NCBI GenBank assembly: GCA_903813345.2 | Contig: CAIIXF020000001.1 | Span: forward strand, 9,858,001-9,922,000 | Source: Owenia fusiformis | Lineage: Eukaryota | Length of the DNA: 64,000 nucleotides | Reading direction: 5' to 3' | Part shown: piece after piece, positions 1-64,000 of the stretch | Position numbering within the stretch: position 1 is the stretch's first letter | How the letters are laid out: each line of letters begins with the position of its first letter | Made by a program: the position numbers and the translations under genes | The notes under the pieces: model-generated | Database searches by the model: none | Told to the model about the DNA's origin: nothing | The model's input: the letters and a program-made list of their open reading frames with translations, nothing else

Positions 1-226
1 TAGAAATAAAGTATAAGTAAGTGACCATAATGAAGGTTAAGGTGACCATGATATTTTCTACTTCAAAAAGTAAACTATCATGCGATAAGGCCTACATTAA
101 CATGTAATTTTGCTGTATACTACCTTGTCTTTGACATTGCTGTTATCTAGTTCTATTTTAACAAGAAACATACTATATTACATCCATACATGATAATTTT
201 GCTGTACGCTGAAGACTGACATCAAA

Positions 227-1054
227 ATGAGATTTTCTGGTAAAGGAGTTATAGTCACTGGATCAAACAGTGGTATTGGGAAGGCCACTGCCCTGTTGAT
301 GGCAAAAGAAGGAGCCAGTGTTGTCATACATTGAAGAGACATGAAAACACTGGAACAGACTATTTAAGAATGCAGGGAAGTTGGTGCACAAAATGCCAAG
401 TTTCCTATTGTTCAGGGAGACTTTAACAGTGACAAGACATTGATACAGCGATTATATGACACTGCTATGGAGACATTTGGGCGAATTGATGTCCTAGTGA
501 ACAATGCCTGTACAGCTGAAATCTGCACATTTGAGAACGTCATAGAGGAACAGTTTGACAAGCAGATCAATGTTGCTCTTAAAGCGCCTGTATTTTTATC
601 TCAGAAATGTTTCCCAGAGCTAAAGAAAAACAAAGGAAACATTGTGAATGTATCAAGCATTGCTGCAGCAAGACCCCCCTCTCTTGGACATGCAATTTAT
701 TCTGTTTCAAAAGCAGCATTGAATCAGTTTACTCAATGCGCAGGGATAGAATATGGTTCTGAGGGTGTCAGAGTTAATGTAGTATGCCCAGGGTTGGTTG
801 CCACTGGATTCTTTATCAAAGCTGGAATTGTTGACACGGAGGCTGAGCAAGATGAACATTATAAGAAACTCACACGTTGTACCCCATTAAAGAAACCTGG
901 TACTCCTGAGGAGACGGCTAAGCTGATTGCGTATCTGGCATCAGATGATGCATCTATGATGAATGGTGCTAACATTATACATGATGGAGGACTAACTCTT
1001 ATGGGACTTGATACAAAAACAATTGAGAATGCTGCAAAGTGTGCCAGCGAATAA
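227..1054 (+). pseudogene. Short-chain dehydrogenase/reductase (classical SDR, FabG-like) pseudogene, intronless
   Basis: ATG at 227 reads MRFSGKGVIVTGSNSGIGKATA (TGxxxGxG cofactor motif) in frame with ORF 440-1054 (NNAC, YSVSK = YxxxK, RVNVVCPG). Two in-frame stops interrupt it: TGA 332-334 (usually Gly in 'HGR') and TAA 365-367. Confidence 0.85.
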
Positions 1055-2330
1055 ATTTTGACTGTCTAACTGGCCGTGAAACAAACATTTTTTGCTTGCT
1101 ACCAAACAGCTTTCCCTTTTCAGCTTGTTATTTGCCGCCATCAAGTAGTTGTCGTGTCATATAATATAAATGTATTTTACAGGTATTTTTAGAGATTTTG
1201 AAGAATTTATTGAGCTGGGGTCTGATAAGTGATAATTTTCTTTAATTTATTTGTCTAATAAAGATGATAAAAAGATCTACTGTTTAGATATTTTGAAGAA
1301 TTAATTGAGCTGGGGTCATATGATCCATGATGACTGATGTTTTTTTTAAAGGATAGGTATCGATATGGTGAACTGAATTCAACAATGTTTTTCTCTTAAA
1401 CCAAACTGTTTTTTAACATTTTTTTTTTAGTGCAATTGTTTTTGTTCCTTTCTATCAATTCTTGAGAATGAAATAAAATGTCTTTCCGAACCTTATTAGA
1501 ACAAAATAGCATATACAACATTTTCTTAGACCTCTCAATATTATAGTTATACAAAGGAAATGGTTGATTTAAAAAAAAAGTATGCAAAAACTTAAAACAA
1601 ATGAAAACAAACAAAACAGTCCTTATGCACAGTACAAAATATTTTGTATTCAGTTCGAAAATCAGGAGACAAAAGTAACAAAACACACATGTGTTTTCTA
1701 TTGTCTATGAGTATGTGGTAGAAGAGACAGTCTACTAATACATGTAAATGTTTAAAATTAGATAACCAACAGTAAAGAACATGAAACAAGGTTCAATTGT
1801 GCCAAATATGACTTAAAACCCATTCTTGATGTCTTTGTTATTAAGATTTGTTTGGGTTACCTTTTTGGCTCATCCTATATTTTTCTTTTATAGTCTTTAA
1901 ATTTATTGCTTGTAGAATTGCATTTTATTCACTGACCTCAATTAATGTGTGAAATAAAAATCTGCATCTGATGTTTTAGTATTGAAATTATTTGTGTCAT
2001 TTTGACTTTCATGTTTAATTAAGTTTTCAGTCAGTCCAACGCGATTATGAGAAAAAAATAAATGAAGATAAAGTGCAATAAAATATTATAATCAATAGCA
2101 TATTTATTACAAAAAGGTTACAAAAGTAATAAATATAAACCATCAGTCATGATCTTGGCAAATATAAATATTAACAATTTATCCATGACAAACAATTGTT
2201 TGTTTTCTTGAGAAAGAAATATAGAGCAGCCAAGATTTTATCGGGAATAAGATGCTTCATCTTTCGAGATATGAATTAAGAGTTTTATCCTGACACTTTC
2301 AAATATTCACATTCAAGTATACGGTATATA

Positions 2331-2425
2331 CAGTAAAACTTGATACAGTAAAAGTGGAACACCTTTGGTACCTCTAAAAAGGTGTTCTACTTGTGAGGTG
2401 TTCAACTCATAGAGGTCCATTAAGT
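2331..2425. mobile_element. Left-end relic of a Tc1/pogo-type non-autonomous DNA transposon (TA|CAGTAAAACTT terminus)
   Basis: Starts ta-cagtaaaactt. Its reverse complement aligns with a diverged copy at ~42321-42410 (aatgaacctctataagttgaacacctc...). Confidence 0.45.
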
Positions 2426-3949
2426 CAGTTGGTCTTTGGTCTTTGCAATCAATATGGCACTATGAAATAGGCCTGCGCATGTTAAAATTTTTCTTCAAAA
2501 CTCAACTTTTGTACAAGTTGATACAATTGTCTTTCAAACTAGAAACTTACCTCATTCGAAAGATTCCAAAAGACTTTATCTATACTGAAAATCTTAGATC
2601 CCAGCATAGTAGAATACGCTGTCAGTTTGCTTTTGATTTTTTGAAGTGAGTTTCTGTAGATCGACAGATTTCAAATTGGTACGTTTATAAATACGAATTT
2701 CTGCACACTTGTAAGATATATGCGCAAAATGAATTTATAAATTTGATTGATTAATAATTTTCTCCTGAGCATGCGCGAAGTCTGATGAATGCTTATGATG
2801 AAGACACATAGCCAGCTTGGGTCTTTGTAGAAGAGCCATTCCAGTTTTTACATGCTAATTCAGAGTAATTCAATTAAGTCCAAATTTTTTGTAGCGTATT
2901 AAAAACCAATTACACCAAGAAAAAAATTTGAATTTTAGACCTTCCAGATGTTTGAAAATCAAGCACTATGAGTCTCATAGCAACAAAAGTTGGACTCTCA
3001 TGAATTCAATTGTAAAAAGAATTTTTGGTCAATGAATAAAATTACAGACAAATTCAATTAGGAAAAATCTTGTTACTTCTTAAACAAAAAAGGATTTTTG
3101 GTCCATTGATAAAAAAGCATGTATTTCACACAGTAAATGCATTTGAACAATTAAGATCACACCTGTACACCTGTATCAATTTTGTAGTTAGAAATATGAT
3201 ATTTTTGAAAGTTGTAGATGGCATAAATAAACAGTCAGTGTTCAACTAAATAAAAATCTACCATAAAACAGTGAAATATTGCTTTGTTTTTCCAGGCGTT
3301 TAATTCAGAAGAAACTGTGGCAATATCAAGTCAACTCATGAATCTCAATAACTACATGATAATCTTAGAGGAGATATTCAAAGCAGGCAATCTCCGAAGA
3401 TATTCTGTGCCATTTCATTTTGATGAAATGTCTCCCACAGAAAAGGTATTGGAGTTGATATATTATAGAATTAGCAATGGACAACATATAGAATAGGTGG
3501 TGCCTTTTTAAGGGCAGTTTTATTCACTAAAAGATTTAACCCACCTTGATATGCTATTTTTGAAAAAGTATAGATTTTCATTGCACTCAATGTTTTTTGT
3601 AACCATTGATGAGAGATAAAGTAGTTTCTCTCTAGGCTAAATAAAATGTTTTATAAAAAAGAGCATTACTCATGAATAGAAAATATACTTGTACTGTATT
3701 AATCAATTTGAGAAGGCCATAGAAAGTAGAAAGGTTTATTGGAAAAGATGAAGAATGCTCATATTGCATCCTCCTAAGCAGGTATCCAGAATCCGTACCT
3801 CCTTCTTCCCCCTGCTATAACCAATTTGGAAGCGCCCGATTAAACTGAATCACGTGATCTAATTATGCGCAATGACTTATACATGATTTCTGTCGCAGTG
3901 TTGCGACAGCCAATCAGAGTTCTTAATCGGGGAGATGCTAACTGTTTAA

Positions 3950-5745
3950 GATCCACTTCAAGGTGCCTATAAAACTGGACACCAGACAAGTGACAATTTA
4001 TATATCTTAAGCACTCTTATATCTCACTATAAACGATTGAAGAAACCAGTATATTGTATTATGATTGACTTCAAAAAAGCGTTTGATTTTGTAAATAGGT
4101 CTGCACTAATGTATAAACTATGCAAAGCAGGTATATCACCAAGTTCAAATATTTTTAAAATTATTTCCAGTATGTATAAAAAATCCAAAGCTTGCCTCAA
4201 ACTCAAAGATGGTATCACCCCTACTTTTGAGACAGATGCCGGTGTAATGCAGGGCTCTGTCCTTAGTACTTATTTATTTAACCACTTTCTTGATGATTTG
4301 TCAGACTATTTACCGAAGGAGTATGGACTTCAATTTGACGGTGATAAGATAAACCATTTACTTTGGGCTGATGATTTAATTTTATTGTCAAATACTGAAG
4401 ATGGAGCTCAAAAAATGTTAAATTGTTTATTTAAGTTCTGTAAGAGGTATCACCTTATTGTTAACACATTAAAGACGAAATCAATAATTTTTAATTCAAA
4501 ATCCAATGTGCAATTCACTTTTAATGACAACATTATTGAAAGCGTTAACCACTATAAATATTTGGGCTGCATATTTAATAATAACATTAATTTTGATAAA
4601 CACATAGGTTATCTCCAAGAACAGGCAAGGAAAGCCCTTTTTAAAATTAAGCAACAGTATAAAAAATTTAACGATGTTCCTTTCTCCGTTGCCCTGCATC
4701 TTTTTGATAGCTTGGTTGAACCAATTTTAATGTATGCCTCTGAGATATGGTATAGTAAGAAGCATGTAAAAGCTATAGAAGCAATACACTTATCATTCCT
4801 TAAATGTTTGCTTGGTGTGAAAAAATCAACAGCTACACCGGCTGTTTATGGGGAGCTAGGACGTTATCCTTTAAAAATTCGTTTCAACATTAAGCTGATT
4901 AAGTATTGGCTGCGTTTAATGAAATTACCTGAAGAAAATATGCTCAATAAATCATATTTGTATGACCTTGAAATGAATGGTTTGGGTTACTCTGGCACTT
5001 GGTCCAGTAAAGTTATTGACATATTAAAACAATGTGATTTATTCTCTCATTGGTTGACTCAAAATGTTGAAGATGATTATATATTTATTCAAACGATCAC
5101 AAAGAAATTAAAAAGTAATTATGCACTTCAATGGAAACAGGATATTCTTACTTTTCCTGTTCTTAGAACTTATATAAAATTCAAAAATACTTTCACCAAA
5201 GAATTATATTTAAACATTCAAAATAAAAAGTATAGACATGCATTAACTAGGCTCAGGATGAGTTCACATAAATTACAGATAGAAGTTGGGCGGTACTCAA
5301 AACCAAAGCCAAAACCCACAAGTGAAAGGTTGTGTAGTGAATGTGGGGTAATTGAGGATGAGCTTCACTTTATCACAAGCTGTACAAAGAACTTAAAACA
5401 CAGAGAGCTTTTGTTTGAAACTTTAGAATCTGATCTGAAACAGTGCAAAGACCCAGATAAACTGTTTGAAACTATTATGTCTAGTAAAAGCTCTCATGTT
5501 AACTTACATTTAGCCAAATTTGTATATCACTCTTTTAAAAATTTGGAAAATGATTAATATTATGTAAACATTTTTTAAAACACATGTATTATGGATACAC
5601 CACACTGATATCATACCCTGACATGTGAAACTGATGTAAAGTAGTTTTGTAGTATGTAGTTGTAGTTTGTAGTTTTTTGTACACTGTAGTGACTGATATG
5701 TCATTTACATGACATGGTTATTGAGTCAATAAAAGATATATATAT
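3950..5745 (+). mobile_element. 5'-truncated non-LTR retrotransposon (LINE; RTEX/CR1-group-like, clade uncertain)
   Basis: Frame is open from 3950 (DPLQGAYKTGHQTSDN) through ORF 4037-5557. RT motifs IDFKKAFD, GVMQGSVLS, LLWADD, YKYLG; C-terminal CxxC..H..C. 3' UTR has AATAAA 5728-5733 and a (TA)n tail. Confidence 0.9.
4037..5557 (+). CDS. LINE ORF2 C-terminal part (reverse transcriptase plus C-terminal Zn motif), N-terminally truncated
   Basis: 506-aa ORF with RT motifs and no endonuclease domain; no internal stops. Confidence 0.8.
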   Translation: MKKPVYCIMIDFKKAFDFVNRSALMYKLCKAGISPSSNIFKIISSMYKKSKACLKLKDGITPTFETDAGVMQGSVLSTYLFNHFLDDLSDYLPKEYGLQFDGDKINHLLWADDLILLSNTEDGAQKMLNCLFKFCKRYHLIVNTLKTKSIIFNSKSNVQFTFNDNIIESVNHYKYLGCIFNNNINFDKHIGYLQEQARKALFKIKQQYKKFNDVPFSVALHLFDSLVEPILMYASEIWYSKKHVKAIEAIHLSFLKCLLGVKKSTATPAVYGELGRYPLKIRFNIKLIKYWLRLMKLPEENMLNKSYLYDLEMNGLGYSGTWSSKVIDILKQCDLFSHWLTQNVEDDYIFIQTITKKLKSNYALQWKQDILTFPVLRTYIKFKNTFTKELYLNIQNKKYRHALTRLRMSSHKLQIEVGRYSKPKPKPTSERLCSECGVIEDELHFITSCTKNLKHRELLFETLESDLKQCKDPDKLFETIMSSKSSHVNLHLAKFVYHSFKNLEND

Positions 5746-6730
5746 CGCAGGGGGTAAAAAGAAAGAATATATTCTGGATTTTGAAGCCCTGTGATTTGAG
5801 GATGTCATATTGAGGCTACTTAGACTTTCATTCTTTGATGTAAAATATGTTATGATAAACTAAATTGTTAATTTTTTGTTCGAGTCAGTTTTCAGTAACA
5901 CCAAAGTATGTTTGTCAAAGTTGAATTAAAAGTTTTTGTTTGGGTTAGTTTTCAAAACTATTTTTGAAACCCATGATGGTGACCATCTTTCAGCCAGTAT
6001 GCGTTTCTAATAATTTAAATAATGCACTTTCTTTTTATTGACACCAAGCTGTCAGAAAATAAAATTGTTCAATGGAGTTGAGTAAATTCAAATAATCAGT
6101 TGTCCATTGCAAATAGAATGTTATTTGATTCTGAAATTTGCTGGCTGTATTAGTCAACAAATAACTATAAAAATAAGTTGGTTCATTTATATTCAAAGTT
6201 TACCCAAATGACTTATGTTATAATTTCTGTGACTTCTCAAAAATTTTCCAGTTTCTTCTTTAATTTCTTTGAATAAAATCATTTGGAATCTTTTATCGGC
6301 CAGCACTGAATGAAAATATCGTCGACATTGAGTGAAATATATTCTCGGGGGCCGCCGGAAACTTTATTATATTCATTTATATTTTAAGGTGAGTACTGTG
6401 ATGTCATTGTTACCCGATGATGTCATAAAGAAAGGGGAGGAGCAAACACGAATGATGCTTGATCAAGTAAAGTATGTGGATAAAATGCGGGAAGAATTAT
6501 GATATGAGTGATTTCTTACTGGTTGAAAAGGAAAAAACATGCAATCATGGAACGAATGTCAATACAAATGAACCATATCTCCAACATCAAATGGATTATG
6601 AAGCTGCTATGATCTGCTGCAAGATGTCATAAGTGATGTCGTTGATGAAAATTTTAAAACCTCACAAAATCATATTTACAGCTGGTCTGATAAGTATGTA
6701 ATGAAATTAGATGAACTGTAGATTTATTAT

Positions 6731-6921
6731 TATGTCACCACCAAAAGTGGTGACATATTGTTATGGTCTCCGTTTTTTTTATGTCACCACCAAAAGTGGT
6801 GACATATTGTTATGGTCTCCGTTTTTTTATGTCACCACCAAAAGTGGTGACATATTGTTATGGTCTCCGTTTTTATGTCACCACCAAAAGTGGTGACATA
6901 TTGTTATGGTCTCCGTTTTTT
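6731..6921. repeat. 4x tandem 46-49 bp unit containing a hairpin (amplified HINE 5' end)
   Basis: tatgtcaccaccaaaagtggtgacatattgttatggtctccgt(t)n starts at 6731, 6780, 6828 and 6874. Confidence 0.95.
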
Positions 6922-7009
6922 GCGACGGCGGTTGGTGGTTGGCGGTTGGCGTCCGGCGTCTGTAACAATTTCTTACAACTTCCTATAACTTAACAAATAC
7001 TGTTTAGAC

Positions 7010-8635
7010 TGACTTCAATTTTTTTCTAAATCATCTACATGTTCTCAGAAGTTCAAATCTGACTTTAGATTTGACATTTCACCTTCAATGACCTTCTCAA
7101 GGTCAAAAAGGTCTTTTTTAAACTTGCTTCCCATTGACTAATTTTTTTTTCAAAATCATCTACATGTTCTCAGAAATTCAAATCTGACTTTAGATTTGAC
7201 ATTTGACCTTCAAATCTGACTTTAGATTTGACATTTGACCTTCAATGACCTTCTCAAGGTCAAAAAGGTCTGTTTTCAACTTGCTTCAAATTGACTAAAA
7301 TTTTTTTTCAAAATCTACGTGTTCTCAGAAATTCAAATCTGATTTAAGATTTGACTTAAGATTTGACATTTGACCTTCAATGACCTTCTCAAGGTCAAAA
7401 AGGTCAAAAAGGTCTGTTTTCAACTTGCTTCAAATTGACAAATTTTTTTTTTCAAAATCATCTACGTGTTCTCAGAAATTCAAATATGACTTTAGATTTG
7501 ACTTAAGATTTGACATTTGACCTTCAATGACCTTCTCAAAGTCAAAAAAGGTCAAAAAGGTCTTTTTTCAACTTGCTTCAAATTGACTAAATTTTTTTTT
7601 CAAAATCATCTACATGTTCTCAGAAATTCAAATCTGACTTTAGATTTGACATTTGACCTTCAATGACCTTCTCAATGTCAAAAAAGGTCAAAAAGGTATT
7701 TTTTCACCTTGCTTCAAATTGACTAAATTTTTTTTTCAAAATCATCTACATGTTCTCAGAAATTCAAATATGACTTTAGATTTGACTTTAGATTTGACAT
7801 TTGACCTTCAATGACCTTCTCAAGGTCAAAAAAGGTCAGTTTTCAACTTGCTTCAAATTGACTAAATTTTTTTTTCAAAATCATCTACGTGTTCTCAGAA
7901 ATTCAAATCTGACTTTAGATTTGACATTTGACCTTCAATGACCTTCTCATAGTCAAAAAAGGTCAAAAGGTCTTTTTTCAACTTGCTTCAAATTGAATAC
8001 ATTTTTTTTTCAAATTCATCTACATGTTCTCAGAAATTCAAATCTGACTTTAGATTTGACATTTGACCTTCAATGACCTTCTCAATGTCAAAAAAGGTCA
8101 AAAAGGTATTTTTTCACCTTGCTTCAAATTGACTAATTTTTTTTTCAAAATCATCTACATGTTCTCAGAAATTCAAATATGACTTTAGATTTGTCTTTAG
8201 ATTTGACATTTGACCTTCAATGACCTTCTCAAGGTCAAAAAAGGTCAAAGAGGTCTTTTTCAACTTGCTTCAAATTGACTAATTTTTTTTTCAAAATCAT
8301 CTACATGTTCTCAGAAATTCAAATCTGACTTTAGATTTGACATTTGACCTTTAATGACCTTCTCAAGGTAAAAAAAGGTCAAAAAGGTCTGTTTTCAACT
8401 TGCTTCAAATTGACCAATTTTTTTTTCAAAATCATCTACATCTTTTCAGAAGTTCAAATTTGACTTTACAAGTACAAGTTCTCAGAAGTTCAAATCTGAC
8501 TTTAGATTTTTTTAACTTGCTTCAGATTGAACAATTTCTTTTTTCAAAATCATCTACAAGATCCCAGAAGCTCAAATCTTCAAAAACCTTCTTAAGGTCA
8601 AAAGGTATTTTCCAACTTGCTTTAAATTGACCAAA
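7010..8635. repeat. Tandem satellite, ~12 copies of a ~120-150 bp unit
   Basis: Recurrent aacttgcttcaaattgac..caaaatcatctacatgttctcagaaattcaaatctgactttagatttgacatttgaccttcaatgaccttctcaaggtcaaaa. Confidence 0.95.
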
Positions 8636-10091
8636 TTGTTTTAGGTGGTGACATTTTGTCATGTTAATGCCTTGTTACATTTTGTTACTGTAACAAGACA
8701 GGACTTCATGAATATTATTACTATCATGAGGAAGGATATAAGAAATGTCAATTACATTTATATGATGTGCCAAATCCAAACAAATATATCAGTTGATAAG
8801 TATATTGAAGTAATTTATTAATTTTTACATTTGTAAATCTATGCTTTATGTATACCTGAACATGTTCTAACACATGTACCAGTAATTTGAAAGAAAGCAA
8901 ATCTGAAGTACTGACTACATTGTTTTTTTGCTAAAATGTATGAAATGCCAAAAAACATTTGGCTGTTGAAACCTTTTTTGATTTTCAGATATAATGCAAT
9001 ATCGGTTACCATGACAACAAATTAAATGATGTATGAGACAAGTTTTCTCTGTTAAATACAATATAAAACCAAGTGGTGACATCTAGTCACGCTAGACTGG
9101 TCCTGTTTACATGAATCATTGAATATTTATTTTATTTTAAAACCTACACGAATGTGAAATGTATATTTCAATCATGTTAACAAAAGCAGAAGTTTGGATT
9201 TTATATACAAAAACTAATATATTTTCTTCATTTTTACACATATACATTCCAATACATGTTTATACATACGAATGGTGCTATATATTAACAGTATTCTAAT
9301 CTAAGGGGCATATCATTGGATTTTGGGGAACATTACCATTTACCACTTTCACTCCAGTTAGGTAGATAGGTTTTGCTGTTGTAAAAGACAAGACATTTTG
9401 GGCTTTGGTAAAAAGGGGGACTATGGAAATAAACAAAAATTGAACCTTGGATCACATTGTGGATTATGGTGTATGGGTTCATTTCAGTTCAGTTTGGTTC
9501 AATGATGTCATCTCTATGATAAATGTTAAATTCAAACTCCTATTGATTTTGGTTCATCAAAATCAATCATTCATAGTTACCTTTGTAATATGCTGACATA
9601 TTCAAATGAACCATACTGAAAAAAGCAGCCCCAGAAAGAGGTTACGAGTGTTTCCCCAAAATCTGATTATTTGCCCCTGATAGGCACATTGTTATGGTAC
9701 TAATTATACAGGGGTAGCCTATAGCCAGGATATAGAAATTATGAATTTTTATATGAATTTGAATAGGTAAGGTTAATTAATGGGAATATAATTACTTCAT
9801 TGTTTCTATTTAAAGAAATCTGAATAAATATTGACTGTAAAATTATTAGTCAGTTGCCTCGCCTGCCTTATGCCTAGCTATGCTCCTGTATTTATTGGAT
9901 TTGATGAAGCATTTGATTACAGGATATGAACTTTATATTGGAGGTCACCCATGTCATGATCACCTTCAACTACATCTGTATGTACGTCATCTTGTAAACT
10001 GGTGGGTGCAACAGGTGTTGTTCTCAGACTTGATAACGTATTTTCAACAGCTGGTTTTGTCATTGTTTATCATAATAATAACATTGTTGTC

Positions 10092-10154
10092 AATAATAAC
10101 TTAAGTTCATTTACTTCAGAGTAAAATAAAAGTAAATGAACTTAAGTTATTATT
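10092..10154. repeat. Perfect 25-bp inverted repeat with 13-bp spacer
   Basis: aataataacttaagttcatttactt (10092-10116) / aagtaaatgaacttaagttattatt (10130-10154). Confidence 0.9.
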
Positions 10155-10727
10155 AATATATTACCAGAGTGATGATTTTACACAGAAACATTGTTGTCAT
10201 TACAATTTACATGAAATGCAAAGTCATATTTCAAGTTTTTTATTCAAATTTGGAAGAAACTCTCCTAGTTCGTCTACAAAAGATGACTTAAATGACTGAT
10301 GGAGAATCCATGATATGTAACATTAAATTCTAAATTCTGCTCTATATATACACATGAATATCTTCAAATATAAATTCCTTGAAATATGAACACGTTTAGG
10401 CATTTTATATGTTCTCATTGAGTTACAGTTTATTTACTGTGCATTTCATTTTCATATTATTTGGGGGATTCAATAAGTACTGATAAAAATTGTATAGTAC
10501 TTGTTGAACACTCCAGTTTGTAGAATTTGTACTTAATACATGTACTCTACCACAAATGTGCAATAAAATTGTAAAAGACTATTATTATGCACATCACTTT
10601 ACAATATCTCTCTATATTATCTTACTATGGCATCATGGTATGTATTTATCTAATCTGTAAGAGTCTAATGTGACCTGGAATGAGCATGTACAATGCTACA
10701 GAATCGATACATGTACACTGAATATAC

Positions 10728-11295
10728 CCCGGGGGGTTCACTATATATAAACCTTGACGGGGATCCTCGGCGCATGTGGGGTACCTTTTTCAACGTTTGG
10801 TATGGCAATGGACCCATATTTTAGGATTTGGTATGGTAATGCCCGGAAATTTCTGACTTCTGAGGTATGGCAATGGTCGGACTTTTGCTCTTCTGGTATG
10901 AGAATGGTCGTTGTAGATACGTTACCTAACATTCGTGGTATGGCATTGGTCCAGTAGTTGCAAATTTGGATGACATTGATCCTATATTTCATTTACTTTG
11001 AATTAAGGTATGGCATTGGTCCCATATTTGGGCATTTGGTATGGCATTGGTCCTACATTTTGACATTTGGTATGGCATTGGTCCCATAATTGGGCATTTG
11101 GTATGGCATTGGTCCTATATTTGGACATTTGGTATGGCATTGGTCCTATATTTGGACATTTGGTATGGCCTTTGGGTGTTATTTTGGTTGGTATGGGACA
11201 TATTGAAATTTGACAGATTGGTATGGGAACATATTGATATTTGAGGCTTCAGCCTAGGACCCCCGTCGAGTTTTATATACAGTGAACCCCCCGGG
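10728..11295. mobile_element. MITE with ~44-bp TIRs (CCCGGGGGG termini), 8-bp TSD and internal ~30-bp minisatellite
   Basis: Left cccggggggttcactatatataaaccttgacggggatcctcggc; reverse complement of right end cccggggggttcactgtatataaaactcgacgggggtcctaggc. Flanking GAATATAC at 10720-10727 and 11296-11303. Internal ggtatggcattggtcc repeats. Confidence 0.85.
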
Positions 11296-11489
11296 GAATA
11301 TACTAAGTATTTTGTCAACTATCTTTTGTTAATGTACAGAGAATAACATCTTCATAATATTCATTCTTTCTGTGTGGTGATTTTTTCTCCATATATTTTG
11401 CTAAGTCAGTCATTTGAAAAATTGTAATGTTTGACCGCAGCTCTTTATAATTTAATATTCCAAGGAGTTAAAAGTCTTAAATATCCCTT

Positions 11490-11753
11490 GGTATGATAAA
11501 TATGTGCAAAAGCAAGTTGGAAGTTTTATTACGAAATCATTCAAAAACTTAAACTTGCCTGGGGATTAACATTTTGGATGCATCACACCTAAAGTATATT
11601 ATAACATATGTAAATAACAAGTTTTTTGTATAAATTGTATATATTAGTGTAGTGTAGTGTAGTGTAGTGTAGTGTAGTTTTTGTAAAATTTCATTTTGTA
11701 ATGACTAATATGTCAGGTCATGACATCTAAAGAGTCAATAAAAGATATATATA
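11490..11753 (+). mobile_element. Short 3'-end LINE fragment related to the 3950-5745 LINE
   Basis: Reads YDKYVQKQVGSFITKSFKNLNLPGD* (cf. HLAKFVYHSFKNLEND*), has a (gtagt)n tract and the same terminus gagtcaataaaagatatatata. Confidence 0.65.
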
Positions 11754-12660
11754 ATAGAGATTCTCACGAGCTTTAAAAAGAGAATCTGATAAATCAGAAT
11801 GTTTATGTTAATTCTCTTCATTTCATTTTCCCGTATTAGTGATTTTCATTTATGGCTCATTAAACAGTATTTTTAATACTAACTTGTACATGTTGCAATG
11901 GCCTATAGAAGAACATGGGTTTCTTTGAAGAGACTTTCAAATCCTGTTTTTTATTTATCCAATAACTTAATCAATTAGATATTTTCTTGTTTCTTGGTGG
12001 GGATGGACAAATACTGAATTTATAGATTATTATTGAATTGCTAGTAATTGGATCCTGCTACGTAGGATTAAAAAAATTATATTCATATTTTGGATTTTGA
12101 GTAAATAAGACAATGGTGTTGTTGAAGGATCTTGTTATGGCTAACTGTCCCTGATCATGAATAAAAAAAATAGTAATTAGATTAAGTAAATGCACCTATT
12201 CTACACTTGATGTTCAATACTTTCTTAATTAAGTAGTTTGACTGATGAGGCCATTTATCATTGAAATTACCACAACAATTACACTGCATTAAAAAAGGAA
12301 AAAAAGAAAAAACGATGACGCTTTGCTCCAACTTGTTAAATGGACTATCATAGTCAAAGTAATGGTGTGATTGATCATACTCAATCTATCCTCAAGGTAG
12401 ATACTGAAAAAGCCTTGATGGCTGTAAGAATATATCCCATATGAAAACAATACATTTATACAGCTGCATTTTATCAAGGACGTACTTTACTTTTCCATTG
12501 AATGCCATGTATCACTTTTTAATATCTGATTAACACGTTTTCTTAGCTCATTTGCAGAGAAATGATAATTAAACTATTTAATGACTCTTCATTGTAATCG
12601 AATTCCTATGTTCTATCATAGTCGATCTGAACAAATTCATGTCAAATTATTTCATAAATA

Positions 12661-13285
12661 CAGGGTGGGGCAAAAATATGACCACATATCAAAATTCTAC
12701 CTTACTCAATCTACAGATGAGCTATTGTTGATATCTTGTCACATGTACTTTATTTGATAAAGAAGTTTATTATATGCTGAAAGAAAGATTTTAATATGTA
12801 TTAAAAAATTATTTTCAAATACTAACGATTTATACATGTCAGTCATAGGGGTCGTTTTACAAATTTTCATTTTGTATTCAGTTCTGTGTATTATGATGAT
12901 TTGGTCTATCTTTTGCCAACATAATTTAATTTATTTCTAAATCTTCTTCAGGTAAACTGAATCGGAAGATTTAGAAATAAATTGAAAATTTGTAATCTCA
13001 AATATTTTTATGTTTTAAACACTTAATAACATTATACATTTTGCCAACATGATAATACTATTTGACACTTCATAATTCTATTTATTCATTTATTATTATT
13101 TTTTAGAAATGACAACAAAATAATGAAATTGTTAGATTAAAAACTATTTTTAATAAAAGATATTTTATTATTTAATTGTGTTGCGAGATGTGATAGGATT
13201 TTTTCTAAGGTTTCAACCATGAAGAATCATCATCTGAGTTTAAGGTAGTTCATTATATATGATGTCATGATTTTTGCCCACCCTG
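12661..13285. mobile_element. Tc1/mariner-type MITE, TA TSD
   Basis: ta|cagggtggggcaaaaatatgac ... gtcatgatttttgcccaccctg|ta. A perfect 19-bp internal inverted repeat lies at 12928-12983. Confidence 0.8.
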
Positions 13286-14030
13286 TATATTGAATAAACT
13301 TCAGAGGCTGATTGGAAAGAATGTTGATTTTGTAAGAGAAACTGTTTTGATCTGGTATTATCATATTTTTAAATTGTATTATTTAATAGGTTTATTTTGT
13401 TTTCATTGAATAATCCCTGACTAATAACACTATTGATGTCGGATAAACATGTTCCTCTATAAGAATGATTTATGATATTTTCATCAATAACGGTAGATTT
13501 AATATTCTTTCCGGAAGATAAAGCATTTTGATATGATATTTGTTTTCGTAAGTATTGCCTAATTGTAGCTCAAACTATTACGCATGTTTCATGTGTTTTT
13601 TGTTTTGCTTGCCATGCATCACTGATTTATAAAGTATCCTTGATAAAAAGCCCTGATATAAGAACATACTGAAGTGAAAAGATCTATCATGGAATAATTT
13701 TCTCACAATTCAATTAAGCACAAACATACCATCATAGAAATCTTGACAAAATCATTAGGCGCAAACAAATATTGTTCATCAGTAACCATGGTAATATGTC
13801 ACGATCTGTCCGAACTGTGCATGTCCAGAGTTGTTTTAAGTGAACTAAACATAAACAAGCAAGGTCCTACATGACGGACAGTCACCTCAATAAAACCAAA
13901 TCTCTCATAATTCACAGTAGTATGTTCATCAATAAGAAAACATAATAATAAAATCGGTGAAGCATATCTCAGAAAAATATGTTGTGAAAATTCTGTTTGG
14001 ATACAGCCTTCTTACATTAGCTTTGATTCA

Positions 14031-14144
14031 TCCAAGGAGGATTGGCTCCCAGAGTGCAACATCGATATTCTGTCCCATATATGGAAAAACTCACAGGAAA
14101 TGATCTACATATTGTTTCGAATCTGGGAGCCAATCCTCCTTGGA
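14031..14144. repeat. 114-bp foldback/MITE-like element with perfect 23-bp TIR
   Basis: tccaaggaggattggctcccaga / tctgggagccaatcctccttgga; no clean TSD. Confidence 0.7.
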
Positions 14145-14169
14145 ATCATCCGCACATAAGTTTTATATA

Positions 14170-14347
14170 CAAGGGGTAATTCAAAAGTAAGGTGACTGTA
14201 TTTGCCATTTCAATCATTTTAACCAATTTCCTTAAAATTCACAAAGGATGCGTGTTATCTATTTATACATTATGACCCAATTTCAATATCTGATTCTGAC
14301 TTATGACCATTTTGTAGTTGCTATAGTAACTTTTGGATCACCCCTTG
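14170..14347. mobile_element. Small Tc1/mariner-type MITE, TA TSD
   Basis: ta|caaggggtaattcaaaagt ... acttttggatcaccccttg|ta. Confidence 0.7.
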
Positions 14348-14900
14348 TAGTAGAATATGATTGTATAAAATATTATAAAACAAGGCACTTGTTAAAGTCC
14401 CTGTCAATTCTAACAGTACTGCAATGTTTATGAAGCATTACTACAGTATAAGATGCATTAGTCCAAAGGCATACTACATTGTACTTGACACATACATGTA
14501 TAACAAATGTTTGTGAAATTTAATTTTGTCCATCGTATTTACTATCTCTTGTAGAGGTGTTTGCTTCTGCAAGCATTGGATGACAAAAGATGAATTTGAG
14601 TGTATTGGTTGGAAACTACCCTGCAAAAATTCTGAGGTATTTTCTGTAAGAAATTCTAAAGACTATGAACTTTCATGAATGAAAGAACCTCGTAACGACA
14701 CAATGTTTGTAATAATTAAATCCATCTCACAGTATATGATAGAAATTATTGTGCTTTTTCTGTGCATGAACACAAACTGTTTTTTTCAAGAAAACAATGT
14801 AATACATTTGTAATTAATAAGACCTTTTACAAGGAGTTCAACTGAATGCAGATTTTATCATTAATATTAAACTAATGCGTATAAATCCTAAAACATATTA

Positions 14901-17900
14901 TTAATACATTGTTCTATCTTCTTCCTCATTGTTGTTATTGTGGAACGCATTATTTGGACTGAAAGCTGGATTATCGTAGATAATTGAAATGTTGAATGCT
15001 TGAGTTGTGCTCGGGTTTGTTTGAAATCTCCCCGATTCATCCTGTTTGTGGTTATCTGGCATCTCAACGGAGACGAGTACCCCAGAGCAAATGTTCATGA
15101 TTGCCACTATGATGATAATCCCAGCACTATAGTGCAGTCCCCAGGGTGTGTCTTTGGTCCATTCTTGTGAGATCACTGCAACCCAGATTGAGATCAGCAC
15201 TAAGTCGAACACCGCTGAAAGTAATAAATCAGTTTATGTTATCAGTTGGTTTTACGTCAGTGCTGTGGAGGGAGGTTGTAGCATATGTGTAAAGACAAAC
15301 TCCTTGTGAATTAATGTTGTATTTGTATGATTCAAGATTAATTAGGTATTTTTCTAGAATTCTGCAAAACATCAACTTGACACATTGAATAGAATATATT
15401 ATTTTCCCATCTGCATCAAACAATTTGAGTAGGGAAATAGAGAATATGTTCATTCATCTATATGTCTCTTCATCCACCATCCATTCTCTTGTCCATTTGT
15501 ATGTCTGGGAGTTAATTCAAATACTGGTTGTTGGATTTGGTTCTTTATAGGCTGAGGTCTTATGAGCATAAAACCTCTGCTTGTGAATAAGTTTCCATTT
15601 TTCTGATCAAAATACCCATTATGTATCATAAAAATACAGATTTTATATGCTATGCCTTATGGCATATTACTCTGCTCAGGAAGGACTTTTCAGGATGGCT
15701 GTTGAATTCAAAATGGTAGTAAATACCAGTTTCCAATTTAAGTCCAAATGTTATAGATAAAATGACTTTGCATTGGACTTCTTCTCGAGAAGGAGTTTCA
15801 TCATGTCATATCATGGGTGTTGATTTTGCCAAAAGGAGAAAATACTACAGCCTTGTTATTTTCATCATGTATTATGTTCAAAAGGACAACTCGGTTAAAG
15901 AAGTCTTGTTTGTTGGGACTTGCAACTCCAGGGATTTGTTGTTTATCAAGTTGTTCATCATATTTCTAGTAAACAATACTTTTATGTACATATAATAAGG
16001 CTAAGGTAGGTTAATGTGTTTTCTGACAAAGCTTTTATTTCTCATGTTTCTTAAAAGCTCAACAACAAGCGAGGGATTCATTTTTTATTAATACTTACTG
16101 CAGACATGAATGGTTGTTATTTGTTAGGACAAATGTGAAAAATAGTATCCATGCATAAGACTGACCAGTATATTAACTGACCCGAGCTTAAGGTTAGATA
16201 CAGTGGACAGTTGTATATTATTGATCAGGGAAAATATTCTTTTAGTTTATGTTTTTGTTTTGCATTGGCAAAGTGAATCTCGAGAAGCAGAATATTAATT
16301 GAATAAAACTTATCGATTTGCTTCATAAACAAGTTCTCCGTACATACCTGCAATGAAGGAGAATCCTGTGGTATGAGAAAGATATTTCCTATTGAATTTC
16401 TTCATGTACATCCATAGGTTGAAGAAGGCCAAGATGATGGCACACTGGGAGACAAGTGCCATACCCGCTGTTAGGATGCTCTTCATATACGTTAGAAGCC
16501 AAACTGAAAGCAATTTGAATACGTATTACATACGTTTTAAAAAATGTATAATTGCCTTGATATATAAAATTTAATTTTGTCATGAATCGACCTGTAGCTT
16601 GTTCATTTCTGACACAAAAATTAAAGAGGCATAAATGGAATTTGCTGTGTTTGAAAGTCAAGTATGTCGGTCTAGAATAATTTCTTCTTGCCTCAAATCT
16701 CTGGTCTAGAATTAAATTCAAATATATTCAAGGAATGGGATGAAATAACACAGTTTGATTTTGCTTTGTTAAAAGAGAGTTTCATCTACACTCCTTGTGT
16801 TAAAGATAATCATTTATTCTGGCCTTAACCAATTAAAATACTGAGAATACGGTTGATAAAAAGGTCCAGATATCCAATCAAAATAGAATTCAATTAATTT
16901 TATACCTCATAGGTACCTGGCATTCATTTTGTAAAGAAACTCTCATTAAAAACCATGACAGGTCCATTTTAGGCCATTAAGATCTTAGCAGTATATGACA
17001 CTCAGGGCAGCTTGATGCAATACCAGATTTTCTAAGTTGATTGTATCCATGTGAACTGACATGGACTGACACATCAGGTTGATTGTCAGACTGGACAATC
17101 AATTAATGATACATATGTATGTAAATATTGACTATATCTCATAATTACATGCATCAGTAGATAAAGATGTGTAATTGTAATTATACGAACATATCTGTTT
17201 AAGCAAAATATGGCAAATGTAATGAAGGGTGAACGAACATATCATTACCTGTAAAACAATAATTCAGTGCTAAATGCTGTGTTTGACATTCACACAACAT
17301 CATTGTTAAAATGATTAAAAAAACGTATTCCATATTTTTTTAAAAACAAGGCTTGCGATACAGGTTCAACGCACCTCCATGTATTGATTTTACAGTACTT
17401 TCAAACCATAACTGCAAATTTTTTTATGTTTGATCTTCAACTTAATATAATAAAAAACAGATAAAAATCTGTTAGTGTTGATTTAGTTTTAAAACTACTT
17501 GCGTAATATATCATTTATGTTTGTCTAAAGAGAGCATTCAGTCCATTGATATCAACTTTCATATGTCTAGAATAAATATGCCATTAAATTAAAGGAAATT
17601 ATTTGCAATAATGTTATTATTTTTACATGATTCAAGTAGGCAAGTCAAACAAAATTAATGGAGATGTTATTTTCAGGTAAAAAGGTCCCATTAAAATAAC
17701 ATAAAGTATGAAATATTGGCAGGAATAATCCCACATCAAAGTGTAACAAATTTTTACTTTTCAAATTTTCGATTCTTTGTAGTTCTGTGCCATTGTATCA
17801 GTTTTCTTACAGTTAACACAATGAGAAAGTGTTTTCCAGTTTGGTTGATAAGTAGTATACTTACATGAATGTATGTGACACTAAAGGAGTAGGCAGAATC

Positions 17901-20900
17901 ATGTAAACTGTTCGATTTTGTGAGATTTCTTTTTGCTTTCATTTGTTTACATTTTTCTCACCTTACTTTTGAAGAGCTATCTTGACCTACATTCAATTAC
18001 TCGTTTTTTTCGGTCAATTTCGGCATGATAATAACCAATGAAGATTGGTTTATGTTATATTTATTTAGTTTATACATTTATCTAGTTAATTATATACTAA
18101 ACATGTATTAATGTTACATTAGATAGCACAGATTATGAGTTCTAAATGAAGCCAGTTATTTTGCACTATTCATATCCTGATTGCATCATAATAATTGTAC
18201 ACCAGTCTTGTCCTGTCCAGGGGCCTAGGTATTGCATCAGCCCATTAATCACTTGATAGGTTCGTGTGCAAAACCTAGTACATGTTACATACATGTCTGG
18301 GGTATAAATAGAGACGACCAGGTGACTCAGCAGGCATTTTCTAGCTGGAACTGAGCGAGGACAGGCCTGTGTGCCTCCAGGAATTGACGCTTGATGGACT
18401 TAGGCTAATTCTACCCATATATCTGATGGACTTAGAAGATTTTCATCACATATATTGAGGGACTTAGATGATTTTACCCTGGTATATTTAGAGGATCTTA
18501 GGCAGATTCGACATACCCGTTGAGGGACTTAGAGGATTTTATCCTGGTATACTTCGAGGATCTTAGGCAGATTCGACAAACCCAGTGAGGGACTTTGAGG
18601 ATTTTACCCAGAGGTATTTAGAGGATCTTGGACAGATTCAACACACCTGTAGAGACGGAGTGGATTTTTAGGTAGAGGTATACTTAGAGGCATACCTGTA
18701 GATGGACTTAGCAGATTCTAGGTTGATGCAATTAGAGGATATTACCTTGAGGGACTTAGCCAATATTCACCATAGTTGCCTGGAGTTTGATGCCCAGAGG
18801 AACTTAAGGAATATTCACGTATATATTGAGGGACTTAGAATATTCATAGCTGGCTAGAGGAACTTTGTAGATCTCCCTACATCTACAACTTGATGAACTT
18901 AGAATATTACCAGCTTGAGAGACAGAATATTCATCGCTGGTTAGAGGAACTTTGTAGATTTCACACATCTATAACTTGATGGACTTGGAATATTCACCAG
19001 CTTGAGGGACTTAGAATATTCATTGCTGGCTAGAGGAACTTTGTAGATTTCCTACATCTACAACTTGAACTTAGAATAATACCAGCTTGAGGGACTTAGA
19101 ATATTCATTGCTGATTAGAGGAACTTTGTAGATTTCCTATATCTATAACTTGGTGGACTTAGAATATTTGCCAGCTTGAGGGACTTAGAATATTCATCTC
19201 TACCTAGAGGAACTTATCTACAACTTGATGAACTTAGAATATTCATCGCTGATTAGAGGAACTTTGTAGATTTCCTACATCTTCAGTTTGATAGACTTAG
19301 AGTGTTCACAACTCATCTGATGAACTTAGATTATATCGCCAACTTGGTGGACTTAGAATATGCATCGCTCAGCTGATGAAAAACTATATTAGTGATGAAC
19401 ACTTTTATATATAGATAAATATACAAGTATAATTGCATAAAGGACTTATAATTAGTACCTCTGAAACTGAAACTTAGTATCAATTGTCGATTTGTGTTGT
19501 ATTATTTTGAGGCGGATGAAGCCAGAATATATGTTGTTAATTTTATATTAAATATTGTGTCTCTTTATTCATGCGTACATTTAATGTGTACCAAGTATCC
19601 TACGAAGTAACCTGGTCTGATTAATAACAACATCCACACTACCACAAATCAGGCCAGACGTTACACTGGTGGCAGCGGTGGGATTGTGTGAATTTCAAGA
19701 TACAATATTAGAATTGACACCATATTAAGAGTATGGAGAAAGAGCAGGATGTTCCATCTCCTCCAGTTGTGGAGGACATGACAGACATGGAATCAGAGAC
19801 CATTCGAAAGACCGACAAAGTTGGTATAGATAACCCTAGAGTGAATGATAATACCATGCCCGTGCCGGGATATGACCTTACTCAAGGAGAGTCTCCAGGA
19901 CCCAGACTGAAGACTGTGAAACTGGATACAAGAGAGATGGGATTACCCAGTCTTTGGAGTACAGGGTACTGGACAGGGAAAGTCTTAGACACTTCTCCCA
20001 TCAGTAGTGATGATGAAGAACCTCAGAGGAGGCATAGATTTCCTCTCACTTCAACTGCAGCTGATATTGAATCAGTTAGTTTCAGAGAAAAGGGGGACAG
20101 AATGAGACAAAACTTAAATTGGATCCAGGGAAAGTTGGAATCCAGAATGGATGTATTGAGTGAGGCTATGATAGCTCAACAGAAACAGATGCAAAAACTA
20201 GCCGAGACCCAACAGGAATGTATGACACAAGTAGTCAATACCCAGAAGAGTCTCATGCTAGGACTTACTGAGTCTCAAAAGACTCAGATACAGAATATTC
20301 GTCAGATTGCAGAACAAGTTCGATGTAGCCAGGACAACCAAGAGGCACAGTTTCAGGGCCTGAAGGGTCAGATGAAAAATTTTCAACAGACCATGGAGAA
20401 TTCTATCATTGAAAAGCTTCAGCATAGCCTTTCTATTGAATTAGGTGCACCTGATACATCAGAGAAGCCACAACTGCTTGGTAATGTTCGAAGTCATTCA
20501 TCACATGTAGCTCAGACTCAGTCTCCTGTGATTTCTGCTGGAAGGGATGAATATCCAACAGTTAGAACTCAACTGACCATTAGGTCTAAGGACAGTTTCA
20601 CACAAACCCCACTGGCTTCAGGTGTAAAAAGGCCCCAGAAGCTAATTAGGCAAGGTAGAAATTCCTTGAGACCTGGTGAAGAACTGATGGAGCACCATGC
20701 TAAAGGTCTTACCCAGCAACCTAAAGACCTAGAAGGATTAAGTCAGGTCGAGTACAGGCTAGGAAGTGAACAGGCTGACTTCACCTCTGCTCAAAACTTC
20801 CCACGGTACCCCGATGAGGAGATTGATAATTTGACGAGGTATATACCGCCAAAGGTAGCTTCTAATTTGAATCAGGCCAATACAGTGGATGATGGACTTG

Positions 20901-23900
20901 TTAAGACAGAGACCACCAATGGTTCTGATCTATCTACAGAGCTCATCAAGATGTGTTCGAAGCTATGTGATAAAGTTTCAAAAGATAACTCTGAAAAGGC
21001 CAGTAAAAGCAGAATTAAGCCAGATGTTTACAATGGAACGACACCATGGCAGGACTATAGAGCCTACTTTGAGATTTGTGCCGAGGCAAATAATTGGACG
21101 GAAGAAGACAAGAGACGATTCTTGGCCACAAGCCTCCGTGGCCCTGCCCAGCAAATGGTTCTGGAGTTGGGCCAAGATTACAGTTATGAGCAACTTCTGC
21201 TTGCTTTAGAAAAACGCTTTGGTCCAGGGGGCAAGGCCGAAGTTTACGAGGCTGAGCTGGTAGGTCGAATTCGTAAGCCCAAGGAAACCTTGCAAAGTTT
21301 AGGCCAAGATATAAGAAGACTTACGTCCTTGGCATACCCTGAAATGAGCCGAACTGCACAAGACCGTCTGGCTAGACGCAGCTTTGAGCAGGCTATACTT
21401 GAGGAGGAGATAAGACGGGCTATACGTACAAAGGATTGCAGTACGCTAGATAAAGCCATTGAAGTAGCCCTTAAAGAAGAATCATATATGGAATCTGAGA
21501 GGATACGAAAGGGCCAAAAACCTAAGTGGAGCCAAGTAAATGCCCTGGAGGATAAAGATGATGAACTACAAAAACTTGTCAAGCTAGTTGAGGGCATTAA
21601 GTTGGACACTCAGAAAAGCATACAAACAGAGTGTAGCCGAAACTTAGGAAAAATGATAGAATTACTGGCCAAACCGAATAAGACTGAAACTGAGACGACT
21701 GGTCAACCTGTTAGAAAATTTAAGTGTTTTTATTGTAATAAGATTGGTCACAAAATAGCAGATTGTTACTCAAGAAAACGTGCAGAAGAACAGACTAAAG
21801 AAACCCCAGAGAAATCTAGCCAAGTAGCAACAGTGAGATTCCAATTGTTACAGGGGAAAAATGTAAAGTCCTACAAAGACACTCAGAAGATAGTTGCCCA
21901 TGGGAGAGTATGTGACACAGATGTTGCATTTTTGGTGGACTCTGGGGCAGTTAGCACCATCCTTAGTTCAGAGGTTTACCGAAAGATCCCTGAACACAGA
22001 AGACCCAAGATGGAGCCACCAAAGAAGATCATTGTACAAGCTGGTGGAGAACCTTTGGGAGTAAAAGGCGTTGTACAAACAGGTGTCAGTCTTGATAATC
22101 ATGAAGAAACTTTAACTGTAGTGGTGGCAGACATTCAGTTTGATGGAATTTTGGGTACAGATTACTTGGCTGCTTCCAGTGCCATATTAGACTATGGTCA
22201 GGGTACAATGACTATGGGACCAGAGAATTCAAAAATTGCCCCCGCACGAGCCCTTGAAGTAACAATTTCCAATGATCAACACAGAAGAATCGAGGACAGG
22301 AGGTTTGCTGGACCAGAACCTACAAGTGAGGTGTTGCAACCACAAAGATCTCCAATGAGAGTGACCTTGGGATTAGGAGATAGATCCCATTTTAGAGGAC
22401 CGAGCAATATCAGGGGCAAGAGATTGTGCCAATACACAGGGGACAGAGAAGGTTATGACTGTAATCCTTCCAGTAATGTGTGCATGACCAGGTCTTGTCC
22501 AGTTAAAGTGCCACGAGCAAGAGTTTATAGGGGAAGGTATCACAGGACTCGACAAAGGAGTGAAACAGATAGTGATTGGCGAAACTACCATTATTCTTCG
22601 AACATGAAACACTAGCTTGAGTGCAGAGCCTGGGTTACTTATTTCCTGCAAGGACATTTAGCCTAAGTATAATTTTGTAATACTTAGTAGAGATCATGAT
22701 ACTTAGATAGGGTTGTAACTTGTGGAAAGTTACTTTTGTATGGAAATTATTAGATAGTTAGATAGATACTTGTGTTAAGGTTTGAGATAAACCAGAGTTA
22801 GAGAACTTTCATTGTACATTACATTGGTAGTTAACCCCGGGGTTATACACATTTTGTAAGTTTGTATTATAGCTAGTTAGGAAAATTTGTTATCTTTTGT
22901 GTACTTAGGCTTGGTGTTGTTAACACCAAAATCATTGGATGGGAGGAGTGTAACAAATTTTTACTTTTCAAATTTTCGATTCTTTGTAGTTCTGTGCCAT
23001 TGTATCAGTTTTCTTACAGTTAACACAATGAGAAAGTGTTTTCCAGTTTGGTTGATAAGTAGTATACTTACATGAATGTATGTGACACTAAAGGAGTAGG
23101 CAGAATCATGTAAACTGTTCGATTTTGTGAGATTTCTTTTTGCTTTCATTTGTTTACATTTTTCTCACCTTACTTTTGAAGAGCTATCTTGACCTACATT
23201 CAATTACTCGTTTTTTTCGGTCAATTTCGGCATGATAATAACCAATGAAGATTGGTTTATGTTATATTTATTTAGTTTATACATTTATCTAGTTAATTAT
23301 ATACTAAACATGTATTAATGTTACATTAGATAGCACAGATTATGAGTTCTAAATGAAGCCAGTTATTTTGCACTATTCATATCCTGATTGCATCATAATA
23401 ATTGTACACCAGTCTTGTCCTGTCCAGGGGCCTAGGTATTGCATCAGCCCATTAATCACTTGATAGGTTCGTGTGCAAAACCTAGTACATGTTACATACA
23501 TGTCTGGGGTATAAATAGAGACGACCAGGTGACTCAGCAGGCATTTTCTAGCTGGAACTGAGCGAGGACAGGCCTGTGTGCCTCCAGGAATTGACGCTTG
23601 ATGGACTTAGGCTAATTCTACCCATATATCTGATGGACTTAGAAGATTTTCATCACATATATTGAGGGACTTAGATGATTTTACCCTGGTATATTTAGAG
23701 GATCTTAGGCAGATTCGACATACCCGTTGAGGGACTTAGAGGATTTTATCCTGGTATACTTCGAGGATCTTAGGCAGATTCGACAAACCCAGTGAGGGAC
23801 TTTGAGGATTTTACCCAGAGGTATTTAGAGGATCTTGGACAGATTCAACACACCTGTAGAGACGGAGTGGATTTTTAGGTAGAGGTATACTTAGAGGCAT

Positions 23901-26900
23901 ACCTGTAGATGGACTTAGCAGATTCTAGGTTGATGCAATTAGAGGATATTACCTTGAGGGACTTAGCCAATATTCACCATAGTTGCCTGGAGTTTGATGC
24001 CCAGAGGAACTTAAGGAATATTCACGTATATATTGAGGGACTTAGAATATTCATAGCTGGCTAGAGGAACTTTGTAGATCTCCCTACATCTACAACTTGA
24101 TGAACTTAGAATATTACCAGCTTGAGAGACAGAATATTCATCGCTGGTTAGAGGAACTTTGTAGATTTCACACATCTATAACTTGATGGACTTGGAATAT
24201 TCACCAGCTTGAGGGACTTAGAATATTCATTGCTGGCTAGAGGAACTTTGTAGATTTCCTACATCTACAACTTGAACTTAGAATAATACCAGCTTGAGGG
24301 ACTTAGAATATTCATTGCTGATTAGAGGAACTTTGTAGATTTCCTATATCTATAACTTGGTGGACTTAGAATATTTGCCAGCTTGAGGGACTTAGAATAT
24401 TCATCTCTACCTAGAGGAACTTATCTACAACTTGATGAACTTAGAATATTCATCGCTGATTAGAGGAACTTTGTAGATTTCCTACATCTTCAGTTTGATA
24501 GACTTAGAGTGTTCACAACTCATCTGATGAACTTAGATTATATCGCCAACTTGGTGGACTTAGAATATGCATCGCTCAGCTGATGAAAAACTATATTAGT
24601 GATGAACACTTTTATATATAGATAAATATACAAGTATAATTGCATAAAGGACTTATAATTAGTACCTCTGAAACTGAAACTTAGTATCAATTGTCGATTT
24701 GTGTTGTATTATTTTGAGGCGGATGAAGCCAGAATATATGTTGTTAATTTTATATTAAATATTGTGTCTCTTTATTCATGCGTACATTTAATGTGTACCA
24801 AGTATCCTACGAAGTAACCTGGTCTGATTAATAACAACATCCACACTACCACAAATCAGGCCAGACGTTACAAAAGTCATGTATTTGATGCAGTTTAAAA
24901 TTAAAGTGACCATGTAATGATTGCTGTGATACTAAGACAGTTAATTTAAACAGACAATTCCTGATAATTCAGATTAATTAACAGAGATGTTGTTTTCTTA
25001 TACGAAGGTCCCATTAAAATAGAATAAAAACTTTAGCACGAAATATCCCACACCAGTCATGAATTTGATGCAGCTTACAATTAAGGTGACCATATCCACG
25101 ATTGCTGTGATACTTAGACAGTTGATTTAAAAATACAATTCCTCATCATGATAAACCATGCCATCTCAAATCTTCTCAGCCCTGAGATGCCATGATATAA
25201 AGAGCTTGATTTGGCGATCCAGGAGAGCCCAAAATTGAGGATTTTTGAGATCTTTCATCCTTGCTGCAAGGGTATCTTTCATCCCAGCTCATATTTCATC
25301 TAATTGGGGTCATAAAACTTGTGTAACTGTGCCTGTTGCAATGCCTATTATGTAGTGTATTGACATAAGGTAGATGATTACATGATAACAATCACACTTA
25401 TTGACAGTTATAACTCTTCCCATCTGATGTGCTCAGATCACAGAATATGCCTCATAATATCAGAGCATGTTACAGGTGAAACAGAAAGATGCTATGAGTA
25501 TCAGAATGACAATTCCTCATAATTCAGATTTTCACCCACACTCCCTTCTTGCCTTGTGAAATACAGAATTTGTTTATTAAGACAAATTCTGAGGTTAAAA
25601 AGATACTGTCCCCAAGGATGGAATGGTATTTCCAGCCTACTTCCACTTGATGGATCAAATAAACCATACATGAACTAAGGATTAAGGCTAATGCCGGTCA
25701 ATAGACTAGATGCGAGTAGAAAAAATCTTGATTTACGTCATTAAATATTCAAAATTCAGTCAAAGTGATCTCATATTTGAAATCTGCATGTAAAAGTACA
25801 TCTAGAAATATGGTTTCGAAAATTGTCTATCAACTTTGAAAATTTAATTATTTTTGAAAATGTGAATTCTTGTTCGGGTTGATTCCACATAGACCCCATG
25901 TTACAAAATCACAAAAAGTGAATTATCTTCTCTTGTATTGGGCAGATAACATTTTCTTTTACTGGATATATTTTAATTTGCATAACTATTTGATACATAG
26001 GGGTTATATGAAAATTGAACCACGCAAATAGATGTAATTTAAGTTAAAGGGAATTTCTACTATACCCGCCATGCTATCTGACCCGAACGAGCCACCTGGT
26101 GGTGAATCTGGTAACTACCTACTCGCATCTGCGTTATTGGTCAAAATGAGAAGTCCTTTTACTTTTTGACACATTCATTTCCTTTAATATTTGAAGGTTG
26201 GGATCATATGATGTTAGTTGTCTTAAAGATATAATTATGTGGCATACTGATATGACAAGGTCAACTTCTATCTATCCATTCCCGATGCTGTATTGAAGAT
26301 TCTCTAATGAATGAGACAATAGATGATGTTTAATGATGGACATGCCCGGATGGACATGGTTAAATGAGCTTATCTTATATTTAACCAAATGAGTCATTGG
26401 GGGTCACTGTCTTTGGTGCTGTGATTGAATATAGAGAAACCATCAGAGGAATTATTGATTAATCAACCAAAGCTCAACAGGTTGTTAGCATAGACTCTTG
26501 TGCCTAGCAAAGCAAATAGAGTTTCCAATATTCTTCCATTGAAGACTATTGACGCGATTCTCTCCTTTGATTCATTTATCATAATGTTAATTTCTATAAA
26601 TACATGTATGTTTGTTCATTTAACTACCGTGGGCAGAATAGAAATATCAGCTGTCTGATAAAGTTTAAATTCTAAGTCCGATGCCTTACAGACTTAGAAC
26701 CTCTGAAGGAATTTTCAATATTATATATGGCCTGTTGATTTAAATTGTCCACCATGTTAAGTTAACATGTTAAGTTAACATTGTTAACGTACTAACTGAT
26801 CACTTCAGCAAGTAATTTCAAAATAAGGAATGATTTGAGATATATTTGTTTTATTTTATTTGTTGGGATTTGCTACTCCTCAGAGTTGCTGTTTTTTGGT

Positions 26901-29900
26901 TTGCTAAAGTTTATTTATAAAAGCTAACTTCTGTAACATTCAGCCTAATTATGGTAGTGTGGATGTTGTTTAATAGACTGTGTCACTGTGGGTCTCAGGG
27001 TATACGTTAAATATACACGTGGGAAATCTGTACATAACATTCATATACAATTTTATATATAACACATATATTGTGGCATTTATAGCCCATCAAATTAATA
27101 CATGGAAATCGATGTTTTCAGTTACTGAGGCACTATATAAAAGTTCTTGATACGTGATCACTGTCAATAAAACACTAATTATAAGAGTCCTATATACGAA
27201 AATACTTGTACTCTCAATTGTCTCTTGAGCTCTGGACTTGTTCAATTCAGCTAGGTATAAATCTGGGAATAACAGTCTCTCATTACAGCTTCAGTGATTA
27301 TGCCTTGGAATAACAGTCTCTCAATGAAGGCAAATCTCAAGCTGGCCTGAAATAAAATAACTAAGTCTGGAATCAACTTAGTTCCTCAATCAAGCTGGAG
27401 TTATCTAAACTAAGTCGGGAAATGGCAAAGTTCCTCAATATGTGGAATCTACCCAAGATTCCCCGTAGTTCCCAAATAAACTAAGTGTCTCGTACTTAGT
27501 TTCAATCAAAGTCATCCAGGTCGGGGGTGACACTATTCAACGTCCCCAACAGGCAACATCGATGAAGATCCTCTAAGTTCCTCAATATGTGGAATCTGCC
27601 TAAGATTCCCAGTAGCTCCTAAATAAACTAAGTGTCTCGTACTTAGTTACTCAACAAGTGGAATCTGCCTAAGATCCCTGGTAGCTCCCAAATAAACTAA
27701 GTGTCTCGTACTTAGTTTTCATCAAAGTCATCCAGGTCAGGGGTGACACTATTCAACGTCCCCAACAGGCAACATCGATGAAGATCCTCTAAGTTCCTCA
27801 AGATGTGGATTCTGTCTAAGAATCCCAGTAGCTCCTAAATAAACTAAGTGTCTCGTACTTAGTTCCTCAACAAGTGGAATCTGCCTAAGATCCCTGGTAG
27901 CTCCCAAATAAACTAAGTGTCTCGTACTTAGTTTTCATCAAAGTCATCCAGGTCAGGGGTGACACTATTCAACGTCCCCAACAGGCAACATCGATGAAGA
28001 TCCTTTAAGTTCCTCAATATGTGGAATCTGTCTAAGAATCCCAGTAGCTCCTAAATAAACTAAGTGTCTCGTACTTAGTTCCTCAACAAGTGGAATCTGC
28101 CTAAGATCCCTGGTAGCTCCCAAATAAACTAAGTGTCTCGTACTTAGTTTTCATCAAAGTCATCCAGGTCAGGGGTGACACTATTCAACGTCCCCAACAG
28201 GCAACATCGATGAAGATCCTTTAAGTTCCTCAATATGTGGAATCTGCCTAAGATTCCCAATAGCTCCTAAATCGATGAAGATCCTCTAAGTTCTTCAATA
28301 TGTGGAATCTGCCTAAGATTCCCAGTAGCTCCTAAATCGATGAAGATCCTTTAAGTTCCCCAATATGTGGAATCTGCCTAAGATTCCCTGTAGTTCCTAA
28401 ATCGATGAAGATCCTTTAAGTTCCTCAATATGTGGAATCTGCCTAAGATTCCCTGTAGTTCCTAAATCGATGAAGATCCTTTAAGTTCCTCAATATGTGG
28501 AATCTGCCTAAGATTCCCAGTAGCTTCTAAATCGATGAAGATCCTTTAAGTTCCTCAATATGTGGAATCTGCCTAAGATTCCCTGTAGCTCCTAAATCGA
28601 TGAAGATCCTCTAAGTTCTTCAATATGTGGAATCTGTCTAAGAATCCCAGTAGCTCCTAAATAAACTAAGTGTCTCGTACTTAGTTCCTCAACAAGTGGA
28701 ATCTGCCTAAGATCCCTGGTAGCTCCCAAATAAACTAAGTGTCTCGTACTTAGTTTTCATCAAAGTCATCCAGGTCAGGGGTGACACTATTCAACGTCCC
28801 CAACAGGCAACATCGATGAAGATCCTTTAAGTTCCTCAATATGTGGAATCTGCCTAAGATTCCCAATAGCTCCTAAATCGATGAAGATCCTCTAAGTTCT
28901 TCAATATGTGGAATCTGCCTAAGATTCCCAGTAGCTCCTAAATCGATGAAGATCCTTTAAGTTCCCCAATATGTGGAATCTGCCTAAGATTCCCTGTAGT
29001 TCCTAAATCGATGAAGATCCTTTAAGTTCCTCAATATGTGGAATCTGCCTAAGATTCCCTGTAGTTCCTAAATCGATGAAGATATTTTAAGTTCCTCAAT
29101 ATGTGGAATCTGCCTAAGATTCCCAGTAGCTTCTAAATCGATGAAGATCCTTTAAGTTCCTCAATATGTGGAATCTGCCTAAGATTCCCTGTAGCTCCTA
29201 AATCGATGAAGATCCTCTAAGTTCTTCAATATGTGGAATCTGCCTAAGATTCTCAGTAGTTCCTAAATAAACTAAGTGTCTCGTACTTAGTTTCCAACAA
29301 AGTCATCCATGTCGGGGGTGACACTATTCAACGTCCCCAACAGGCAACATCGATGAAGATCCTCTAAGTTCCTCAATATGTGGAATCTGCCTAAGATTCC
29401 CTGTAGTTCCTAAATCGATGAAGATCCTTTAAGTTCCTCAATATGTGGAATCTGCCTAAGATTCCCTGTAGTTCCTAAATCGATGAAGATCCTTTAAATT
29501 CCTCAATATGTGGAATCTGCCTAAGATTCCCTGTAGTTCCTAAATCGATGAAGATCCTTTAAGTTCCTCAATATGTGGAATCTGCCTAAGATTCCCAGTA
29601 GCTTCTAAATCGATGAAGATCCTTTAAGTTCCTCAATATGTGGAATCTGCCTAAGATTCCATGTAGTTCCTAAATCGATGAAGATCCTTTAAGTTCCTCA
29701 ATATGTGGAATCTGCCTAAGATTCCCAGTAGTTCCTAAATAAACTAAGTGTCTCGTACTTAGTTTCCATTAAGTCATCCAGGTTGAGTGAAAATATTCTA
29801 AGTTCCTCAACAGCTCCTCCAAATGAGCTAAGTTTCTGGTACTTATTCTCACTTCAGTCAGGCTGGAATATTGTATAATCTATGTCGGGAAATGACAGAG

Positions 29901-32900
29901 TTTCTCAATCCGGCAAAGTTCCTCAATCAGGCTTGAGTTATATAGACAATGTCGGGAAATGACAGAGTTTCTCAGTCCAGCTGTATTTCCTCAATCAGGC
30001 TGGAATATTCCTCAATCCAGCAGAGTCCTTCAAACAGGCTGGAGTTGCATCAACTATGTCGGGAAATGACAGAGTTTCTCAGTCCAGCTGTATTTCCTCA
30101 ATCAGGCTGTAATATTCCTCAATCCAGCAGAGTCCTTCGAACAGGCTGGAGTTGTATCAACTATGTCGGGAAATGACAGAGTTTCTCAGTCCAGCTGTAT
30201 TTCTTCAGTCAGGCTGGAATATTGTATAAACTATGTCGGGAAGTGACAGAGTTTCTCAATCCAGCAAAGTTCCTCAATCAGGCTGGAATAGTATGAACTT
30301 TGTCTGGGAATGGCAAAGTTCCTCAGTTCAGCAGTATTACTTCAGTCAGGCTGGAATATTGTATAAACTATGTCGGGAAATGACAGAGTTTCTCAATCCA
30401 GCAAAGTTTCTCAATCAGGCTGGAATATTATGAACTTTGTCTGGAAATGGCAAAGTTCCTCAGTCCAGCAGTATTTCTTCAGTTAGGCTGGAATATTGTA
30501 TAAACTATGTCAGGAAGTGACAGAGTTTCTCAATCCAGCAAAGTTCCTCAATCAGGCTGGAACAGTATGAACTTTGTCTGGAAATGGCAAAGTTCCTCAG
30601 CCCAGCGGTATTACTTCAGTCAGGCTGGAATATTGTATAAACTATGTCGGGAAGTGACAGAGTTTCTCAATCCAGCAAAGTTCCTCAATCAGGCTGGAAC
30701 AGTATGAACTTTGTCTGGAAATGGCAAAGTTCCTCAGTCCAGCAGTATTACTTCAGTCAGGCTGGAATATTGTATAAACTATGTCGGGAAATGACAAAGT
30801 TTCTCAATCCAGCAAAATTCCTCAATCAGGCTGGAATATTGTATAAACTATGTCGGGAAATGACAGAGTTTCTCAGTCCAGCTGTATTTCTTCAGTCAGG
30901 CTGGAATATTATGAACTATGCCTAGCCTGGAAGTGACAACGTTCCTCAATCCAGCCGTATTTCTTCAGTAGGCTGGAATATTCCTCAATCCAGCAAAGTT
31001 CCTCAATCAGGCTGGAATATTCCTCAATCCAGCAGAGTCCTTCAAACAGGCTGGAGTTGTATCAACTATGTCGGGAAATGACAGAGTTTCTCAGTCCAGC
31101 TGTATCTCTTCAGTCAGGCTGGAATATTGTATAAACTATGTCGGGAAATGACAGAGTTTCTCAATCCAGCTGTACTTCTTCAGTCAGCAAATTGATGAAA
31201 AATAATCGATCTAAAAATAGCTAAGTTTCTCAAGTTAGCTAAATTATGAAAAGAATAATGTAAGTTTCTCAATCTCAAAAAAATATCAAAGTTTCTCAAG
31301 TTAGCTAAATTATGGAAAGAATAATGTAAGTTTCTCAATCTCAAAAATATCAAAGTTTCTCAAGTTAACAATAGAAAAACATAAGTTGCTTAATAACGCC
31401 TGAAAATACAAGTTTCTGGCACTCCTTCTCAATCAGGCTGGAATAATGCAAACTAAGTCTGGTATTGACAAAGTTTCTCGATCCAGCAGTAATTCTTCAG
31501 TCGGGTTGAAATATTCTAAAACCTTGCCTGGAAATGACAAAGTTTCTCAGTTCAGCAGTATTTCATCAAACGGGCTGGAATATTCTAAACTATGCCTGGA
31601 AATGACAAAGTTTCTCGGTCCAGCAGTAATTCTTCAATCGGGCTAAAATATTCTAAAACTTTGCCTGGTAATGACAAAGTTTCTCAGTTCAGTAGTATTT
31701 CATCAAACGGGCTGGAATATTCTAAACTATGCCTGGAAATGACAAAGTTTCTCGGTCCAGCAGTACTACTTCAATCAGGCTGGAGTTATCTAGACTATGT
31801 CTGGAAATGACAAAGTTCCTCGATCCAGCAGTATTTCTTCAAACAGGCTGGAATATTCTAAACTATGTCTGGAAATGACAAAGTTCCTCGATCCAGCAAA
31901 TCTTCTAAGTTTCTCATCAATCCTCAAATGAAACACTGGCACGGGAGATGTGTTCCAACCAAAAGTTGCCTACGTGTCTGATAGGAGCGATCCGGGCTCT
32001 GTATTTATACCCCAGACAGGTTTTGCACACGAACCTAACAAGTGATTAGTGGGCTGATGCAATACCTCGTCACCGGATGTAATCACTGAATCAGGATATT
32101 AGTTTCGTAAAAATAACTGGCTTCACTTACAAATCACGATCTCGGCTTTTACACCCAATATCAATACATGTTTGGTACATAATCAACAAGATTATAGTAT
32201 AAACTCAATAAATATAACCATAAATGATCGCTATCTAGTCTAATTACACTTCGATTTGATCGAATTGAAAGCAGGAAGTGATAATTTCTGTAAAATGATA
32301 GTCGAGAGTTCTCGATCAACCGTAACCATAGTCACTGGTAAAACTACCCGATCAACATTAACCAAATCTGAACTCGATAAAATAAAAAGTTGCTAACACC
32401 TCTGTAAGTACAAATAAAGTGCTTTAATCGATACTACAATCAAAGATCTTAATAATCTCAACTGTGAAGCACTTAAATCAAAAAATTTAAAATCAAAATT
32501 TTGTTACACTCCTCCAATCCAATGATTTTGGTGTTAACAACACCAAGCCAAAGTACAATAAAAAAATAACAAAATTTTGCTATCTTAGCTATCCTACAAA
32601 ATACAATCTTACAATTTTCTAACCTCGAGGTTAACTAGCTTTCAATACAATGTACAATGAATATTCTAAACTCTGGCTTATCTCAAACCCTAACACTAGA
32701 TATCTAACTATTTGAATGTCTAACTCTGTGTACATTAATAACTTTTCACAACTCTCAGCTAAATGTTAGGTATGAATATAAAATTATACTCATGCTAAAT
32801 GTCAACTCTCAAGTTAGGGCTTCACTGTAGGGGAATAACAACGATCCCTCCAATCATCATATATGTCACGTCCAGGGTGAGTCCTCAAATATCTCCCTCT

Positions 32901-35900
32901 GTAAACTTTGGCTAGAGGCACTTTAACTGGAGACGTTCTCTTGTCATCATCCTGACTAGGAATTCTATGGTAGAAGTCTTCACTTTGTCCAGACACTTTA
33001 CAAAATCTCTTGTCCATGTCACGCCTCTGCCCTCTGAAGCGGGAAAAATCAGTTCGATCTGCAGCTGTCCTCTTGGGTTGTGGTGATCTGTTTCTCAGCC
33101 TTAATTTTTCACGTCGACCTCCCTGTCTGTGTTTTACTTCACTCTCTCCATCTTTAGGCATTCCTGAGTCTACTTGGTGATCATCAAAACTTCCCGGATT
33201 CTCTGGTTCAAAAGTCATTTTACACTCGCGATAGTTCAATACAGCTCCAGAGGCAGCTAGGAAGTCTGTGCCCAAAATTCCCTCAAAGTGAATATCAGCC
33301 ACGACCACCTCCAAGTTCTGTACATGCCCGTCAATTTTCAAGCTAACTGGTATAACACCCTCCATATGCAAGAGTTGCCCACCTGCTTGCAAAATGGTCT
33401 TCTTAGGTGGCTTAAGCTGGGGCCTTTTGCGTTTAGGTATATTCTGGTAGACCGTTGAACTCATGATTGTGCTAGCGGCTCCAGAGTCAACTAAAAATGA
33501 AACATTGGTGTCGCAAACTATGCCATGTGCCACTATCTTCTGAGTGTCCTTGGAAGACTGAACACCATTCCCCTGCAGAGATAGAAATTCAACGGTAGCA
33601 ATCTGGCTAGATCTCTCTTGTGCTGCTTTATCTCGCTCTTCGACACGCTTCCTTGAATAACAATCAGCGATCCGGTGTCCAGGTTTGTGACAATAGAAAC
33701 ATTTTGGTTTATTGTTCATATTCACTCTATTTGTAGAATCCGATTTGGTTAACTTTATCAGGTCAACCATTTTCTCCAGGTTCCTGGTGCACGTTTCTTG
33801 CACAGCTTGTTGCATTTGTTTGACCATTTGAGCCATCTTCTGAAACACATCTTCCTTATTATCAGGAGTACTTATAGAGTTGCAGTACTCTTCCTCAGTA
33901 TCAATGGCGTTTACTCTGAACTTTGGTTTTTGGCCTTTCCTTATTCGTTCTGATTCTATGTAGGACTCTTCTTTAAGCGCAACTTCGATGGCCTTATCGA
34001 GAGTATTACACTCCTTTGCATGGATAGCCCTCCTGATCTCCTCCTCTAAAATGGCCTGCTCAAAACTCCGTCTAGCCAGACGATCTTGCGCCGCACGGCT
34101 CATTTCTGGATAGGCCAAAGCGGTGAGACGTCTTATATCCTGGCCCAATGTCTGTAGAGTCTCTTTGGGTTTTCGGATTCGCCCAACTAGTTCGGCCTCG
34201 TAGACCTCCGCCTTTCCACCAGGACCGAATCGCTTCTCTAAGGCTAAAAGGAGCTGATCATAGGTATAATCTTGCCCCATCTCTAATACCATTTGCTGGG
34301 CAGGGCCTCGAAGACTGGTGGCTAGAAACTGCCTCTTATCTTCCTCAGACCATTTATTAGCTTCCCCGCAGATCTCAAAATAAGCCCTATAGTCTTGCCA
34401 TGGTGTATTCCCGTTATACACATCAGGTTTGATTCTGCTCTTGCTAGAAGTTCCAAGAGTCTCTTTGGAGAGTTTAGCACACAACTGAGAGCACATCTTA
34501 ATAAGCTCTGTTGAGAGATGAGAATCATTAACGTTCTCCATCTTCTCAGGCCTTTCTATAGTGTTATGGCGCTTTGGACTCGAAGTTTCCTGGACATCAT
34601 CAAGTTCTTCTTGACACTGAGGTAAGTGAGGAGTCGGGATGTCACCACCATGCCCTCTCTCCAGCCAGTCCTCCATCGGACCTAACCCTCCATCTTTAGG
34701 TTGTTGATTACAATCTGCTGCATTATCTGGCGGCAATTCGGTATCAGGTCTCTGGCAAAACCTGTCTTGCCGAAGCAACCTCCAGGGCCTTTTCACACCT
34801 GAAGTTGATGGCACTTGTATGGAACTGGCTTTAGACATACTGATGGGTTGCATCCGTTCTGTTTGGTTAGGATCTCTTCTAACCGATATTGCAGGCTTCT
34901 GAATTCTGGCCTCAGACCTACAATGACCACTAACATCACCCAGTGTCTGTGACTTACCTGGAGTAGTACGAAACTCAACAGGCATGTTACTCTGAATTTG
35001 GTTGATGATTGATTTCTCCATGGCGTTTTGAAAATTTTCCATCTGACCCTTCATTTCCTGTAATTGTGCCTCCTGATGATCCTGACCAATACGAACTTGT
35101 TCTGCAATTTGATTGATGTTGTGTATTTGAGTGTTTTGAGACTCCGTAAGTCCTATGACCAACTTCTTTTGGGTTTCCACAACTTGAGTCATACATTTCT
35201 GTTGGGTCTCTGCTATTTTCTGCATCTGTCGTTGTTGAGCAACTAAAGTCTCACTAAAAATATCCATCTTTTGCTCAAATTTGCTTTCAACCATAGTGAG
35301 ATCTTTTCTCAGTGTGTCCTCCTCTCTTAAACTCCTTGCCGGCCTGCCTAGGGCAGTAGAGGTTAAAGGAAATCTCGGTCTTCGGGGAGGATCGCCGACA
35401 TTCTGATTACTCGGTTCAAAGGGAGTTTTGGCATCTATCATTACACCTCCGGTCCAATACCCTGTACTCCATGAGCTGGGTAATCCCCTCTTCTCAACAT
35501 CTGTTTCTGGAGTTTTGGGTCTAGCTCCTTCCAAATGAGTGACCTTTCCAAAAGTATCACTCTGTGTATCAGTATCCCTCATTTCCTGTACAGTTGCATC
35601 AGCTGCTCCTGGATTGTCAATTTCCATTGCGTCATTCTTGAAAAACACGGTTTTTTCAAGGTCACCATCTCCTACACCCTCTACATCCAGAGGAGGTGGC
35701 AAATTGGAATCTTGCTCCATTTCAGGCGTATAATATGCAATATAAGATTTCACACGTTATCCCACCGCTGCCACCAGTGTAACATTCAGCCTAATTATGG
35801 TAGTGTGGATGTTGTTTAATAGACTGTGTCACTGTGGGTCTCAGGGTATACGTTAAATATACACGTGGGAAATCTGTACATAACATTCATATACAATTTT

Positions 35901-38900
35901 ATATATAACACATATATTGTGGCATTTATAGCCCATCAAATTAATACATGGAAATCGATGTTTTCAGTTACTGAGGCACTATATAAAAGTTCTTGATACG
36001 TGATCACTGTCAATAAAACACTAATTATAAGAGTCCTATATACGAAAATACTTGTACTCTCAATTGTCTCTTGAGCTCTGGACTTGTTCAATTCAGCTAG
36101 GTATAAATCTGGGAATAACAGTCTCTCATTACAGCTTCAGTGATTATGCCTTGGAATAACAGTCTCTCAATGAAGGCAAATCTCAAGCTGGCCTGAAATA
36201 AAATAACTAAGTCTGGAATCAACTTAGTTCCTCAATCAAGCTGGAGTTATCTAAACTAAGTCGGGAAATGGCAAAGTTCCTCAATATGTGGAATCTACCC
36301 AAGATTCCCCGTAGTTCCCAAATAAACTAAGTGTCTCGTACTTAGTTTCAATCAAAGTCATCCAGGTCGGGGGTGACACTATTCAACGTCCCCAACAGGC
36401 AACATCGATGAAGATCCTCTAAGTTCCTCAATATGTGGAATCTGCCTAAGATTCCCAGTAGCTCCTAAATAAACTAAGTGTCTCGTACTTAGTTACTCAA
36501 CAAGTGGAATCTGCCTAAGATCCCTGGTAGCTCCCAAATAAACTAAGTGTCTCGTACTTAGTTTTCATCAAAGTCATCCAGGTCAGGGGTGACACTATTC
36601 AACGTCCCCAACAGGCAACATCGATGAAGATCCTCTAAGTTCCTCAAGATGTGGAATCTGTCTAAGAATCCCAGTAGCTCCTAAATAAACTAAGTGTCTC
36701 GTACTTAGTTCCTCAACAAGTGGAATCTGCCTAAGATCCCTGGTAGCTCCCAAATAAACTAAGTGTCTCGTACTTAGTTTTCATCAAAGTCATCCAGGTC
36801 AGGGGTGACACTATTCAACGTCCCCAACAGGCAACATCGATGAAGATCCTTTAAGTTCCTCAATATGTGGAATCTGTCTAAGAATCCCAGTAGCTCCTAA
36901 ATAAACTAAGTGTCTCGTACTTAGTTCCTCAACAAGTGGAATCTGCCTAAGATCCCTGGTAGCTCCCAAATAAACTAAGTGTCTCGTACTTAGTTTTCAT
37001 CAAAGTCATCCAGGTCAGGGGTGACACTATTCAACGTCCCCAACAGGCAACATCGATGAAGATCCTTTAAGTTCCTCAATATGTGGAATCTGCCTAAGAT
37101 TCCCAATAGCTCCTAAATCGATGAAGATCCTCTAAGTTCTTCAATATGTGGAATCTGCCTAAGATTCCCAGTAGCTCCTAAATCGATGAAGATCCTTTAA
37201 GTTCCCCAATATGTGGAATCTGCCTAAGATTCCCTGTAGTTCCTAAATCGATGAAGATCCTTTAAGTTCCTCAATATGTGGAATCTGCCTAAGATTCCCT
37301 GTAGTTCCTAAATCGATGAAGATCCTTTAAGTTCCTCAATATGTGGAATCTGCCTAAGATTCCCAGTAGCTTCTAAATCGATGAAGATCCTTTAAGTTCC
37401 TCAATATGTGGAATCTGCCTAAGATTCCCTGTAGCTCCTAAATCGATGAAGATCCTCTAAGTTCTTCAATATGTGGAATCTGTCTAAGAATCCCAGTAGC
37501 TCCTAAATAAACTAAGTGTCTCGTACTTAGTTCCTCAACAAGTGGAATCTGCCTAAGATCCCTGGTAGCTCCCAAATAAACTAAGTGTCTCGTACTTAGT
37601 TTTCATCAAAGTCATCCAGGTCAGGGGTGACACTATTCAACGTCCCCAACAGGCAACATCGATGAAGATCCTTTAAGTTCCTCAATATGTGGAATCTGCC
37701 TAAGATTCCCAATAGCTCCTAAATCGATGAAGATCCTCTAAGTTCTTCAATATGTGGAATCTGCCTAAGATTCCCAGTAGCTCCTAAATCGATGAAGATC
37801 CTTTAAGTTCCCCAATATGTGGAATCTGCCTAAGATTCCCTGTAGTTCCTAAATCGATGAAGATCCTTTAAGTTCCTCAATATGTGGAATCTGCCTAAGA
37901 TTCCCTGTAGTTCCTAAATCGATGAAGATATTTTAAGTTCCTCAATATGTGGAATCTGCCTAAGATTCCCAGTAGCTTCTAAATCGATGAAGATCCTTTA
38001 AGTTCCTCAATATGTGGAATCTGCCTAAGATTCCCTGTAGCTCCTAAATCGATGAAGATCCTCTAAGTTCTTCAATATGTGGAATCTGCCTAAGATTCTC
38101 AGTAGTTCCTAAATAAACTAAGTGTCTCGTACTTAGTTTCCAACAAAGTCATCCATGTCGGGGGTGACACTATTCAACGTCCCCAACAGGCAACATCGAT
38201 GAAGATCCTCTAAGTTCCTCAATATGTGGAATCTGCCTAAGATTCCCTGTAGTTCCTAAATCGATGAAGATCCTTTAAGTTCCTCAATATGTGGAATCTG
38301 CCTAAGATTCCCTGTAGTTCCTAAATCGATGAAGATCCTTTAAATTCCTCAATATGTGGAATCTGCCTAAGATTCCCTGTAGTTCCTAAATCGATGAAGA
38401 TCCTTTAAGTTCCTCAATATGTGGAATCTGCCTAAGATTCCCAGTAGCTTCTAAATCGATGAAGATCCTTTAAGTTCCTCAATATGTGGAATCTGCCTAA
38501 GATTCCATGTAGTTCCTAAATCGATGAAGATCCTTTAAGTTCCTCAATATGTGGAATCTGCCTAAGATTCCCAGTAGTTCCTAAATAAACTAAGTGTCTC
38601 GTACTTAGTTTCCATTAAGTCATCCAGGTTGAGTGAAAATATTCTAAGTTCCTCAACAGCTCCTCCAAATGAGCTAAGTTTCTGGTACTTATTCTCACTT
38701 CAGTCAGGCTGGAATATTGTATAATCTATGTCGGGAAATGACAGAGTTTCTCAATCCGGCAAAGTTCCTCAATCAGGCTTGAGTTATATAGACAATGTCG
38801 GGAAATGACAGAGTTTCTCAGTCCAGCTGTATTTCCTCAATCAGGCTGGAATATTCCTCAATCCAGCAGAGTCCTTCAAACAGGCTGGAGTTGCATCAAC

Positions 38901-41900
38901 TATGTCGGGAAATGACAGAGTTTCTCAGTCCAGCTGTATTTCCTCAATCAGGCTGTAATATTCCTCAATCCAGCAGAGTCCTTCGAACAGGCTGGAGTTG
39001 TATCAACTATGTCGGGAAATGACAGAGTTTCTCAGTCCAGCTGTATTTCTTCAGTCAGGCTGGAATATTGTATAAACTATGTCGGGAAGTGACAGAGTTT
39101 CTCAATCCAGCAAAGTTCCTCAATCAGGCTGGAATAGTATGAACTTTGTCTGGGAATGGCAAAGTTCCTCAGTTCAGCAGTATTACTTCAGTCAGGCTGG
39201 AATATTGTATAAACTATGTCGGGAAATGACAGAGTTTCTCAATCCAGCAAAGTTTCTCAATCAGGCTGGAATATTATGAACTTTGTCTGGAAATGGCAAA
39301 GTTCCTCAGTCCAGCAGTATTTCTTCAGTTAGGCTGGAATATTGTATAAACTATGTCAGGAAGTGACAGAGTTTCTCAATCCAGCAAAGTTCCTCAATCA
39401 GGCTGGAACAGTATGAACTTTGTCTGGAAATGGCAAAGTTCCTCAGCCCAGCGGTATTACTTCAGTCAGGCTGGAATATTGTATAAACTATGTCGGGAAG
39501 TGACAGAGTTTCTCAATCCAGCAAAGTTCCTCAATCAGGCTGGAACAGTATGAACTTTGTCTGGAAATGGCAAAGTTCCTCAGTCCAGCAGTATTACTTC
39601 AGTCAGGCTGGAATATTGTATAAACTATGTCGGGAAATGACAAAGTTTCTCAATCCAGCAAAATTCCTCAATCAGGCTGGAATATTGTATAAACTATGTC
39701 GGGAAATGACAGAGTTTCTCAGTCCAGCTGTATTTCTTCAGTCAGGCTGGAATATTATGAACTATGCCTAGCCTGGAAGTGACAACGTTCCTCAATCCAG
39801 CCGTATTTCTTCAGTAGGCTGGAATATTCCTCAATCCAGCAAAGTTCCTCAATCAGGCTGGAATATTCCTCAATCCAGCAGAGTCCTTCAAACAGGCTGG
39901 AGTTGTATCAACTATGTCGGGAAATGACAGAGTTTCTCAGTCCAGCTGTATCTCTTCAGTCAGGCTGGAATATTGTATAAACTATGTCGGGAAATGACAG
40001 AGTTTCTCAATCCAGCTGTACTTCTTCAGTCAGCAAATTGATGAAAAATAATCGATCTAAAAATAGCTAAGTTTCTCAAGTTAGCTAAATTATGAAAAGA
40101 ATAATGTAAGTTTCTCAATCTCAAAAAAATATCAAAGTTTCTCAAGTTAGCTAAATTATGGAAAGAATAATGTAAGTTTCTCAATCTCAAAAATATCAAA
40201 GTTTCTCAAGTTAACAATAGAAAAACATAAGTTGCTTAATAACGCCTGAAAATACAAGTTTCTGGCACTCCTTCTCAATCAGGCTGGAATAATGCAAACT
40301 AAGTCTGGTATTGACAAAGTTTCTCGATCCAGCAGTAATTCTTCAGTCGGGTTGAAATATTCTAAAACCTTGCCTGGAAATGACAAAGTTTCTCAGTTCA
40401 GCAGTATTTCATCAAACGGGCTGGAATATTCTAAACTATGCCTGGAAATGACAAAGTTTCTCGGTCCAGCAGTAATTCTTCAATCGGGCTAAAATATTCT
40501 AAAACTTTGCCTGGTAATGACAAAGTTTCTCAGTTCAGTAGTATTTCATCAAACGGGCTGGAATATTCTAAACTATGCCTGGAAATGACAAAGTTTCTCG
40601 GTCCAGCAGTACTACTTCAATCAGGCTGGAGTTATCTAGACTATGTCTGGAAATGACAAAGTTCCTCGATCCAGCAGTATTTCTTCAAACAGGCTGGAAT
40701 ATTCTAAACTATGTCTGGAAATGACAAAGTTCCTCGATCCAGCAAATCTTCTAAGTTTCTCATCAATCCTCAAATGAAACACTGGCACGGGAGATGTGTT
40801 CCAACCAAAAGTTGCCTACGTGTCTGATAGGAGCGATCCGGGCTCTGTATTTATACCCCAGACAGGTTTTGCACACGAACCTAACAAGTGATTAGTGGGC
40901 TGATGCAATACCTCGTCACCGGATGTAATCACTGAATCAGGATATTAGTTTCGTAAAAATAACTGGCTTCACTTACAAATCACGATCTCGGCTTTTACAC
41001 CCAATATCAATACATGTTTGGTACATAATCAACAAGATTATAGTATAAACTCAATAAATATAACCATAAATGATCGCTATCTAGTCTAATTACACTTCGA
41101 TTTGATCGAATTGAAAGCAGGAAGTGATAATTTCTGTAAAATGATAGTCGAGAGTTCTCGATCAACCGTAACCATAGTCACTGGTAAAACTACCCGATCA
41201 ACATTAACCAAATCTGAACTCGATAAAATAAAAAGTTGCTAACACCTCTGTAAGTACAAATAAAGTGCTTTAATCGATACTACAATCAAAGATCTTAATA
41301 ATCTCAACTGTGAAGCACTTAAATCAAAAAATTTAAAATCAAAATTTTGTTACACTTCCTTGGCGGAAATAAATGTTCTTCGTTCAAAAGAAATCACCTT
41401 GGAACTCTAAGCATTTTTGTAACAAATAAATGACTTTCCTGCTCAATGTAGTGACATTTACCACTGTCAGGAACAATAGGTGGCTAATATTAATTCTATG
41501 ATAAAATGTTTGAGATTTGAATTTAAAAAGTGCTGAATTGACGTTAGAAGTGTTTATGCCCAGTAGACCGATCAATAAGCTACTGTCCATTCATTAAATT
41601 ATAGGTACGTTTGAGGGATAATTTTATACTTATTGATATTTTTATATTGCCAGATTCTCACTTATGGTTGATGTGATGGGTAAATCATTTACAGGGTGGG
41701 CCAAAAATGGTTTGTATGTGAAGGCAAATTCCAAGTTTCCAGTTACCTTTTGATATTACAAGTTTAGTAATTTTAGAATTGACCCACATATTTTCTGAAA
41801 TAATTTCTAAATATTTTGAACTGAACTGGAATAATTCTATATTTTGTCACTGAGTTCTACAAGTTTTGATATATGTATGTATGTATATTTTGAGTTATCT

Positions 41901-44091
41901 ATATATGTATATATTCAGAAAAAATATTCCAGGATGATAAATATTAGATTCAACTGATTGACTCTTTCTAAGTTTACCTGTGCATGATTTTCACAAAAAA
42001 TATTTTTTCCTATATTTTGTCATTAAATTCTTCAAATTTTAACATAATATATCTATATACTTGTATGTATCTTTTCAGAAAAAATATTCCAGGATGAAAA
42101 ATATTACATTCAACTGATTGGCTCCTTCTAAGTTTACTTGTGCATGATTTTCACATTTGCATAAACTTTACTTTGCCAATTGCCTGAAAGTTAAGAGGCT
42201 AGCTGGGAAACAAAGGTCTCTCTTTGACATATAGTGGAACGTGTAAAGCGGAATACTTCTAGAAGTGGAACACCTTTAGTGGAATACTTCGGAGTCCCAA
42301 GATGAACTGTCTTATTGTTGAATGAACCTCTATAAGTTGAACACCTCCCAAGTGCAACATTTTCTTGAGGTGCTAAATGTTTTCCACTTTAATACACAGG
42401 TTTAACTATACAAAGTAAAACTTTGAAAACCAAATAGAAAAGAAAGTTAATATATGCACACGTTGAACTACTTTAATTAATGTATCTTTGTACCAAGTGT
42501 ATTGATTTGTAACAGTTTTACTTAGAAATCAGTCAATTGATGCAAATCAGTCTTTTATTTGTTGATTGGAATGACTTTGAAAAATGGAAAATTGATTCTT
42601 AAGTATTGGCTAAAGAATTTATAATATTGCCTTGAGCACTTTTTTGCCAGGAAAAAAACATTCAGTGTTCATAGGTGTTAACTACTGAGATGGTAATTTA
42701 TACAGAAGTCAGTAGAGTATGTGTGGAGGAAGGGTCTCTACTAGGGACAGTTATTCACTAGACAGCGGTGTTCACTAAGACAAGTTTTACTGTACTTTTA
42801 ATTTGGTATTGTTTATTTTAATGACATTGAAAATATATGTTGAATTGAATTCAAATATCAAATATTTGTTCAGGTTTCCAAATTAATCTAATCTTGATCT
42901 GAAGTCAGATAAAAAAGGATTGTAATAACAAATATTAATTCATATAAATTTAATTAACCTTTAGGGGATTATTGTTGATCTCTGTTAAATCATCATTTGA
43001 AATCAATGATTGAATGCATTGGTTAAACAGCCTAAGGATTGAGTCTTTTTTATTATCAAAAGATGAAAACCTTATATGATCACTGCAGGGACACACCTTG
43101 ATTTTGACATGATTGAGATTTTTTTTTATTGGAACTTTTTGAAAAGGCTCACTTAAAATTAGGCCTATTCTTCAAAACATTTAACCTATTTTGGCCCAAA
43201 ATTGAAAACAAACTCTTTTAAGTATATAAATACATGTGATTTCTTTTTGGTAGGATCATCCAGTGGTAATCATAATATGCATTGTAATTAGAAATAAGAC
43301 TTAGGAGATACATGTACAGTGTATAGTACAAAAGGTGTGACCATTAATAATTGATTTAAATTTCATATTCCAGAGCTTTTGATTAACCCTGAGGCAGATC
43401 GGAACACATTTATACTTGTTGAAATGAATGGAATAATTCACCTTAAACATTGTAAGTGAACTGTACTAAATGTTTACCGATAAAAAACTTTGAAATTGAT
43501 TGATCTGTGTGTTTGCATTAGACAGAGGCCAGTTATAAAATTAATTCCCAATTTTTATTCAAATTATGTAATAAAAATTATACTGACTGATTTTATGTCA
43601 TTACAAAGAAATGGTGACATATAGTCATCATTTTTTGAGATTGGGATTTAGCATCATCTTCATAACAATATTTCTAGTTTTACAAATGGTGACATTTTTT
43701 ATGCCGGTACATTGTTTTTTTGAATCACATCAAAGTATGATTATTGAAGAATTTCTGATTGGATTATTCAAGCATAAATGAAATTTTACGCTTTTTACAA
43801 TTTGCAATAAGTTACCAAGTGATGACATTTTGTCGTATAAAAGAAACAAAAATTCTTACCGTCCTTTCCTTCATTGGCCAGTAAGTTATCGGGAGAAAAT
43901 GATGACACACATCCACGTATATCATTGCAAGAATACCACAGTCCTACATTATGGAAGCCTCCAAACTTTAGGGTACTCTTGCGTGTGGCCCAATAATTTG
44001 TCCCTACAGCAATAGAGTGTAGTGTTATTGAGATTAAATGCATCGCAAAACAGATTTTAACTCGAATTGTTACCTTCCCTGAGTTTGACAT
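14901..44091 (-). CDS. PMP22/EMP/MP20/claudin-family tetraspan membrane protein, ~233 aa, 3 coding exons (44091-43860, 16503-16348, 15214-14901)
   Basis: Exon 1 has TM1 followed by W...GLW..C.....C (claudin/PMP22 extracellular-loop signature). Exons 2-3 are hydrophobic TM segments. All junctions are GT-AG and phase 1; total 702 nt, open to TAA. Joining across the 27-kb intron is inferred from phase and family topology. Confidence 0.75.
18230..18310 (+). promoter_or_regulatory. Putative LTR core promoter with TATA box (TATAAATA 18303-18310)
   Basis: The block gtattgcatcagccca.taatcacttg.taggttcgtgtgcaaaacct...gtctggggtataaata is conserved in element 2 (TATA at 40855-40848, minus). Confidence 0.7.
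18391..19385 (+). repeat. Tandem array inside element-1 LTR (~30-bp monomers in 65-bp and 85-89-bp higher-order units); second copy at 23598-24592
   Basis: Recurrent core GA(G/T)G(G/A)ACTT(A/T)G. 65-bp units at 18456/18521/18586; gaggaactttgtagat at 18857/18944/19033/19118. Confidence 0.9.
19667..19685 (+). other. Primer-binding site complementary to the tRNA-Leu 3' end
   Basis: TGGTGGCAGCGGTGGGATT, 1 nt after the LTR; complement of ...AAUCCCACCGCUGCCACCA of eukaryotic tRNA-Leu (AAG/TAG type). Confidence 0.9.
19733..22615 (+). CDS. gag: Gag-protease polyprotein (960 aa): N-terminal coiled-coil extension, capsid, CCHC knuckle, aspartic protease, basic C-tail
   Basis: Capsid-like KPDVYNG..WQDY..YFE.C..AN.W, knuckle CFYCNKIGHKIADC, protease FLVDSGA...ILGTDYL. 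No RT/RNase H/integrase motifs. Confidence 0.9.
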   Translation: MEKEQDVPSPPVVEDMTDMESETIRKTDKVGIDNPRVNDNTMPVPGYDLTQGESPGPRLKTVKLDTREMGLPSLWSTGYWTGKVLDTSPISSDDEEPQRRHRFPLTSTAADIESVSFREKGDRMRQNLNWIQGKLESRMDVLSEAMIAQQKQMQKLAETQQECMTQVVNTQKSLMLGLTESQKTQIQNIRQIAEQVRCSQDNQEAQFQGLKGQMKNFQQTMENSIIEKLQHSLSIELGAPDTSEKPQLLGNVRSHSSHVAQTQSPVISAGRDEYPTVRTQLTIRSKDSFTQTPLASGVKRPQKLIRQGRNSLRPGEELMEHHAKGLTQQPKDLEGLSQVEYRLGSEQADFTSAQNFPRYPDEEIDNLTRYIPPKVASNLNQANTVDDGLVKTETTNGSDLSTELIKMCSKLCDKVSKDNSEKASKSRIKPDVYNGTTPWQDYRAYFEICAEANNWTEEDKRRFLATSLRGPAQQMVLELGQDYSYEQLLLALEKRFGPGGKAEVYEAELVGRIRKPKETLQSLGQDIRRLTSLAYPEMSRTAQDRLARRSFEQAILEEEIRRAIRTKDCSTLDKAIEVALKEESYMESERIRKGQKPKWSQVNALEDKDDELQKLVKLVEGIKLDTQKSIQTECSRNLGKMIELLAKPNKTETETTGQPVRKFKCFYCNKIGHKIADCYSRKRAEEQTKETPEKSSQVATVRFQLLQGKNVKSYKDTQKIVAHGRVCDTDVAFLVDSGAVSTILSSEVYRKIPEHRRPKMEPPKKIIVQAGGEPLGVKGVVQTGVSLDNHEETLTVVVADIQFDGILGTDYLAASSAILDYGQGTMTMGPENSKIAPARALEVTISNDQHRRIEDRRFAGPEPTSEVLQPQRSPMRVTLGLGDRSHFRGPSNIRGKRLCQYTGDREGYDCNPSSNVCMTRSCPVKVPRARVYRGRYHRTRQRSETDSDWRNYHYSSNMKH
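22937..22948 (+). other. Polypurine tract of element 1
   Basis: ggatgggaggag immediately before the 3' LTR TGTAAC. Confidence 0.85.
22949..24872 (+). repeat. 3' LTR of element 1 (1924 bp)
   Basis: Copy of 17742-19665, followed by TSD AAAG. Confidence 0.95.
25699..26139. mobile_element. Possible MITE with imperfect ~21-bp TIRs
   Basis: caatagactagatgcgagtag ... ctactcgcatctgcgttattg; 'gt' on both flanks. Confidence 0.45.
26932..32508 (-). repeat. 3' LTR of element 2 (5577 bp)
   Basis: Near-identical to 35778-41354; one substitution seen (27810 T vs 36656 A). Confidence 0.95.
27360..31920 (-). repeat. Composite tandem array in element-2 3' LTR (64-65, 216 and 606-bp periods; then 68-69/137-bp periods)
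   Basis: atcgatgaagatcc at 27558/27774/27990/28206 (216 bp), 28401/28466 (65 bp), 28206/28812 (606 bp); tgacaaagtttctc at 31535/31603/31672/31740 (68-69 bp). Confidence 0.95.
32509..32520 (-). other. Polypurine tract of element 2
   Basis: Minus strand ggattggaggag abutting the 3' LTR. Confidence 0.85.
32814..35720 (-). CDS. gag: Gag-protease polyprotein (968 aa from ATG 35720; the ORF track extends to a GTG at 35753)
   Basis: Collinear homolog of 19733-22615; knuckle CFYCHKPGHRIADC, protease FLVDSGA...ILGTDFL; no pol domains. Confidence 0.9.
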   Translation of the reverse strand: MEQDSNLPPPLDVEGVGDGDLEKTVFFKNDAMEIDNPGAADATVQEMRDTDTQSDTFGKVTHLEGARPKTPETDVEKRGLPSSWSTGYWTGGVMIDAKTPFEPSNQNVGDPPRRPRFPLTSTALGRPARSLREEDTLRKDLTMVESKFEQKMDIFSETLVAQQRQMQKIAETQQKCMTQVVETQKKLVIGLTESQNTQIHNINQIAEQVRIGQDHQEAQLQEMKGQMENFQNAMEKSIINQIQSNMPVEFRTTPGKSQTLGDVSGHCRSEARIQKPAISVRRDPNQTERMQPISMSKASSIQVPSTSGVKRPWRLLRQDRFCQRPDTELPPDNAADCNQQPKDGGLGPMEDWLERGHGGDIPTPHLPQCQEELDDVQETSSPKRHNTIERPEKMENVNDSHLSTELIKMCSQLCAKLSKETLGTSSKSRIKPDVYNGNTPWQDYRAYFEICGEANKWSEEDKRQFLATSLRGPAQQMVLEMGQDYTYDQLLLALEKRFGPGGKAEVYEAELVGRIRKPKETLQTLGQDIRRLTALAYPEMSRAAQDRLARRSFEQAILEEEIRRAIHAKECNTLDKAIEVALKEESYIESERIRKGQKPKFRVNAIDTEEEYCNSISTPDNKEDVFQKMAQMVKQMQQAVQETCTRNLEKMVDLIKLTKSDSTNRVNMNNKPKCFYCHKPGHRIADCYSRKRVEERDKAAQERSSQIATVEFLSLQGNGVQSSKDTQKIVAHGIVCDTNVSFLVDSGAASTIMSSTVYQNIPKRKRPQLKPPKKTILQAGGQLLHMEGVIPVSLKIDGHVQNLEVVVADIHFEGILGTDFLAASGAVLNYRECKMTFEPENPGSFDDHQVDSGMPKDGESEVKHRQGGRREKLRLRNRSPQPKRTAADRTDFSRFRGQRRDMDKRFCKVSGQSEDFYHRIPSQDDDKRTSPVKVPLAKVYRGRYLRTHPGRDIYDDWRDRCYSPTVKP
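35759..35776 (-). other. Primer-binding site, tRNA-Leu
   Basis: Minus strand TGGTGGCAGCGGTGGGAT, 1 nt after the 5' LTR; identical to element 1. Confidence 0.9.
35778..41354 (-). repeat. 5' LTR of element 2 (5577 bp; array ~36206-40766)
   Basis: Copy of 26932-32508; adjacent to the PBS on one side and TSD CTTC on the other. Confidence 0.95.
40848..40915 (-). promoter_or_regulatory. Putative LTR core promoter/TATA of element 2
   Basis: Minus strand ggtattgcatcagcccactaatcacttgttaggttcgtgtgcaaaacctgtctggggTATAAATA, conserved with element 1. Confidence 0.7.
41895..42155. repeat. Degenerate ~160-bp tandem duplication
   Basis: ttcagaaaaaatattccaggatga...tgtgcatgattttcaca at 41914 and 42074. Confidence 0.7.
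42230..42410. mobile_element. Right-end relic of the same Tc1/pogo-type family as 2331-2425
   Basis: Repeated agtggaacacct motifs; diverged reverse complement of 2331-2425. Confidence 0.45.
43591..43721 (+). mobile_element. Minimal HINE-like element related to 6727-8676
   Basis: ttttatgtcattacaaagaaatggtgacatatag (5' subTIR hairpin) ... aaatggtgacattttttatgccggtacattgttttttt (3' subTIR, short palindrome, T-run). Confidence 0.5.
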
Positions 44092-45745
44092 TCCTGGGAA
44101 GCTGATTTGTACTTTTTCATTATTGTTGTTTTAATGTTTGTAAGCTGGTCAGTTATGTCTTGTTTTAAATCCTATTATTTGAGGTCTCATAATCCTGAAG
44201 TCCATTTTTCTATTGATGGTCTTGTTGTGAAAATCTGCAAAACTATAAAACTGTACAGTTATGATAGCTAGTTGTCAATTCATTCAAATGTATTACTTAG
44301 GCTAACACTTCATCGACCATTAAAATTACATGAACCATATGCCTTTGTTCTCAGTAGGCTTTGATTTTATTACCTGGATATTCCAAGGAAATAGAATTAC
44401 AGAAACTGAATTCAAATATCAATAATTTCCTTTCTTGTCGTAGATTGTAGATGCTATGATATTTCCAGCTCTTTACTGTTTATGGTATTGCACTGCACGT
44501 TTGTTCTTTAAATCATCCTCTACTTTGATGTAAATCTTTTTTTCTGTTTCAAACCACCTGACATCTTTGCAATAAACTTATTCATGACATCCTAGGTAAG
44601 TCTATTGTGTTGACTGATCTTAAGTCTCTATCGAGTTGATATATTGATCCAAGTTTCACTCAACAGATCTCCCAGCTCACGTTACTCGAATCACCTTGAC
44701 TATTGAATTAATTCACAAGTATGTTTTTGCAAAATCTCAAAAACAATTGAAGCTGTCATTTCAACAAGTTACAGCCTAAAATCATAATGAATACATTTTT
44801 TGAGAGACGAATGTATTACTTTAATTTCATTTAAGGAGCGAATCATTCAACAGGTTCTTGCCGGTAACTAATTCATAGAGAATCTGCTTCTCTAATTAAT
44901 CATTGGCAGATATCAAATTTTATTTGATTGATTTTGTGTTGCGAATTCTTCGTCATATTTCTGGTGCCTTGATATTATGTGAATGAGAAATATTACATTT
45001 ACTTGGTTGAGGTTGTATCTTGAAAAAATGTCTCATCAAAGCAAAAATAAACATATCAAGGATAAAAGACTTTAAAGACTAATTCTTGATTTAAAAATGA
45101 TCAGATTAATTTAAATTTAATTGTGTTCAGAAATAAGATTTATTTTTCTGATCTTAATGAAAGAGAAACTTCCAGCTGGTGTTGAGGTTAGAGTACAGCT
45201 TAACTAGTTCAAAGAAATAAAATGTATATTTCATAAAAACTGTCAAATAATTCTTTTCAATGTTTATCCAAGCTGTTACCTAATCACTTCTGAGAACGTG
45301 TCCATGGTAATAGTGGCCATCAGATTGAATAAATGTCTATGTTTGTAATTAAAATACAGGTGTGTAGAAGATAATCATTTCCCAGAATTATGGTATGAAT
45401 CAAATAAGATTCCCTGAATTACATGTATGTAAATAAACAATCAAAATGTGAAATTAGGTACATGTATTAGCAAAATCATGGCATTCTAGGCAGATGAACA
45501 ATATACATATACATGCTATGTATTGTAAAATAAAACATGCAATAAAGGATGAATTTTAAAAAATTCCCAGAATTATGTGATTCACCATAGGATGACTGTA
45601 TGCAATAATTTTGCACATTGTGGTTATAAATACATAACTTTTATAATTTAAATAGTACAGTATTATAAAAAATCTTCTTTTTGTCAGCCAATAATGGCTT
45701 CGGGAAAAATTATACTTAAAAAAAATTTGTATTTGTATTTGCATT

Positions 45746-46898
45746 TGTATTCCCACAGCCTTATATGGTGCCGAGCTTTGGTATGAAATGACAAAAACAC
45801 AAACACTCCAGCTTGAGAAAGGTCTCAGATTCATCGCTAAAACGCTGCAAGATCAATCCAAATGGACAAGAACAGACTTAACTTTAGGAATGCTTGGTCT
45901 AAACAACATTGAATCAATGATAGATAGTAAAAAATTACTCTTTTTAGGACGCCTTATACATCTGAAGCACACTCATTTGGCGAAACGTGTGTTTCTTACC
46001 AGACTACATTTAAATGAGATGTCCCCTTCCCAGAAGGGGTTTATTCCTGATATTCACAGAATATTAAATAAATACAGTCTAGATTCATTACGCGAATACT
46101 TAGCTAGTGGGTATTTTCCGCCACAAAGAATTTGGAAAAACATTGTAAAACATACAATAAATTCAGTACAAAACTCTGAATGGCAAGATAGAACTTCTAA
46201 TGATGTTAGTTTTAGTCGACTGAGACAAATACAAGATTCAATAGAACCGTGTCCACTTTGGAAACACTCAAAGGTCGTCCCTGGTCTGCTAAAGTTTGCC
46301 ACCGTAGCCTCAAAACTGTTAACAATCCCGTTAAGTAATGATGAAAACCTGTGTGAGCACTGTGGCGTGCTAACTCCGGATTCGGTTTCACATGGACTGT
46401 TGGATTGTTCCAAAACTGAAGATGCTCGCAATGAAATGCTACACAACTTAAGCGATGTCTTGAACCTTAACAGAATTGGGCTTAAGATAGAGTCGTTCAA
46501 AAAGGATTTTCGAGAAAACCCCTTTTGTGTGTCAGTGAAAGGCCTCTCCAGCTTATATTTTACAGACAATTCAAAAGTCTTGGCAATTCTCCTACCTTTC
46601 TTGTGTACTGTTGTAGAACTTTTAAATATTGATCTTACCACTCCATTTTAGAGTGATGCAAATATTTTTTAGAAATGTGACTTTCCACCACTGTTTGTGA
46701 TTTTTTAATATATACTTTACTACTTGTCATTGACATTTTAGATGTGGATTGTTCTTGTTGTTTTGTGTGTTTTTTGTTATTGTCTTAAATTTTTAGATGT
46801 GTTTTTATGTCGTTGTTTTTGGTTAATTTTCACTGTTGTGTTAAATGTTTAAATTTTTGTACTCCATGCTAAATGGGAAATAAAGAGATATAATAATA
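45746..46898 (+). mobile_element. 5'-truncated LINE (ORF2 C-terminal fragment 45788-46651 plus 3' UTR)
   Basis: In-frame upstream CIPTALYGAELW (post-RT P..LYG.E.W motif), C-terminal CEHC...H...C, GT-rich 3' UTR, AATAAA 46879-46884 and a (TAA)n-like tail. Confidence 0.8.
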
Positions 46899-47889
46899 AA
46901 ATCATTAAATATTGCAAGGTTTGAAACTTATGGCCATCTTATTGCTACTTACTAGTATTACACTGGCAATAAACATGAAAAACCTAATTTCTAATATTCC
47001 AATCATCTGATTACTGTACATGTATAGCTAAAAATTATGCCGAATGCAAAATTGAAATCAAAATCCATTTTTAAATTTTCCTAATTGTGAAAGGGGAAAA
47101 TGTTTAAGATTCATATTGTATACATTTGATTGTTTAATTTCGACTGACAGTCCCTAAACGTATACACTGAATACAGTAATGTTGTTCTATATTTCTAGCC
47201 TATTAAGTTGGACAATCACATTTTCAACCTTTAATCACTCACTGTGTTAATGTATAAACTTCTTATTCCATGATACATTTAACCGGTCTTACACTCCCCT
47301 CCATAGGTTTGGAAACCAGAAGTTTTCATTGGATAGCATGTATCAAAGCCTGACAATGTTTAAATCTTAATTTTATTCCTTAGTTACTAATAGTTATTTC
47401 ATACTTTTATTCCTCAATTCCTAATAGTTTGGAAATATGAAAAATTTGATGATTTTTTAAATCACCAAATAAAAAATAAATAAATGGTCTAAAAGGGGAT
47501 TTTAGTTACCAAACTTATGGGGGGTAGTGTAATATCCTCCCACACTAATCCTTCATATATTCAAACATAAGCGTACAATGTAGGTGGTTTAATTATTTAA
47601 CTAATTGATTATGTATTTGCCTTTGACATTTTTGACAGTAATGTATGCTGTGTAACATAACCTGCTGGATGAACTTTCTCTAATTAATACAAACCCGTCA
47701 ATAAGATACATAATCACGTCTGCTTTAAATTGTATCTAAGAATTAAATTATGCATTCAAGCAAATATTAACTGTCAGCTATTGTCTGGTTTGATATCTAA
47801 GAACACGTAGACCTAGCTATTAATCTTTCATTTATGAAACATTATTGGTTGAGCTGAACAATCTAGGGTCAAAAGAATGAAATCATGTA

Positions 47890-48210
47890 TCCAAGGGTTT
47901 AAATGTACCATTTGAAAGGCAGATGAAATAAGCTGACAAGGACCTTATAAGTTAGACAATATACTCTCATGGATTTTTGAATGACATGTATTTTATTGTA
48001 AAATGGATTTGGAGGTAAAAGTTCCCTTCATACTTCTGGACCCTATGACATTACAACTTAAATATTTCAGAATTTTGAACAATTTGAATCCATCAGACAC
48101 ACATATACAATAAAGACATAAACTGTCATATAACCATCCAGCATTTATCATCTTCCAAGGAATTTGTTTCCGACTCATTATCCTTTCAAATGGTACATTC
48201 AAACCGTGGA
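47890..48210. mobile_element. MITE-like element with imperfect ~36-bp inverted ends
   Basis: ggtttaaatgtaccatttgaaagg (47896-) / cctttcaaatggtacattcaaacc (48182-). Confidence 0.5.
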
Positions 48211-49892
48211 ATATTCATAAATACACTTTAAACAAATTACAAACAAATGAGATTATTTTAAGTTCACACATTTATTTCAAAATCTACTATACATTCATGA
48301 TCACTACGAGGTGTAAACAATAAAACAGCATTAACAAACTAAAGAAAAAAATGACTATAAATAAATTGATATCCCTTCTTACAATGCAAGCAAGCTTGTA
48401 ATCTCCATTACAATATTTCCATTACAATATTTCCATTACAATATCTCAGCCCTGGTGGCTTAACAAACAATACTGGAATCCATCATAACAAATATCAGTC
48501 ATACCAAATAAATTCATTATGAAACCTTCTGAATAAAATTTAATGAATAAAATCTATAAATAAATTGTTATGTACATGATTGAAGTCAATTTAACACACT
48601 TGTTAGGTTGATAAAAAAGTGACTGTGTAAAGATTTACGGTTGATGTTTAAAAGAATGAAATTCAAACTCGCTACGACCAATGCTTACATTTCAAGGCAA
48701 AAGGCCTTATGGACGGAGTGTTTTGCATTGGCAACTAAACTACAGTGTTCAAATATACAGTTCAGACTATCTATATCTGAGATCAGTTACTTTAGAGTAC
48801 AAGTGATTCGTGTAAAATATGAGTTAGAATATCAGCAAACTTATGTAAAAATCTATCACTTTGGTATGCATTGTTTTGTGGCCTGGTGAATTCTGTGAAA
48901 AACATAATTTTTCAGAATTATATTCTAACACTTTGTGACAAGATGCTCCATGACCCAATCACGATCACACTTCTAAATAATTCTGTGGCGATACAATGCT
49001 GGCCAAATTGTTACAAAATATTGTGAAACTCATTTATATATAATATACTTATTAAATATGTATACATTTTGATATATATTGATCTCTTTAGCACACATTA
49101 TTATCTGGAAATACAATCAAAGATTTATTTCATTGGCAGAGGGCCAGACTCCATTAAACAATATGGTCAATATTCACCCTCCTAACAGGGTTATAGGTTT
49201 GCTATGATCTCTTCACTGTAGTAAAATAAGGAATGCTGACTGTAACAACCACTTGCATAGGAGTCCTCACAGGGGTAGAATTCATTTCAATTCATTCAAT
49301 GACTGGGACTGAATGACAAAATTGTCATTTTAAAGTGGTACAAGAACAATTTAGCCATTCAATCAAGACCACATTTCAAGGCTGAGTATTTCATGCTTTA
49401 AAGCACAAGTATTTTACCAATTAATGTTTTTGTGAGGCGGACTTGTTTCAATATTTATATTTACAGTTTTAAAATATAAAATTGCCAACTTGACTGTGGT
49501 TGTACACTGAGCTTGTATCCATAGAAACCATGATGAGCTTGTATCCATGGCAGTGCTGGCTGATACTTAAACCAATGTGTAGATATTAAATATCAATTCA
49601 TATACATCATATCTTTAAATAATTTACAATCCAGTGAGGATAAAGGATGCGAAGTGAAGCCTTCTACCCTGTATCTAGTTCTCTATCTGTTGCTATATAT
49701 AATTTACATACGCATCCTTCATCCCCTCTTACAATACTATATAGTACATTGAGTATGATATTTCATATAGCCTAGGTCAATGTGTGGTTATCTGATGGAC
49801 TCCACCACAATCTCTATAACACTAGTCCATATCTTGACACTAGGAGAATAGATGGCAGTGTAATTATGCTGCTTGGTCAATAGATGTCCTCA

Positions 49893-52800
49893 TTACTTCT
49901 TGCGGCCCTTGATTGGGCTAGGACTGGGTCGGAATGATGAGGCCATGCTGCCTCTGGATGGAGTAGAGGTCACTCGAGACAATCTGATTGGGGAGGAGCT
50001 GCGGGTAGGGGAACGACGCCTGGGAGACAAGCGACTGGGAGAGGTTCGAATACTGGTATGGAAATCAACTGTATCGTCAAGTTTACGGGTCTCATGTTCC
50101 ATCAAAATGGGGTCTAGAGTTGGGTCTCTGGTGACATTGCCCAAGGACATATCCAGGGCTCCACGAATGCTTTTGATTTCTTCCCCAGTCCTGCCGCTGC
50201 GGGAGATAAACTGTTGACGTTTGTGCATCTCCTGATTTAGTTGGTCTTTGAGTGTGGAGATCTGGAATATACACAAATGATTATTCATTTCAAAAATATC
50301 AGAGGACCATCCATTCCATGTTTACTTTTTTGACATTTTACTGTCAATTTTATATCACTGAGTACTATACGTAAATACTGATTTATTTAATACCTGAAGG
50401 TACAAGTTTTCATTGTAAAGTCACATTGTAGTTATGGTATTTGATATTTATGTTTTTACCTGTTCTTCGAGTCCTTTGACTCTCTGTCTGTGTGCACGTT
50501 CACGAGCCTCTAAGGTACGCTCAGCTTGGAGTTGACCAGTACGTAGTCTCTCTGTTTCCATTTCAGTCTCTGTTCTGTGACGTGTGGTCAAGTCAATGAG
50601 TCTAAAGGGAAAACAAAATTATTAGATAACTTTGATACCTGAATCCATGTAATTCTCTCACATTACATGAGTATCTGTACAAGCATCTTCCTGGCCTCCC
50701 AACTTCGCTCTCTCATATTTCAATGCTAATAAAAGCGATTTTTTGTCATTGGTATTTCATGGTACAGTACTTATTATACATACAGGCAATAAGTGCTCAC
50801 TATATAAATAGCCCAGGACTATGGGGATACATACCTCTGTGCATGTTGTTGCTCAGTCTCTGCTAGTTGTGCCTCTAGACTTTGTAGTCTACGCTGCAGT
50901 TCCATGTTGTCTTCCTCAAGGCGAGACAGGTTGGTATCCAAGGATGATTTCTCCATGACAGAGCGGCTGGCAATCTCCTCAGTTCTTAGTTTTTCACGCT
51001 CAACCTGAAATAATAGTACATGTATATCATTTTAACATGCACAATATACAATGAATTTTGATGTTTTATGAATAAACACTGACACTTTACTAAACAAAAA
51101 CTTTGCAGAATTGTTAATTTAAGTTATAAGTTATTGATACACTCTTCATTGCATCAATCCCCACAGTATATGATTCAATCTGTGCTTTCATTTATCAACA
51201 ATGTCACCTCTGCAATTAATATATTCAAAACTGCAAACAACTATTACCTTATCCAAAGTCTTCTTGAGAGCGCTCTTGTCCTTCTCAAATCGAACAATAC
51301 CATGTTCTAGTTCACGCTTTTCATTCTCAGCCGCTGACAGGGCCCTCTGTAGAGCAGCTGTGCGTTCAGTTAGGGACTGGTTCTTACTTTGCATTTTGTT
51401 CAACTTCTGTTGTAATTCCTGTTCAGTCTCTTGTCTCTGTACTATCACCTGTTAGTATAGTATACATATAATACATTGGAACTCATTGGACTAATGTGTA
51501 TATTAAACACATGGGGACAAATTGAACATTTTGATATGTTAAATTACATGGTAAAGTTAAAAGAATGTGGGTATGTGTAATAACATAATCTATATGTTCT
51601 GAAAAAATGAGAGGGATTTGTAAAAAAAAAATCACAAAATGAGAGCATTTTTATCAGAATATATGGATCGCCCCTTGTATACAGGTGGAACCACATTGAA
51701 TTTCTGTAATATATTTCGCTTATACTATATCTTATACATTTACTTTTCATGAATATAATGTTGTCATTTGGCTGTTCTTGTTTATGTACTTACACTGTGT
51801 GACTGCCTGACTTGGCCTTCTAGCTCATTGCGCCTGACTTCACTATCTCCGAGCTCATTCTGCATAGCTTGGACACGCTCCATTAGATTATGGTTCTGTT
51901 TCTTAGCTTCGTTGGATGCTTGCCTGTAGATCAACACAAAAAATTAGTTGACAATAAAATTGTCTAAAAATTAACCCGATTCTAATTTGGGACTTAGAAT
52001 GTCTCTTATCTTATAATGTTACACTCTGTCCATTGGACCTTTAAATAAGTTCCTTTGACATGAATCTCTCATAATTTTCCACAACAATTTTCACTTGTTT
52101 ATTTTATGATGAACTATTATAACATATCATTTGTGGCTATGTTAATGTAAGTAAACTAAATGAACTGGGGTTTTACCTTGCAGCATCCAGTCTCTCAGTG
52201 AGTACTCTACGATCATGTTCACTGCTTGTAAGTGCACGTTGTAGCTGTTGCTGACGCTCCTGGAGCTCATGGATTGTGGAACTCTGGTCAGTCAGTGAGA
52301 TGTTTAATGCTTGTACCTAGAAGTGGAAATACACACATATTTAATTCATGATATCAGTCATTTTATAAATATTCACTTGCATAATGTACCCCTTACCTGA
52401 TTATTTTGTTTGTACTGTATATTTAAATGGTAGCTGATGCTAATATAGCACCTGTCAAAATAGTAACTGATGATACGTATAAAGCTATTCATTCTAATAT
52501 ATATTTATGTTAATATTACCATATTTAGATAAATCATAAACAATATTTTTTCATATTTACCTTATCTTTCTGTTGGCTTTCTTCCTCCTCAGTCTTGGCC
52601 AATGCCAGGCTGAGTCTGTCAATGGTCAGTTGCAGAGACTGGCTCTTGCCCTCTAAGTCTTGTACCTGCTTGCCAAGGTTATCTACTCTGTCTGCCAACA
52701 CCTGGTTCTCTGTCTCCTTGTCTGTCAGGACCAGCTTCATACGTTGCATGTCACCTTCTAGCGATCGTCTGGTTAATTCAAGTTTGGTGCATCTGTTCTC

Positions 52801-55800
52801 AGCATCTTCTAAAGCAATGCGGAGTTGTTTCTTGTCCTCCTCTAGTCTGGCTTCATTCTGTTTTTGCTTCGACATCTTCTCCTGAAGTAAGAAAGAAAAT
52901 GTTTTAGGATTGAGTTTCATTACCTTATATTAATGTACAACCTCAGATGTGAGCAAGCATGTATAGTGAATTTGAATTTACCACCTGCTTATGCCATAAG
53001 ATTCACCCTTTTGTTTCATCAAAATATTAGAAAAATGCTAAGTAGTAGTAGGGAATTACCACATTTCTTAATGGTTATTTGAGTTGATATTCACTTTTAT
53101 ATACAGAGCATTCATACAATTGAACTTACAGCCATCTGTCTCTTTTCTGAGTCCTGAGTTGCAATGTTGCGTTCTAGAGTGCTGATCTTATCAGCCATTC
53201 CCTTTCGTTCCCTTTCGTTCCTTCTGATTGTCTCTTCCTGGAGCATGAGGGCAGTCTGGGCACTGGCCAGCCTTCCATCAATACCACGCTTATCCTCCTC
53301 AACCTCACCCAGAGATTTCTGTAGGTTTTGTAGACGTCCTTCTGTTCTGTCTCTGTCTTCCTCCATCTCTCTAAGCTGCATGGTTAGGCTGCGTGCCTGA
53401 GAGACTGCGTCATCTCGTTCACGTTCAGCACCAGCAAGCTGTTGGACGAAGTCACGGAGGGCCAAACGGACAGATTCTGGGTCAATGTCGGTGAAATCGG
53501 AACTTGTTTCATTGAGTGTGTTGTTCATGGTTCTGGATGGTGACATGCTACGCATGGGGCTTCGTGCACGATCTGGAGAGCCAGTGCGGGGAATAGGGCT
53601 GCCACGACCATCAGTTGTTGTACTGAATGTATTTTCAAAACCTGCAATCAAAAATGGGAATAATCATTCATATGCATAAAATGTATTTATCAGTGTATAG
53701 AAAAACAAAAATATTTCTCTGGTACTGTAATGTATATACCATTGAGGATTTACTGACCAAATAACTATTGCAATGTATTGCTTACTAAAAATTATTAAGA
53801 AATACAGGTTTTAACAAGTTCCTGATACTGACCTTTAGTTGGTGAGCTGGGCCTAGATCTTGATCTCCTAGGACTGGGGCTACGTGTACGCAGAGGACTA
53901 GCAGCTCTTGGCATATCCTGTCTGAAGCCAATAGTACGCCGCAGGCTTGAGTGAATACTGTTAAGTTTAAATTCAACATCACGTTTGGCACCCTCAATTC
54001 TGGCAAGCTGGGCTTCCAGGCCGTTAATTCGGCCTTCAGCACCACTTAGTTTCAGACGCAAGTCTGCTAGTTCAGTATTAGCATTGTCCAGTGCAATCTC
54101 AAGATTACGCTTATTGTCCTCAAGTTTGCGTTCATTGCGCATTTTGTCCTCAAGAGCCATGGTGAAGTCCTTCTCCCTGAGTCTGACCTCATCTTCAAAC
54201 TCACCAAACTTGCGCTGTAAGTTGGCCAGCTCTTTACGGAGTGCCTCTCTACTGGCTTCAGTCTCTACAACCTGGAATCATCAACAGAATTCATAAGGTA
54301 AACTGATGTTAAAAGTGACCAAATCACGGTCAAAATATTTTCTCATATATATATTTTGTAAATCAAATATCTTTGTGCTTCAAATACTATATGAATATAT
54401 TTTCTTCAATTAAAGAAATATATGCAAATATCTATAGTTTTTACGTAGTATAAGTGAAATCATGAAAAAACATTTACCCTCTGTTTGAGGCCAAATGATT
54501 CTCTTCTTGCTTCCTCTTCCTTCTCTTCATCTCTACTGACTCTGTTCTGGAGATCATCAACCTCTTTGCCAAGCTTATTACGCTCTCCATCAAGCATCTT
54601 GACTTGACGGCGTAATTCTTGAAGCTCGCGGCGTGCATCTAGACGTGCCTTCTCAACTTCCCTGAGGCTTCCACGTAGATCTGAGGCCTCCTTTTGTACA
54701 CCAGTCTTCTGCTCTTCAAGGACTGAAATGTTCAATGTATTGTTGGTGTTACACAGTTTATTGTCATCACCAATCCACTTGATTTTTAATACTGAGGTGT
54801 ATTAACTTTATATGATTGTCAATTGGAAGATTGTATTCTGTAATGCTATCAATGTTTATAGAATAATCCATAGTAGTTGATCTACTTAACAATGATAAAC
54901 TTGACAATTATCTATATAAGAAGATAACAGGAGATTAAGAGATATAATTTGTTCAAGGTAATAGATAGACCAAAACTAGTTGATAATTTAAACCAACAAT
55001 TAACAATTTGAAATACCATTAAAAACACCTTTGATTCACAAATCAATTTCCACAAATTATGAATTTCTAATATTTTGTGCCATAATAAATATTTCAGAGT
55101 TATACCCATTGAAATCAATGGTGAAATAATTCAATAGCAACATGTAATTAAGTTGAAAATGACCATGTTTTAAAGTGTTATTCTGTACTTACTAGCAATT
55201 CTCTGTCTAGCATCTTGGATAACTCTGTTAAGTTCAACTTTCTCACTCTCAGTTTTCTTAACCTTGGACCTAAGCTCTTCTCCAGTCTTCTGTGATGCAT
55301 CTTTTTCACGAATCTCATCATTCAGGTTGCGTTTCAACTCGCTAATCTCTTTACGCATCAGTTCTTTGTGTTCATCACTCTCACGGATCTTGCGATTTGC
55401 CTCAATGAGATCACGACGGATGGAGTCCCTTGTTTCTTCCACCATTTTGAGTTGTACTTTCAGTTCAGCAACTTCCATGTTGGCACTGTCACGACTGCGT
55501 GTCAGGTCTACGATCTGGATGTTTAGGTTTTTCAGTTCATTGTCATGTGCAGCACTGAAATCAAAAAATTATTTTTCCATAAAATTTTATTACGTAGAAG
55601 TGATAGATGAGCGTACATGTATACTATTCCCAAAGCATCCCAGAAAGTATCCCAGAAAATTATTTATTCAAGTTTTTAAATTCTTGTAAAATTCTCATAA
55701 AAGGTACGTACAATGTCATTTAAATATAGAAAAGAAATAAATATAAAATAATGCAACATGGTTTCTTGAAAAACTATTTATTTCTAATTAAAAGAAAGCT

Positions 55801-58800
55801 TCAAACTCTTACGTTGCCTCTTCAAACTGTGTCCTGAATTTCTTGAGCTCAGCTTGTACATTGTTGATGGTGCTTCGATCTTGTTCTGTGCGGGTGTTAC
55901 TCTCACGCTTGAGGCCTTCATATTCTACCCTCGAGTTGTTTAGATCAGAGGCAGTGTTAGCCAATTTCTCTTGTAAGGTGCTGCGTTCCTGTTCAGCCAA
56001 TGAGAGTGCCTGTTGCTTCTCATTCTCCATCAGCAGTAGAGAGTCGTCACGTTCACGCTGGAGGTTAATGATGTCATTGTCCAGTTCTTCCTTTTCTCTC
56101 TGGGCCTTGGCGATAATCTCATCACGCTCCATTGTGTAGTTGTGGATCAGCTCCTCACGCTGGGCCTCCATGTCAAGTCTCTGGCTCTCCTGGAGAACAA
56201 AGTTGATATTTCAATGCCGATTATGCATGAACTGGATTTTAATGAACTTCTTTGTACAAATGTAGATGCTTAATCATAGTGAATACAACAAACAGCATAT
56301 ATCACAATAATTGAAATCAAAAATTAAATTTAAGCTCTGCAATTCTATAATGAGTTTACCTTTTCTCTGGAGAGACGTTCAATATCTTCCTCATGAGATG
56401 TTTGTTCTTGCTTGAGAGCCATCTGAAGGTCTTGCTCGGTATTAGAGAGTTTCTGACTGATGCTTTCTTTTTGTCGCTCTAGTTTCTCTACCTCGACTTC
56501 CATCTCTTTGTGCAGACGAACAATATCAGCTACAAGAACAAATGCAGTATGGTTAATAACCCATCTGGATTTCTCCAAACAATTCAGTTAAACGTGAAGC
56601 AAACATTAATGCACCTATAATCTATCAGATATGTATTAATATAGACTTTTCTTATGGTAACTTGAATAACATATCCTTACCTTGGAGTGTCTCCTTCTTG
56701 AGGATCAGCTCTTGGTTCTCTCCCTCCAGCTGCTCTTTCCTGGTCTCTAGCTGTGCTGTGAGTTGTTGAGACTCATATAGAGCTGTCTCTAAGCTGTCCT
56801 TATCACTCTTAAGTCCAGCGATCACCTCACTCTGCACACGGTTCTCACGCTCAGAAGCTGTCAGTTGCACAGCTAGTTCAGCCTTATCCTTGGTGAGCTC
56901 TTCTTTCTCCTTAGCAATACGAACAACTGTCTCATTTTGGCGTTCAACTTCTTTACGGGCCTGAACCAGTTCCTCAGCCAGTGAAGTCTTCTGTCTTGTA
57001 ACCTAAAAAACATAAAATCTTGTTCATAAACTGAGTTACTGCACCTTAGATATATGATTGAGTTTAATTTCCCCTTCATCTTTACTTTCTTTGTATATTA
57101 AGTACAACAACCATCTTTAGATCCATGTTGGAAATTTCTCAGTCCCAAGCCATTTAAAAGTACAACTTACAGTGCTAAGCTGTTCCTGGATTTCAGCACG
57201 TTCTCTGTTATTCTCCATGATTTCTTGTTCAAGTTTCTCGCGACTCATCTCTGCATACTCAAGAGTCTGGTTGAGTCCAGCCTTCTCTGTGTCAAGGTCC
57301 ATCTTTTCAGTCTCAACTCGTAGGATCTCCTCCTTCAGGCCAGACTTCTCGAGCTCTAATGTCTGCTTCTCATTGGATATAGAAGCTCTGTCGGCCTCCA
57401 TCTGGAAATTGATACAATCATGAAATTTTCATACTTACTGTGTTTAGTAATAACTACGATATGTGATTAACTCTTCACACATAATACAGAGATTATCAGA
57501 AAATTCTTAATGGATCCACGAAATGATGAAACCCTACATACAAAACTAAAAGAGAGCTAAAATGTGAGCTTATTTATAGGGTAGAGCTTCACAAAATGGT
57601 TTCTCACTGTGAAATATTCTGTGTTTAAAAGAATCACTTACAGCCATGATGATCTTGTTGAGCTCCACTTTGTCTTGTCCCAATCCCTCATTGAGAGCCT
57701 GCATCTTGAGCAGTGCATCCCTGAGACTTGCCTCCTCAGTCTTAAGTTTGTTGATCTCAAGTTCAAGCTCAGCCTTCTGTAGTTCATTCCTGGATAGGGC
57801 CTCATCTATGAAAATAAAAGATTTATCAATAAACGATAATTTTTTTTTTAAATTGGCCCAATTTACTATACAGGTACTCAGTTTGTATATAGTTTTAAGT
57901 ACTATATTCTCATAGAGTAAAGGTTCTTTGACAGCACTTTTTCATTACTAAGACAAATCTGAAATTGCTTGCTTTTTCTCCATCAGCTCTGTTATATTTG
58001 TAATATAAATTCATTGGAAAACTTACTGAGCTCTCCCTTCTCATGATCAAGAACCTCTTTCTCCAACAGAGCTCTGTTGAGAGCCTCCTTAGCAGAGACC
58101 AGCTCTTCTTTCAGAGTAGAGTTCTTGCCTTCCAACTGCTCAATCACCTTGTGGCTGCAAGAACAGACCAAATATTTAATTATTTATGACAGGTCTATGT
58201 CCACCATCCAGCTTATAGAGTGCATGTAGATAGTTAAGAAAGATAACCTTCAATATTTCAGAGAAAGATCGACAGGAAAGTAAAAAATATGATTCTTTTA
58301 AAAATATCCAACACTGTATATAACATTTAAAGAAGCAAATCATTCATTCATCTTTGTATACTTACCATCTCTGGTTTTCGTTGATCTGCCTGTCCTTATC
58401 CTTGTTAATATCATCCTTCTCATCTTCCAAGTTGTCTCTCTGTCTCTGGAGCTCAGCATTAGCTGCCTGCAGCTTGCTGTTCTCCCCACTTATCTGATCA
58501 ATACGCTCATTCATTGTTGATCTCAGCTTCTCTAGATTGGATTTCTCACCAGATGTCAGGTTGAGGTTGTTCTTGTAGCGGTCTCTGTCGCGGAATGAGT
58601 CATCTCTATCACGACGTGCCGACTCCAACTCCTCTCTGTGGGCCATCACAGTGCTCTCCAGTGTTCTACGTTCAGCCTCAACATCATCTAGAGATTTCTT
58701 GAGTTTGTTGTTTTGGTCTTTGGTCGCATTAAGCTTAGCCTTGAACTCTTGTACTTGGAGTTGGCGTTTGTTTAATGCAGCCTGGACAGCGCTGAATGTG

Positions 58801-61800
58801 GAATCAGCAAAAGCTGGGGAGCGAGCGCGACGTGGAGACATAGAGCGAGTGCGAGATCTAGGACGAGGGGAGGTAGAGCGGAGTGGGGATGTGGATCGGA
58901 ATGATAGATCACCACCACCCACTTCTGTCTCCTCCTGCATTGACTGATCAGCATCCATAATGACAGCCTGAGCGATATCCCTGAGTGCTGCGTGCATGGA
59001 GTCGGTCTCCTCACGCAGGTTCTGCAGAGATTCACCCTCAATAGCATTCTCGCGGGATCTCTCAATGTTGGACACCTCAAGCTTGCTGAGATTGGCCTGC
59101 ATGTTGGAGATGGACTTGTCTTTCTCTGCAATCTGAATCTTTAGCTTCTCATTGTTCATGGTCAGCTCATTGACTCTGCAAGGGCAGAAACAGAAATGCA
59201 AATATAACATGATGGCATAGACAATTATATATACAGAGGCTGGTTCAGACATTATGCCAATACATTTTAATATAAATCTTGCTGTTCATGCTGAAATAAA
59301 ATAACTATTACCTCCAATAAACTATTTTCAAATAAAAATGTGATCTTATTTCAATCTTCTCAAACACTAGTTTTATTCAACTAAATTACTAAGATTACAA
59401 TTACTAACCTAGAATTCAGTTCAGCACTTTGTACATCAAACTTGGCCTGCAGTTCAATCACCTCTCGTACCTTCTCGCGAAGCTGGCTGTCAATGCTGTT
59501 ACGCTCACCACGCTCACGATCTTGAGATACCTAGAAGCAAGGCAAATAGTTCAAATACTTGCATTATAGAGTATTCACATCAGAATTTTACCATGAGAAT
59601 ATAAGAATACATTTTTTGCATTTTGAATCCTTTAAGTGAATTTCCATTGCACAACATTTATTGATATATTGAGCTGAATTTACCTGAGATTGTGTGTCTG
59701 AGTTGCGAGCATTGGCACCAAGGTTGAGACAGGCGGAATGCATGCTGCGGGAACAACGTGTGAAGTCAGCACGCATGTGAGCCATGTCACGCTCGGTTGC
59801 ACTCTTCATCTCTCCAAATTGGCGACGGAAAGCAACGACAGCGCGCCACAGAGATAGCAGACGGCCATGCTCAGCACTGAAGTATTCATTGAAGGACTGA
59901 AATTCAAAATTTAAATAAACATGAAGTGACATTTAGAATTACATCACAAGACTTGTTTGTATTTGATATTATACTACTATGACATCTGAGTGTACATATT
60001 TACACTGGGAAAACAATTTTGCAGTAACAAGGTCGGACATGACTCCAGACCACGCTTCAGACGTTGACAAATAATGTTTTAATAAACGACAAGCACTTCA
60101 TATACAAACACTAGATTATCGATGAACATTGTTTGATTTGCACTTGTTCCAATATTATGATGTAACCTTTAAACGTCAAGACAATACCTATTAGGCATAG
60201 ATCAACAGCGAAGTGTTGACTGTGAGTTCACCCTTGTTTTACCTGGTTGCTCTATTAACATATTTAGCTAACCATTGTTAAAACAACATTTAGTTCATTG
60301 ATTGTCAACCTATTGTTACATGAGCGTTCCTGACAGGAAATCAATACATGATATACATGTCAGGCAATGTAGAAAAGTGAACTGGTGCAAAGATATTCAG
60401 ATTGGGGTATTTTTAATATAAGGTACTTCAGTGAACTTGAAAATCAATGATCCAAATATTTCTTTGATTTGTGGTTGTACAATCCACTGATAGAGCATCA
60501 GTCTCCTCAAGGAGAATGTTGTAAACTTTGAACTGGAAGTCATTTGACATCATGTGAATGCAATTTTATTTAATAGAGCTCACCCCTGGTATTATCAAAT
60601 GTGATAGAGCTTTGTTAAATGATGATGATGAGAAGCATTCATTTTTAAGATTCTCACCTGTTCTTCATCCCTCCATTCAGCCTCCTTGGCCTCCAATTCT
60701 TCCCTTGCATACTGCCAATCCTGGGTGAGCTTGTGGATGTCAGCTGTGAGGGACTGGTTGGCGGCAGTAGCCTGATCCAGTTGTTCACGTAACATAGAGT
60801 TAACATGGGCCAGACTGGCACTCCTACAAAGAGCAATTGAAGCATCAGGGATATGCCAGGTCCCTCCATATGTCATTTATGGGCTTATATTGGCACAATT
60901 TCATTTCTGGGGACTGAAGGTTGTTGAAGGCGATAAAATTACATTTGCAAAAAGTGTTTTTTTAACTATTTAGGAATAATTTATTTTCATCAATTTGATC
61001 AATTTACATTTTGACAAAACAATAAATATTCATCTTTGCAAAGTTACATAACTTGAAAATACAATGTCTAATTTTCGTGAAAAGCAAAAATTGGCATTTT
61101 TCTTAGATTTGAATATATCATGACAGCTCCTTGCAATCAATTATCACCCTTTATGTTTGCAATGAAATATTCAAATACAAAACCCTTGATAATAACTGTC
61201 TTTTCAAGTGAAAACAATAAATTAGTTAACGCAAATTGTTTTATTAGTCAAACCATGCAATAAACTGATGATAAATCAATCTTGCAATTAATTACACAAT
61301 AACCATTCATAAGGTTCAGCACATTGTCAAACACATACAAATTTCAATGTTAATTTGAAGTGTGTGTAATCTTATCAGTGGTAGGGGGTTGAGTAATCAA
61401 ATAAGTGAATTGATGGGATCCTGGGGATTTGTATTAACAAAATGTGTGAATCAATTATTCAATACAGAACACCCAAGTCTTTTTAACAGTGCTATACGAA
61501 TCAAAATAATAACTGTGTGAATTCTTGTAAATTTTGTCCAGTAAAGTGCAGAACCAAAAGAAACAATGGCCAAATGGGTTATGTACTAATAGATGAAGGA
61601 AGCTTTGCCTCAATTTGGGAACATTTTGAATCTGTATATTAGACTTTCCATGTAATTGTTTTCTGGAACATTTCATGCAGGGACTCGGAGTATAGGGTAA
61701 AACCACACATTTCACAATCTTAATACAATACTTTGTGCATTCTCTTATAATACAGCTTCAGAACCAATTTCACTCTCAGAGTGACACACAACTGAAACTA

Positions 61801-63122
61801 TAGTGTAGTCCCTGTAGAGGTTTAGGTTCTGTAGCATTATAATACACACATCACACATGGTGAGTTTAACTACATTGTCGTGTCACACTCTCTCTACCTT
61901 TGCTGTTCCTCCTCCAGTTTAATCAATGCATTCTCCAGGTCCATGTTCAAGCTTGTCTGGGAACCATTCTGGTCTTGCTGTAAGATAACAATACATACCA
62001 CTTGCCATCATTATGTACCACTCTCAATACAGAACTCTCATATACATGTATGTGAGTTGTTCTGATCGCTCACTCGCTGCTTAACTTGGATTGAAAGTTG
62101 AAATTATGACCATAAACCAGAAAGTTATATTAACAAAATTGAACGATTGTTGAATTTTTTTATACAACCTACCTCATGTCACAATACCCCAGAGTACAAA
62201 AACCCAGTAGTCTATAATAAGTTTTCTCTTTTTGTGATGTTTTATTTTATGGCCATGTTATTCATATTTCAATCCAAATTTTAACATTCAGGTATTCAGC
62301 TTCCAGATTCCAGCTTCCTTGCAATAAGCAATGCTTGACTTTAAATGCATAAGCTAAGGATGAAATAATACAATTGTACCAATTTCTTGATTTAAAAAGG
62401 TATTTGAGTTGGACAAAATCCACAACATAAAATGGGAATGATGTTTCGAATGACTTGCATGATCAAAAAGCATTTACAAACAGTCACATGCAAATAAAAC
62501 CTTAGCTCATGCATAAGCAGCAAACATTAATGCAAGAACCTACAAAACACAAGGTTGTATATCAGAAAGAACCATACCATAAGCAACCTCTAAAGCAACC
62601 ATGTGAAATACACATTAATAATACATATGTTGCAAATTCTCCATGCTTCTTAAAAACAGAAGTTTCATTGTAAATTTACCACATATGCCCTAAAGGTCTA
62701 AACCAATTTTAACCACAACCCTAATGACAAATTAATGCATTCTAGCCCATTCTAATATTCATAGCATCTCTCACTGTGCAACGTCAGAAGGACAGAGATA
62801 GAGAAGGGTTGGCTAACCATGATGATCCTAGCCAATAAATGATTCATCTCAAGTTGAGGCTTTTTATGAGAATGTTAACTCCATACTGAAGACAGTAAAA
62901 CTGACCATTTATAAGAAGCATGTTCAAAGTTGCAATAGAGGTATCTACAAAGGCTGGATCTGTAACATGCATCACTATTATACACTATACAGACCTCTGC
63001 TGTTCTTCCTCAAGGCGTATCAAAGCTGTTTCTAGATCCATACTATGGTCATCCTCTGCCATACGTAGACGTGCTTCCGTTGTTTCTAAACGTGCTGAAA
63101 GGCTCTCTGTAGTTGTGTTTAG
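49893..63122 (-). CDS. CROCC: Rootletin (ciliary rootlet coiled-coil protein), 3' part; 5' exons lie beyond the window
   Basis: Phase-consistent GT-AG exons: 63122-62995 or 61977-61898, 60823-60658, 59896-59684, 59530-59409, 59175-58366, 58154-58027, 57805-57642, 57401-57171, 57002-56681, 56529-56360, 56189-55813, 55554-55193, 54722-54478, 54271-53833, 53641-53130, 52881-52561, 52316-52177, 51923-51794, 51448-51248, 51004-50835, 50601-50460, 50261-49893. Rootletin signatures DLE.ALI.LEEEQQRSASLA.VN.MLREQLDQA, SFNEYFSAEHGRLLSLWR, SPAFADSTFSAVQAALNKRQLQV. Confidence 0.92.
61898..61977 (-). CDS. CROCC: Rootletin alternative exon B (QDQNGSQTSLNMDLENALIKLEEEQQR)
   Basis: cag acceptor, gt donor, phase 0->2, homologous to 63122-62995. 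Confidence 0.7.
62995..63122 (-). CDS. CROCC: Rootletin alternative exon A (LNTTTESLSARLETTEARLRMAEDDHSMDLETALIRLEEEQQR)
   Basis: cag acceptor, gt donor, phase 0->2. Confidence 0.75.
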
Positions 63123-64000
63123 CTGTAACACGCCATGTATATGTAGCCAAAAGTACAGAAACTTTGCTTTTACCCACTTATTTTTATGTAATAGGTGAAG
63201 TTTCAGAATGATTTGATTTATCAAATTTTAATAAATGTAACTCTGGTGTGGAGAACAATAATGAATTTTTACCAAATATGAAGGGTTCTAAAACATTTCT
63301 ATTTACTAAGGGTTATAACTTTTTATATTTGAAATTTTCTACATGTATTAAGTAAATAACAAAGCAGATACAAGGAATCTCACATCTACAAATGGTAAAA
63401 GTGAAAAGATAAATAAAGGTCCAAATAAAATTAAGTAAATATGTTAAAGATCTAGGTTCAGCTATATTGGGTAAGAAAGTATGAAAGAGTCGTCTTTGTA
63501 CTTATTTCTACTCCTTAAAAATTTCCCATGTGTGCTATGTACAGGGCAAAACATAGGTAGGTAAGAAAAGTCAATCAAATATGGAAAATTTCTTGTCCAT
63601 ATTTGTCTAAGTCTTTCTTTCCTACATATTACCCTTTAAGCTCACATACAAGTCAATTTTTTGAATTCAAGAATGGTTTACTCAGTACAAAGTACTTGAA
63701 ATATCATACTAGTTATCTGGTTAATGCTACATGAATGGTAGATTCACCTGGAATAGAGGCCATATTATAATGTGGTATGTAAGTGTGACATTATTAATCA
63801 AATTAAATGAAAATGTGCACGCTACATCTGAAGTATCTATGTCTGATTGAAACATGCTACAGGAAGCTAAAAATAAATAGGGTGATGACAAATAAACATA
63901 AGATTAATTAAAATTGACTATATTCTAAAATTGATACATAACAATGAAATACTAGGGTACAACTAAACATGAATTGCAAATAGGAAAAATTACAGTATAG

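Follow-up and report, generated by a model that had tools for sequence, protein, structure and literature searches.

RESULTS

Two LTR retrotransposons in a 64-kb window

The window analysed here, a stretch of 64 kb (64,000 nucleotides), carries two LTR retrotransposons, E1 on the plus strand and E2 on the minus strand, with the following parts.

E1
17742-24872, plus strand: whole element, 7131 bp
17738..17741, plus strand: left TSD copy, AAAG
17742..19665, plus strand: 5' LTR, 1924 bp, ends TGTAAC..GTTACA, matching the 3' LTR exactly
18299..18310, plus strand: LTR promoter block with GGGGTATAAATA, LTR position 558
18380..19390, plus strand: LTR tandem arrays, 65-bp and 89/174-bp units, 3' of the TATA box
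19667..19685, plus strand: PBS, complement of the tRNA-Leu(AAG) 3' end
19733..22615, plus strand: ORF, 960 aa (P0001), with N-terminal region, capsid, zinc knuckle, protease and tail
20990..21532, plus strand: capsid region, residues ~420-600, PNMA2-capsid-like predicted fold, the stretch matched by database relatives
21722..21766, plus strand: CCHC zinc knuckle, residues 664-678 (Pfam 15.0 bits, under the 20.8 cutoff)
21902..22168, plus strand: retropepsin domain, residues 724-812, VDSGA active-site motif and ILGTD
22229..22612, plus strand: C-terminal tail, residues 833-960, colinear with the E2 tail
22616..22948, plus strand: 3'UTR, terminating in PPT GGATGGGAGGAG at 22937-22948
22949..24872, plus strand: 3' LTR
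24873..24876, plus strand: right TSD copy, AAAG

E2
26932-41354, minus strand: whole element, 14423 bp
26928..26931, minus strand: TSD, GAAG read in element orientation
26932..32508, minus strand: 3' LTR, 5577 bp, array units of 65, 107, 137 and 216 bp
32509..32813, minus strand: 3'UTR, with PPT GGATTGGAGGAG at 32509-32520
32814..35720, minus strand: ORF, 968 aa (P0002), architecture as in E1
35759..35776, minus strand: PBS, tRNA-Leu(AAG)
35778..41354, minus strand: 5' LTR, TATA block at LTR position 496
41355..41358, minus strand: TSD, GAAG read in element orientation

All four LTRs start with TGTAAC and end with GTTACA. The PBS TGGTGGCAGCGGTGGGAT has two exact occurrences in the 64-kb window against 0.04 expected by chance, each located one base past a 5' LTR. 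Over the first 18 nt of the probes described for the tRNA-Leu(AAG) 3' end, probe and PBS are identical (PMC7997516, PMC6103689); a sequence-only reading of this DNA had proposed a tRNA-Leu PBS. The PPTs (GGATGGGAGGAG in E1, GGATTGGAGGAG in E2) directly adjoin the 3' LTRs. Direct TG..CA repeats, TSDs (AAAG and GAAG), PBS and PPT, by which an LTR retrotransposon is recognised, were all found in both elements, reproducing the complete cis signals that the reading had listed.

The LTR pairs, previously called identical or nearly so, contained 0 mismatches over 1924 bp in E1 and a single mismatch, at 27810, over 5577 bp in E2. If substitutions are assumed to accumulate at 1e-9 to 1e-8 per site per year, these mismatches place the upper 95% age limit of E1 at ~0.08-0.8 Myr and that of E2 at ~0.04-0.4 Myr, and both are very young insertions. 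We also recovered the interior lengths stated before, 3283 bp in E1 and 3269 bp in E2, each interior holding one intact Gag-PR ORF that takes up 88% of it. The LTRs amount to 54% of E1 (3848/7131) and 77% of E2 (11154/14423), again as had been stated, and the arrays said to inflate them have periods between 65 and 216 bp. E1 and E2 are spaced 2 kb apart. No sequence elsewhere in the window shares their PBS or element sequence, and an Rfam scan of positions 17000-42000 at gathering thresholds returned 0 matches.

Gag-protease polyprotein encoded by both ORFs

In both elements the ORF is laid out as a lineage-specific N-terminus, a capsid, a zinc knuckle, a retropepsin and a lineage-specific tail; the N-terminal region is a coiled coil and the tail is basic. 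Pfam Asp_protease_2, which has a cutoff of 24.3 bits, scored 31.1 and 31.5 bits in the two ORFs, and the PNMA, Ty3_capsid and zf-CCHC matches each lay under their own cutoffs. The zinc-knuckle residues C266, C269, H274 and C279 were almost invariant in a 55-sequence alignment. At the sequence level the PDB match was Retroviral-like aspartic protease 1 (E 7.4e-8). The AF2 model had a pLDDT of 85.8, and Foldseek matched the predicted structure to the DDI1, EIAV and HIV proteases (E about 1e-6) and to the PNMA2 capsid (E 2e-5). On the predicted fold, a Ty3/Arc/PNMA-type capsid is followed by the CCHC knuckle and then by the retropepsin, which looks active.

HMMER retrieved 7086 relatives at E<=1e-3, and the best-stretch matches of the top 150 all fell inside residues 362-839. 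The nearest database relative showed only 35-49% identity, confined to parts of the capsid. Word-based protein searches gave 1 match (31% identity) with the capsid-PR region, none with the whole ORF, and 1 Gag-Pol (26% identity) among longer proteins, and the ESM Atlas returned generic Gag-protease clusters and nothing more specific. Metagenome contigs scanned with a single protein gave no match; scanned with the two-sequence alignment they gave 10 distant loci, 24-63% identical over short segments, with no lineage member among them. No match was obtained in a scan of viral contigs. Tail and N-terminus belong to no Pfam family, had no relative below E 0.016 in BLAST against 152 proteins, and, when compared by profile, did not match the region from PR to RT in Gag-Pol relatives.

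Absence of Pol

The earlier statement that no RT, RNase H or integrase remnant is present was borne out by two kinds of search. RVT, RNase H and rve gave no Pfam match at E<=1 on either ORF, and Pol segments taken from four related proteins, used as tblastn queries, detected nothing in the interiors below E 6.8; over the 64-kb window the same queries gave 15 rows, the best at E 0.56. The Pol-bearing relatives P0056, P0142 and P0154 have the order PR-RT-RH-IN. E1 and E2 have no RT, RH or IN, and so show neither a gypsy-clade RT nor this order; it is the kinship of their Gag-PR, at 26-30% identity, that suggests a Ty3/gypsy-type relationship.

In the profile, homology to Gag-Pol relatives stopped at residue ~832 in both E1 and E2. 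The tail has no detectable homology, and the deletion junction is therefore not mappable. Another relative, P0019 (919 aa), contains Gag, PR and the integrase C-terminal domain only and resembles an in-frame internal deletion.

LTR arrays and their transcription

The tandem arrays have periods of 65, 89, 107, 137 and 216 bp. The LTRs have a conserved TATA box, at LTR position 558 for E1 and 496 for E2. Every array lies downstream of it, those of E2 spanning LTR positions of about 620-5080. The E1 promoter block falls in the sole long stretch over which the LTRs of the two elements are conserved. The motif GAGGRACTT, expected 0.98 times in the 64-kb window, matched 88 times, and all 88 matches were in the four LTRs on the element sense strand (15 sense cores per LTR in E1, 29 in E2).

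RNA depth over bins 18320 to 19479 was 24-121 in run X16, compared to 4.5 in the preceding bin, with the value of 121 reached directly after that bin, and 9-112 in run X17, compared to 0.4, and in both runs the coverage of the arrays was sense. These data show that the arrays are transcribed. RNA depth in the E1 interior was very low on either strand (0-4.7 in X16 and X17). Among the runs listed as containing the stretch, none is recorded as RNA. There is no conserved polyadenylation signal (AATAAA is absent and ATTAAA occurs at non-homologous places), which leaves the R/U5 boundary undefined. RNA folding of the array units gave z-scores of -3.1 to +1.2, with only a small hairpin recurring; RNA structure in the arrays is a lead only, the copies being too alike for a covariation test.

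Divergence between E1 and E2

Overall identity between the two ORFs is 52%. Their capsids are 87% identical with a dN of 0.07, and synonymous sites there are near saturation, in keeping with the many synonymous differences noticed before; judged from this comparison, the capsid is under purifying selection. The 130-aa tail, the position of the stop codon and the 3'UTR are all colinear; 77% of 288 aligned 3'UTR columns are identical, and both tails contain the conserved block SPVKVP.A.VYRGRY.RT. Since near-saturated synonymous sites coexist with an 87% identical capsid and a colinear tail, stop and 3'UTR, pol was probably lost before E1 and E2 split, and a semi-autonomous lineage that has been maintained is favoured over two accidents. 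One ancestral loss of pol followed by long purifying selection would be the simplest reading. The capsid identity and the colinear tail, stop and 3'UTR also support, from two copies alone, the earlier proposal that the design is stable and does not stem from a one-off deletion.

Synonymous divergence is uneven along the ORF. At identical residues, third-codon identity was 0.43 in CA-NC and 0.62 in the N-terminus (Fisher p 3e-4), so recombination has shuffled the lineages; for some segments, such recombination weakens the argument for a single ancestral loss.

Further copies in read data

Contigs of run X1 covered 30/30 bins, and 2-4 distinct contigs carried different letters at interior sites. 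The family is thus multi-copy in at least one run, although X1 has no label beyond 'DNA?' and the depth of contigs does not equal copy number. Raw WGS reads of X19, under the same species label, gave 257 matched reads, 238 of them fitting only in part, and depth per interior bin ranged from about 0 to 4, with 0 in most bins. These reads give no sign of a high copy number, which may differ between individuals.

DISCUSSION

Several kinds of non-autonomous LTR element resemble E1 and E2 in part. LARD and TRIM elements are non-coding and rely on trans-acting Pol while keeping LTR, PBS and PPT, whereas the E1 and E2 interiors are coding, with ORFs of 960 and 968 aa under selection. TR-GAG elements of plants are small non-autonomous LTR elements with gag as their only coding domain; E1 and E2, unlike these, carry a protease above the Pfam cutoff and are 7 and 14 kb long. 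A literature search found no animal Gag-protease-only LTR lineage, which, given limited coverage of journals and repeat databases, is weak evidence of absence.

The closest design is that of RLG_Sabrina_SA and RLG_WHAM in wheat and barley, described as having GAG and protease in their sole ORF with RT and INT absent, as in E1 and E2, and as diversified, persistent lineages thought to be mobilised by the autonomous RLG_Wilma (PMC9744471). These families are reported to have thousands of 8-kb copies (5397 elements for Sabrina_SA; PMC9744471), so that the sequence-only reading overstated the novelty of a Gag-protease-only lineage. In contrast to these plant families, E1 and E2 reside in an apparent animal host, their Gag appears unrelated in sequence, the database searches having given no close relative of any origin, and their array-filled LTRs reach 5.6 kb, a kind not reported in the descriptions given there (PMC9744471). 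The likeness would be one of design rather than of demonstrated kinship. What is already known in wheat is the Gag-protease-only design; the huge repeat-filled LTRs seen here are unusual.

In Triticeae centromeres, the non-autonomous RLG_Quinta is described as keeping an intact gag with PBS and LTR termini that match its helper, RLG_Cereba, and as having persisted over tens of millions of years (PMC11302176). According to the same description it differs from E1 and E2 in consisting of GAG and an unknown domain, with no protease, and it has an identified helper and centromere-targeted integration (PMC11302176). The cqUNK elements of Culex quinquefasciatus, as presented by their authors, are non-autonomous LTR elements that have a PBS, a TSD and much tandem repeat; no master copy was found, and an enhancer or insulator role is discussed on the model of the repeats in the gypsy 5'UTR (PMC3286476). 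There, however, the elements are non-coding and the LTRs that flank the repeats are short, at about 200-340 bp (PMC3286476), whereas E1 and E2 have an intact Gag-PR ORF and repeats within the LTRs.

Taken together, E1 and E2 are probably two long-diverged sublineages of one family of semi-autonomous, Pol-less LTR retrotransposons that borrow Pol in trans. A single loss of pol would have preceded the split of the sublineages, and the element would since have supplied its own Gag and protease, taking RT, RNase H and integrase in trans from a putative autonomous partner that recognises the PBS, PPT and LTR termini it has in common with the element. A need for co-assembly with the partner's Gag-Pol could explain the strong conservation of the capsid. 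The LTRs owe their large size to expandable arrays built on sense-strand GAGGRACTT cores between the TATA box and the PBS, that is, in R/U5 and the RNA leader, where they may serve as multimerised packaging or competition signals or as enhancer/insulator sites. If so, the semi-autonomous Gag-protease strategy would reach from grasses to an apparent animal genome, suggesting that it evolves repeatedly, and the family would offer a clean case of how a Pol-less element keeps its capsid helper-compatible. The motif-dense transcribed leader arrays, in LTRs that make up as much as 77% of an element, are candidate cis signals deciding RNA packaging, and a possible seed of satellite DNA.

A more specific proposal, which we regard as doubtful, is that of an animal satellite retroelement specialised for trans-replication. 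It would make its own capsid and protease and keep the capsid helper-compatible; the CA-NC module would have been swapped by recombination, because its synonymous divergence exceeds that of the flanks; and up to ~30 GAGGRACTT cores per LTR, with a GGAAUCU-UAGGC-AGAUUCC hairpin in R/U5, would act as packaging or competition signals against helper RNA, so that the giant LTRs would be adaptive and not junk. The label 'satellite-virus-like', used in the earlier reading, is best taken as an analogy.

E1 and E2 might instead be two independent, sporadic internal-deletion derivatives of different autonomous gypsy-type families, each moved by its own master on one or a few occasions. Deletion derivatives are common, P0019 looks like one formed in frame, and the low depth in X19 is consistent with this idea; yet Gag-Pol homology ends at one residue in both copies, and a colinear 130-aa tail, the stop position and a 77% identical 3'UTR are common to both, a shared junction that two independent deletions would not be expected to produce. 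Both ORFs are, moreover, intact despite near-saturated synonymous divergence, and we consider this explanation unlikely. There is a still slimmer chance that the family is half of a split two-component retroelement whose partner, Pol-only or Gag-defective, and this Gag-PR depend on each other. Constraint on capsid and protease does show that the proteins are in use, and wheat non-autonomous families that supply Gag are proposed to feed it into a shared system (PMC11302176), but no partner of any kind was seen in the 64-kb window or the database scans, and nothing separates mutual dependence from ordinary parasitism of a complete element.

Against these alternatives we retain the diverged semi-autonomous lineage. 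That the elements are immobile, with gene conversion or assembly polishing behind the LTR identity and the ORFs kept for a host function as a domesticated Gag-protease, is very improbable: Gag-derived host genes exist and the nearest solved relatives are PNMA and SASPase-like proteins, but TSDs, PBS, PPT and full LTR pairs are intact in both copies, two diverged paralogues sit adjacent to each other, each within its own LTR pair, and other runs contain variant interior contigs.

Structure and cis signals of E1 and E2

Two complete LTR retrotransposons, E1 and E2, were found in the window, with the following coordinates.

17742-24872, + strand: E1, with LTR pair 17742-19665 and 22949-24872, 1924 bp each, identical
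26932-41354, - strand: E2, with LTR pair 26932-32508 and 35778-41354, 5577 bp each, one difference at 27810
17738-17741 and 24873-24876: 4-bp target duplication of E1
26928-26931 and 41355-41358: 4-bp target duplication of E2

All four LTRs start with TGTAAC and end with GTTACA, and the flanking 4-bp duplications read, in element orientation, AAAG for E1 and GAAG for E2. The PBS, TGGTGGCAGCGGTGGGAT, lies one base past each 5' LTR, and these are its only two occurrences in the whole window, against 0.04 expected. Published oligonucleotide probes against the tRNA-Leu(AAG) 3' end (PMC7997516 and PMC6103689) have TGGTGGCAGCGGTGGGAT as their first 18 nt, which confirms the tRNA-Leu PBS proposed in the sequence-only reading. 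Purine tracts GGATGGGAGGAG and GGATTGGAGGAG directly adjoin the 3' LTRs, and the PPT block of the two elements is GGATKGGAGGAG. The LTR pairs, target duplications, PBS, PPT and intact ORFs place the element pair where that reading had located it, and its figures for the interiors (3283 bp in E1, 3269 bp in E2) and for the LTR share of each element (54% and 77%) were reproduced. Both target duplications fit RAAG, which with n = 2 is only a hint of a target preference. The elements are spaced 2059 bp apart, 3' end facing 3' end.

E1 and E2 encode Gag and protease and lack Pol

Each interior carries one intact ORF, of 960 aa in E1 (product P0001) and 968 aa in E2 (product P0002); apart from these, the elements contain a single stop-to-stop frame that reaches 120 aa, which is antisense and 121 aa long. 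Asp_protease_2 scored above its Pfam cutoff in both ORFs (31.1 and 31.5 bits vs 24.3), and both products have a VDSGA active-site motif. The closest solved protein by sequence was Retroviral-like aspartic protease 1 (E 7.4e-8). Pfam matches to zf-CCHC, PNMA and Ty3_capsid each stayed under their cutoffs. An AlphaFold2 model of residues 400-830, made with a 55-sequence alignment, had a mean pLDDT of 85.8. Foldseek matched the model to retropepsins at E about 1e-6 (DDI1, EIAV and HIV) and, over 175 columns, to the PNMA2 capsid at E 2e-5.

Pfam detected no RVT, RNase H or rve on either ORF at E<=1. With four related proteins, each cut down to what follows the protease, as Pol queries, tblastn gave 15 matches over the whole window, the best at E 0.56, and none in the interiors below E 6.8. 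The absence of RT, RNase H and integrase, claimed earlier from the sequence, is borne out by both searches. The first about 400 residues of the ORFs, which include a coiled-coil stretch, and the last about 130 matched no Pfam family, and no relatives of the N-terminus or the tail were found among the database hits.

An HMMER scan of 1.84 billion representative proteins yielded 7086 relatives at E<=1e-3, of which 105 reached E<=1e-30. Among the top 150 of the 7086 (27-54% identity to the query), all best stretches fell in the capsid-knuckle-protease part of the query (residues 362-839), which indicates that the lineage proper, with its N-terminus and tail, is not represented in the scanned protein set. 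Nine relatives were scanned with Pfam. Three contain RT (P0006, P0056 and P0142), two of them as full Gag-Pol in the order PR-RT-RH-IN (protease, RT, RNase H, integrase), and five have no Pol domain (P0004, P0005, P0007, P0011 and P0016), with tails of roughly 200-300 aa past the protease in P0004, P0011 and P0016. In the remaining one, P0019 (919 aa), Gag, knuckle and protease are present, but the sole domain after them is Integrase_p58_C, without RT, RH or integrase core; P0019 looks like an in-frame Pol-deleted derivative from another source. A word-based protein search added a further Gag-Pol, P0154, at 26% identity. Given the Gag-Pol proteins among these relatives, E1 and E2 appear to be of the Ty3/gypsy kind, an assignment made, RT being absent, from Gag-PR kinship with Gag-Pol polyproteins and from the predicted fold.

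The shared junction suggests a probable single loss of pol

P0001 and P0002 are 52% identical (514/986 columns).

Amino-acid identity between the E1 and E2 products
Capsid: 87% (dN 0.07)
Protease: 60%
N-terminus: 38-59%
Tail: 30%

At identical residues of CA-NC (capsid and nucleocapsid, 407-700), 43% of third codon positions match, and over the whole ORF four-fold sites match at 44%, vs 28% expected from base composition. Such low identity beside a conserved capsid indicates that the E1/E2 split is old and that the capsid has been under purifying selection throughout.

By profile, homology to the Gag-Pol relatives ends at one residue, about 832, in both copies. The E1 and E2 tails can be aligned and conserve a SPVKVP.A.VYRGRY.RT block, CTTGAG directly follows both stop codons, and the two 3'UTRs agree at 77% of 288 columns, which exceeds the conservation of synonymous sites. 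Because two independent deletions, one per element, would not be expected to leave one junction and shared downstream sequence, we consider it probable that pol was lost once, ancestrally, and that the lineage then persisted for long without it. A caveat comes from the ORF spans 19733-22612 (E1) and 35720-32817 (E2), in which third-codon identity at identical residues was 0.62 for the N-terminal 406 residues, 0.43 for CA-NC and 0.54 for PR-tail (Fisher p 3e-4, N-terminus vs CA-NC). This mosaic synonymous divergence suggests either exchange of the capsid module by recombination or a further constraint acting on the RNA of the 5' coding part, and recombination among lineages would qualify the single loss. 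The earlier view of the architecture as a stable design is supported from the two copies: the colinear tail and 3'UTR, the shared junction and capsid selection favor it, and the mosaic divergence weakens the single-loss argument for some segments. Taken as a whole, the sequence-only interpretation is supported in part, and its observation is confirmed.

The LTR arrays lie in a transcribed leader

The LTRs of E1 and E2 share little except the first about 30 bp, the last about 40 bp and one block of about 230 bp, which is 79-96% identical and has the TATA box GGGGTATAAATA at its end (LTR position 558 in E1, 496 in E2). All tandem arrays are downstream of the TATA box. Their units measure 65, 89, 107, 137 and 216 bp with GAGGRACTT as a common core, and 88/88 occurrences of this core in the 64-kb window are in the four LTRs, on the element sense strand (0.98 expected).

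Raw RNA reads of X16 and X17, two runs that bear one and the same organism label, cover the E1 arrays. Depth in X16 was 121, 80, 98, 28 and 24 in five bins of 18320-19479; the bin preceding the TATA box had 4.5 and the one following the arrays 3.5, and the X17 pattern was similar. From the direction usual in most stranded libraries, we infer that these reads are sense RNA. The RNA cover of the arrays and their position downstream of the TATA box thus place them in the transcribed R/U5 leader, not in U3; no conserved poly(A) signal was found in the E1/E2 LTRs, so that R and U5 are not separable. Interior RNA depth, read from about 6% of each RNA run, was only 0-4.7. Of the reads on the arrays, many are 90-95% alike and contain repeat-number joints, indicating that other copies or solo LTRs are their main source.

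Each 65-nt unit contains a short inverted repeat around a loop that is conserved. It reads GGAAUCU-UAGGC-AGAUUCC in E2 but GGAUCU-UAGGC-AGAUUC in E1, so that the stems differ by one added base per side.

37273-37337, - strand: 65-nt unit with inverted repeat
18493-18509, + strand: inverted repeat
Other 65-nt units: inverted repeat likewise present

The repeat forms a small recurrent hairpin with modest fold z-scores (about -2.3 for the E2 units, -0.2 for the E1 unit), and its copies differ too little for a covariation signal. Each E2 LTR has 24 copies of CTTAGGCAGATTC, each E1 LTR two.

Other copies of the elements

Within the window, no further copy of E1 or E2 and no other element with the TGGTGGCAGCGGTGGGAT PBS was found. 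The E1 interior was partly present in 15 runs from 4 studies of one organism, with at least half of the sampled words in 2. Contigs of X1, a run whose type is only guessed and in which contig depth does not equal copy number, covered 30/30 bins, and 2-4 contigs differed from the window at single interior sites; this disagreement indicates that several variants of the interior exist. Among the matches listed, none of the well-supported loose ends or joints inside the interior indicated a pol-bearing variant at >=90% identity, which is weak evidence against such a variant. Raw WGS reads of run X19 (same species label; roughly 18% sample) gave 257 reads at >=90% identity to 16000-22948, of which 238 fit only in part and 215 are 90-95% alike, flank and element being barely covered. 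Unless it reflects low coverage, this argues against the individual sampled having a very high number of copies; the sparse cover means either very low coverage or an individual diverged from the assembled one.

Proposed mechanism and known systems

E1 and E2 combine complete cis signals and near-identical LTRs with an intact Gag-PR under selection and an array leader that is transcribed, and they lack Pol. A second element, likewise primed by tRNA-Leu(AAG) and recognizing the same termini, would supply RT, RH and IN. Pol is normally brought into particles fused to Gag, so the dependant's capsid would have to remain compatible with that of the helper, a need that would explain the extreme conservation of the capsid. 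Within the RNA leader, the arrays may act as multimerized signals for packaging or competition; alternatively, they may be enhancer or insulator sites by analogy with the gypsy 5'UTR repeats, which have such sites according to work cited in PMC3286476.

Gag-plus-protease-only LTR lineages have already been described in wheat: in PMC9744471, GAG-Pro is the sole coding content of RLG_Sabrina_SA (5397 copies) and RLG_WHAM, as in E1 and E2, and RLG_Wilma is the proposed partner. RLG_Quinta, which depends on RLG_Cereba, retains gag only, whereas E1 and E2 keep Gag and protease (PMC11302176). In animals, the Culex LTR elements without masters are repeat-bearing like E1 and E2, but non-coding (PMC3286476). 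No Gag-protease-only lineage in an animal was found in the literature covered, which is incomplete and excludes supplements, Repbase and Dfam, where the family may already be recorded.

Neighboring features of the window

The left flank of E1, 16000-16927, had an X16 RNA depth of 3-9 in one direction, and is either an upstream transcript or another repeat; a segment around 16752-16790 is repeated elsewhere, with many loose ends in X19. Open frames lie farther away.

3950-5557, + strand: 535-aa open frame, RVT_1 (E 3.8e-25)
52534-59285, - strand: series of open frames, coiled-coil-type matches under cutoff (PUMA_CC, others), higher GC
368-1054, + strand: 228-aa open frame, adh_short_C2 short-chain dehydrogenase domain (E 2e-44)

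The 535-aa frame gave no tblastn match to the gypsy Pol queries; the ESM Atlas clusters closest to it consist of RT proteins from animal phyla (Ctenophora, Arthropoda, Mollusca and Chordata), and the frame is probably what is left of a non-LTR retrotransposon. These clusters, together with the match of the PBS to mammalian tRNA-Leu(AAG) probes, only suggest an animal host. By tblastn, the frames of 52534-59285 showed no relation to E1 or E2. The 228-aa frame probably represents a gene of the host or an exon.
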